A stretch of DNA of 38,872 nucleotides, taken from a virus. Taxonomy: Duplodnaviria; Caudoviricetes. Below the pieces are notes generated by a model that was not told the DNA's origin, did no database searches, and saw nothing but the letters and a program-made list of their open reading frames with translations. The position numbers and the translations under genes are program-made. The first letter of the stretch is position 1, and every line of letters begins with the position of its first letter. The stretch is taken from positions 1-38,872 of the IMG/VR virus record IMGVR_UViG_3300047272_000160; one strand, 5' to 3'. This document shows positions 1 through 38,872 of this stretch, in pieces.

Positions 1-127
1 TGGTGCCTCGCATGACTGGTACTCGTAGCACCGCACCGACTGCAACACCTGCCCCCAAGGGATAACCACTCCGCCGAGGTACTGAGTAATTCCCTCCCCG
101 CTGTAGCGGTAGCCCTCCATCTCGGTG
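1..127. repeat. Terminal direct repeat, left copy (assembly overlap of a circular contig)
   Basis: 1-127 is identical to 38746-38872; 127 is a common assembler k-mer; an ORF reads in frame across the junction. Confidence 0.95.
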
Positions 128-327
128 CTCTCCTTGTAGCGGTAGTTCACGCTCTCGTAGTTTGCTGTCTTAAGAATTGAACCAACCTCATCGGCGTGCT
201 CGTAGCGGTTAAAGGTTTTGATTTCACCCTCGTGATAGATGCGTAGCCCTGCGTCTACGCCGACCCCGTAAAGTCCTGCCGTAACTAGCAAGTCAAAGGT
301 GTCGTCCTGTAAAATAAATGCTGACAT
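1..327 (-). CDS. 5' part of a junction-spanning hypothetical early protein (about 159 aa, MSAFILQDDTFDLLVTAG...), continued at 38593-38872
   Basis: ATG at 327 preceded by AAAGGGG; in frame with MEGYRYSG of ORF 38593..38865. Confidence 0.8.
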   Translation of the reverse strand, partial: MSAFILQDDTFDLLVTAGLYGVGVDAGLRIYHEGEIKTFNRYEHADEVGSILKTANYESVNYRYKESTEMEGYRYSGEGITQYLGGVVIPWGQVLQSVRCYEYQSCEAP

Positions 328-360
328 GTTGTGCCCCTTTCGGCGTTGTTGTTGATGTCT

Positions 361-426
361 ATTTAATCGGAACCGTTGAACACTTGTCAAGCGGTTAGTG
401 GATATTTCTTTGTGACTTTTGTCACC
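361..426 (-). promoter_or_regulatory. Early promoter TTGACA-18-TTAAAT with upstream CRP-type box
   Basis: -35 at 385-390, -10 at 361-366; TGTGA-CTTTTG-TCACC at 411-426. Confidence 0.7.
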
Positions 427-443
427 GTGCCTGTCTTAAGTCC

Positions 444-653
444 TTAGAAGTGGTAAGCCCCTCTCAGAACTACCGTGCCCCAATGATTAGCGGGAACCTC
501 TATCGGCTTGATTACTTTCGGGGTCATCGTCACCTCGTACCCCTCCGCTATCTGCCAGTAGGCGTAAGCCTCCTCGTAATCGGTGAACACTTGCGTCACC
601 TCTGCTAAGTCGTTGCCGTCCTTATCGGTGGCGGTTACTGTCCATTGCATCAT
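444..653 (-). CDS. Hypothetical early protein
   Basis: 69-aa ORF, AAGGA RBS, tightly packed with neighbours. Confidence 0.75.
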   Translation of the reverse strand: MMQWTVTATDKDGNDLAEVTQVFTDYEEAYAYWQIAEGYEVTMTPKVIKPIEVPANHWGTVVLRGAYHF

Positions 654-664
654 GTCTTAAGTCC

Positions 665-853
665 TTATCTGTTCGCTTGTTCTAGTCGTGCAATCTCTGC
701 TAGCAATCGGGGAAGACCGCTAAAGAGTTCCCCCCAGTTGGCTACCTCGGTGCCGTCATTGTCCATATAGAAGACATCGTAAATCTCTGGCTCCAGTTCA
801 ACAATGCGGAGAAACTTTGTGCCCTCTGCGTAGTAGTAGTCGTGCGTTTTCAT
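665..853 (-). CDS. Hypothetical early protein
   Basis: 62-aa ORF, GGAGG upstream, operon packing. Confidence 0.75.
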   Translation of the reverse strand: MKTHDYYYAEGTKFLRIVELEPEIYDVFYMDNDGTEVANWGELFSGLPRLLAEIARLEQANR

Positions 854-856
854 GAC

Positions 857-1117
857 TTAAGACCTCCACTCCATAGCCTTGACATAATCCGCCTCCGAGA
901 TGTCCACCCCGTCAAGCCAGTAGGTGCACGCCACCCGTCTCCACCCGTCTCCGTCCTCTGGGTTATGGAGTGTTGTTATCTCGTAGCCGTAGCGGTCGTG
1001 ACAAGAACTGTCTTCCTCTATCCACTCGTAGCACTCGGCTAGCGTGTCCCGCCATGCCGTCCAACTTGCACCCCATACCTTGCGGTGCCGTGCCGTTACT
1101 TCGTATTTCGTTTTCAT
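857..1117 (-). CDS. Hypothetical early protein
   Basis: 86-aa ORF, AAAGGG RBS. Confidence 0.75.
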   Translation of the reverse strand: MKTKYEVTARHRKVWGASWTAWRDTLAECYEWIEEDSSCHDRYGYEITTLHNPEDGDGWRRVACTYWLDGVDISEADYVKAMEWRS

Positions 1118-1138
1118 TTTGTTTCCCTTTCTTAAGTC

Positions 1139-1160
1139 CTCCCCCTTGCGGGGGAGGGAC
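1139..1160 (-). other. Intergenic GC-rich hairpin with GCAA tetraloop (minus strand)
   Basis: ctccccc-GCAA-gggggag on the minus strand, between the SprT-like gene and the next gene. Confidence 0.5.
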
Positions 1161-1175
1161 TCCCTTTCTTTTTCC

Positions 1176-1943
1176 TTAGGCGACCGCTACGAAATCTTGC
1201 TCGCAGTCGGCGCAGATGACACCCTTTTCTAATGTCTTAAGACTTGCTCGGATAGTTGAACCGCACCCGCACTCGGCTTTCGTTAGGTTCTTGTTCCGTC
1301 CCTTAGGGGCAGAGGTGCCACCGAAGAACCCGCCGAAAGAGCCACCGAAAGCACCGCCACCAACGGGAGCACCCGAGACGACCGCAATAGCGTTTTCTAG
1401 TTTGGCGATACATTCCGCCCAACGCTCGGCGCACTCGTCTGATACCTCGGTATAACTCCACCCGATGGACTCGGAAACTTTCGTAATCGTCAAGCCGAAA
1501 GCACGCTCGGCAGTTGTCTTGAACTTCTTGTTATGTCGTCCGTTACTGTCCACATCTCGCACACCCGTTGCGATGTTCAAGGCGTGGGCGGTTTCGTGGG
1601 CGGTAGTTCCGAAGACTGCCCGAGCACCTCGGCGCAAGTTCTCGCCCGAAACCATAATTTCGTGAAAGCCTTTCTCTTCTGTCTTCGTTGGTGTCAATCC
1701 CATACTGACCGCCCAACCTGCGTAGGCGTAGTCCTCGTCCAATACCTCGTGCTCCTGTGCCCATGCGGGGCGTGTTGTGATGTGTCCCCATGCTCGGGCA
1801 TCTCGTTGAACCGTGAAGACTGCGGGCGGGAGTTGCACGCCCTCTGTCTTAAGCACCGACTCTGCGAGGATTTCGTAAACCTCGTGAAGAGCGGTGATGA
1901 CGGGGGCAAGTGTTGCCTCTGTCGTTGGTGCCAATGTGTCCAT
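1176..1943 (-). CDS. SprT-like zinc metalloprotease
   Basis: HETAH (HExxH) motif, downstream H..KF, C-terminal CxC...CxxC; Gly/Phe-rich linker. Confidence 0.8.
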   Translation of the reverse strand: MDTLAPTTEATLAPVITALHEVYEILAESVLKTEGVQLPPAVFTVQRDARAWGHITTRPAWAQEHEVLDEDYAYAGWAVSMGLTPTKTEEKGFHEIMVSGENLRRGARAVFGTTAHETAHALNIATGVRDVDSNGRHNKKFKTTAERAFGLTITKVSESIGWSYTEVSDECAERWAECIAKLENAIAVVSGAPVGGGAFGGSFGGFFGGTSAPKGRNKNLTKAECGCGSTIRASLKTLEKGVICADCEQDFVAVA

Positions 1944-1991
1944 GTTGTCCCCCTCGGAACTAAAGCGGGGCGGGAGTGCCTCGCCCCATTA

Positions 1992-2045
1992 AAGGTACAG
2001 GATTAAGACACGAACCGTGCAACATATTTAGTGACTTTTGTCACA
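1992..2045 (-). promoter_or_regulatory. Early promoter (weak TTGCAC-19-TACCTT) with CRP-type box
   Basis: AGTGA-CTTTTG-TCACA at 2030-2045, same core as 411-426; promoter hexamers less convincing. Confidence 0.55.
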
Positions 2046-2051
2046 CTCCAC

Positions 2052-2274
2052 AGTCCCCGACTGTTCCCCGTTCTATTTCGTCATGACGATAATTCTCGGT
2101 CGTACCCCCTTACGAGGGGGGTTACTCACGGGTAAAGCCCCTCTCCGTGGCTCTCGTGCCATTCCCACAATGTGGGATAAGGGGCAAGCCTTAAGACATG
2201 ATAGGACGACCTAACAATAAAAGATAGGGGAGCAAGAGTCCTTGACTGTTCGTGCAAGCAGTCCGTGACTGTTC
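2052..2274 (+). repeat. Three copies of AGTCCNNGACTGTTC
   Basis: Copies at 2052-2066, 2237-2251 and 2260-2274. Confidence 0.75.
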
Positions 2275-2367
2275 CCAACCGAGGAACGAGGGCGGGAGAC
2301 TGACCGAGACAAGAGGGAGAGAGGAGGAGAGAGGAGGCACCTAGGCGGTACTACTTGCGGGGCACAA

Positions 2368-2383
2368 TGTTTCACGGGAAACA
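2368..2383. promoter_or_regulatory. parS: parS-like ParB binding site
   Basis: TGTTTCACGGGAAACA matches consensus TGTTTCACGTGAAACA at 15/16; inverted repeat extends to AATG...CATT (2366-2385). Confidence 0.75.
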
Positions 2384-2774
2384 TTCCAACAGTCTAGGAA
2401 AGCGGTCTACTGTGTCCCTAGGGGTGGCTTGGTGGGTGGGGTGGGGTGCTCCCTACCTACTGGAAGGTAGTTGTAGCCCGCAACTAGTGAAGATAGTTGC
2501 ATGTGCAAGTAGTTTCTGTGGCTCCGACTGGGTGTCTGCCGAGGGCTCCCCCCTCTTATGCTATGAGTATTGAGACAGTTACGGACTCACTCTTTTTGTG
2601 GGTGGCTAGTTTGGTGTCACCCTTTGTGGTTGCCCATCACGCTGTGTGGTGTTATACGGTTTGGCTGACGGGATTGCTAGCCCCCGACTTAAGTGGCAGA
2701 GAAGAAAAAAAGAAAACCACCGACTTGGAAGTTTATCTCAATCTTTGTTGCACGCTTCTATGCAAACAACCGAT

Positions 2775-3050
2775 GGCGAAGCCGAGGGCGTTAGCCACCG
2801 AAGGTGGAACTGGATGACTAGCGGACCTGGATTAGCCTCCCCCACGGTTTAGGTATCAAAGTGATACCAAGGTCGCCGTAGCCAAGTTCTTTTAGCCGAC
2901 ACCTGAAAGGTAGGAATGTTATGTCGTTCATTCAACGCTGCTTGAACCTCTTACGCAATAGGGGCAAGACCATCTTTTTCAGACTTGCTTGATTGCAGGA
3001 TTCATCTACCCCAGTTCCCTGGTGTGAATTGCCCCGTACCATGCAAACGG
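2775..3050. other. Hairpin-rich non-coding segment (candidate origin/ssi or ncRNA)
   Basis: GGC-GAA-GCC, CCACC-GAA-GGTGG, GGTATCA-AAG-TGATACC, ACCT-GAA-AGGT and other stems; no convincing ORF. Confidence 0.45.
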
Positions 3051-3114
3051 TATACAGCCATGCGAGAGTGAAGTTGTGCGATGACTATACACCTCATCTG
3101 ATATTGTTCGCAAC

Positions 3115-3381
3115 ATGCCAGCAGAAAAAGATTCCCGACTTAAACGAGCAGGAGTGTCAGGGTATAACAAGCCGAAGGCAACCCCTGGTCATCCTACGAA
3201 GTCTCATGTGGTTGTAGCCAAAGTTGGCGACCAAGTGAAGACGATTCGTTTTGGACAGCAAGGTGTAAAAGGTTCACCTGAAGGTTCCGCTCGTAACAAA
3301 GCGTTCAAAGCACGCCACGCTGGAAACATTTCTAAAGGAAAAATGTCTGCCGCATATTGGGCTGACAAAGTTAAGTGGTAA
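3115..3381 (+). CDS. Small basic phage protein (KTIRFGQQG...FKARH...AYWA type), probably leaderless
   Basis: 88-aa Lys/Arg-rich ORF; TG-A-TATTGT extended -10 ends 7 nt before the ATG. Confidence 0.8.
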   Translation: MPAEKDSRLKRAGVSGYNKPKATPGHPTKSHVVVAKVGDQVKTIRFGQQGVKGSPEGSARNKAFKARHAGNISKGKMSAAYWADKVKW

Positions 3382-3385
3382 ATCC

Positions 3386-3414
3386 TTGACAACTGGGTGT
3401 TGAACCGCTACACT
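3386..3414 (+). promoter_or_regulatory. Sigma70/SigA-type promoter for the transporter-TGT cassette
   Basis: TTGACA (3386-3391), 17-bp spacer, TACACT (3409-3414), followed by GAAGGAGG RBS. Confidence 0.8.
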
Positions 3415-3439
3415 TATCAATACCTAGAAGGAGGAGAAC

Positions 3440-4003
3440 ATGAAGTTTCTCAAATTTTGCACATTAGCCATTTATCTTGCCACTATCCCAGCGGCAAACT
3501 GGTTCATCAATAATGTTGGGACACAACTGTTCCCTGGTGGTCCACATACCATCCCAGTAGGTTTTGGCTACGCAGCCCCATCGGGCGTTTTGCTTATTGG
3601 TATTGCATTGTTCACCCGTGATTTCATCCAAGAAGAATTTGGCAAGCGGGTAACTCTTGGTGCAATCGTATTGGGCATTGGGTTGTCATACCTGGTTAAC
3701 CCCGCTGTCGCCACAGCATCCGCTGTCGCTTTCGCAGTGTCAGAAATGATGGACTTTGCTGTATATAGCAAGATTAAAAAGCGCACCCTTACTGGAGCAG
3801 TTGTGTTCTCAGGGGTAACGGGTGGCATTGCCGATTCTTTCTTGTTCCTTTACATTGCTTTTGGTTCTATCAATTACTGGCAAGGACAAGTAATTGGCAA
3901 GACATGGATGGCTTTGCTTGGTGGTCTTTTGATTTGGGGATTTAGTGCTGTATCTAACGGGATGCATACCAAAGAAACCTCACCTGCGACAACTGCTTCT
4001 TGA
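3440..4003 (+). CDS. yhhQ: VUT/YhhQ family queuosine-precursor (preQ0/preQ1) transporter-like membrane protein
   Basis: Multi-TM protein with AANW, RDFIQEEFG, ASAVAFAVSEMMDFAVY, DSFLFLYIAFG and GQVIGK motifs typical of Vut_1. Confidence 0.8.
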   Translation: MKFLKFCTLAIYLATIPAANWFINNVGTQLFPGGPHTIPVGFGYAAPSGVLLIGIALFTRDFIQEEFGKRVTLGAIVLGIGLSYLVNPAVATASAVAFAVSEMMDFAVYSKIKKRTLTGAVVFSGVTGGIADSFLFLYIAFGSINYWQGQVIGKTWMALLGGLLIWGFSAVSNGMHTKETSPATTAS

Positions 4004-4580
4004 TAACGAAGTAGGGTCGCTAGTTACACCGTTTAGTGTTCGCACCCCCCCATCAGATGAATGGGTGTGGGCTGCGGACAACGGGTGTTTTGCTTCCCGC
4101 TGGACAGAAAAGGTTTGGCTTGACTGGTTGGACAGTAAGTCAAATCCTTCCAGTGCACTATTCGCCGTAGTCCCTGATGTTGTTGCAGACCACAATGGGA
4201 CTCTTGAACGGTGGCATCATTATTCCCCAATGGTTATTGACCGAGGATTCAAGCCAGCGTTTGTTTTGCAAGATGGTGCGAAACTTGAGGAACTACCGTT
4301 TGATACGATGAAAGCATTGTTTATCGGTGGAACTACAGAGTACAAACTTTCTAATGAAGCACGGTCAATAGTTGCAGCGTGTAAAGAGCGAGACATTTGG
4401 GTACATATGGGCAGAGTAAATTCTTTACGCCGTATGGTCATTGCCCAGTCTTGGGGTTGTGATTCTGTAGATGGAACTTTTTTGGCTTTTGGTCCTGATG
4501 TGAATACTCCAAAACTTATAAAAATGGTTCAGTCTGTGAATAGCCAACCAGGTTTATTTGACGGTTGCTATGGGTACTAA
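3945..4580 (+). CDS. Compact TGT-like (DpdA-like) base-exchange transglycosylase
   Basis: Ordered motifs ADNGCF, PDVV, QDG, FIGG, VHMGRVN, DSVDGT parallel TGT DSGGF, D, QGG, AIGG, HLLG and catalytic D; overlaps the yhhQ-like gene. Confidence 0.7.
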   Translation: MLYLTGCIPKKPHLRQLLLDNEVGSLVTPFSVRTPPSDEWVWAADNGCFASRWTEKVWLDWLDSKSNPSSALFAVVPDVVADHNGTLERWHHYSPMVIDRGFKPAFVLQDGAKLEELPFDTMKALFIGGTTEYKLSNEARSIVAACKERDIWVHMGRVNSLRRMVIAQSWGCDSVDGTFLAFGPDVNTPKLIKMVQSVNSQPGLFDGCYGY

Positions 4581-6543
4581 ACGGTCTGTCCCTGTTCAGG
4601 ACAAGGTGCAATTCTTTGCACTGATATCTGCTGGACGAACAATTAAAGACGCATGTGCCGAAACGGGCATCCACTACAACACAGGTAGTAGGTGGGTCAA
4701 ACGGGCTAAGGAACTAGAAGCCAACCGTAAAGAAGCCACCCACAAAGCCGCAACTGGCGCAGGCTCAGGTGGACGGCAGGCTTTGCAGCACATGAACTTC
4801 ATGGATGCCATTGACCTCCCATCGGCTATCCCCCATGACATGCTGGGCGAGAACGCATTACGAGGCTTAGAAGATTTTGACTTCTTCCGTACCCACTACC
4901 TTGGTCGTGTGCCATCTCCTTGGCAGGTAGAAGCAGCAGTTACCTTGGTTGAACTGTTGGAGTCCGAGGAGAAAGAGTTTGTCGTTATCAATGTGCCACC
5001 TGGTGCTGGTAAGTCAACCCTGTTCCACGATGTAGCGGTATGGGCGATTGTGCGTAACCGCCGAGTCCGTGTCATGATTGGTTCTGTTTCGCAGAACATG
5101 GCGAAGATGTACTCACGGCGTATCCGTGAAACTCTAGAACGAGTAGCCCCGATTGAACCCGACCCAGGTATGGTGCAAAAGGGATTAGCAGTAAATGCAG
5201 AAGGATGCTTAACGATTGACTATGGACGATTCAAACCAGTGGATAAGGGTGCCCTATGGCGGGCTGAAGAGTTCGTTGTTGAACAACTTGACGGAAACGG
5301 CTTGGATAACAAGGAGCCGACTGTCCGTGCATACGGCATTGAAGCGGAGTTTATCGGACACCGAGCCGACCTATGTCTCTTTGACGATGTTGCCTCACCT
5401 GACAATGCGAGAGAAAGCGTGGCTAGGGACAAACTTCTTGAACGATGGGACGGTGTGGCGGAAGCCCGCTGCGACCCAGGTGGGTTGCTGGCTGTTGTCG
5501 GGCAAAGACTCGGTTCGGGGGACCTTTACGCTCATTGTCTCGCCAAAGAAACCTACGATATTGAGGAAGATATCAATTACGATGGGGCAGATGTCATTAC
5601 CCCTGAAGATGTATCTGAAGGTGTACCAGTTCGCCAAAAGAAATACCGCCATATTATTTATAAGGCGTACTATGAGGAACTTGACACGGGCAAAGAATCT
5701 CGTTCTTTCAAGTCTGAGCCGTACCCCAAGGGACCGTTACTAGACCCGAAGCGTCTGCCCTGGAAAGACCTATCTTTTATTAGGTACAACAAACCCGATG
5801 TCTTCAAGGTTGTATACCAGCAAGAAGACTTGGACTTGGATTCCAAACTGGTACAGCGAACCTGGATTACAGGTGGCAAAGGGCTGGACGGAGTTGACTA
5901 CCCAGGGTGCGTAGACGCAGACCGTCAACCAGGTTACATCCCCGAAGGACTAGCCCACCCGTGGGTCAGCATCGTGGCAGTGGACCCATCCCCCACAATG
6001 TTTTGGGCGTTCGTATGGATTATCTACCAACCGAACACCAACCTCTACCATGTCGTAGACATTGAACGAGTCAAACTGACAGCCGAAGAAGTGCTGGGTT
6101 ATGACACCATGACTGGCGCATACTCAGGTCTGATGGACCAATGGCAACAACGCTCATATGATATGGGCTACCCCATCTCGCACTGGGTTGTAGAAATCAA
6201 CGCAGCCCAGCGATTCCTCCTAGCGCACGACTTTGTGCGTAAGTGGCAAGCAATGCACCGAGTCAATGTGATACCTCACACCACCAGCCGAAACAAACTG
6301 GACGAGACCCTCGGTGTGGAAGCACTCCTGCCGCCAGTCATCAGGTCTGGAGCATTGCGTCTCCCATCTATGAAAGGTAACTGGAAAACTCTCGCCGCCC
6401 AAGACGAGTTAACTAAGTGGGCAAGAGACAAGAAGCACGGCACCGACATCGTGATGGCACTATGGATGGCTTTGCTCAACCTGCCGAACCTAACCCAAAC
6501 CAAACCACCCCCACGGCAATGGCGACCATCCTGGCTTAAGTAA
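4570..6543 (+). CDS. terL: Terminase large subunit with N-terminal HTH extension
   Basis: Walker A PPGAGKST, Walker B LCLFDD, VVGQR motif, nuclease AVDPS / VEINAAQ / DIVMA; ATG 4570 preferred over TTG 4558. Confidence 0.92.
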   Translation: MGTKRSVPVQDKVQFFALISAGRTIKDACAETGIHYNTGSRWVKRAKELEANRKEATHKAATGAGSGGRQALQHMNFMDAIDLPSAIPHDMLGENALRGLEDFDFFRTHYLGRVPSPWQVEAAVTLVELLESEEKEFVVINVPPGAGKSTLFHDVAVWAIVRNRRVRVMIGSVSQNMAKMYSRRIRETLERVAPIEPDPGMVQKGLAVNAEGCLTIDYGRFKPVDKGALWRAEEFVVEQLDGNGLDNKEPTVRAYGIEAEFIGHRADLCLFDDVASPDNARESVARDKLLERWDGVAEARCDPGGLLAVVGQRLGSGDLYAHCLAKETYDIEEDINYDGADVITPEDVSEGVPVRQKKYRHIIYKAYYEELDTGKESRSFKSEPYPKGPLLDPKRLPWKDLSFIRYNKPDVFKVVYQQEDLDLDSKLVQRTWITGGKGLDGVDYPGCVDADRQPGYIPEGLAHPWVSIVAVDPSPTMFWAFVWIIYQPNTNLYHVVDIERVKLTAEEVLGYDTMTGAYSGLMDQWQQRSYDMGYPISHWVVEINAAQRFLLAHDFVRKWQAMHRVNVIPHTTSRNKLDETLGVEALLPPVIRSGALRLPSMKGNWKTLAAQDELTKWARDKKHGTDIVMALWMALLNLPNLTQTKPPPRQWRPSWLK

Positions 6544-6590
6544 GGGTAGTATGTTATCGTTATATCGTTTGAGTCTTGTAAAGGTCACGC

Positions 6591-8420
6591 ATGAAAACAG
6601 TTGAAGAAATAGTTGACCTCTACCGTCAAAGGTTAGAAGCACAAGGTCCTGTTCTCCAACAAATGCGTCAGGTCCGTCAACTCGCCAACGGTGATGTCGT
6701 TGTCCCATTGAACGAGTTGGACCGCAACACAAAGTCCTCTGTCGCTAACCTGCTCGTGCAAGGTTTAGACCAGATGTCTATGCGTGTATCTTCCACGATG
6801 CCTGCGCCGTACTTCCCAGCATTGCGAGAAGGTCAAGACCGTTCTATGCAACTGGCTCGTGACCGCAAGCGTGCAATGCTTGCCATCTGGGACCAGAACC
6901 GTATGAGCATGAAGATGCGCCGCCGTGCCCGTCACCTTCTTGCCTACAGCAACAGCCCCATCTACATCAAGCCTAACTTTGATAAGCGCATCCCAGAGTG
7001 GCAACTGCGTAACCCGCTTGATACCTTCCCTGCACCAATGGTGGACATTGACAACCCAGTCCCCCACGACTGCATCTTCTCCTACAGCCGTCCCTACGCA
7101 TGGCTCGCACAAAACTTCGGTGATGTCGTCAACGGACAACTTCGTGTCGGTAAGCCACAGCCCGATGACATGTTCACCATCCTTGAATATGTATGCGCAG
7201 ACGAAATCGTCATGCTTGTCATGGGATACGAACGAGACCGTGACCCACTCACAGGCGCATACTTCATGGGTTCAGCCTCTGTAGAACTTTCCCGCATCGT
7301 CAACCGCACAGGTATGCCACTGGTCATCGTTCCACAGCGCATCACACTTGACAAGCCACACGGACAGTTTGACGGTTTGCTCGGTATGTACTACACCCGT
7401 GCACGCCTTCAGGCTCTGACCGAAATCGCTATTGAGCGTGGCATCTTCCCTGACGAATACCTCGTTGCACGACCTGGCGAGAACCCAGAAATCATCCAAG
7501 TTGCAGACGGAAAGTCTGGACAGTTGGGTGTTGTCAAGGGCGGAGATATCCAAACCCACCAGTCAAACCCTGGCTACAAAACAGACACAGCACTTGACCG
7601 TCTTGAACGCCAAGAGCGTCTTGAAGGTGCAATCCCAGCAGAGTTCGGTGGAGAATCAGGCACCAACATCCGTACAGGTCGCCGTGGAGACAGCGTGCTC
7701 TCAGCAACAGTGGACTTCCGAGTGCAAGAAGCACAAGAAATCTTCGCTTCCTCAATGGTGGAAGAAGACAAGGTTGCTATCGCTATTGAAAAGGCATACT
7801 GGGGTTCAACCTCTAAGTCATTTTTCATGCCAGGTATGGGCGGTGGACTTAAGGACTACACACCAAACAAACTGTGGGAAACAGACTTCCACTATGTCGC
7901 ATACTCGGCATCAGGTGCAGATGTGAACAGTCTCATCGTGTCACTTGGTCAGCGTCTCGGTACAGGACTTATGTCAAAGGAATCTGCTCGTGAAGCAGAC
8001 CCACTTATCTCTGACCCAGAGTTGGAGAAGGACCGCATCGTGGCTGAAGGTATTGAAGCAGCGTTGTTGTCTTCAATTCAGGCACAAGCAGCCGACCCGA
8101 ACGGTCCATACCAGCCTGATGACCTCGCATATATTGCGTCACAGGTGCAATCAAACAAGATGTCCCTGCCTGAAGCAATCATGGCTGCACAAAAGCGTGC
8201 ACAAGAACGCCAAGCAGCGATGGCTCCAGCAGGTTCACCAGAAACAATGCCAGGACTGTCAGCACCAGGCATGGGGATGGAACAATCACCAGCAGGTCCA
8301 GCACCTGAAGGTATGGATGCGATGCTCGCCCAACTTGGTGGCGGTGGAGCAGGCGCAGCAGCCCAGCCACAGTCCCCAGGTGGTGTCTTAAGTCTTGCAA
8401 ATAGCCTTGGAGGGATGTAA
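6591..8420 (+). CDS. Portal protein
   Basis: 609 aa directly after terL, helical character, low-complexity C-terminal tail; assigned by position. Confidence 0.8.
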   Translation: MKTVEEIVDLYRQRLEAQGPVLQQMRQVRQLANGDVVVPLNELDRNTKSSVANLLVQGLDQMSMRVSSTMPAPYFPALREGQDRSMQLARDRKRAMLAIWDQNRMSMKMRRRARHLLAYSNSPIYIKPNFDKRIPEWQLRNPLDTFPAPMVDIDNPVPHDCIFSYSRPYAWLAQNFGDVVNGQLRVGKPQPDDMFTILEYVCADEIVMLVMGYERDRDPLTGAYFMGSASVELSRIVNRTGMPLVIVPQRITLDKPHGQFDGLLGMYYTRARLQALTEIAIERGIFPDEYLVARPGENPEIIQVADGKSGQLGVVKGGDIQTHQSNPGYKTDTALDRLERQERLEGAIPAEFGGESGTNIRTGRRGDSVLSATVDFRVQEAQEIFASSMVEEDKVAIAIEKAYWGSTSKSFFMPGMGGGLKDYTPNKLWETDFHYVAYSASGADVNSLIVSLGQRLGTGLMSKESAREADPLISDPELEKDRIVAEGIEAALLSSIQAQAADPNGPYQPDDLAYIASQVQSNKMSLPEAIMAAQKRAQERQAAMAPAGSPETMPGLSAPGMGMEQSPAGPAPEGMDAMLAQLGGGGAGAAAQPQSPGGVLSLANSLGGM

Positions 8421-8422
8421 CA

Positions 8423-8827
8423 ATGGCAAAGCAGTATGCAAACAGGTCCGACCTGCGTAACCCAGCCGCAAAAATGGCGAAGACAGCAGTACCAGGACAG
8501 GCATATGGTCAGGCTGGCGCACAATTAGCGTCACAATCGGTAGTTCCTATGGGTGGAGCACCAACAGATGCACCTCCAGCCCCTGTACAAAGCCAAGGAC
8601 CAGCGATTGCACCTGGTTCTCTTGGACCTTTGACTCGCCCAACTGAACGACCCAATGAACCAGTCACTGCTGGCGCATCATTTGGTCCAGGACCTACCCC
8701 TGGCGTGCAGTTTGTAGTACCAAAAGAATCAGACCCAGTTCTTAACGAACTTCGTGGTCTCTATCAGGCGTATCCATCACCTGAACTCGCAGACATGCTT
8801 GATTCGTATGTGCGAGAAGGATACTAA
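8423..8827 (+). CDS. Pro/Gly-rich hypothetical virion-associated protein
   Basis: 134 aa, PTERPNEPVTAG motif, follows portal. Confidence 0.75.
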   Translation: MAKQYANRSDLRNPAAKMAKTAVPGQAYGQAGAQLASQSVVPMGGAPTDAPPAPVQSQGPAIAPGSLGPLTRPTERPNEPVTAGASFGPGPTPGVQFVVPKESDPVLNELRGLYQAYPSPELADMLDSYVREGY

Positions 8828-8829
8828 GT

Positions 8830-11800
8830 ATGGCATTATCGCCTTGGGACCCACTTAACGAAGACCAATCAACAGCAGACGCAGCACACAATCAGCAGAA
8901 AGTACAGCAATACGCAACTTCTGCTGACCCTGCTGTAGCAAAACGCATCGCTGAAATCTATAAAAAGTCACCGTATATCCCTGCCAACATTGTTTTGGCT
9001 ATGGCTAAACAGGGTGTTTCTGACGCTGCCGTTGACGGTATCGCTCCTACTGCTGGCAAACAGTCTCAGATTACAAATGACCCAAACAAACCAAAGAGTA
9101 AAAGTTGGTTCCAACGCAATGTGATGGACAACTTTAAAGCGACTTCACGCTGGACATTCGCAGCGTTGCAGGCTGTACCTGATATGGCACAAAACCTTGC
9201 AGCCGAAGCGTTCTCACCTAACGATTCTGCTGGTATGTCAGGGTTCTTTAAGTCCACACAGTTAGGTACTTTGCTTGATGACCCGTCTAAAGCGGGTGAA
9301 GGTTTCTTTATCGGTGAAGAAGCATTGAAGACCCAGGCTCAAAGAGCACGAGAATATCGTGGGACAATCAATAACCATGCGTGGACTGTTGGTCGTGGAG
9401 CCGCACAACTTGCTTTCAAGCCAGGTTCTAAGCCATATAGTTTGCTGTCGGGCTTTGTTGACGCAGCGTTCAATGTTGTTACAGACCCAACAAACCTTGC
9501 AGGTCCTTTACTTAAGGAAGCAAAAGCAGCACGAGCACTTATCCCAGCATTGCAGGGTGAAGAAGCATTATCTGCCGCAAGCAAACTGGCATTTTACGGT
9601 TCAGCAGGTTTAACAAAGGCTGAATCAGCAGCGTTTGATGCGTCAAAGTTTGGCAAGTTCATCACTCAAGACCCACGAGCAGTACGCCTTACTGAGCGTC
9701 TTGCCTCTATTGGTGCCGATACAACACGGAATAGTTATCTTAAAGCGTTAGATATCATCACAGAGTTTGGTGACAACATCAGCCCTGAGATTGCTTTGCG
9801 CTTTGCAGAGGCTGACGATGTTAGCAAAGTCCGTGGGTTACTTGGTGAAGCATCAGCACGGTTAGGTAAAAATCCTAATGAGTTGATGATGCCAACCGAT
9901 ATCCGTGACTTCAGCATGGCTAAAGCAACTCTTGGCGATATTGCTAAGAAGGTCGGAGCCAGTGAAGGACTTGGCAACCTTATTGATGACACAGCAGAAC
10001 GAGTATCGCTATTCCGCAATATCCGCAATAGCAAATGGTTCACTGAAATGCCAGAAGGTACCGTTGTTGTAGGTGGTGCAGGTATTGACCGCACCAAAGC
10101 CATCCGTACATACTCCAATTACATTATTGGCGCAGGCATTAAGAAAGGTAGCGAAGGCTACGACAACTTAATGTATGAAGTTACAAAGGCATACAGCCTC
10201 ACTGAACCTTCTTTAGCCCGTGAAGCAGTACATGATGCTTTCTCTAAAACATTTGATGCCATCTTTACCCATGTAGGTGGTACAAGTGAAGATGCTAAAA
10301 CTGTTCTTGCCAAAGTTATTGAAGCATCAAAAGCAGAATTAACTAAAGCCCGTGTCTATACCATTGACGAAGCAGGTCAGGCTGTTGACGGTGGTGCTTT
10401 CCAAATGATGCGAGCAGACCTACCTGACTCTGTATTAGCAGAGTTCAGCCCTGACCAATGGGACAACCTTGTATTCCAAGGTCCTGGTGCTCTAGGTGAA
10501 TTAGCAGATGAGATGTTCGTACTCCCTGATTACCGTCAAGTACGCCGACTTGCTGGTTCATTAAAGTTTGCCACAGCAAATAAAGCAGGAGACCAGCGTG
10601 GTCTGATAACACTTGCTGAGTTTATTCAGAACGACATTTGGAAGCCACTTGCTCTTGCCACTGGCGGTTACCTAATGCGTAACATGGCAGACGCACAAGT
10701 CCGTATCGCTATGACAGGTCTTGACGGTTTCTTTAACCACCCTCGTGACTACATCATGTGGAGTATGAAGCGTGGAAAGGGCTTTGCTGACATTCTTGGC
10801 AAAGACTTTGTTGCTACACCAGAAGAATTGGCAGGTGCATGGGCTAAAGAACAGCCTGAGTTTGTTGATGCAATGACACATGGAATCCATCAACACATCA
10901 AGGACCCAGTAGCAGCCAAGGAACGCAACCTTCTTAATGGCAACTGGTCTGCTATCAGTCGTTCAGCAGACGCAACAGGGCATACAACAGGCTATGTAGA
11001 TAACCTTCGTCTACTTAACTCCGACCCTGTTAATAGCCGTATTGCAAAAATCATGGCATCAGGCGAATCAGAAGCAGATACTTTAGTACAGATAACAGAC
11101 TGGCTTAAGTCCCCCGAAGCAGCCGCTGAACGCAAGAAACTTGTTGAATACTTCAAACAAGGTGTTCGTGTTGTTGACCCTGCAACTGGTGAATATGGTT
11201 ATGTCAAGTTCCCTGAAGGTTCAATCACTGATGAGACAATGGCTGCGTGGGTGCAGAAACTTTCACCTACAAAGATAAATACAGTTGTCCGTGGGGATAA
11301 TGAACTTCGTATTGTTGCTGCACATAACCGTGTCCCACTTACGATGACCGACATTGATGGCAAAATTACAGCAGTTCGTCCAGAATCAATGGACATCCGT
11401 GACATTGCTAAGTACGACTTTATTGCTGGCGAAGGCGAAGTTGGTTCAATCATCAGTCTCGGTAAGAACAGAGAAGGTGTTGTCCTCGCCAAGAAAGGCG
11501 TGAACCTGACAGTGCAGGAAGTACACCCTGGGTCAGCCTTCCTTGATAGTGGTCTTGGTTCTTCACAACTTCGTACATTGATTGACCAAAAAGGTGTTGA
11601 AGGAAAACTTGCTGAAGTTGTAAAGCGTGCAGAGCGTGGCACAGCCCAAGGCGGGAACAAGGTCGCTGAAAAAGCATTGGCTGCCAAAGACCACTTCACA
11701 GACAAAATCTTTAAGGACTTGTTCGGTACTGTTACACAAAAACTGGAACGCTCCCCTGTCTTCCGCCAGTTCTACTACAAAGAAGTAGGCAACACAGCAG

Positions 11801-13491
11801 AACTTCTTGCACCCGCTGAAGCACAGAAGTTACTTGACCGCATTGACGAGATGGTTCAAGAACTTGGAATCCGTGCAGACAACTATGTCGGCGGCAAAGA
11901 CACGCTTAAGAAACTTAAAGACATTGCTGCATCATCCTCTAAAGCAACTGGCACGCTTGAAGAACTTGACAACTACGCCAAGGCTGTTGCTTTAAGGTCA
12001 ACAAAAGAAACATTGTTTGATGCGACAACCCGTAACAACCTGCAAGATGTTATGCGTATCGTCATCCCATTTGGTACAGCATGGACAGAGGTACTTGGGT
12101 CATACGCTCGTATCGCCATTGAGGACCCAACCCGTATCCGCCGTGCCCAACTCATGTTTGAAGGTGGACGCAAAGCAGACATGACCCTCGTAGGTGGGCA
12201 AGAAGGACAAGGTTTCTTCTACCAAGATGCAACAACAGGCAAATACTCGTTCAACCTTCCAGGTTCAGGGTGGGCAACCAAACTCCTCACAGGGGTAGAA
12301 GCCCCATTGCAGGCACCAATCAAGGGTCTGTCTCTTGGCTTTAACTTCAACCCAGGTGTAGGACCAGTTCTCCAAGGTGTCGCCTCAGAGATAATCCCCG
12401 ACACCCCATCAACTGACTGGATTGTCAAGATGTTCCTGCCTTACGGCAGAAAGAGCACACTGGACATTGCGCCTAAGTGGATTTCACAACTTGAAGATGT
12501 AGTCCGTGGTGACACCATGAACCTTGAAACCATCTACGGCAACACATATATGGAAGTTATGCGTGCCCTTTCAACCTCAGGCGAGTACGACCTGGCTGAC
12601 GAAGCAGACAAGAACAAGTTGTTCGCTGACGCACGCAACAAGGCTCGCATCATCACAGGCTTGCGTACCTTCGCACAGTTCGTTGGACCAACAAGCCCAT
12701 CAGCAGAGTTCACAGCCCAAACAAAACAGGGCGATGTCTACGGCACGGAACTTGTCAAGGCTTTCCAGAAACTTCAGTCAGAGAACTACGACACATCAGT
12801 CAAGCGGTTCCTTGAAATCTATGGTAACGATGCAATGCTGTACCTGTCTAACAAGACAGAGGCTGTTGCTGGTGGTCTGGAAGCATCAAAGCAGTTCGGT
12901 GACTGGGAACGCAACAACAAAGACTTGATGAAGTCCTTCCCTGATGTCGCTGGTTTCATGGCTGAAGGTGGAGACGACTTCTCCTTTGAGGTGTGGTCAC
13001 GCCAGTTGAAGACAGGCAAACGCCGTAGGCTCACAGACCGTGAGATGCTTGCCGCTGCTCAGTACAAGGCTGCTTCTGCCCAGTACCGTGAACTGCGTGC
13101 CAAACTCCCAGCCAACCCATCTGCACAGCAATCTGCTTGGTTGCGTTCATGGCGTATCCAGTTGAACAAGGAATACCCTGGCTTCCCTGTGGTCGCTGAG
13201 TTCAACCCTGGTGAGTTCCCAGGCAAGATTGCACAGATGAAAGAGATGCTTAACCAGCCATCGTTGAATGACAATGACACTGCTCAGGCTTTGAAGGAAT
13301 ACCTTAAGCACCGTGACGATGCGATTGCTAAGTATGTAGCCACTGGCGGTGCAGAGGGTGGATTCGGTAGTGCCACTGCTGCTGAACCATTGCGTGAATG
13401 GCTCGCACAATGGGGTCGTACTCTAGTTAACGAAACACCTGAGTTCGCTAGAATCTATGACAGACTTCTTTCTTACGAGGTAGAAAAATAA
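8830..13491 (+). CDS. Large (1553 aa) putative internal virion/ejection protein
   Basis: Size, Ala-rich helical composition, location in the head module; no enzyme motif recognised. Confidence 0.65.
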   Translation: MALSPWDPLNEDQSTADAAHNQQKVQQYATSADPAVAKRIAEIYKKSPYIPANIVLAMAKQGVSDAAVDGIAPTAGKQSQITNDPNKPKSKSWFQRNVMDNFKATSRWTFAALQAVPDMAQNLAAEAFSPNDSAGMSGFFKSTQLGTLLDDPSKAGEGFFIGEEALKTQAQRAREYRGTINNHAWTVGRGAAQLAFKPGSKPYSLLSGFVDAAFNVVTDPTNLAGPLLKEAKAARALIPALQGEEALSAASKLAFYGSAGLTKAESAAFDASKFGKFITQDPRAVRLTERLASIGADTTRNSYLKALDIITEFGDNISPEIALRFAEADDVSKVRGLLGEASARLGKNPNELMMPTDIRDFSMAKATLGDIAKKVGASEGLGNLIDDTAERVSLFRNIRNSKWFTEMPEGTVVVGGAGIDRTKAIRTYSNYIIGAGIKKGSEGYDNLMYEVTKAYSLTEPSLAREAVHDAFSKTFDAIFTHVGGTSEDAKTVLAKVIEASKAELTKARVYTIDEAGQAVDGGAFQMMRADLPDSVLAEFSPDQWDNLVFQGPGALGELADEMFVLPDYRQVRRLAGSLKFATANKAGDQRGLITLAEFIQNDIWKPLALATGGYLMRNMADAQVRIAMTGLDGFFNHPRDYIMWSMKRGKGFADILGKDFVATPEELAGAWAKEQPEFVDAMTHGIHQHIKDPVAAKERNLLNGNWSAISRSADATGHTTGYVDNLRLLNSDPVNSRIAKIMASGESEADTLVQITDWLKSPEAAAERKKLVEYFKQGVRVVDPATGEYGYVKFPEGSITDETMAAWVQKLSPTKINTVVRGDNELRIVAAHNRVPLTMTDIDGKITAVRPESMDIRDIAKYDFIAGEGEVGSIISLGKNREGVVLAKKGVNLTVQEVHPGSAFLDSGLGSSQLRTLIDQKGVEGKLAEVVKRAERGTAQGGNKVAEKALAAKDHFTDKIFKDLFGTVTQKLERSPVFRQFYYKEVGNTAELLAPAEAQKLLDRIDEMVQELGIRADNYVGGKDTLKKLKDIAASSSKATGTLEELDNYAKAVALRSTKETLFDATTRNNLQDVMRIVIPFGTAWTEVLGSYARIAIEDPTRIRRAQLMFEGGRKADMTLVGGQEGQGFFYQDATTGKYSFNLPGSGWATKLLTGVEAPLQAPIKGLSLGFNFNPGVGPVLQGVASEIIPDTPSTDWIVKMFLPYGRKSTLDIAPKWISQLEDVVRGDTMNLETIYGNTYMEVMRALSTSGEYDLADEADKNKLFADARNKARIITGLRTFAQFVGPTSPSAEFTAQTKQGDVYGTELVKAFQKLQSENYDTSVKRFLEIYGNDAMLYLSNKTEAVAGGLEASKQFGDWERNNKDLMKSFPDVAGFMAEGGDDFSFEVWSRQLKTGKRRRLTDREMLAAAQYKAASAQYRELRAKLPANPSAQQSAWLRSWRIQLNKEYPGFPVVAEFNPGEFPGKIAQMKEMLNQPSLNDNDTAQALKEYLKHRDDAIAKYVATGGAEGGFGSATAAEPLREWLAQWGRTLVNETPEFARIYDRLLSYEVEK

Positions 13492-13493
13492 CT

Positions 13494-14225
13494 ATGTCCG
13501 ATGTGAATACAACCCCTCCTAGTGATGCCCCACCAGAAACACTACCCAGCGGCGGCGGTCTACTACCTAGCCAGAAACTTCAACCACGAGTTGTCACTAA
13601 TGTTGGTGCTGGGTTTAAGACGACAGCCTCAGACTTTGACGCACAAGGTAGGTATATCGGTCAGGGTCTTGTAGACAAAGATGGCAATATCCAGCGTGGT
13701 CAGTACGGCAACGAAGCCTACGCAGAATTAGCCCGATTCAAATCAGTAACGGAACGCAAGAACTTCCTTAACCGTCTATATCAGGTAGGTCTATACCAAG
13801 GGTCTAAACCAACTGCTTCAGGTCTATCCGCCAAGGACCAGTCAGTCATGCAAGATGCTCTTGACTGGGCTAACTGGCGTGGCTACACCATTGATGTCGC
13901 AGCCACCATGATGGCAAAAGAACTTGGAACAGTTGCCCCTACTGGCAACCGTATCCGTACAACAGCCAAAGAAGACCTCCGTGCAGTGTTCAAGCAGACC
14001 GCTAGTTCAATCCTTGGTCGCACGCTGTCCGACTCTGAGGTTGAGAAGTTTGTCAAGTCTTACAACCAGAAAGAAGTAAGTGATGCTATGGGTGGAGCCG
14101 CTGCCCCTAGTGCTGCTGTTGCCGCTGAACAGGCAGTGACTGCTGCTGCTCCTGACGAGGCTGCTGCTATGGGTGCTTCAACCTTGATGGATTTATTTGA
14201 CCAAAAGATTAAAGGACTTGGCTGA
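13494..14225 (+). CDS. Hypothetical virion protein
   Basis: 243-aa ORF coupled to neighbours. Confidence 0.7.
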   Translation: MSDVNTTPPSDAPPETLPSGGGLLPSQKLQPRVVTNVGAGFKTTASDFDAQGRYIGQGLVDKDGNIQRGQYGNEAYAELARFKSVTERKNFLNRLYQVGLYQGSKPTASGLSAKDQSVMQDALDWANWRGYTIDVAATMMAKELGTVAPTGNRIRTTAKEDLRAVFKQTASSILGRTLSDSEVEKFVKSYNQKEVSDAMGGAAAPSAAVAAEQAVTAAAPDEAAAMGASTLMDLFDQKIKGLG

Positions 14226-16015
14226 TGGCTGACGAATACTACACACCGAATCCGAACTTCTACTCTGACTTAATTAAGGAGCAGGAGAAGTTACGCAAGA
14301 ATCTTGACAAGGCTTCTTACGACTCAACGAAGCGTGGCTTTGTCATCAACGGCAAGGTATACACCCAAAAGCAAATTGACGCAACATACGCTGCTATTGA
14401 CAAGAAGATTGCTGGTTTCAAGAAGGAAGAAAAGAAGTACGGCAAGTACGGTCCTGGCTGGGGTGACTCTGCCAAAAGCAACGCTGCTGGTGTTGAGTAC
14501 GAAAAACTCCGCAAAGCGGCTGAAGGTATTGAGGTAACAGACTACGCCTCTGCCATTGCAAACCTTAAGGCTTGGAAAGCAGTCAACGATTTTGTTGCCC
14601 GTAACCGTGACATCAAGGTTGCAACCAATGTCCCCGCCATTGTGCAGGGCGAGCGTGGTCGCAATACCCGTGGCTCTATCCTTCATGCTGTTTCTGTTGA
14701 CGAATCATGGGATGCACGAAACATTGAGGAAGCACAAAACGCTGCTATTGAATACGCCGAGAAAGACACAACAAAGGTTGAGAGCGTACTGACATACGGT
14801 AGGGCAGGCGGTGGAAACTCCACTTACAAGAATGTAAAGACTGTCACCAACCAGCAACTTCTTGATACTCGTCTTGCTGAGATTGACAGCGTTAACAGCA
14901 CCTTCACTCCTCGTACCCCTACTGAATCTCCTCGTCCTGGTGTTGATGCACCTACTGGCACAGAAGGTCAGCCTGCTACTGCTGGCGCAAAGGGCGGTCA
15001 GAGTGGCATGAATGAAAAGCAGACGATGAAAGCCTATGCAGGTTTCACTGTTAAGCCTGGCACGGGAAGCAATGCAGGTGCTAACACTGGTACAGGTACT
15101 GGGTCTGGCACAGGAACAGGGGCTGGCACGGGGGCTGGAACAGGCACGGGTGGCAAGACTGTCGGAGCAAAAGTCCCTAAGAACTGGGAAGCCAAGTTCC
15201 GTGAGATGTTCCCAACAAAGACATGGATGCTTGACCTTGACCGTTCAAAGTACGCAGATGTATTTAAGGTCCTTCAAGATGGTGTAAAGAACCAGGCATG
15301 GCTTACCCCTGAAAGTCAACAGCGTTTCCTTGGACAACTTGACAACACCTCGTTCATTAAAGAACTTGCACAGACTGACATGGTTCGCCAAGTCAAAGCA
15401 GTCGTAGGTGACCTTGGGTTTGACTCTGTACCTTTCAACTCCTTCCTTACGAAAGCAATGAACATGGGCTGGAAGGACGATGTTCTCAAGCAAGAGGTGT
15501 ACAAAGAGGCTTTCCGCAAGAACGACCAAGGTGCCTTCGTTAACCCGACAGCCCTTGCCCGTGCCAAAGCATCTAACGACTACCTCTCTGTCAAGAAGAT
15601 TGGCACCAGTTACTTCAGCAACATTGACGATGCGACAATCCAGCAGTCACTGACTGGCGGTCTGACCCTGGAAGATGTTGAGCGTCAACAGCGTGAACTC
15701 GCCAAGACAAAGTACAGCCACCTTTCAGGTCTCCTAGACCAAGGGTTTACTCTTGATTCCTTGACATCATCGTTCAAGCAACAGGCTGCCCAACTTCTTG
15801 AGAAGGACATCAACAGCATTGACATGAGCCAGGCTGACTACGAACAAGTAATCAACGCAGGCGAAGAAGGCAAGAAGCGCATGATGACCACGGGTGAGTG
15901 GGAGATTAAGTTGCGTTCCGACCCACGCTACAACTGGGGTTCCACACAGAACGCCAAGGAAGAAGCACGCCGACTCTCGGCTAGTATCTCTCAAGCCTTT
16001 GGAAAGGTCATCTAA
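14225..16015 (+). CDS. Hypothetical virion protein with central Gly/Thr linker
   Basis: 596 aa; GTGTGSGTGTGAGTG repeat near 15057-15153; TGATG coupling. Confidence 0.7.
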   Translation: MADEYYTPNPNFYSDLIKEQEKLRKNLDKASYDSTKRGFVINGKVYTQKQIDATYAAIDKKIAGFKKEEKKYGKYGPGWGDSAKSNAAGVEYEKLRKAAEGIEVTDYASAIANLKAWKAVNDFVARNRDIKVATNVPAIVQGERGRNTRGSILHAVSVDESWDARNIEEAQNAAIEYAEKDTTKVESVLTYGRAGGGNSTYKNVKTVTNQQLLDTRLAEIDSVNSTFTPRTPTESPRPGVDAPTGTEGQPATAGAKGGQSGMNEKQTMKAYAGFTVKPGTGSNAGANTGTGTGSGTGTGAGTGAGTGTGGKTVGAKVPKNWEAKFREMFPTKTWMLDLDRSKYADVFKVLQDGVKNQAWLTPESQQRFLGQLDNTSFIKELAQTDMVRQVKAVVGDLGFDSVPFNSFLTKAMNMGWKDDVLKQEVYKEAFRKNDQGAFVNPTALARAKASNDYLSVKKIGTSYFSNIDDATIQQSLTGGLTLEDVERQQRELAKTKYSHLSGLLDQGFTLDSLTSSFKQQAAQLLEKDINSIDMSQADYEQVINAGEEGKKRMMTTGEWEIKLRSDPRYNWGSTQNAKEEARRLSASISQAFGKVI

Positions 16016-16869
16016 TGGACGAGACAGCATACGACATCATCAGAAAAACTTTGCAGTATTACGGTTTGACTGATACGGACTTTCTCAAAGAAGTAGAGAC
16101 ACTGTTCAACACCAAGGTCATCAGTGACAGGTCCACGGTGGATGACATCGGAGTTGCCATGAAGGACAGCCCAGCGTTCGCCAAGCGTTTCCCTGCCAAT
16201 GCGGAACTAGCCGCTGCTGGCAAGCAACAGTATTCCGTATCACAGTACCTGCGGATGGAAGCCGATTATAAGTCACGCCTCCAAGCAGGCGGTATGCCCG
16301 TAGGATTCTATGACCAGCCACAGGACTTTCAAAAGTTAATTGCCAACGATGTGTCCCCTGACGAACTGTCAGCCCGCATCCAACTTGGATATCAAGCAGT
16401 CAAGAACGCACCTAAAGAAGTTGTTGACCAGTTCAAGAATCTCTACGGGGTATCCGAGGGTGACCTTGCTGCTTACTTCATTGACCCTGAAGTAGCCAAG
16501 CCAACCTTTGACAAGTACGAAGCAGAGCGTCAAGCCCGTTCCGCACTCATCGCATCACAAGCCGCAACCCAGGCAAACATGCAACTCAACCGTCAACAGG
16601 CTGAGGAACTTGCCCGTGCAGGAGTCCAAGGTGCAGAAGCACAAAAGGGATTCGCAGAGATTGGCGCAACACAAGAACTGTTCAACCCGATGATGGCAGG
16701 AGAGACCGCCATTACGCAACAAGAACAAATTGCTGGCACATTCCAAACCAACGCAGCCGCCGCCCAACGCATCGCTACACGCAGAGCAAAGCGCAGGGCA
16801 GAGTTTGAAGCAGGTGGCAACCTTGGTGCAACAACAACTGGTGTGGTGGGTCTTCGCACAGAAGCCTAA
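16015..16869 (+). CDS. Hypothetical virion protein
   Basis: 284 aa, Gln/Ala-rich C-terminus, TAATG coupling. Confidence 0.7.
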   Translation: MDETAYDIIRKTLQYYGLTDTDFLKEVETLFNTKVISDRSTVDDIGVAMKDSPAFAKRFPANAELAAAGKQQYSVSQYLRMEADYKSRLQAGGMPVGFYDQPQDFQKLIANDVSPDELSARIQLGYQAVKNAPKEVVDQFKNLYGVSEGDLAAYFIDPEVAKPTFDKYEAERQARSALIASQAATQANMQLNRQQAEELARAGVQGAEAQKGFAEIGATQELFNPMMAGETAITQQEQIAGTFQTNAAAAQRIATRRAKRRAEFEAGGNLGATTTGVVGLRTEA

Positions 16870-16874
16870 CCTTG

Positions 16875-16883
16875 TGTTATAGT
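16875..16883 (+). promoter_or_regulatory. Extended -10 promoter for the scaffold-capsid operon
   Basis: TG-T-TATAGT immediately upstream of the structured leader. Confidence 0.65.
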
Positions 16884-16890
16884 TCACACT

Positions 16891-17002
16891 GTAAGCCGAT
16901 GGCTGAAACCTACGGGAAATCCCCCGATACCGTAGCGTCACATGGGGTGTAACAATTAGCAGCCACCACAACCCTCCAGTGTGGTGCGGGCTTTAAGGAG
17001 AG
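16891..17002 (+). ncRNA. Candidate structured cis-regulatory RNA (scaffold mRNA leader)
   Basis: Nested stems AAGCC/GGCUU, UGGCUG/CAGCCA, CUACGG/CCGUAG, GUCACA/UGUAAC, CCACA/UGUGG; loop complementarities CCCCG/UGGGG and CUCC/GGAG (the RBS). Confidence 0.55.
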
Positions 17003-17008
17003 TGCCAT

Positions 17009-17473
17009 ATGTCAGACTTCGCAGACGATACCTACGAGGATGATTACGAACAGCAAGCATCTGAAACGAACCCAGTTCGTGCCAGGATGAAGCAACTGGA
17101 AAAAGCAGTGCGTGAGAAAGACGCACTTCTTGCCAAGTATGCCGAGACTGAAAAGAAGATGACCTTCATGGAAGCAGGTATTAATACCAGTGACCCGAAG
17201 TTCAAATACTTTGTCAAGGGATATGACGGTGAGATGACTCCAGAAGCCATCACGCAGGCTGCCGTAGAAGCACAGTTGATTACACCCCAAGCATCCCCAG
17301 CGGATGTTGACAAAGCAGCATGGCAGCAAACCAACAGGATTGCAGCAGGAGCCGAGACAGCATCAGCAGGACCTTCTTGGGTCAAGCGAATCAGAGATGC
17401 GTCATCCGCAGATGAATTATCAGCGATTTTTGCAGAGGCACAAGCCCAAGGTGTTGACCTTGGGGAAATGTAA
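17009..17473 (+). CDS. Capsid scaffolding protein
   Basis: Acidic N-terminus, coiled coil, immediately upstream of the major capsid gene. Confidence 0.75.
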   Translation: MSDFADDTYEDDYEQQASETNPVRARMKQLEKAVREKDALLAKYAETEKKMTFMEAGINTSDPKFKYFVKGYDGEMTPEAITQAAVEAQLITPQASPADVDKAAWQQTNRIAAGAETASAGPSWVKRIRDASSADELSAIFAEAQAQGVDLGEM

Positions 17474-17501
17474 ACCTCAAACCTATTAAGGAAAAAATCC
17501 A

Positions 17502-18482
17502 ATGGCTGATTACTACGCAGCAGAAACAGGCACCTCCAACCTTTCGGTTGACCAGGTTGCTTTTGAGAAGTTGGCATACTTTGCCCTTCGTCCAGAAATG
17601 TACTTTGACCAGTTCGCAGATGTCCAAGCGACAAACGCAACGAACCCAGGTGCATCCGTCAAGTTCACAATCTTCGCAGACCTTGCAGCAGCAACCACTG
17701 CCCTTGGTGAAGCAGAAGATGTGACCCCAGTTGCAATGAGCGACAGCCAGGTCACCGTTACTCTTAACGAGTACGGTAACGCAACTGTCACCACAGCGAA
17801 GTTGCGTGCATCTTCGTTCCTTCCTGTAGACCCAGTAGCCGCTAACGCTGTTGGTTACAACGCTGGTTTGTCCATTGACACCATCGCTCGTAATGTTCTT
17901 GAGGCTGGCACGAATGTCATCTACGCAACGGGTGGTTCAACAGACCCAACAGCCCGTAACGAAATCTCCACCGATGACCTCCTCACGGCAAACGATGTTC
18001 GCAAGGCTGTTGCACAGTTGCGCAAGGCAAATGTCCCAACCATCAATGGTTCGTATGTCGGTTTCATCCACCCCGATGTTTCCTACGACTTCCGTTCAGC
18101 AACCGATGCGTCAGCATGGCGCACCCCAGCCAACTATGTAAATCCAGAAGGCATTTACAACGGCGAAATCGGAATGTTTGAAGGAGTCCGTTTCATGGAA
18201 TCCCCTCGTGCCCCTCTGTTCGCAGATGCAGGTAACGGTTCGGGTTCAACAGGAACCATTGACGCATACGGTACGCTCATCATGGGTCGCCAGGCACTTG
18301 CCAAGGCAATCTCCCTTGGTGGCGAGTACGGCGCACAGCCAACCATCGTGTACGGCACAGTGACCGACCTCCTCCAGCGTTTCCGTCCAGTGGGTTGGAA
18401 GCACTTTGTTGGTTACGGTGTGTTCCGTCAGGAAGCATTGCGCCGCATTGAATCCGCTTCAAGCATCGGCACAAACGCCTAA
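17502..18482 (+). CDS. Major capsid protein (N4-gp56-like, HK97 fold)
   Basis: 326 aa; VTVTLNEYGNA, YVGFIHPDV, GEIGMFEGVRF, DLLQRFRPVGW motifs; followed by a terminator. Confidence 0.9.
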   Translation: MADYYAAETGTSNLSVDQVAFEKLAYFALRPEMYFDQFADVQATNATNPGASVKFTIFADLAAATTALGEAEDVTPVAMSDSQVTVTLNEYGNATVTTAKLRASSFLPVDPVAANAVGYNAGLSIDTIARNVLEAGTNVIYATGGSTDPTARNEISTDDLLTANDVRKAVAQLRKANVPTINGSYVGFIHPDVSYDFRSATDASAWRTPANYVNPEGIYNGEIGMFEGVRFMESPRAPLFADAGNGSGSTGTIDAYGTLIMGRQALAKAISLGGEYGAQPTIVYGTVTDLLQRFRPVGWKHFVGYGVFRQEALRRIESASSIGTNA

Positions 18483-18505
18483 TAAGTTCCGACAAGGAAT
18501 TGCGG

Positions 18506-18533
18506 AAGCCCCTGCCGAAAGGTGGGGGCTTTT
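18506..18533 (+). terminator. Intrinsic terminator after the capsid gene
   Basis: AAGCCCCTGCC-GAAA-GGTGGGGGCTT stem-loop followed by a T-run. Confidence 0.8.
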
Positions 18534-18547
18534 GCTATTCTTAAGAC

Positions 18548-18805
18548 ATGGCAACCTTCACTCCACCAACAGACAATTTTGTCAACTGGGCTTTGCCAGG
18601 TGAGCGTGGAATCTTTGCTTACTTAAGACCTGGTAGGCGTGGACGCAATGTCTTCAAACTGACAGACGGTTCATACACAGAATGGCAACCAGCGTTCGCA
18701 GACCAGATTGCCCACATCTACCACGGTGGGCATGTTCACGAATTAACAGCACAAGAAGAAGCAGACCTTACGGCTGCGGGGTACGGGGATTACATTGAAG
18801 CATAG
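18548..18805 (+). CDS. Hypothetical protein, probably leaderless
   Basis: 85 aa; TG-C-TATTCT ends 6 nt before the ATG. Confidence 0.75.
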   Translation: MATFTPPTDNFVNWALPGERGIFAYLRPGRRGRNVFKLTDGSYTEWQPAFADQIAHIYHGGHVHELTAQEEADLTAAGYGDYIEA

Positions 18806-19067
18806 AGAGACACATCCAAACTTGGATGTTGAGGGTTGTTTCGGATGCAAAGTCGCAGGGGTACAGGTCGGGTCTAACTCCACCACTACCCGTGGTTCAC
18901 AGGTCGCTGAGATTAACCAGCGAGCAAAGAACTGGGACAAAGACATGCCCGCCTACAAGCGTCTCCGTGCTGAAGGATTACAGCCAAAGACCATTGACGG
19001 TTGCCACGCTGTAGAGCAGTTGGCTACTTCCCGCCATCAAATTGAGGGAACCCCAGCACCTATCTAA
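18795..19067 (+). CDS. Hypothetical protein (HP...GCFGCK motif)
   Basis: 90 aa, TTG start overlapping the previous gene. Confidence 0.7.
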   Translation: MKHRETHPNLDVEGCFGCKVAGVQVGSNSTTTRGSQVAEINQRAKNWDKDMPAYKRLRAEGLQPKTIDGCHAVEQLATSRHQIEGTPAPI

Positions 19068-19088
19068 TAGTGCTATTATCTACCCCGT

Positions 19089-20709
<1,621 letters not shown>

Positions 20710-20710
<1 letters not shown>

Positions 20711-20925
20711 TGGACTATTCTTTTCCCTCTAGAAATTGGGTTGCTGACGGTACAGTTACCCGTTTGGCTAATGATGAGGAGTTCGGTGCATATCTTTATA
20801 TTGCTGAACGGCGAGAGTCTGAACCTTTTACTAAAGACACACAGGCGATTCTTGATGCTTGGAAATTAGCGCATCCTGAGATTGTTAATGCAACACCACC
20901 AAGTTTCAACGGACCACCATCTTAA
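20710..20925 (+). CDS. Hypothetical protein (possible fibre chaperone)
   Basis: GTG overlapping the fibre stop codon, in frame with ORF 20674..20925. Confidence 0.6.
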
Positions 20926-20948
20926 AGTTAAACCCATTAGGAGGGGAA

Positions 20949-21989
20949 ATGAAAATTGCTGTATACACAATCGCCAAGAACGAAGAACAATTTGTTCAAC
21001 GCTGGGCTGAATCGTGTAAGGAAGCCGACTATCGGGTAATCCTTGATACAGGCTCAACAGACAAAACACTGCATGAGATAATCCTTAACGACACAATCAT
21101 GTGGGAGCAAAAGGAGTTCACCCCGTGGCGTTTTGACAACGCTCGCAACCACGCACTTCACCTTCTACCTGATGACATAGATATGTGCATCTCCCTAGAC
21201 ATGGACGAGGTGCTACAACCAGGATGGCGAGAAGCATTAGAAGCCATACCAGTAGGTACTACCCGACCACGATACAAATATGTTTGGTCATGGAACCCTG
21301 ACGGTTCCGAAGGTCTTGTCTATGGTGGAGACAAAATCCACACCCGTCATGGCTACCGATGGAAACACCCAGTCCATGAGGTACTTAAGTCAGATGGTCC
21401 AGAAGTCCAGAACTGGACCAACGGTTTAGTAATCCATCACCATCCTGACCCCAACAAATCAAGGGCGCAATACCTACCACTGTTGAAGATGGCTGTAGAC
21501 GAAGACCCCCGTGATGACCGTAACCAGTTCTACCTAGCCCGTGAGTATTACTTCAACGGGGAATTAGGACTAGCCCAATACCACTTCTCCGAACATCTCA
21601 AGTTGTCACAGTGGCACCCTGAGCGAGCAGCCTCTCACCGCTACATGGCGAAGATGCGACCCGAAGCCCGTGAACACCACCTCTACCTAGCCATCGCAGA
21701 AGACCCACTACGCCGAGAGTCATGGGCTGAACTAGCCAAGCACTACTACGCCAAAGAAGATTGGGACAGATGCCTCTATGCCAGCAAGCAAGGACTGCTC
21801 ATCTACGAGAAGCCACTTGACTATCTATGTGAGGCTGAGGCTTGGGGTCCACTACTCCACGACCTAGCCGCCATCTCACTGCACCATCTTGGTGACTCGG
21901 ATGAAGCGTTCTTTCAGGGTTCCATCGCCCTGTCCCTTGCCCCTACTGACTTAAGGCTTCAAGCGAACCTAGACCATTATCGGCTATGA
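20949..21989 (+). CDS. Family 2 glycosyltransferase with C-terminal TPR-like repeats
   Basis: YTIAKNEE, LDTGSTDKT, FDNARN, LDMDE (DxD), PVHE; helical FYLAREY repeats. Confidence 0.9.
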   Translation: MKIAVYTIAKNEEQFVQRWAESCKEADYRVILDTGSTDKTLHEIILNDTIMWEQKEFTPWRFDNARNHALHLLPDDIDMCISLDMDEVLQPGWREALEAIPVGTTRPRYKYVWSWNPDGSEGLVYGGDKIHTRHGYRWKHPVHEVLKSDGPEVQNWTNGLVIHHHPDPNKSRAQYLPLLKMAVDEDPRDDRNQFYLAREYYFNGELGLAQYHFSEHLKLSQWHPERAASHRYMAKMRPEAREHHLYLAIAEDPLRRESWAELAKHYYAKEDWDRCLYASKQGLLIYEKPLDYLCEAEAWGPLLHDLAAISLHHLGDSDEAFFQGSIALSLAPTDLRLQANLDHYRL

Positions 21990-22018
21990 TACGCATGTCC
22001 CTGTCTTAAGGAGTAATA

Positions 22019-22171
22019 ATGTCTGCTAAGGGCGAAATGTACAAGTCCAAGAGTGCCAAGATGAAGCACGAAAAGGGCGAAGGCATGAAAGAAAAGATGA
22101 TGGAATATGGCAAGAAGAACGCCATGTCCAAGAAGGCTCCAGTGCGTAAGGCTAAGGCTAAGAAGAAATAA
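22019..22171 (+). CDS. Small Lys/Met-rich basic protein (50 aa)
   Basis: Manual translation MSAKGEMYKSKSAKMKHEKGEG...KAKAKKK; AAGGAG RBS; TAATG coupling; absent from ORF track. Confidence 0.75.
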   Translation: MSAKGEMYKSKSAKMKHEKGEGMKEKMMEYGKKNAMSKKAPVRKAKAKKK

Positions 22172-23058
22172 TGTCCACAGTTGGAACAGTTGTAGACCGT
22201 ACCCTACGCCAGTTAATGTCTGGCTCTGTAGAGGAACGCAATAAAACTGTTTCGGCTGTCACTGCTACAGCCACCTCTGTGTCTATGCAGTACGAACTTG
22301 CTGGCATCCGCCCTGGTGGTGTTATCCAAATTGATAACGAATTGTTGTATGTTTGGGAACTCAACTCAGGCGCAAAGTCAGTGACTGTTGAGCGTGGTTG
22401 GAACGGTACAACAGCAGCGGCTCATGCCTCTGGCGCAATCGTTACCGTTGACCCCAAGTTCCCTCGTGCTCAAATCCTTGAAGCAATCAACGCAGAACTA
22501 GACGACTTGTCTAGCCCTGTCAATGGCTTGTTCCAAATCAAATCATTGGAACTGAACTACAACGGCACCTCGTCAATGGTCAACCTGCCAACCACAGACA
22601 AAATCATTGACATCGTGTCTGTGTCCGTGCGTTACCTGTCTGACGACTACCCAAAGATTCGCCGTATGCGTCTCATCCGTGACCTCCCCAACGATGACTT
22701 CAACTCTGGATACGCAATCCGCCTAGACGAAGAAGTCCGTGCAGGACGCATGGTTGTTGTGTACAAAGCACCGTTCACAAATGTGACAACCGATGCACAG
22801 AACCTGCAAAACATCACAGGTATCCCAACATCCTGCGAAGACATCCTCATGATGGGCGCACAGATTCGTTTGATTAGCCCACGAGAAATGAAGCGCAACT
22901 TCACCGAGTCACAAGGCGACACCCGCCGTGCAGAAGAAGTACCTTTCGGTGCAGTGACAGGTTCGGTCAACCAAATCATTCGTATGCGCCGTGACCGCAT
23001 CACAGCAGAAGCAGCGAAACTCATGAGGCAGTACCCAACATTCCTTAGCAGGGTCTAA
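22171..23058 (+). CDS. Putative head-tail adaptor (tail tubular A-like)
   Basis: 295 aa at the start of the tail module; IQIDNEL...VERGWNGTTAAAH motif; assigned by position. Confidence 0.6.
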   Translation: MSTVGTVVDRTLRQLMSGSVEERNKTVSAVTATATSVSMQYELAGIRPGGVIQIDNELLYVWELNSGAKSVTVERGWNGTTAAAHASGAIVTVDPKFPRAQILEAINAELDDLSSPVNGLFQIKSLELNYNGTSSMVNLPTTDKIIDIVSVSVRYLSDDYPKIRRMRLIRDLPNDDFNSGYAIRLDEEVRAGRMVVVYKAPFTNVTTDAQNLQNITGIPTSCEDILMMGAQIRLISPREMKRNFTESQGDTRRAEEVPFGAVTGSVNQIIRMRRDRITAEAAKLMRQYPTFLSRV

Positions 23059-23061
23059 CCG

Positions 23062-24927
23062 ATGGCGGTAACATCGTTCACCCTTCCGTATGTAGGGACA
23101 CCGCCGTACTTCTCAGGTACCAGCGCAACCAACCTTGTACCTAGCGTCTTCCCTGTAGCGATTGATGGTCGCCCATACATGATTGACCAGAAGTCTGGCA
23201 AGTTCCAGCGTGGCTATGAACAGCGTGTTCGTGATTCGCAAGACACCTCTACTGCCCCTGGTGAGGCAGCAATTAACCCTGGTGGTTTGTGGAGGCGTGG
23301 TCAGGACTCGTGGCATTACGGTGCAGGACAGTCATATGCCGATACAGCAGAATCAAAAGAGTACCGTTTCTATAAGTCAAAGGGTATCAACCCTTGGGTG
23401 AAGGGTCAGTTGTCGTTACTTAATGACACGCTTCTATCTAAATCTTCAACTGCTACTTCTCAACATATGGTTGTGCAAGATGGTCGTATCTATGCCTCGT
23501 TGAACGGTGATGTTTTTTATTCAACTAATCCGTATTCCACTTCGGCAACATGGACTGGCTGCACTGGTGAGCCTGGTGGTTCATGCGCTGCTATGGCAAC
23601 AGACGGCAACGATGTTTACCTTGCTTTCCCTTCTGATGGTGTACGCAAGATTGATACCAGTGCTGACCCTGCCGTCATCAGTGGAACAAAGTTTGTCAAC
23701 AGTAACGACAACTACTATATGTTGGGCTTTGCCAAGAACTATATGTTTGGCTCACATAGCCATGTCCTGAACACAATCTCCAGCGGTGGTTCAAAGACTG
23801 CCCATGTCACCCCTGATGACACATCGTTCACATGGGTTGGGGTAGCCACAGGACAAAACGCTGTATACGCCGCAGGGTACTCAGGTAAGAAATCTCTTAT
23901 CTACAAAATCACAATCAAGACAGACGGCACACTTGACTCAGGCGTTGTCGCACTTGAACTCCCAACAGGTGAAGTAGTCACAGCAATCTCTGGCTACCTA
24001 GGATTCATTCTCATCGGCACAAACCAGGGTGTTCGTTTCTGTAGTACAGACACAAACTCCAACCTTGTCGCAGGACAACTCATCCCAACAGCAGGTTCTG
24101 TATACAAGTTCTCATCGTATGACCGATTCGTATGGTTCACATGGTCACGCTACGACACCACATCAGGCGGCTTAGGTCGTCTTGACCTGTCAGTTTTCAC
24201 CGCCGTCAATACACCTGCATATGCAACAGACCTCATGTATGACTCAACAAATGATGTAACAAATGTTGTTGTATTTGCAGACGCAGTATCAGGCGCATAC
24301 AAGCATGTGTTCATGGTCAGCGGTATTGGCATTGTCGCAGAGGATTCAAGCGAACTCACTGCTTCAGGACAGATTGAATCTGGAACATGGCGTTGGGGTA
24401 TCCCTGACCGCAAGTTCGTAGCCAAAGTGGACACCCGTGCCACCCCTCTTGCTGGCACAATCGTTTCCTACCTTAAGACAGACGAAAGCGAATACGCCGA
24501 ACTAGGAACATGGGCATCAGCGAACGACACAGAGAACTCGTTTGACGGCTCAGACACCAAGGCTATTGAAGCCTCGTTCAAGTTCGTCTTGAACCGTTCC
24601 AGCACAGCAACATCTACTGGTCCGACCATGACACGCTGGATGGCACGAGCCTATGTTGCACCGTTCCGTTCACAGGTATTCGTAGTTCCCATCATCTTGC
24701 ATAAGTCAGTCAATGTTAAGGACAAGGTGTACTACTACGATGTTGAAGAACATCAAATCTTCTTTGACGGTCTGCTTGAATCGCCACGAATCATCACCCT
24801 GCAAATTGGCAGTTTCACCCACACGGTAATTACCGAAGACATCGCTTGGGAATCATCAGATTCTCACGGAAACAGTTGGACATTTGACGGGACGCTTGTT
24901 GTAACATTGCGTTCGGTGGAAAACTAG
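23062..24927 (+). CDS. Putative tail nozzle (beta-propeller, tail tubular B-like)
   Basis: 621 aa, beta-rich repeats, follows the adaptor. Confidence 0.6.
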   Translation: MAVTSFTLPYVGTPPYFSGTSATNLVPSVFPVAIDGRPYMIDQKSGKFQRGYEQRVRDSQDTSTAPGEAAINPGGLWRRGQDSWHYGAGQSYADTAESKEYRFYKSKGINPWVKGQLSLLNDTLLSKSSTATSQHMVVQDGRIYASLNGDVFYSTNPYSTSATWTGCTGEPGGSCAAMATDGNDVYLAFPSDGVRKIDTSADPAVISGTKFVNSNDNYYMLGFAKNYMFGSHSHVLNTISSGGSKTAHVTPDDTSFTWVGVATGQNAVYAAGYSGKKSLIYKITIKTDGTLDSGVVALELPTGEVVTAISGYLGFILIGTNQGVRFCSTDTNSNLVAGQLIPTAGSVYKFSSYDRFVWFTWSRYDTTSGGLGRLDLSVFTAVNTPAYATDLMYDSTNDVTNVVVFADAVSGAYKHVFMVSGIGIVAEDSSELTASGQIESGTWRWGIPDRKFVAKVDTRATPLAGTIVSYLKTDESEYAELGTWASANDTENSFDGSDTKAIEASFKFVLNRSSTATSTGPTMTRWMARAYVAPFRSQVFVVPIILHKSVNVKDKVYYYDVEEHQIFFDGLLESPRIITLQIGSFTHTVITEDIAWESSDSHGNSWTFDGTLVVTLRSVEN

Positions 24928-24936
24928 GAGACAATT

Positions 24937-26262
24937 ATGGCATATTCACGCAGGGCTTACAAAGGTGCAGCAGTAGCAAACTCTTTAGGTAGTGGTCTCA
25001 TTGCAAACGCAACAACAATTACTCTGACCAATGTGATGTCTGGTTGGTCAACCAGTGGCACCCCATTCTTCGTTGTTGTAGACCCTGGCACAGCCAAGGA
25101 AGAAAAGATTTGCGTTATCTACGCATCCTCCACCACCCTCACAGTTGTTGACCCTGCCGTCACATCTTCATGGACAGCCTCAGTCAATGGTCGTGGGGCT
25201 GACGACACCACAGACCGAGCACACGACACAGGTGCCGTCATCTACCCAGTTTTCACCGCCACCGAAGCCAACCAAGCCAACGAGATTGTCTCCAAGTACA
25301 CCACCAATGGCGACCTTGTTGTCCACGGTAGTACAGGTCTTAAGACAATATCCACTGGTGGTTCAGGCAACAACAATAAAGTTTTAGTTGCTGACTCAAC
25401 TGTCTCTGACGGTGGTGTTAAGTGGGCAACCGTAGGTACAGACAGCATTGCTGACTCGGCTATCACATCAGGCAAGATTGCAGACGGGGCTATCGTCAAC
25501 GCCGACATCAACGCATCAGCCGCTATTGCTTTAAGTAAGTTGGCTACAGGTGCGCTCCCAACTAGCATCACTGTTGCATCAGCAAACCTTGTAAACGGCA
25601 CAATCGTGGCAGAGGACATCGCTGACGATGCAATTACCACAGGGAAAATCCTTGACTCCAATGTGACCTTGGCTAAGTTGGCATCAGCCGTAGCAAACGC
25701 CCTTGTCCCTGTCGGTACCATCACCGCCTATGCAGGTGCTACTGCCCCTACTGGCTGGCTTCTGTGTGACGGCACCAGCACCACTGGCTACACAGCACTC
25801 GCTGCTTTAGTTGGTGCCACCACTCCTGACTTCCGTGGTCGTTTCCTCATCGGTGACAACGCAAGCCTGACATTGCTGGGTACGGGTGGTTCAACCACTA
25901 TCGGCACCAACAACCTTCCAGCGCACACCCACGCTGCTGGCACTTTGGGTACAGCCGCTGCTGCTGCTGGTGTTTCAATTACTGATGACGGGGCAGAACA
26001 GCACACTCACTTCTTGGCTACTGACCTATTAACCTCTACGACTTCACACGGTCACGGTCAAGACGGTCAACTCATGGGTGGTACTTCAGCAACCCCCGCA
26101 GGTACAGGTTCCTACACTGTGGGTGTTGACGGTGACCACACCCACAACATCACAGACCCAACCCACAGCCACACAGTCACTGGCTCTACAGCCAGCACAG
26201 GCGGGGCAGAGGCTTACTACCAGCCATACGGCGTGGTCAGTTACATCATCAAGCACGACTAA
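24937..26262 (+). CDS. Tail fibre with phage tail-collar domain
   Basis: VPVGTITAYAG...PTGWLLCDG...PDFRGRF, NLPAHTH and HxH repeats, QPY...YIIK C-terminus. Confidence 0.88.
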   Translation: MAYSRRAYKGAAVANSLGSGLIANATTITLTNVMSGWSTSGTPFFVVVDPGTAKEEKICVIYASSTTLTVVDPAVTSSWTASVNGRGADDTTDRAHDTGAVIYPVFTATEANQANEIVSKYTTNGDLVVHGSTGLKTISTGGSGNNNKVLVADSTVSDGGVKWATVGTDSIADSAITSGKIADGAIVNADINASAAIALSKLATGALPTSITVASANLVNGTIVAEDIADDAITTGKILDSNVTLAKLASAVANALVPVGTITAYAGATAPTGWLLCDGTSTTGYTALAALVGATTPDFRGRFLIGDNASLTLLGTGGSTTIGTNNLPAHTHAAGTLGTAAAAAGVSITDDGAEQHTHFLATDLLTSTTSHGHGQDGQLMGGTSATPAGTGSYTVGVDGDHTHNITDPTHSHTVTGSTASTGGAEAYYQPYGVVSYIIKHD

Positions 26263-26315
26263 ACCTGCTAATATCTGCCTTAAGTCGCAAGGGGCTAACC
26301 ACTAGGAGAACCCCA

Positions 26316-26585
26316 ATGTTGTCACTGAAGATTGCCAAGGATGTAGCAGGTCGCATCATCGCCCTGTTCATCATGTCCAGCCTTACAATCATCACTGGCT
26401 CTAGCATCATCAACTCCGTAGGCACAGGCGTGACCATCCCACTGTGGTACTCGGCAGCCCTCGGTGGTTTCCACGCCATCGCTGATGTTCTCGTCAATCT
26501 TGCCAAGGCATCCCTTGATGGCAAGTTGGAAGCACACGAAGTAGACGCAGCCTTCGGTGTAAAGCGTGACCCTGAGACTCGTTAG
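26316..26585 (+). CDS. Membrane protein, possible holin
   Basis: Two hydrophobic segments, start of the lysis region. Confidence 0.6.
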   Translation: MLSLKIAKDVAGRIIALFIMSSLTIITGSSIINSVGTGVTIPLWYSAALGGFHAIADVLVNLAKASLDGKLEAHEVDAAFGVKRDPETR

Positions 26586-27693
26586 GGTCTTATTTCTTAT
26601 AGGGGCTTGCGCTCTACTGCTTTCCGCCTCGGCACAGGCTGAGGACACAGCAGGAATCAACATCACTGTTTACAACAACTACGGGTACAACGCTGCCCCA
26701 CCTCTACCTGGCAATGACCGCATTGTAGGCACAATGGTTGTTCCCGACATCAACCAAAACTTTGACAGCCAACCGTTGTTCAACATGTACGAAGACTTCG
26801 CTGTTAAGTACGAAGGTTTCATCACAGCACCCTGTACCTGTGCTATTCAGTTCATGGCTCAAGCCGATGACGGCACCAAACTGTACCTAGATGGGGCACT
26901 TATCGCTAATGACTGGCGAGACAAAGGAGGCGGAGGGTCGGTCTCACAGCCTGTCCAATTTGAAGAAGGTCTATCTAAGCAGATAACCCTGTGGTTCTAT
27001 GAGAACGGCGGAGGTGCATGGGTTCAACTGTGGTGGATGGTGCAGAACCAGTGGGAGATAGTTCCAGCGTCAGCGTTTACCACCCACGAATTGTTGCCCA
27101 CAACAACGCTCCCACCAACAACAACCACGGAGCCACCTCAAACAACGACAACAACATCTTCTACCACCACCACAACAGAATTACCCACGACAACCACAAC
27201 GACAGAATTAACCATTCCATCTACTCTGCCTCCAACCACAACTGTCCCTCAAACCATTGCGCCAACAACGACAACGGTACCGCCAACAACGACTTCATCT
27301 TCTACCTCCACTACTACGAGCACGACAAGTACAACGGTACCAGTCACGACCACCACGATTGTTATACCGCCTGTCGTAAGTCCTGAAGAAGCAACCGAGT
27401 TGGCTACCAACGCTGAGGTGCTGGCTGAGGTCACGGAGGAGGAAGCAACTGAAATCTTTGAGGCTCTCGTAGTTGAGGACTTAAGTGAGGAACAACTGGT
27501 TGCCCTTGTCTCAGCCGTGCAGGACGCACCCGTGGCTGTCCGTGAATCCTTTGAGGCTTCGGTCAATGTGTTCGGTGGCGGGGTGGATACCTATGTCCCG
27601 ATTGGTTCAACAGTTCCAGTCAAGACTCGCCGTGCCCTCATCGTTATCAACCTGATGTCCTCAGTAGCAGTCATGCCAACAAAGAGAAAGTGA
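26566..27693 (+). CDS. Secreted/surface PA14-domain protein with Thr-rich mucin-like stalk
   Basis: Signal peptide (ASAQA); FAVKYEGFI, ADDGTKLYLDG, FYENGGGA, VPASAF PA14 motifs; poly-Thr/Pro tract 27097-27360; hydrophobic and basic C-terminus. Confidence 0.85.
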   Translation: MTLRLVRVLFLIGACALLLSASAQAEDTAGINITVYNNYGYNAAPPLPGNDRIVGTMVVPDINQNFDSQPLFNMYEDFAVKYEGFITAPCTCAIQFMAQADDGTKLYLDGALIANDWRDKGGGGSVSQPVQFEEGLSKQITLWFYENGGGAWVQLWWMVQNQWEIVPASAFTTHELLPTTTLPPTTTTEPPQTTTTTSSTTTTTELPTTTTTTELTIPSTLPPTTTVPQTIAPTTTTVPPTTTSSSTSTTTSTTSTTVPVTTTTIVIPPVVSPEEATELATNAEVLAEVTEEEATEIFEALVVEDLSEEQLVALVSAVQDAPVAVRESFEASVNVFGGGVDTYVPIGSTVPVKTRRALIVINLMSSVAVMPTKRK

Positions 27694-27706
27694 TACAGTA
27701 CAACCC

Positions 27707-27880
27707 ATGCGTAAGTATCTAGGAGCCATCATCAGCCTGTCGCTATGGCTGACCAGCACTGGACTAATGCTCATCACCCTCTCAGGGGAAACTCTCAGCA
27801 AGGCTCTGTACCTCAGTGCAGTAGCCCTGTTTATCAACATCCTTGCCATCGTTCTTGGCGTGGGCATAGAAGAAGAATAG
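27707..27880 (+). CDS. Small two-TM membrane protein (holin-like, 57 aa), leaderless
   Basis: Manual translation MRKYLGAIISLSLWL...LAIVLGVGIEEE; TG-A-TACAGT ends 7 nt upstream; directly precedes the endolysin. Confidence 0.7.
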   Translation: MRKYLGAIISLSLWLTSTGLMLITLSGETLSKALYLSAVALFINILAIVLGVGIEEE

Positions 27881-27887
27881 GAACCAC

Positions 27888-28394
27888 ATGAAGTACACAG
27901 GTAACAGCGATGGGGTATCACGCACAGGTGCACGACCAGGCACCCTCAAACTGGTTCAACTCTGTGATTCACGCTGGGATTTTTCCAACATGGGCGTGTT
28001 CTCTAACCGCACCATGAACAACCCGAAGGCTAAGAAGGGCGACCCAAGGTGGTTGTCTGTCCACGCAACAGGGCGTGCCTGTGACCTCGGATACAAAGAC
28101 CGTGCCGATGCAGTAGAAGCATGGGACTGGTTCGTCCAACACGCCAATGCTCTTGGTATTGAAGAAATCCATGACTACGCCTATGACGAAAATGTCAAGG
28201 ATAAGGTGCAGGGCTGGGGTCGTGGCTACCGTTGCCAACGCAAGAAGGGTGAGCCACTCGTAAAGATTTATGACGACCAAGATAATGCTGGCTCAAGAGG
28301 AGGGCGGTGGTTGCACCTAGAACTTTCTCCTGAGATGGCAGACAACGCTCACAAGTTTGAAGCCGTGTGGCGTTCCCTTCCTAAGCCAGTGTAA
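27888..28394 (+). CDS. Endolysin, M15-like zinc peptidase
   Basis: R...SVHATGRACD...WLHLE zinc-peptidase motifs. Confidence 0.8.
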   Translation: MKYTGNSDGVSRTGARPGTLKLVQLCDSRWDFSNMGVFSNRTMNNPKAKKGDPRWLSVHATGRACDLGYKDRADAVEAWDWFVQHANALGIEEIHDYAYDENVKDKVQGWGRGYRCQRKKGEPLVKIYDDQDNAGSRGGRWLHLELSPEMADNAHKFEAVWRSLPKPV

Positions 28395-28624
28395 TGGGAG
28401 TTGTCGGTGTCCTTGGTTCCATTGCTGGCTGTGTCGTATCTATTGGTGTTATCTATCGTGGTGTTGTGCGACCTGTTTATCGGTGGGCAACAAGACTAGA
28501 AAAAGCAATGGCTCATGTTGAGATGAACATGAAGAACAATGGCGGTTCATCTATGCGTGATGCTATTGACCGCATTGAGAATCGTTTGAATCGCCTAGAG
28601 GATTTCGTCACGAAGCCCTGGTAG
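28394..28624 (+). CDS. Single-TM coiled-coil lysis-region protein
   Basis: N-terminal TM, NGGSSMRDAIDRIE motif common in actinophage lysis cassettes. Confidence 0.75.
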   Translation: MGVVGVLGSIAGCVVSIGVIYRGVVRPVYRWATRLEKAMAHVEMNMKNNGGSSMRDAIDRIENRLNRLEDFVTKPW

Positions 28625-28637
28625 TCTCTTGAGTCCT

Positions 28638-28772
28638 ATGACTCAGCAAGACCTTGACATTCTCCTTAAGTATCTAGTCAAAGCAGTCGTGCCACCTAAT
28701 GACCATGATGCCTTTCTTAAGGCTGTAGAACGGTTGGCAGCCTTACGCAGTAAGGAAATCCAAGCCGCATAG
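28638..28772 (+). CDS. Hypothetical protein (44 aa)
   Basis: Manual translation MTQQDLDILLKYL...; TG-G-TAGTCT upstream. Confidence 0.55.
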   Translation: MTQQDLDILLKYLVKAVVPPNDHDAFLKAVERLAALRSKEIQAA

Positions 28773-28792
28773 CCAGCGACTAATATCGGGTC

Positions 28793-28912
28793 ATGCCGAA
28801 CCCTCGCTACATCTACATCTGCCCAACCTGCGGGGAAGCATGGCACCAATCACAAGGTCGCTACTGCCCTGAGTGTCGCACGGAAGGTGAGCCAGCAACT
28901 AATGACGACTGA
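28793..28912 (+). CDS. Small zinc-ribbon protein (39 aa)
   Basis: Manual translation with CPTC...CPEC; TAATAT ends 6 nt before the ATG. Confidence 0.55.
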   Translation: MPNPRYIYICPTCGEAWHQSQGRYCPECRTEGEPATNDD

Positions 28913-29174
28913 ATACGAACCACAGAAGTACCCAATCGTTCTCGTCTACTGGGCTGACGCACACGGTGGTGATGCAGGTTGGCTCACGCTAGATGGCGTT
29001 GAAGATGACGGTGAAGTAGTTGTGCAATCAACTGGTTTCCTTGTCCCTGTCGGTGATGACGGTGCAAAAGAAAAGCACATCACTCTGTTGCAATCTATTC
29101 ATGAAGGCGAAGGAATCAACCTGTTCTACATCCCTGTAGATATGGTTAGAAAAATAATTGTTCTGAACTCTTGA
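28902..29174 (+). CDS. Hypothetical phage protein (VxWxDA...GW...STG type)
   Basis: ORF 28887..29174; ATG 28902 is the likelier start. Confidence 0.75.
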   Translation: MTTEYEPQKYPIVLVYWADAHGGDAGWLTLDGVEDDGEVVVQSTGFLVPVGDDGAKEKHITLLQSIHEGEGINLFYIPVDMVRKIIVLNS

Positions 29175-29199
29175 CTTTGACACACCCCTCCTGTAACTT
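29171..29199 (+). promoter_or_regulatory. Promoter for the recombination/DNA operon
   Basis: TTGACT, 17-bp spacer, TAACTT, then GAAGGGGAG RBS. Confidence 0.7.
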
Positions 29200-29234
29200 C
29201 GTGTCTAACAGTTACACAACAGAAGGGGAGTCAC

Positions 29235-30185
29235 ATGACTTTCAAGCGTTACCGCATCCACAAACAACCACACGGTTCCCAAGCATGGCTTGACCAGCGA
29301 TACATGGATGAGAATGGCAACCGCCGTATCTCCGCCAGTGCAGCCGCCGCAATCTACGGGCTACACCCATTCGTAAAGAAAGACCACTACGCCGCCGAGC
29401 AACTCTCAGGCGTGGCACCAAGCCCCATCACCCCTAACGCTGCGATGGAAACAGGCAACCGTCTTGAGGACACCATCATCCAGTGGGCAGGGGACCGTCT
29501 CGGTGTCAAGTTTGAAACACCAAGCGAACTGTTCTGCTACGACACCGAAGCAGGATGTCATCTCATCTCCACCCTTGACGGATGGAACGAAGAGACCCGC
29601 CACATCCTTGAAGTCAAGACCACCAGCCGTGAATACTCAGGCACCTTGCCTGACTACTGGCGTATCCAAGGCATCACACAAGCAATCTGTTCCGATGCTA
29701 AGCGTGTCACATGGGCAATCTTTGACAACACCCTGCGCCTCACCCTCGTTGAGCAGGAGATTACACAGCAGGAAATTGACGAGCACATCGGTGCAGTGAC
29801 CGACTGGTTGAACAGCATTGAACTCGGCATGACACCAGCGGGTGTGAAGTGGTCGTATGAAACAATCCAAACCCGCTACCAGCGTCCAGTGTCTCGCACT
29901 GTTGAACTACCAGCCGAAGCATCCGACCTTCTCCAACGCCTCCGCCATGTCCGTTCCGAACTTGCTTCATACAAGCAGATGGAAGACGAATTGAAAGCAG
30001 AGATTTGCGATTTGATTGGCGACTCAGATACCGCTATCCTTAACGGTACGACAGTTGCTACTTGGAAGGGTCAGAAGCGGGAGTCGTTTGACGCAAAGAA
30101 GTTCCGTGCCGAACATCCTGAACTTGCACAGCAATACACCAAAGAAGTACAAACTCGTACATTCCTTTTGAAAGGGGAAAAATAA
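29235..30185 (+). CDS. YqaJ-like (lambda exonuclease family) recombination nuclease
   Basis: WLDQR...ISAS, GNRLE, STLDG, LEVKT, YWRIQ motifs; FDAKKFRAEHP tail. Confidence 0.9.
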   Translation: MTFKRYRIHKQPHGSQAWLDQRYMDENGNRRISASAAAAIYGLHPFVKKDHYAAEQLSGVAPSPITPNAAMETGNRLEDTIIQWAGDRLGVKFETPSELFCYDTEAGCHLISTLDGWNEETRHILEVKTTSREYSGTLPDYWRIQGITQAICSDAKRVTWAIFDNTLRLTLVEQEITQQEIDEHIGAVTDWLNSIELGMTPAGVKWSYETIQTRYQRPVSRTVELPAEASDLLQRLRHVRSELASYKQMEDELKAEICDLIGDSDTAILNGTTVATWKGQKRESFDAKKFRAEHPELAQQYTKEVQTRTFLLKGEK

Positions 30186-30874
30186 TGGAAGCAACACACA
30201 AAGAGGTAGGGCTTAAAGATGTCCTCGTTACCTACGGCGTGCCCGACCCACGCATCGTTGGCAAACTGCCCAAGGGTGGTATCCAACTTGACTTCGTTGG
30301 TCATGCCGATGTCACCAAGATGCTCATTGAGATTGACCCATGTTGGTCATGGGAACCAGTAGCGTTTGACACTGACGGTCTCCCTGCATACCGCATTGAG
30401 AATGGCATGGCACACATGGCTGGATGGCTCACAGTGCACGGGGTACGCCGTCTTGGTATTGGTTCGGTCGCACACAACAAGCCTGACTTACTGAAGGAAC
30501 TCTGCTCAGACTTCATTCGTAACTCTGCTATGCGTTTCGGTATCTGCCTCAGCCTATGGACGAAGCAGGAATGGGACGACATCCCAACACCATCGCTTCA
30601 AGCGAAGCAAGCAGAGTCAAAGACTCAGCCATACCCACAGCAGAAGTCAAAGCCAGTGCAAGAAAGCGCACCGTCTAAGAAGCCACGCACCTTGACCCCG
30701 CTATCGCCTGAACAGGTGGAACAGTTTGTCAAGGCTTGCGCCGATAAGGGCATTGACCCCAAAGTCGTAGCGTCTAACGCCGAAATCCCTGAGGGTCAGC
30801 AGTGGATGGAGTCCCACCTCCCCTCATTGCGTAAAGCATTTAAGGAACTCGTAGCATTTAAGGAAGGTCAGTGA
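30185..30874 (+). CDS. Rad52/Sak-like single-strand annealing protein
   Basis: LDFVGHADVT, WSWE, SDFIRNSAMRFGI; paired with the exonuclease. Confidence 0.75.
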   Translation: MEATHKEVGLKDVLVTYGVPDPRIVGKLPKGGIQLDFVGHADVTKMLIEIDPCWSWEPVAFDTDGLPAYRIENGMAHMAGWLTVHGVRRLGIGSVAHNKPDLLKELCSDFIRNSAMRFGICLSLWTKQEWDDIPTPSLQAKQAESKTQPYPQQKSKPVQESAPSKKPRTLTPLSPEQVEQFVKACADKGIDPKVVASNAEIPEGQQWMESHLPSLRKAFKELVAFKEGQ

Positions 30875-31056
30875 TGGCTAACAAGCGCACAGTAGACCCG
30901 ACCGCAAGTGAAGCATCGGCTCACATCATCGGCTTGCGTGTCACCAAGACACAGTTGGAACAGATTGCTTTCTTATGTCAGGCAAAGAATGTCAAGCGTT
31001 CGCAGTTGTTCCGTGACCTTGTACGCAACGCCATTGAACAGGAGTTGGCTAAGTAA
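30874..31056 (+). CDS. Ribbon-helix-helix DNA-binding protein
   Basis: IIGLRV strand followed by two helices, RSQLFRDLV. Confidence 0.7.
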   Translation: MANKRTVDPTASEASAHIIGLRVTKTQLEQIAFLCQAKNVKRSQLFRDLVRNAIEQELAK

Positions 31057-31232
31057 TGGCGATGAACTACAACTCCAACAGGTACCGCCAGCCCAGCGCA
31101 CACACTCGTTTGACTGAATCGTATGAGGCTCATGCTCGTACACAGGACAAACTTGATAAAGCCTTAAGTCAGATTAAACATCTTGAGGCTGAGGTTGCAC
31201 GGTTGGAACGAGAGTTGGCTAACCGTGGCTGA
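31056..31232 (+). CDS. Small coiled-coil protein (58 aa)
   Basis: Manual translation ending ...IKHLEAEVARLERELANRG; TAATG coupling. Confidence 0.65.
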   Translation: MAMNYNSNRYRQPSAHTRLTESYEAHARTQDKLDKALSQIKHLEAEVARLERELANRG

Positions 31233-31443
31233 TGACATTGTGACCCGACTACGGGAACACGCCAATGGAGACTTTGAAAAAACTTCCGAGTTCATGCTTG
31301 GTCTTGCAGCCGATGAGATTGAACGCCTGCGCAAACTTGTAGGTCAATCATTTACGCAAGTCATTTTTGATGAAGTGTATGAAGGAGATTTGGAAACTGC
31401 CAATGCTGAGTGGGACAAACTAAAAGAGAAGCGCAATGGCTAG
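31225..31443 (+). CDS. Hypothetical protein (DIVTRLR...AADEIERLR type)
   Basis: GTG start within ORF 31183..31443. Confidence 0.7.
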   Translation: MADDIVTRLREHANGDFEKTSEFMLGLAADEIERLRKLVGQSFTQVIFDEVYEGDLETANAEWDKLKEKRNG

Positions 31444-31654
31444 ATACGAGGACTTGCTTGACGAGATGGAGGAGAGGAACAAACTCCTCACACTCAAACT
31501 CAAGCGTGCCAAAGAAGATGCTAGGCAATGGCGTATGGTCGCCAACGCTTTAGCCCATGCACTAGCACTTCAGAAGCAGAAGAAGCAACCGCTGTGGGTA
31601 CACGAGTATTACCGCAAGTGGGAGAACAAGAACAAGGAATGGTGGGGTGTCTGA
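31436..31654 (+). CDS. Hypothetical protein
   Basis: 72 aa, overlapping operon arrangement. Confidence 0.7.
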   Translation: MARYEDLLDEMEERNKLLTLKLKRAKEDARQWRMVANALAHALALQKQKKQPLWVHEYYRKWENKNKEWWGV

Positions 31655-31964
31655 CCAGTGGATTCATGGTCGCTCTACATACCTCAAATACAAATGCCGT
31701 TGCGACATCTGTGTTCAGGACGCAAGACAGTACCGTGAAACATATATACCCCCAGGTATCAGACTTAAGCCAGAACCTTTAATCCAACGCTTAACTTCTG
31801 ATGGTCGCACATCACCCATCACCAATAGACAACTGAACAAGTGGTTAAGGATTGGGCTTGACTTGTACACGGCAGATAGATGGGCTGTCAAACTGGGGTA
31901 TCACCCCTACGAAATATGGGGCGATGACTTCTATCAAGGATGTGAGGATTATGTCCAAGGCTAA
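31647..31964 (+). CDS. Zn-finger plus HTH-like DNA-binding protein
   Basis: HG...Y...CRCDIC, then ADRWAVKLGYHPYEIW. Confidence 0.65.
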   Translation: MSDQWIHGRSTYLKYKCRCDICVQDARQYRETYIPPGIRLKPEPLIQRLTSDGRTSPITNRQLNKWLRIGLDLYTADRWAVKLGYHPYEIWGDDFYQGCEDYVQG

Positions 31965-32286
31965 ACAAAAAGGAACATCGGCTGAGACCGCCGTAGTTAA
32001 TTGGCTTAAGTCAGAAGGTTGGATATATGCAGAACGCCGTGCATTGCAAGGCAATCTTGACAAAGGCGATATCAACATGGGTGCGCCTGTTGTCATTGAG
32101 GTAAAAAACTGCAAGACCATCACACTGTCTGAATGGCTGAAGGAACTGAAGGTTGAGATGGCTAACGCTGAGGTTGAGGTTGGTGCTGTGATTGCTAAGA
32201 AGCGTGGCACCATGCAGGTCGGTGACTGGTACGCCGTCATGCCAGCCTCGGTGTTTGCCTTCTTACTTAAGGAAGCAGGGTACTGA
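31951..32286 (+). CDS. Holliday junction resolvase-like PD-(D/E)xK nuclease
   Basis: MSKAKQKGTSAE, DKGDI, IEVKN; ATG 31951. Confidence 0.8.
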   Translation: MSKAKQKGTSAETAVVNWLKSEGWIYAERRALQGNLDKGDINMGAPVVIEVKNCKTITLSEWLKELKVEMANAEVEVGAVIAKKRGTMQVGDWYAVMPASVFAFLLKEAGY

Positions 32287-32459
32287 TGAAAGAGTTTTAC
32301 CTAAAGACAGAAATCCCCGTTGAGTGGGGAGAAACAATCAAGGATGAGATTGTCAAAGACATGAAGAAGAAACTTCCTGACAACTCCACTATCAGATACG
32401 AGGGTTACATGGCGATGGGTAGCAACGACTTTGTAATCATCTACACGGTAGGTGAATGA
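32286..32459 (+). CDS. Hypothetical protein (57 aa)
   Basis: Manual translation MKEFYLKTEIPVEWG...; coupled at both ends. Confidence 0.65.
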   Translation: MKEFYLKTEIPVEWGETIKDEIVKDMKKKLPDNSTIRYEGYMAMGSNDFVIIYTVGE

Positions 32460-32872
32460 TGGAGGTCGGAGGCTACAACCCACAGTTTGACTTCAAGGCT
32501 GACCTAGCGTATGGTCATGAAGGCGAACAGAACCTCATTGACTTCTTCAATGCGTTCAACAACGGAGCAGTGGAGGTTAAGGCTGACCGCTACCGCAACG
32601 GACGCATGGCAGTAGAGACAGAGCAACGCCCGAAGGGTGGAGAGTGGAAGCCATCAGGAATAAATGTGACTAAGGCAGAGTGGTGGGCATACAGATTTGC
32701 ACCTGACTCCTACGCACTTGTCTCGGTCGCACGGTTAAAGAACTTCCTGCGTATCAACTACTCATGGTTAGAGAAGCGAGACTTCGCTAGCAACTCTGAC
32801 AACCCAGCACGGGGTTTCTTGTTGCAACCCAGCCATGTGCTGGAGTTACAGACCAACGAAGACTACGACTGA
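32459..32872 (+). CDS. PD-(D/E)xK-like nuclease-fold phage protein
   Basis: DLAYGHEGE, VEVKADR, SGINVTKAEWW. Confidence 0.65.
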   Translation: MEVGGYNPQFDFKADLAYGHEGEQNLIDFFNAFNNGAVEVKADRYRNGRMAVETEQRPKGGEWKPSGINVTKAEWWAYRFAPDSYALVSVARLKNFLRINYSWLEKRDFASNSDNPARGFLLQPSHVLELQTNEDYD

Positions 32873-32953
32873 TAAACTCGTCTAATCCGTTTAACACTTA
32901 AGACAGGAGACCTATGGAACCTACTTGACCCGTCCCCTTAAGAAAGGAAACCA

Positions 32954-33343
32954 ATGCTGAAACGCATAATAATCTCAACAATCGCCCTATCCCTACTAGC
33001 AACACCTCCAGTGGCGGAGGCTAAGACCAGCCACACCTGCCCCCGTTACGAGGCTCAACTCCGTAAGCACGGTCTGCCCGTAAAAGAGTTCTCTTACATC
33101 ATGTGGCGTGAGTCCCGATGCAACCCCAAGGCGGTCTCATCGCAAAACGGTGACGGCTCCTATGACTATGGCGCACTGCAAATCAACAGCAGTTGGCGAA
33201 CAGTCACAGCACAGGTATGCCAACGCCCTTACAACCAAGTCAAAAAGTCCCTACTTAAACTGGACTGCAATCTTAGGGTCGCCCGCTATTTATATAAGAA
33301 CGGAGGATTAGGGCATTGGCGTATCACCAGCGGGACTCAATGA
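32954..33343 (+). CDS. Secreted lysozyme-like lytic transglycosylase (SLT domain)
   Basis: Signal peptide (AEA), RESRCNP catalytic Glu, DYGALQIN. Confidence 0.85.
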   Translation: MLKRIIISTIALSLLATPPVAEAKTSHTCPRYEAQLRKHGLPVKEFSYIMWRESRCNPKAVSSQNGDGSYDYGALQINSSWRTVTAQVCQRPYNQVKKSLLKLDCNLRVARYLYKNGGLGHWRITSGTQ

Positions 33344-33381
33344 TATTGCTAGGGTAATACTGTACGCATAGGGAGAAACCT

Positions 33382-33804
33382 GTGGACGCAGTGACATACA
33401 AAAGTAGCCAACGCTTCTGGAGCAAAGTAGCCATCGGCACCCCCGACCAATGTTGGGAGTGGCAAGGCTCCCGCCGAGGCGACAGTTACGGTCAGTTGTA
33501 TATCAACAAGAAACACAGAGCAGCCCACCGCTTCTCGTTCTTCATGGCGAACTACTACTACCCACCTGTCGTAAGACATAAGTGTGACAACAGAGTATGC
33601 GTAAACCCCCACCATCTAGAAGGTGGGACGCAGACCGAGAATATGAGAGATGTCGTAGAAAGAGGGAGACACTTCTTTGCAAACAAAACCCACTGCCCAC
33701 AGGGTCATGAGTACAACCAAGAGAACACCTACACCCGACCCAAAGGAAGCCGAGAATGTCGGGCATGTAGAAAAGAACGAAAGAACAAGATGGTCTTGCA
33801 ATAG
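33382..33804 (+). CDS. HNH endonuclease with C-terminal zinc-binding domain
   Basis: CWEWQG, AHR, VRHKCDNRVCVNPHHL...N, KTHCPQGHEY...CRAC. Confidence 0.9.
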   Translation: MDAVTYKSSQRFWSKVAIGTPDQCWEWQGSRRGDSYGQLYINKKHRAAHRFSFFMANYYYPPVVRHKCDNRVCVNPHHLEGGTQTENMRDVVERGRHFFANKTHCPQGHEYNQENTYTRPKGSRECRACRKERKNKMVLQ

Positions 33805-33922
33805 TTGTAAGACATCTGTAACATTGTTTGTCGCAGTTAAATATGCGCCAACACACACCTGCCCTAAGAAAGCAGGACGGGTAACACCATTAGAGAAAGA
33901 AGAAGTGGAACCAAATGAGTAA
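33677..33922 (+). CDS. Small Cys/His protein, start uncertain
   Basis: CNSC...HTC in the C-terminal half; overlaps HNH and abuts ssb. Confidence 0.4.
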   Translation: MQTKPTAHRVMSTTKRTPTPDPKEAENVGHVEKNERTRWSCNSCKTSVTLFVAVKYAPTHTCPKKAGRVTPLEKEEVEPNE

Positions 33923-34319
33923 TCAAATCACAGTCAATGGCAAGGTCGGGCAAGAGCCTGAACTGCGCTACTCCGCAGGCGGAATGGCAATCCTCACCTT
34001 CTCTGTCGCAGACACATACGGCAAGGACGACAAGAAGAAGACAACATGGCACAACATCACGGTGTTCTCCAAGTTGGCAGAGAATGTTGCTAGCACCATC
34101 TCTAAGGGTTCAACAGTCATCGTTGTTGGACGCTACGAGCAGGACGAGTTCACCAAGAAAGACGGCACCAAGGGCAAGAGCCTGAAGTTAATCGCTGATG
34201 AGGTCGGCGTGTCCTGTCGCTGGGACATTTGGGTCAAGGACTCAACCGAGCAGACAATGGCACAGATTGGAAAGGTCTTCCCATCCATGTCGCCAGTCAC
34301 TGAAGACGAGTTCTTCTAA
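33915..34319 (+). CDS. ssb: Single-stranded DNA-binding protein
   Basis: GKVGQEPELRY, FSVA, TTWHNITVF, KGSTVIVVGR, acidic-aromatic tail EDEFF. Confidence 0.92.
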   Translation: MSNQITVNGKVGQEPELRYSAGGMAILTFSVADTYGKDDKKKTTWHNITVFSKLAENVASTISKGSTVIVVGRYEQDEFTKKDGTKGKSLKLIADEVGVSCRWDIWVKDSTEQTMAQIGKVFPSMSPVTEDEFF

Positions 34320-35134
34320 TGAGCGAATACCCGCTGAGGGTCTTGTCGTTGGGGGCAGGGGTGCAATCAACAACCCTGCTCCTAATGATGTTGCATGGGG
34401 AAATCCCAATGGCAGACCATGTAATCTTCGCTGATACAGGATGGGAACCTAAGAAGGTGTACGAACACCTTGAATGGCTTAAGACCTTGATGGACAAAGC
34501 AAACATCCCTTTCCATATCGTGAGCAAAGGAAACATCCGAGAGGATTTCCTGACCGAAGGAAAGCGTTACGCCTCCATGCCATTACACATGGTCGGAGAA
34601 GATGGCAAGAAAGGTATGGTTCGCCGTCAATGCACAGCCGAATACAAACTTGCCCCACTCATGAAGAAGCAACGAGAACTAGCAGGTCTTAAGTCAGGGC
34701 AACGCTGCAAAGAACACCGCATTACCACCATCATTGGTATCTCATGGGATGAAGTGCAGCGCATCAAAGACCCACAGTTCTCATGGATTGAACACGAGTA
34801 CCCACTTGTAGACCGCAAGATATCCCGACAGGATTGTCTTGACTGGTGCGCTGATAAAGGCTACGCCCTCCCGCCACGGTCGGCATGTATCGGTTGCCCA
34901 TTCAAGAACGCTGATGAATGGCGTGCCTTAAGTGAGATGCCTGAAGAATGGGCTGACGCAGTGGAGTTTGACGAGGCGTTACGCACAGTGCCACACCTCA
35001 TTGAACGCTACCGTGGTACCCCATACCTACACTCAAGCCGTGTTGAACTACGCAATGTGGACTTAAGAACGGACGCAGAACGAGGGATTGTTTCCTTGTT
35101 TGACCAAGAGTGCGAAGGAATGTGCGGGCTATGA
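34319..35134 (+). CDS. PP-loop (adenine nucleotide alpha-hydrolase; PAPS reductase/DndC-like) enzyme
   Basis: SLGAGVQS, FADTGWE, RQCT..YK, IGISWDE, YPL, SACIGCPF, C-terminal CEGMC. Confidence 0.8.
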   Translation: MSEYPLRVLSLGAGVQSTTLLLMMLHGEIPMADHVIFADTGWEPKKVYEHLEWLKTLMDKANIPFHIVSKGNIREDFLTEGKRYASMPLHMVGEDGKKGMVRRQCTAEYKLAPLMKKQRELAGLKSGQRCKEHRITTIIGISWDEVQRIKDPQFSWIEHEYPLVDRKISRQDCLDWCADKGYALPPRSACIGCPFKNADEWRALSEMPEEWADAVEFDEALRTVPHLIERYRGTPYLHSSRVELRNVDLRTDAERGIVSLFDQECEGMCGL

Positions 35135-35391
35135 GCGACCCATTAGAAATGCCATTTGATGTATGGATGGAGATTGGCTTAAGACAGGGGTTCTGCACAC
35201 CACCAGTGTGCGAGACCCACGATGGGCTACCCACCACACCTGACGAAGATGAAGCGTTTGAGAACGGAGACGACCCATGTATTCATGTCTTACGCCTGTA
35301 TGCCAGCCCTCAAGAGAAAGCCGATTGTGAAGAGAACCACTCGCCAACGGTCTACCGCAACCCCTTCCCCGAACTTAGAGCCTTATCCTGA
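35131..35391 (+). CDS. Hypothetical protein (C.THDG.P...DPC.H motif)
   Basis: ATGA coupling with the previous gene; Cys/His motif. Confidence 0.7.
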   Translation: MSDPLEMPFDVWMEIGLRQGFCTPPVCETHDGLPTTPDEDEAFENGDDPCIHVLRLYASPQEKADCEENHSPTVYRNPFPELRALS

Positions 35392-35524
35392 CCAACGACA
35401 GTGCGACCACTGCGGAACTATCGCTCGTGCTATCACCATCTGGGAACCGCATGAGATAGCAGGCTGTGGTTGTGCCTGCCATTGGGCTAGAAGATACGAC
35501 TCAAGAAACAAGAAGAAGAAGTGA
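35222..35524 (+). CDS. Small Cys-rich protein, start uncertain
   Basis: CDHC...CGCACH near the 3' end; GTGA coupling to whiB. Confidence 0.4.
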   Translation: MGYPPHLTKMKRLRTETTHVFMSYACMPALKRKPIVKRTTRQRSTATPSPNLEPYPDQRQCDHCGTIARAITIWEPHEIAGCGCACHWARRYDSRNKKKK

Positions 35525-35796
35525 AGCACTGGAGCGACCAAGCAAACTGCAAAGGAATGGACTCCGACATCTTCTTCCCTGAAACATTCGGTGACCAACA
35601 GAACGGAATGATATGGGCACAGGCAAAGGTCATCTGTGCTGACTGCCCTGTCAAACTTGACTGCCTTAAGTCAGAACTAGAACACGAAGCAATCAGCGGT
35701 CGGCGCAATGGGGTATGGGGTGGGCTAACCCCAAAGGAACGAGACCAGTATGTTCGTATGAACAAGCCCCTCATCGTACAAATGAAGAAGCCCTAG
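35521..35796 (+). CDS. whiB: WhiB family Fe-S transcription factor
   Basis: Four Cys (ANC...CADC...C), IFFP, GVWGGLTPKER. Confidence 0.93.
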   Translation: MKHWSDQANCKGMDSDIFFPETFGDQQNGMIWAQAKVICADCPVKLDCLKSELEHEAISGRRNGVWGGLTPKERDQYVRMNKPLIVQMKKP

Positions 35797-35826
35797 CCAC
35801 TGGGAAGGGGAACCAGCGACTAGGGC
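35790..35826. terminator. Hairpin at the convergence of rightward and leftward transcription
   Basis: GCCCTAG/CTAGGGC and CTGG/CCAG stems around a GAAGGGGAA loop; no strong T-tract. Confidence 0.5.
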
Positions 35827-35845
35827 AAACCTCAGTGTATCAGAT

Positions 35846-36139
35846 TTAGATACTTATCTTGCAGATTGTGTAGCGGTATTTCCATGCGACCTCACAACTC
35901 TCCATCTCACGGCGAGCCACCTCCTCGGAGGGGAACACAGAAGCCCTGCTCTGTGTCTTAGTCCACTTCCACACCTCGTCCCTATCCCAACGGAAGAACT
36001 TGACAGAGTTACCCATCATCTCTTGCGCCACAATCCACCCGTGGTCGGGCTTGATGTAGTTGTCGTAAGGCTTGCGTTCTTTAAGACTTATCTTCTCGCC
36101 AAGGATTACCTGTCGTAAGACACGATGTAACGCTTTCAT
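35846..36139 (-). CDS. Hypothetical early protein
   Basis: 97 aa, TAATG coupling. Confidence 0.7.
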   Translation of the reverse strand: MKALHRVLRQVILGEKISLKERKPYDNYIKPDHGWIVAQEMMGNSVKFFRWDRDEVWKWTKTQSRASVFPSEEVARREMESCEVAWKYRYTICKISI

Positions 36140-36336
36140 TAGAACGGCTCCGCTGTCCAGTAGTCAGGGTTGAGACCAGTACACACGGGGCATAGGTCGG
36201 CGGGTACACCATCAACGGTGTTGTAGAACCAGCCGTCTTTCCACTCTGCTACTCGTGCGTCTGTCGGTGTGCCGTGATGGGTAAGCGGTGAGATACCCTC
36301 GCACTTGTCGCATTGGAGTCTGACGATTGTGGTCAC
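36139..36336 (-). CDS. Small zinc-finger protein
   Basis: CDKC...GW...DLCPVC. Confidence 0.75.
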   Translation of the reverse strand: MTTIVRLQCDKCEGISPLTHHGTPTDARVAEWKDGWFYNTVDGVPADLCPVCTGLNPDYWTAEPF

Positions 36337-36674
36337 AGTCCTTGCTCCTTCAGCCAGCGGTTAAGCCCTGTCTGCCAGCATGTGAACGCCATGGCAAACG
36401 GTACGAGCGACCCAAGAATGTTGTAGTCCATCGTGTAGCACCCTGCGATAAAGAACCCGAAGCCAAGGAAAGCACGAGACTTAAGCCCCGACCTAAGCAT
36501 GGGTCGTCCTGCTCGGAAGTTCACCATGTTGGTGCGCTCACGGATTGTGAGTGGTTCGCACTCGGCGCACAGGTTGTAATCCCGTACTGGTGGTAGGTCG
36601 GTGTTCCAACAGCGGTAGCACACTCGGTTGTCTTGCCAATGCCTAACGGCGGGGTGGTTGGGTGAGAAGTTCAT
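36333..36674 (-). CDS. Zn-finger plus two-TM membrane protein
   Basis: CYRC...CAEC followed by hydrophobic segments. Confidence 0.7.
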   Translation of the reverse strand: MNFSPNHPAVRHWQDNRVCYRCWNTDLPPVRDYNLCAECEPLTIRERTNMVNFRAGRPMLRSGLKSRAFLGFGFFIAGCYTMDYNILGSLVPFAMAFTCWQTGLNRWLKEQGL

Positions 36675-36898
36675 GACTTAAGTCCTTCGTTTAGTTGCTT
36701 GATTGCTTTAGTGATTTGTTCGGTCAGTTGCTCGGCTTGAGGGTAGAACTCCCCGTCACCTGAGTAGTCAAGATGCCACAGCATTTCCTCCATGTCAAGG
36801 ATTGTCCCGTTAGGAAACATTGCCGCTTCTGCTTCTGCGTCCAACTCCCACTCGTTGCGGTCGGTGTTGTACGAGATGATGTAGTGGTGGATAGCCAT
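36671..36898 (-). CDS. Acidic hypothetical early protein
   Basis: 75 aa, AAAGGGG RBS. Confidence 0.75.
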   Translation of the reverse strand: MAIHHYIISYNTDRNEWELDAEAEAAMFPNGTILDMEEMLWHLDYSGDGEFYPQAEQLTEQITKAIKQLNEGLKS

Positions 36899-36901
36899 GT
36901 C

Positions 36902-37165
36902 TTAAGCCCCTTTCTGCCTTTGGAAAACTGTCTTGTATGTGTCGGTGTTGGTGGTCATGTAACCAGTCCCATCGTCAGCCAACGGGTACACAGTCACGGT
37001 CATCTGCCCATCACATGAGTAGAGATTGAGGTCGTAACCATCGTGTGAGTTCCACTCGTCATGCTCTTGGTCTTGGTGGTGCCACTTCGGGTGCTTCACC
37101 ATGAACGCTAACGCCCATGCTTTGCCGAACCTTTCCACGCTCTTGGGTACTTGTAGTTCTTTCAT
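36902..37165 (-). CDS. Hypothetical early protein
   Basis: 87 aa, operon packing. Confidence 0.75.
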   Translation of the reverse strand: MKELQVPKSVERFGKAWALAFMVKHPKWHHQDQEHDEWNSHDGYDLNLYSCDGQMTVTVYPLADDGTGYMTTNTDTYKTVFQRQKGA

Positions 37166-37168
37166 GTC

Positions 37169-37447
37169 TTAAGCCTCGCTCCCGTTGGTCGCTTCATAGA
37201 TTGCTTCGTCAAGTGTTTCGTTGCCGACCTCGCAAAGAACATTGTCAAGAGTCTTGCGCCACCATGTCGTGAACTTGACTGCTTCAACCATTCCTTCCAT
37301 GTGCTCTTCTGCGATGTCGTCATCTGCTAAACGCTGGCGGATATCTTCATCGGTGAAAATGCACCCGACCCAACCAAACTTCCCGCACATACGGTGGAAC
37401 AGTTGGATTGCCTCCTGCTCCTGCATTTCTTCTAGTTGCTTATTCAT
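37169..37447 (-). CDS. Acidic hypothetical early protein
   Basis: 92 aa, GAAGGGG RBS. Confidence 0.75.
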   Translation of the reverse strand: MNKQLEEMQEQEAIQLFHRMCGKFGWVGCIFTDEDIRQRLADDDIAEEHMEGMVEAVKFTTWWRKTLDNVLCEVGNETLDEAIYEATNGSEA

Positions 37448-37483
37448 TTTGTTTGCCCCCTTCTAGGACTTGTTGTTGTTAGT

Positions 37484-37549
37484 AGTTAATCAAACCGTTT
37501 GACATTTGTCAAGGGTATTCGGACAATTCTTTTTGTGACCTGTGTCACA
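37484..37549 (-). promoter_or_regulatory. Early promoter TTGACA-17-TTAACT with perfect CRP-type box
   Basis: -35 at 37507-37512, -10 at 37484-37489; TGTGA-CCTGTG-TCACA at 37534-37549. Confidence 0.8.
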
Positions 37550-37703
37550 CATTCAGACTTAAGTCAGGAACCTTCACACGCTCAATCTGCACATCGTCAT
37601 ACCCATCGTTGATGAATACCAGCGCAGTCTCAACCGCTTCATTCCATGTGGAATGGAAGTCATTAACTTCCACGCCACCGACCCAAACTACATACTTAGC
37701 CAT
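37545..37703 (-). CDS. Hypothetical early protein (52 aa)
   Basis: Manual translation MAKYVVWVGGVEVND...GYDDVQIE; absent from ORF track. Confidence 0.7.
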   Translation of the reverse strand: MAKYVVWVGGVEVNDFHSTWNEAVETALVFINDGYDDVQIERVKVPDLSLNV

Positions 37704-37705
37704 GA

Positions 37706-38281
37706 CTATGCCCCCACTTCTACGAGTGCTGACTTAAGAACCGTAATCATTCGGTGCATTGCCTCTTCGTTAAAGGCAACTGTTACTTTATGCCACGATG
37801 CGCCGACCTCATCATCGTTCGGCAAAATACCAGCGCACACCAACGCATTAGCGAAAGAGTCACGCAAGTCATGCAAGCGGTTAGCCTCTGCTTCATTCTC
37901 TGCCCGTGCACGCTCACGGTTCTCGTGATAAGTAATGAAGTCAGCGAGCAATTCTTTTGCGGTCTTCTCTGACTTAATGATTAACCGAGTTGGCATTGAC
38001 TTGATGTCGCCGTACTTAAGAAAGGAACGCTCTGCGATTGAGCGGGTATCCACTACGGGCTTACCTTCCTCATCTTTAACGGTCGCTCCGTTCTCGTCTC
38101 GCACATAATAGGAGGCGGTTGGGTTCACATCTTTGATACGGACACATGACTTATCGTAGGAAGTTCCTACAACTTGGAAGTAGGTGGGGTACTCGCTGTA
38201 CTTACCCGCCTCTGCATTAGCGTTCTTGAAGACCGCCTCAGGATTGTTAAGGATTATCTCTAGGATATCTTGACGCTTCAT
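37706..38281 (-). CDS. Hypothetical early protein
   Basis: 191 aa, GAAGGGGG RBS. Confidence 0.8.
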   Translation of the reverse strand: MKRQDILEIILNNPEAVFKNANAEAGKYSEYPTYFQVVGTSYDKSCVRIKDVNPTASYYVRDENGATVKDEEGKPVVDTRSIAERSFLKYGDIKSMPTRLIIKSEKTAKELLADFITYHENRERARAENEAEANRLHDLRDSFANALVCAGILPNDDEVGASWHKVTVAFNEEAMHRMITVLKSALVEVGA

Positions 38282-38389
38282 TGTGTTGCCCCCTTCAGGA
38301 CTTTGCTACTGCTCGGCACTTTGCCTCGCATGGTGGGCGGATAGGACTTGCACCTATCTGTCGGCTGGTCGCCCCGTTGATGTGTCTCT

Positions 38390-38444
38390 AGTTAATCAAC
38401 TGTCTAACGCTATGTCAAGTCAATCTTCTGTGGCGTTTGTCACA
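38390..38444 (-). promoter_or_regulatory. Early promoter TTGACA-17-TTAACT with CRP-type box
   Basis: -35 at 38413-38418, -10 at 38390-38395; TGTGG-CGTTTG-TCACA at 38429-38444. Confidence 0.75.
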
Positions 38445-38596
38445 CCCCCTGCCTTAAGACTTGCTAGTTCTTTCTCGGTCTTCAGAATGTTGAGCCGCAA
38501 GTCGTGAGCCATTTGAGTACGGCTACCGAACAAGTCCACCTCCACCTCTAGCCCTGCCTTAAGACTCTCAAGGTACTGCTCCAGTTCCTCTCTCAT
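38420..38596 (-). CDS. Hypothetical early protein (58 aa)
   Basis: Manual translation MREELEQYLESLKAG...SLKAGGVTNATED; ATGA coupling. Confidence 0.65.
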   Translation of the reverse strand: MREELEQYLESLKAGLEVEVDLFGSRTQMAHDLRLNILKTEKELASLKAGGVTNATED

Positions 38597-38872
38597 GACT
38601 TAAGTCCTTCCTTAATTGCGGTCTTGATATCTTCGGCGTGAAACCGTGTCCACTCCCACTCGGCGTTGTCCGCCTGCGCAATCTTGCCGCATACCTTGCG
38701 AGTGATTGCCTCGCAGATAGCCTTAGCGAGCGACCCGTTCCAAGTTGGTGCCTCGCATGACTGGTACTCGTAGCACCGCACCGACTGCAACACCTGCCCC
38801 CAAGGGATAACCACTCCGCCGAGGTACTGAGTAATTCCCTCCCCGCTGTAGCGGTAGCCCTCCATCTCGGTG
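38593..38872 (-). CDS. 3' part of the junction-spanning hypothetical protein (starts at 327)
   Basis: In frame through the terminal repeat; YEYQSCE motif. Confidence 0.8.
   Translation of the reverse strand, partial: TEMEGYRYSGEGITQYLGGVVIPWGQVLQSVRCYEYQSCEAPTWNGSLAKAICEAITRKVCGKIAQADNAEWEWTRFHAEDIKTAIKEGLKS
38746..38872. repeat. Terminal direct repeat, right copy
   Basis: Identical to 1-127. Confidence 0.95.

Follow-up and report, generated by a model that had tools for sequence, protein, structure and literature searches.

CTTAAG, a hexamer repeated throughout a 38,872-nt stretch of viral DNA (the window, analysed here at its full length), is very probably bound directly by the phage's own SprT-like protein. 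We infer such a binding site because the motif tracks the SprT-like gene in unrelated phages and because the repeated word changes with the version of the SprT protein. The reading as a whole, in which the site is read by the zinc ribbon of that protein and the bound protein probably damps early and middle genes, stands at about an even chance. The symmetry of the site predicts that the protein binds double-stranded DNA as a dimer.

Exact counting bears out the preliminary description, which had put about 50 copies seen by eye against roughly nine expected; every coordinate it listed is correct, as is its split into 19 early, 12 middle and 19 structural sites (Table 1). The whole window holds 50 CTTAAG, compared with 9.9 expected from an order-2 and 16.7 from an order-3 Markov model, and the word ranks first among 4096 hexamers under order-1 and order-2 models. 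The excess also survives codon control, with 35 copies within genes versus 12.4 +/- 3.0 after synonymous-codon shuffling (maximum 21 in 500 shuffles; one short ORF, itself without any CTTAAG, was wrongly bounded) and 14 versus 5.6 +/- 2.1 in the genes of the packaging, structural and lysis region. The reading frames of the sites vary less than that description suggested: 26 of the 35 coding sites lie in the Leu-Lys frame, and CTT AAG spells 26 of 59 Leu-Lys pairs in genes and 10 of 13 in early genes. Density falls nearly five-fold, from 3.3 per kb in early DNA through 1.8 in middle to 0.7 in late DNA, and the 19 early sites are spaced more evenly than random (mean gap 275 bp, CV 0.51, P 0.001). 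Thirty-five of the 50 sites are intragenic, 11 lie no more than 20 nt 5' of a start codon and seven, six of them early, lie exactly 2 nt 5' of an ATG; the SprT-like gene contains two sites and has another just 3' of it. The window genome has purged seven four-base palindromes. An Rfam search of the window gave zero matches, 8 kb of its structural DNA matched no cultured phage, and a genome scan for the host returned only two phage-like contigs, in one bin from an unrelated phylum.

Table 1. Coordinates of the motif arrays, the SprT-like gene and the regulatory elements in the window.
Feature	Position	Strand	Remarks
SprT-like zinc metalloprotease gene, 255 aa	1176..1943	-	First gene of early operon; predicted motif reader
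HExxH zinc-binding motif HETAH, residues 116-120	1584..1598	-	Kept in 34/35 aligned homologues
C-terminal basic arm and four-cysteine zinc ribbon, residues ~213-251	1191..1307	-	Predicted DNA-reading domain
Early array, part 1	36480..38604		CTTAAG at 36480, 36677, 36901, 37168, 37558, 37733, 38015, 38453, 38558, 38599
Early-array sites 2 nt 5' of a start codon	36677, 36901, 37168, 38599		
Early array, part 2 (across circular junction)	169..2693		CTTAAG at 169, 435, 656, 856, 1131, 1236, 1848, 2190, 2688
12 CTTAAG	31163..35670		Middle genes (recombination, replication-aid, WhiB)
19 CTTAAG	6535..28721		Packaging, structural and lysis region
10-bp core with one base changed (four sites), GWCTTA[C/T]GWC	7966..36121		Start at 7966, 27373, 33568, 36112
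Imperfect site, one perfect half	2000..2010	-	Putative promoter spacer of SprT-like gene; promoter read by eye, uncertain
Sigma-70-like early promoter TTGACA...TTAACT	37481..37512	-	Similar ones start at 38418 and 390
GTGA-N6-TCAC box	411..426		About 20 bp upstream of early -35 hexamer; CTTAAG directly upstream
Further GTGA-N6-TCAC boxes	2031-2044, 37535-37548		Imperfect box at 38429-38444

The hexamer forms the centre of a longer element, the 14-bp pseudo-palindrome CTGWC-TTAN-GWCAG. The flank bias described earlier is real: 68 of 100 half-sites carry G at -2 and 25 of 50 sites read GNCTTAAGNC. The element is, however, longer than the 10-bp palindrome then proposed and tolerates one altered base in its TTAA core. 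Phages that purge TTAA retain the site as CTTACG, CTTATG or CTTAGG. One-base variant sites occur on both strands, and a repeated RNA hairpin signal was ruled out, because the W flanks are complementary in 80 sites and non-complementary in 99. The view that the motif is a selected cis-signal is borne out by motif-bearing relatives, in which window sites are conserved in 16/26, 16/24 and 17/27 aligned places compared with 0.26-0.37 for all aligned hexamers, whereas three motif-free relatives keep them in 0/48.

The gene that tracks the motif is the SprT-like protease gene. The partner may indeed be an unannotated phage protein, one of the options first offered. Among loci spanning WhiB to terminase, all 62 that carry SprT have at least three GWCTTANGWC and 33 of the 40 without it hold 0-1 (overlapping loci kept unmerged). 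This pairing is seen in two families of phages, between which the terminases are 22-28% alike. As an unbiased control, 26 second-family loci were fetched by terminase alone, all spanning the early region; 12 carry SprT and 16-31 CTTAAG upstream, versus 0-5 in the 14 without a window-type SprT. Both groups have an identical restriction-avoidance signature. SprT status requires four changes on the second-family terminase tree and three to four on two middle-gene trees, and orthologous middle genes of that family hold 42 sites in 32.2 kb with SprT versus 9 in 36.1 kb without. A gene-cluster scan of sets picked by SprT status found SprT in 32/32 versus 0/29, with a runner-up score of 0.34. The partners proposed earlier, namely the RHH protein (30874), the 31647 protein and WhiB, are set aside together with HNH, the Vut_1 pair and the PAPS-reductase-like protein, each being present in motif-free or missing from motif-rich genomes; homologues of the first three occur in motif-free genomes too. 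A 58-aa protein at 38420 follows the motif in the first family only. The idea that the motif is a host signature was dropped, as SprT-carrying and SprT-free phages avoid the same tetramers and loci with other signatures are motif-rich.

The correspondence has exceptions. Seven early-spanning loci, from five contigs, bear the motif without SprT; in L002, L014 and L212 the remaining sites lie mainly in middle genes, a pattern that fits loss of the SprT gene, and L242 retains a full early array. Conversely, six distant homologues of the window SprT protein lack the CTTAAG-type motif: TGAC-N8-GTCA occurs 30 times in phiAsp2 and 2-7 times in each of three plasmids, and two further records have neither motif. 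First-family genomes without SprT carry a GT4 glycosyltransferase (9/10 versus 0/5) or, instead, a predicted methyltransferase, and have left most tetramers unpurged.

The window SprT protein matches phrog_6361 (E 5e-36) and, weakly, PF10263 (19.2 bits, cut-off 25.6), and is unmatched in PADLOC. Its structure model (pLDDT 87.6) is closest to SPRTN (6mdx; Z 9.0, rmsd 3.1, 105 residues aligned), followed by Wss1 (5xbn, Z 7.1), while Foldseek against the PDB gave nothing at E 0.001 or better. A Gly-rich flexible linker (pLDDT below 50) precedes the C-terminal ribbon, in which the four Cys, N219, R232 and S234 are invariant among aligned homologues. A fold search with a low-confidence single-sequence model of the ribbon gave matches of Z 2.6 or less, and an Atlas search returned sub-threshold leads only.

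Across phages, the ribbon sequence co-varies with the iterated word. All 14 second-family loci without the window-type SprT carry another SprT-like gene in the same slot, whose ribbon is related to the window-type ribbon, and hold 20-39 GTTTAAAC upstream versus about 0.5 expected. The exchange of words shows in the counts, with 1795 GTTTAAAC and one GWCTTANGWC in 793 kb of 80 GTTTAAAC-type loci, versus 34 GTTTAAAC and 2098 CTTAAG in 1.56 Mb of 145 window-type loci; the site consensus is GWCTTANGWC for the window subtype and GTNTAAAC for the other. In a comparison of 16 cultured phages, all 11 with a KQ[ST]TR arm show an excess of GT[T/G]TAAAC, three of them a weak one (4-6 copies), versus 0-1 copies in all five with a different tail; recorded hosts of the cultured phages are Actinobacteria, Cyanobacteria and Proteobacteria. 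Seven aligned GTTTAAAC-type proteins from lakes lack HExxH and keep dense sites. A literature search found no description of a SprT-palindrome pairing in the accessible literature.

What binding is for is less certain than binding itself. We favour stoperator-like silencing, at even odds, and thereby the silencing-protein option of the preliminary description, with the SprT-like protease as the partner. One reason is position: 13 of 16 second-family loci have a site 24-43 bp upstream of the SprT start, which is an autoregulatory position. Site density is also greatest in early genes, and the lake proteins that have lost HExxH still keep dense sites. A further reason comes from actinophages: in a preprint, the repressor of cluster AZ phages is not identified, and a phage with an N-truncated SprT gives clear plaques while its near-twin is turbid, the clear-plaque phage carrying three further changes (10.1101/2025.05.26.655371). 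The SprT-like protein would be made first, from the first early gene, and would cover early DNA at one site every 250-300 bp, with gene junctions and early-promoter flanks among the places bound. There it would probably act as a repressor or transcription roadblock that lowers early transcription, either timing the lytic cycle or allowing a quiet carrier state. Such a state is putative, as no integrase was found among the 57 window proteins scanned. Protease activity is not needed to keep the sites under selection, and the intact protease domain may serve as a release switch by self-cleavage.

Several observations count against the reading as a whole. HExxH is intact in nearly all window-type homologues (Table 1), some motif-bearing loci lack SprT (L242 with its full array) and distant homologues lack the motif. 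In the window's three clear early promoters CTTAAG overlaps neither the -35 nor the -10 hexamer, the nearest copy starting 40-51 bp upstream of each -35 hexamer, and of 28 other loci examined only 7 carry a site no more than 170 bp upstream of the SprT match.

The GTGA-N6-TCAC boxes, which we take to be CRP-like, occur in 15/16 and 14/16 SprT-carrying loci of the two families versus 4/15 and 4/14 loci without SprT, there as single copies. The notion that these boxes are strong copies of the motif site is weakened by the TGTGAC-N4-GTCAC form, found in 0/16 second-family loci.

A possible but distinctly less favoured alternative is that the SprT-like protein is a DNA-addressed protease guard, cutting host proteins such as restriction enzymes, silencers or cross-linked proteins on phage DNA, with the densest cover at the first-expressed or first-entering genome end. 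Its fold most resembles those of SPRTN and Wss1, described in the accessible literature as DNA-activated proteases, and the conserved HExxH that weighs against silencing suits this role. In 9 of 16 site sets tested the spacing is more regular than chance would give (P <0.05), and the glycosyltransferase, methyltransferase and unpurged tetramers of first-family genomes without SprT resemble an alternative defence strategy. However, the lake GTTTAAAC-type proteins without HExxH hold the densest arrays, an early gene product works only after entry unless packaged, and a site at SprT's own transcription start is a regulator's trait. It is similarly doubtful, though conceivable, that phages of several phyla each write their own word into their DNA at intervals of a few hundred to a few thousand bases, and park a SPRTN-like protease there to clear or cut host proteins. 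If true, the protease would be addressed by sequence, with two specificities at the least and possibly four (GWCTTANGWC, GTNTAAAC and perhaps TGAC-N8-GTCA and GCGATCGC), and its swappable ribbon would be a new 40-residue programmable DNA-reading module.

It is unlikely that the role is architectural, with evenly spaced binding organizing, partitioning or protecting the genome during recombination-dependent replication or packaging and no gene regulation. Sites are spread evenly genome-wide in Phives, JackieB and Pan1, a pattern as fitting for a protective or structural coat as for silencing, and spacing is even across the genome in R5C too. No polymerase or helicase, nor an integrase, was recognised among the window proteins, and a parS-like palindrome lies near 2372-2385. 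The nearly five-fold early-to-late gradient of the window and the near absence of extra sites from second-family late DNA argue against this role. Somewhat more improbable is a host repressor or nucleoid protein that binds the sites and is cut, once lured, by the SprT-like protease. The CRP-like box co-occurs with the module, so these promoters probably make use of host regulators, yet the word changes with the phage ribbon among phages of one restriction signature, and phages with recorded hosts in three phyla share the GTTTAAAC word.

A modification mark, a host self-mark or a recombination site is unsupported by the tests here. Joints for early-cassette shuffling, or a preferred translation-start context, would fit the seven sites 2 nt before ATG, likewise seven in G001, but are very improbable given that most sites are intragenic and survive codon control, that early genes of motif-free relatives lack a comparable element and that the link to SprT type is left unexplained. 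A DNA-modifying enzyme's target, for which the window's Vut_1 transporter, adjoining gene and PAPS-reductase/SspD-like gene might speak, is the least credible of all, as these genes are missing from five other motif-rich records (two incomplete) and the graded flanks and tolerated core change are unlike a fixed enzyme site.

Among known iterated words, cyanobacterial HIP1 is likewise a short palindrome repeated very often and irrespective of reading frame. It occurs throughout the chromosome and goes with host methyltransferases, whereas the window motif has a density gradient along the genome and is linked to a phage gene. SPRTN and Wss1 have the fold and the HExxH of the window protein, and like it they bear a small zinc domain on the C-terminal side of the protease. 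They differ in being described as proteases that DNA structure activates and that cut cross-linked proteins whatever the sequence; a sequence-specific address is not among the features described in the accessible parts of that literature. The silencing that we favour has its closest parallel in the operator/stoperator sites of Cluster A mycobacteriophages (L5, Bxb1), 13-bp sites that share the orientation of transcription and are bound by the immunity repressor (PMC6550527). As far as the accessible text goes, they too come as dozens of copies of one short site genome-wide, mostly outside promoters, with a consensus that shifts with the phage protein, and they block transcription, which is only predicted for the window. 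The window site is instead symmetric, lies on both strands and has as its partner a SprT-like protease with a ribbon; stoperators are read by an immunity repressor, whereas lysogeny in the window phage is putative. No match to the L5 gp71-type repressor family was found among the 57 window proteins. Cluster K phages, in the accessible parts of two reports, have a repeated element (SAS/ESAS) just 5' of the starts of small genes and also carry a SprT-related gene, a link not drawn there (PMC3203893, PMC11373665); SAS is a 13-bp asymmetric Shine-Dalgarno-like word at starts, unlike the symmetric, mostly intragenic window sites. [quoted passage not shown] The accessible text names no binding site for them, and the window protein is of the other subtype, with another word.

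Phages commonly carry SprT-like genes, and likeness to human SPRTN is all that their annotation relies on. The pairing described here gives them a predicted DNA target and a natural specificity swap, with two SprT subtypes in one slot of one phage family, each with its own word. Reading CTTAAG as the SprT target would also explain why a genome that purged seven four-base palindromes piles up a single six-base one. SprT becomes a candidate for the missing cluster AZ repressor, and Arthrobacter phages and the E. coli phage Bas97 allow testing. If the reading is true, the 40-residue ribbon would be a new, small module for reading DNA, with an arm sequence that predicts a target of 8-14 bp.

The window comprises one complete circular phage genome (38,745 bp; classed as 100% complete, with direct terminal repeats) and a 127-base overlap left by assembly. 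Its late genes include terminase, portal, major head and tail; genes for RecE-like exonuclease, annealing protein, RusA, HNH, SSB and WhiB lie in the middle block, and the early block consists of small genes on the reverse strand. WhiB suggests an actinobacterial host, which its presence indicates according to the accessible part of 10.64898/2026.02.18.706586. The whole sequence contains zero ACGT, AGCT, CCGG, CGCG, GATC, GGCC, TCGA and CGACG, a pattern that would be expected of restriction avoidance. The preliminary description had reported a large CTTAAG excess over composition, concentrated in early and middle genes, and regarded it as a selected signal. Its count and coordinates were accurate: 50 copies are present versus 9.9 (Markov order 2) or 16.7 (order 3) expected, and the excess survives the codon control that it proposed (35 in genes versus 12.4 ± 3.0 under synonymous shuffling) and holds in each of the early, middle and late gene groups. 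Density is graded as described, at 3.3 (early), 1.8 (middle) and 0.7 (late) copies per kb. Aligned window sites are kept in the motif-bearing relatives G001 (16/26), G002 (16/24) and G004 (17/27; background 0.26–0.37) and G003 (10/24; background 0.23), versus 0/8, 0/20 and 0/20 in the motif-free G006–G008. The shuffling excess and this retention uphold the earlier claim of a genuine signal under selection.

The element exceeds six bases. Across 215 sites in five genomes the core is flanked by T-C-M-T-G-W, mirrored on both sides, and TTAA-purging relatives retain the element with one base altered (CTGTC-TTA[C/T/G]-GWCAG), at up to 66% GC. Variation at one W position is independent of the other (complementary in 80 sites, non-complementary in 99), which rules out an RNA or DNA hairpin; the profile would suit a site for a symmetric protein on double-stranded DNA.

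CTTAAG copies in relatives are bimodal, with 26–53 in four near-complete relatives and 0–3 in ten others; an initial reading ascribed this to the host, since the tetramer purge was common to motif-rich loci. A pattern scan revealed a second CTTAAG-rich phage family, whose terminase is 22–28% identical to the window's and which has little in common with it beyond WhiB and a single early gene, encoding a SprT-like protease. At least three copies of GWCTTANGWC, the 10-bp core form, occur in 168 of 186 SprT-carrying loci (1478 observed versus 62 expected; fetched by SprT protein, overlapping loci counted separately). Among 102 loci spanning WhiB to terminase, the motif is present in 62/62 with SprT, and 33 of the 40 without hold 0–1 copies. 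The seven exceptions derive from five contigs; L002, L014 and L212 have sites mainly in middle genes, with thin or decayed ones in the early block, and L242 keeps the full array with the SprT gene absent. As an unbiased control, the second family was refetched by terminase alone (80 loci, 26 reaching the early region): upstream of terminase, 12 loci with the window's SprT type hold 16–31 CTTAAG, versus 0–5 CTTAAG and zero GWCTTANGWC in the 14 without. Avoided tetramers are much alike in both sets, which speaks against the host-effect reading. SprT status requires four changes on the terminase tree, each forced by well-supported branches; two middle-gene trees call for three to four. Whole-module recombination may leave fewer truly independent events. 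Orthologous middle genes hold 42 sites in 32.2 kb with SprT versus 9 in 36.1 kb without, and no other cluster came near SprT when gene content was compared across 61 loci picked by SprT status (next score 0.34). The pairing is strong but not universal, because distant homologues of the window's SprT lack its motif (phiAsp2, three plasmids, an Iamia plasmid and an Enterocloster phage region). TGAC-N8-GTCA occurs 30 times in phiAsp2 (L480, NC_005885) and 2–7 times in the three actinobacterial plasmids (L477, L478, L479), all carrying a SprT homologue, and zero times in the Iamia plasmid and Enterocloster region. In phiAsp2 this inverted repeat is genome-wide, many copies overlapping TTGACA boxes.

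All 14 second-family loci without the window's SprT type iterate GTTTAAAC (20–39 upstream of terminase versus ~0.5 expected; zero copies in the window), and their first-gene slot is filled by a SprT-like protein of another type that has a related zinc ribbon at its tail. HExxH is lost in all seven aligned proteins of this second type from these loci, and amidoligase_2 and glutamine amidotransferase adjoin it in 14/14. Eighty second-type loci hold 1795 GTTTAAAC and one GWCTTANGWC, versus 34 GTTTAAAC and 2098 CTTAAG in 145 window-type loci; three of the 80 lack GTTTAAAC, and the longer two of these carry GTCTAAAC 44 times. Among 16 cultured phages with the second type (six records counted without their last few kb), an enriched word occurs in 11/11 with the tail KQ[ST]TR: GTTTAAAC in Pan1 (16), R5C (17), Bas97 (6), Persinger (4) and Mano (4), and GTGTAAAC at 13–41 copies in Zeta1847, IAmGroot, JackieB, Emotion, Phives and 4A. 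Those with other tails (Celaena, Dismas, Vitas, FP1, Psa21) hold 0–1 copies of these words; Celaena, Dismas and Vitas show a mild GCGATCGC excess. In Pan1 (L508–L511) several GTTTAAAC sites, ~4.7 kb apart, form the middle of longer inverted repeats. A short ORF in L449, a locus with three GTTTAAAC, resembles the zinc-ribbon tail alone, the protease domain being absent.

The window's SprT (255 residues) runs from a zincin domain through a flexible linker and basic arm to a four-cysteine ribbon. The best solved match of the zincin domain is SPRTN (Z 9.0, rmsd 3.1, 105 aligned), and HExxH is present in 34/35 homologues of the window's SprT; the ribbon, from a low-confidence single-sequence model, matched at Z 2.6 or less. 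Genomic comparison makes direct binding of the motif by this protein very probable. SprT would be expressed first and, bound in dimers at intervals of roughly 275 bp in early DNA and less densely elsewhere, would damp early and middle transcription for timing or a carrier state; early window sites average ~275 bp apart, more evenly than chance. Whether such silencing is the purpose is an even call. It is favoured by a site 24–43 bp before SprT's own start in 13/16 second-family loci, by the gradient towards early genes, by dense arrays accompanying protease-dead SprT proteins, and by cluster AZ actinophages, in which, in the accessible part of 10.1101/2025.05.26.655371, the repressor is not known and a truncated-SprT phage with three other changes forms clear plaques. 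Against it, the nearest window sites lie 40–51 bp upstream of early -35 hexamers, off them, a site close before SprT is present in just 7 of the 28 further loci examined, some cultured phages show even spacing genome-wide, and a scan of 57 window proteins recognised no integrase. That bound SprT instead guards phage DNA as a protease seems unlikely. An architectural role for SprT-bound sites is more improbable still.

Several further features were observed (table). CRP-like boxes lie ~20 bp upstream of early promoters; in both families they accompany the window's SprT type, and they are otherwise rare. Type II hammerhead ribozymes (Rfam RF02276, 42–46 bits, above gathering score) occupy the leader directly before SprT in 4/5 relatives tested; Rfam found none in the window. 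A GT4 glycosyltransferase (PF20706) occurs in 9/10 motif-free and 0/5 motif-rich genomes, and may protect DNA, since most carriers do not purge tetramer sites. The Vut_1 transporter adjoining phrog_15826, a pair that may represent a 7-deazaguanine DNA-modification module, and a PAPS-reductase-like gene (PADLOC SspD match, E 1e-12) are absent from the 15 relatives compared. A palindrome resembling the parS consensus lies in the non-coding gap separating early from late genes; no ParB gene was recognised alongside it in the window, and it could recruit host ParB.

Coordinates of features in the window, in fetched loci (L) and in relatives of the window (G)
Feature	Sequence	Position
SprT-like gene	window	1176-1943 (-)
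CRP-like GTGA-N6-TCAC boxes	window	412, 2031, 37535, 38429
parS-like palindrome	window	2372-2385
parS-like palindrome	L169	1051
Vut_1 and phrog_15826	window	3440-4580
PAPS-reductase-like gene	window	34319-35134
Hammerhead ribozyme	L305	3689-3753
Hammerhead ribozyme	L290	6057-6118
Hammerhead ribozyme	L280	7923-7987
Hammerhead ribozyme	L297	7917-7979
GT4 glycosyltransferase	L175	11579-12532
GT4 glycosyltransferase homologues	G006-G015	
Amidoligase_2 and glutamine amidotransferase (example)	L433	6772-7620
Amidoligase_2 and glutamine amidotransferase (example)	L428	7763-8617
Zinc-ribbon-tail ORF	L449	751-963

The window array would work like the stoperator arrays of Cluster A mycobacteriophages, as far as the accessible part of PMC6550527 describes them, but is not one of them, its site being symmetric and its reader of another class; nor is the element the Cluster K SAS, as the accessible parts of PMC3203893 and PMC11373665 present it. 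The mycobacteriophage SprT is likened to SPRTN, with nothing further noted, in the accessible part of PMC12363180, and a literature search of incomplete coverage found no description of a SprT-motif pairing. Overall, the element is real and selected, a phage partner is well supported and the function is offered as a proposal. The window newly contributes a second specificity, together with a clean either/or swap inside one phage family.

What the first reader, a model, noticed from the sequence alone, without database searches (positions are those of the whole stretch)
16875..17011. Multi-stem RNA leader with kissing loops and an RBS-sequestering pseudoknot before the scaffold-capsid operon
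Seen: an extended -10 places the start near 16890. P0 AAGCC(16893)/GGCUU(16989) encloses P1 UGGCUG(16900)/CAGCCA(16960). P1 closes a three-way junction with P2 CUACGG/CCGUAG (loop contains CCCCG) and P3 GUCACA/UGUAAC (loop UGGGG), whose loops are complementary. P4 CCACA/UGUGG has loop ACCCUCCAG, able to pair with the RBS GGAG at 16997. Known: P22 scaffold protein autoregulates its own translation. Inference: an undescribed riboswitch-like or protein-responsive switch for head assembly.
Basis: partly seen in the sequence, partly recalled or inferred. Interest (0 to 1): 0.7.

Follow-up and report, generated by a model that had tools for sequence, protein, structure and literature searches.

The report
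Twin-pseudoknot leader of phage scaffold gene
The gap in front of this phage's head-building genes holds a conserved folded RNA made of two similar knot-shaped modules, the second of which pairs with the ribosome-binding site across very distant related phages, and it likely lets spare scaffold protein switch off its own production.

Summary
Every named motif is at its stated coordinate. In 44 related leaders, P0, P1 and P3 are only 49-59% paired, so the three-way junction and kissing loops fail. Covariation supports a 5' hairpin plus two H-type pseudoknots with one shared core: a C-G pair, a one-base bulge, a stem, and a loop pairing downstream. The second pseudoknot covers the Shine-Dalgarno (SD). 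On a sequence-only alignment of 88 distinct protein-selected leaders, its four pairs hold in 88, 88, 88 and 86, with compensatory swaps. Seven of eight loop changes on the protein tree are compensated. The downstream gene is a probable scaffold, followed by the capsid gene in 103 of 103 loci. A parallel element occurs in cultured Streptomyces Beephvirinae. Rfam has no match. Best mechanism (inferred, 0.55): free scaffold binds and locks the SD pseudoknot. No binding is shown. The scan reported similar scaffold leaders on other DNA before. Verdict: new variant of a known kind; interest 0.64.

The parts
16875..16883 (+). Extended -10 promoter element TG-n-TATAGT; predicted start near 16890
   Evidence: Sequence. 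TGnTAnnnT upstream in 26 of 44 representatives; several relatives also have TTGACA at -35. Not called by the scan, which needs a -35. Start not measured.
16894..16904 (+).
   Evidence: Pairs 37-47 and 38-46 of A2 are paired in 42 of 42, with 5 and 4 pair types. Appears absent in L345.
16908..16938 (+).
   Evidence: 6 of 6 pairs change on both sides. Module score >=25 in 59 of 61 leaders vs 93 of 620 shuffles.
16922..16947 (+). Pseudoknot 1, stem 2: CCCC 16922-16925 x GGGG 16944-16947
   Evidence: 94.9% paired but nearly invariant in this clade. Covaries across clades: UGACC/GGUCA, UGGCC/GGCUA, UGCC/GGCA, UCCC/GGGA.
16948..16958 (+). Conserved UGNRA-like motif after the G-run, then an A/C-rich linker of variable length
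   Evidence: UGUAA in 52 and UGAGA in 17 of 91; linker 5-19 nt.
16959..16991 (+).
   Evidence: Basal helix 100% paired, inner pair CG/UA/AU/GC; upper stem 98.1% paired, 6 of 7 pairs covary. Core found in 101 of 111 leaders vs 125 of 555 shuffles.
16973..16977 (+). Loop: unpaired C followed by the anti-SD strand CUCC (16974-16977)
   Evidence: C before the paired strand in 95 of 100; that column is invariant in A7.
16995..17006 (+). Shine-Dalgarno AAGGAG (GGAG 16997-17000 closes pseudoknot 2) and clade-conserved spacer AGUGCC
   Evidence: Four pairs held in 88, 88, 88 and 86 of 88; UA 38/AU 30/CG 20 at one position.
17009..17473 (+). Probable capsid scaffolding protein, 154 aa: acidic, predicted long helix 22-55 and a small conserved domain 53-92
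   Evidence: phrog_7813, unknown function. Atlas clusters named 'Scaffolding protein family' at 0.97; nearest Pfam PF06810 at 0.89, on 43% of that cluster. pI 4.5; model. No Pfam or Foldseek proof.
17502..18482 (+). Major capsid protein (PF13252)
   Evidence: E 2.8e-46; phrog_1357 major head protein.

Best explanation
The leader is a conserved mRNA structure of a 5' hairpin and two related H-type pseudoknots, the second pairing with the Shine-Dalgarno, and it likely works as a translational operator through which free scaffold protein would repress its own synthesis. Shown by covariation: the helices, both pseudoknots, plus-strand RNA polarity and a fixed place before this gene family. Inferred: the 4-bp SD helix is marginal alone, so it needs a stabiliser. 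Scaffold not bound in procapsids would recognise the shared core (C-G, one-base bulge, C-G) and lock pseudoknot 2, blocking 30S binding. Capsid protein, which has its own RBS, would titrate scaffold away and relieve repression. The 5' hairpin and pseudoknot 1 are predicted to protect the 5' end and/or give a second binding site. They are dispensable in some lineages.
For: Loop-SD pairing covaries even where the SD departs from consensus (CACC/GGUG, CUCG/CGAG, UACC/GGUA, UCCC/GGGA). The loop 4-mer finds its exact complement in 108 of 109 leaders; the permutation mean is 40, maximum 57. The core is repeated twice per leader in two clades. Sequence conservation outside the core is low, as expected of a protein operator rather than an aptamer (general knowledge). 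Context is exclusive in the test made: model R1 hit 65 of 100 pattern loci, all among the 66 with a scaffold homolog and none of the 34 without. Capsid follows in 103 of 103. G.U 41 vs A.C 3 indicates plus-strand RNA. The acidic protein keeps basic and aromatic residues family-wide: position 49 is K/R in 104 of 104; 24, 28, 70 and 82 in 83-89%; F53, F68 and Y72 in 96-99%; residues 21-72 have pI 9.7. [quoted passage not shown] T4 gp32 represses through a leader pseudoknot (PMC3014915, passage). Candidate RNAs recur before GP20/DUF4355 scaffold-type genes (PMC10690425, passage and table rows).
Against: No protein-RNA binding or expression data. The conserved basic residues could serve coat binding instead. 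Scaffold identity rests on position, shape and an automatic name. No RNA-binding fold was matched (best Z 4.6, generic helices). One leader (L499) has an uncompensated loop change; L576 and L586 show no recognisable loop. Pseudoknot 1 of Beephvirinae lacks the bulge. The module pattern alone is common: 15 hits in the window. R1 does not detect the Beephvirinae leaders, so that homology rests on topology, synteny and a weak protein match (E 4.4e-5). In the window's clade only 3-4 nt separate the basal helix from the SD in 42 of 50. That helix and the SD pseudoknot may therefore exclude each other, and binding could switch ON rather than OFF.
Confidence: 0.55

Rival explanations
1. Ligand-independent tuner: the SD pseudoknot constitutively dampens scaffold translation to set the scaffold:capsid ratio (possibly temperature- or Mg-dependent), and the 5' modules only stabilise the mRNA.
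For: Needs only what is shown. The structure begins at the predicted +1, or directly after the tRNA-Val 3' end in Beephvirinae, as a 5'-end protector would.
Against: Does not explain why a bulged C-G core and an unpaired loop C are kept at the same places in both modules and across distant clades, unless these are purely tertiary contacts.
Confidence: 0.2
2. Small-molecule or ion riboswitch in tandem form: a ligand binds the module and closes the SD pseudoknot, as in pseudoknot riboswitches such as preQ1-I, SAM-II/V and NAD-II (family features recalled).
For: Topology (loop x SD pseudoknot, tandem modules). Clade-invariant unpaired bases such as AGC/YGG and UGNRA; AGC/UGG is also kept in Beephvirinae.
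Against: No Rfam hit in the window or 20 distant loci. The unpaired bases differ between clades. Only one gene context was seen, with no metabolic logic.
Confidence: 0.1
3. The operator is read by another protein (major capsid protein, another late phage protein or a host factor), not by scaffold.
For: The capsid gene is as tightly linked (103 of 103). An earlier scan note on another phage group proposed a shared head-gene operator (e1-8349704; unchecked).
Against: The element occludes the scaffold RBS only. One R1 copy per genome. The known precedent is the scaffold itself.
Confidence: 0.1
4. A non-translational role: a self-cleaving ribozyme, or an RNA that pairs between molecules and nucleates head assembly (phi29 pRNA-like; recalled).
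For: Multiple pseudoknots; loop-tail complementarity could form in trans.
Against: No ribozyme family hit. The 5' modules are lost or replaced in several lineages. The pairing partner tracks the SD position 6-11 nt before the start.
Confidence: 0.05

Closest known systems
T4/T2/RB69 gene 32 translational operator (PMC3014915, passages)
   Same: Phage mRNA leader with an H-type pseudoknot; autogenous repression by the encoded protein when it exceeds its primary ligand.
   Different: There the pseudoknot lies 67 nt upstream and nucleates cooperative coating of an unstructured A/U-rich RBS. Here the SD itself closes the pseudoknot, the module is doubled, and the gene is a probable scaffold, not an SSB.
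P22 scaffolding protein (gp8) translational autoregulation (bioRxiv 2022.12.13.520362, passage; Wyckoff and Casjens 1985, reference title only)
   Same: Scaffold gene directly before the coat gene; N-terminal region implicated in autoregulation.
   Different: No homology between the proteins was shown or tested directly. I could not read the P22 operator description, so the RNAs were not compared.
GP20-a (RF02991), GP20-b (RF03003) and the candidate RNAs upstream of GP20/DUF4355 genes (PMC10690425)
   Same: Covarying candidate cis-regulatory RNAs directly before scaffold-type phage genes; function untested.
   Different: No Rfam match here, and this protein family has no Pfam hit. The paper's alignments could not be read, so identity with one of its unnamed candidates is not excluded.
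H-type pseudoknot riboswitches that bury the SD (preQ1-I/II/III, SAM-II/V, NAD-II; features recalled)
   Same: A loop pairs with the SD; tandem arrangements exist.
   Different: No covariance-model hit; no family-wide ligand-pocket bases or A-rich loop 3; not before metabolic genes.

Membership tests
Any Rfam 15 family (riboswitches, ribozymes, GP20-a/b, Mu-gpT-DE) | Covariance-model score at gathering threshold | tested here: not met
   0 hits in the window; 0 at E<=10 for 16820-17060; only tRNAs in 20 distant loci.
Autogenous translational operator (gene 32 / P22 gp8 kind) | Conserved RNA structure in cis at the RBS of the regulated gene | tested here: met
Autogenous translational operator (gene 32 / P22 gp8 kind) | Confined to one gene context | tested here: met
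   65 of 65 R1 hits lie in scaffold loci, 0 of 34 in others. Limited to 100 of 120 loci of one capped scan of viral contigs.
Autogenous translational operator (gene 32 / P22 gp8 kind) | The gene product binds the RNA and represses translation | not testable with these tools
   No protein-RNA tool; conserved basic residues are only suggestive.
T4 gene 32 operator specifically | Upstream pseudoknot plus unstructured A/U-rich RBS before an SSB gene | tested here: not met
   The SD is paired and the gene is not an SSB.
Metabolite riboswitch | Family-wide conserved unpaired ligand-pocket nucleotides | tested here: inconclusive
   3 invariant columns in 91 rows; clade-level invariants exist.
Metabolite riboswitch | Ligand-dependent structural change | not testable with these tools
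   Needs in-line probing.
   50.8% and 48.8% paired.
Self-cleaving ribozyme | Site-specific self-cleavage | not testable with these tools
   No Rfam ribozyme hit; only contigs were available.
Phage scaffolding protein (ORF 17009-17473) | Acidic helical protein encoded directly before the major capsid gene | tested here: met
Phage scaffolding protein (ORF 17009-17473) | Significant profile or fold match to a characterised scaffold | tested here: inconclusive
   No Pfam hit; Atlas name and PF06810 lead at 0.89; no significant Foldseek or VIA match.

The most novel reading that the evidence does not exclude
A phage-specific tandem-pseudoknot riboswitch class: the repeated module binds a host metabolite or ion, and the second copy buries the SD, so head assembly is timed to the host's state. 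It would be a riboswitch class native to phages that controls virion morphogenesis, testable in cultured Streptomyces phages.
Probability: 0.1. Interest if true: 0.9.

Novelty: new variant of a known kind. Interest (0 to 1): 0.64.

Why it matters
Scaffold autoregulation is reported for P22, but I found no RNA operator structure for it in the papers I could search. This leader gives a defined candidate operator with exact compensatory pairs to mutate. The scaffold family is large (1,312 clusters at 50% identity, E<=0.001). Cultured members with tractable hosts exist (Streptomyces phages Kumquat, FlowerPower, Treat), so how a phage balances scaffold against coat protein becomes directly testable. 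The repeated pseudoknot module is also a candidate new RNA fold or regulatory part, and the family is missing from Rfam.

Tried and rejected
Single-sequence folding gave no signal. My idea of a fifth Y-G pair extending the SD helix was rejected family-wide (43 of 85 paired). One search used wrong pseudoknot columns and is superseded. mis-anchored the basal helix and is superseded. Searches crashed part-way and were completed. Pseudoknot-1 module hits in Beephvirinae (10 of 18) and the CACC clade (11 of 30) are not counted, because 252 of 620 shuffles also hit at the loose threshold. The window's scaffold had no match among INPHARED phages. The Bacillus phage Pony leader showed no such element by eye, and R1 gave nothing significant there. 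The genome scan with one distant protein gave 2 MAG loci, both with the 3' module by eye; this is not a real test of bacterial contexts. RNA runs: only contigs of relatives at small share, so no start, strand or expression could be read. Scaffold dimer prediction gave no verdict. Fold searches found nothing significant. A resemblance of AGC/YGG to the SRP helix-8 loop is recalled and untested. Ten paper searches listed no description of this element. The Minerva preprint passages do not mention capsid leaders. Unreadable supplements that may bear on novelty: alignments and figures of PMC10690425 and all of PMC5737381. Sequence look-ups in earlier scan findings gave nothing.

Full report
Setting. 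The window is a complete 38,872-base phage record with direct terminal repeats. The finding fills the 139-base gap between a 284-aa gene (stop 16869) and a 154-aa ORF at 17009, which is followed by the major capsid gene (PF13252, E 2.8e-46). The ORF is a probable scaffold: acidic (pI 4.5), predicted helical, nearest to Atlas clusters automatically named scaffolding protein, and followed by a capsid homolog in 103 of 103 loci with enough downstream DNA. No profile or fold search proves this.

Observation check. All motifs are at the stated coordinates. The sequence folds no better than shuffles (z 0.01), and Rfam has no match. I collected relatives by protein and by DNA pattern. Of 252 loci with a start, 241 had 150 bases upstream, giving 92 distinct leaders and 45 representatives. 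L362 was left out as too divergent, leaving 44 (18 protein-selected, 26 pattern-selected and so biased for the 3' motif).

Revised structure. Covariation supports (89.4% of cells paired, at most 55.6% when slid): a hairpin at 16894-16904; a variable stem at 16909-16937 whose loop CCCC pairs with GGGG at 16944-16947 (H-type pseudoknot 1); and a long stem at 16959-16991 whose loop CUCC pairs with GGAG at 16997-17000 (pseudoknot 2). The 3' domain is present in 50 of 50 distinct protein-selected leaders. G.U outnumbers A.C 41 to 3, which points to plus-strand RNA. An extended -10 precedes the element in 26 of 44, placing the hairpin near the predicted +1. The start was not measured, and no plus-strand terminator was found upstream, so read-through is possible.

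The SD pseudoknot. In the near clade both pseudoknot helices are almost invariant, which is uninformative, so I went to distant relatives chosen only by the protein motif (155 of 160 loci parsed, 75 kept after removing near-copies). On a sequence-only alignment of 91 leaders (88 distinct; Beephvirinae, L576 and L586 not included) the four loop-SD pairs hold in 88, 88, 88 and 86 of 88. One position shows UA 38, AU 30 and CG 20; another shows CG 70 and UA 17. Including Beephvirinae, the loop 4-mer has its exact complement in the RBS region in 108 of 109 (permutation mean 40, maximum 57). The nine loop types need eight changes on a quick protein tree, and seven are compensated; L499 is the exception. 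The list of loop types was drawn up after seeing the data, and kin share types, so the independent evidence is those seven events. Several move the SD off consensus (GGUG, CGAG, GGUA), which is hard to explain except by pairing.

One module twice. Both pseudoknots begin with a C-G pair, a single bulged base on the 3' strand and a further pair: 16909-16937 with bulge 16936, and 16963-16988 with bulge 16987. The core was found for pseudoknot 2 in 101 of 111 leaders, against 125 of 555 shuffles; eight of the ten misses show it by eye. For pseudoknot 1 in the window's clade and the UCCC clade, 59 of 61 score 25 or more against 93 of 620 shuffles, and its second helix covaries across clades. The 5' part is modular. 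It is absent in eight leaders, where a predicted -10 lies 9-22 bases before the 3' module. A bulged hairpin replaces it in 24 of 30 CACC-clade leaders. The pattern alone is not rare (15 hits in the window); its weight comes from conservation of position.

Cultured relatives. Streptomyces Beephvirinae (capsid about 38-42% identical) carry, between tRNA-Val and the gene before capsid, a pseudoknot and then a stem with the same AGC/UGG loop and a loop pairing with UAGG. This is 98.3% paired in 20 leaders, with 4 of 5 pairs of the first pseudoknot helix covarying; the SD helix is invariant within the group. Their protein matches the window's family weakly (E 4.4e-5 over 118 columns), model R1 does not find them, and their first pseudoknot lacks the bulge. 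Homology is likely but not proven.

Mechanism. Shown: structure, SD pairing, polarity and gene linkage (65 R1 hits in 100 pattern loci, all among the 66 with a scaffold homolog). Inferred: a 4-bp helix (duplex -3.7 kcal/mol) needs a stabiliser. A bulged core repeated in tandem with otherwise free sequence fits a protein site, and the acidic protein keeps basic and aromatic residues family-wide. With the P22 precedent (bioRxiv 2022.12.13.520362, passage) and the T4 gene 32 precedent (PMC3014915, passages), I give 0.55 to repression by free scaffold. The rivals are a ligand-free tuner and stabiliser (0.2), a riboswitch (0.1), another protein (0.1), and a ribozyme or assembly RNA (0.05). One point is unresolved: the basal 2-bp helix is fully paired and covaries, yet leaves only 3-4 bases before the SD in 42 of 50. 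By simple helix geometry (inference) that is too short to reach the loop without a bend, so two states may compete and the direction of control is not settled.

Known and novel. It would work like an autogenous phage operator but is not a member of any Rfam family. Candidate RNAs before GP20 and DUF4355 genes are published without function (PMC10690425: passages and one table read; alignments unreadable). Ten searches listed no description of this element, but unread supplements could hold it as an unnamed candidate. Earlier notes of this scan describe similar pseudoknotted scaffold leaders on other DNA. I saw them after forming my reading, did not check their DNA, and do not count them as support. 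Verdict: a real, strongly covarying, probably undescribed RNA family; new variant of a known kind; interest 0.64.

Noticed in passing
window 17474-17501; same place in L001-L078: The short gap between scaffold stop and capsid start keeps a pyrimidine run (CCCUC or CCUC) before the AAGGA RBS in most near relatives. Distant clades have hairpins here instead. A second small control site is possible.
   Followed up: no
window 17001-17006: The spacer between SD and start is conserved within clades (AGUGCC, UGGGUC, AGUGAC) with no pairing partner found in the column scan.
   Followed up: partly
L440, L481, L521, L526 and others, about 60-200 bases before the scaffold start: The UCCC clade has longer leaders: a GGCC bulged hairpin, the pseudoknot-1 module and further hairpins.
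   Followed up: partly
L161:1855-1969; L408 after 1385: In Beephvirinae the first pseudoknot starts immediately at the 3' end of the last tRNA of a large tRNA cluster, so tRNA processing would create the mRNA 5' end.
   Followed up: partly
L362:1405-1542, L576, L586: Divergent scaffold relatives whose leaders lack or alter the core.
   Followed up: no
L599 and L600: Scaffold relatives with the 3' module lie on contigs filed in MAGs labelled Dehalococcoidia and Isosphaeraceae; binning of phage contigs is not excluded, so these are no host evidence.
   Followed up: partly
window 34319-35134 and 20949-21989: A phosphoadenosine phosphosulfate reductase-like gene and a glycosyltransferase-like gene (PHROGs).
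   Followed up: no
window 32803-32845: A strong imperfect hairpin inside the ORF 32456-32872 was the top score of the module scan; probably chance.
   Followed up: no
L286:1222-2090: In Streptomyces phage JXY1 the capsid gene is annotated as two CDS; sequencing error or frameshift not examined.
   Followed up: no
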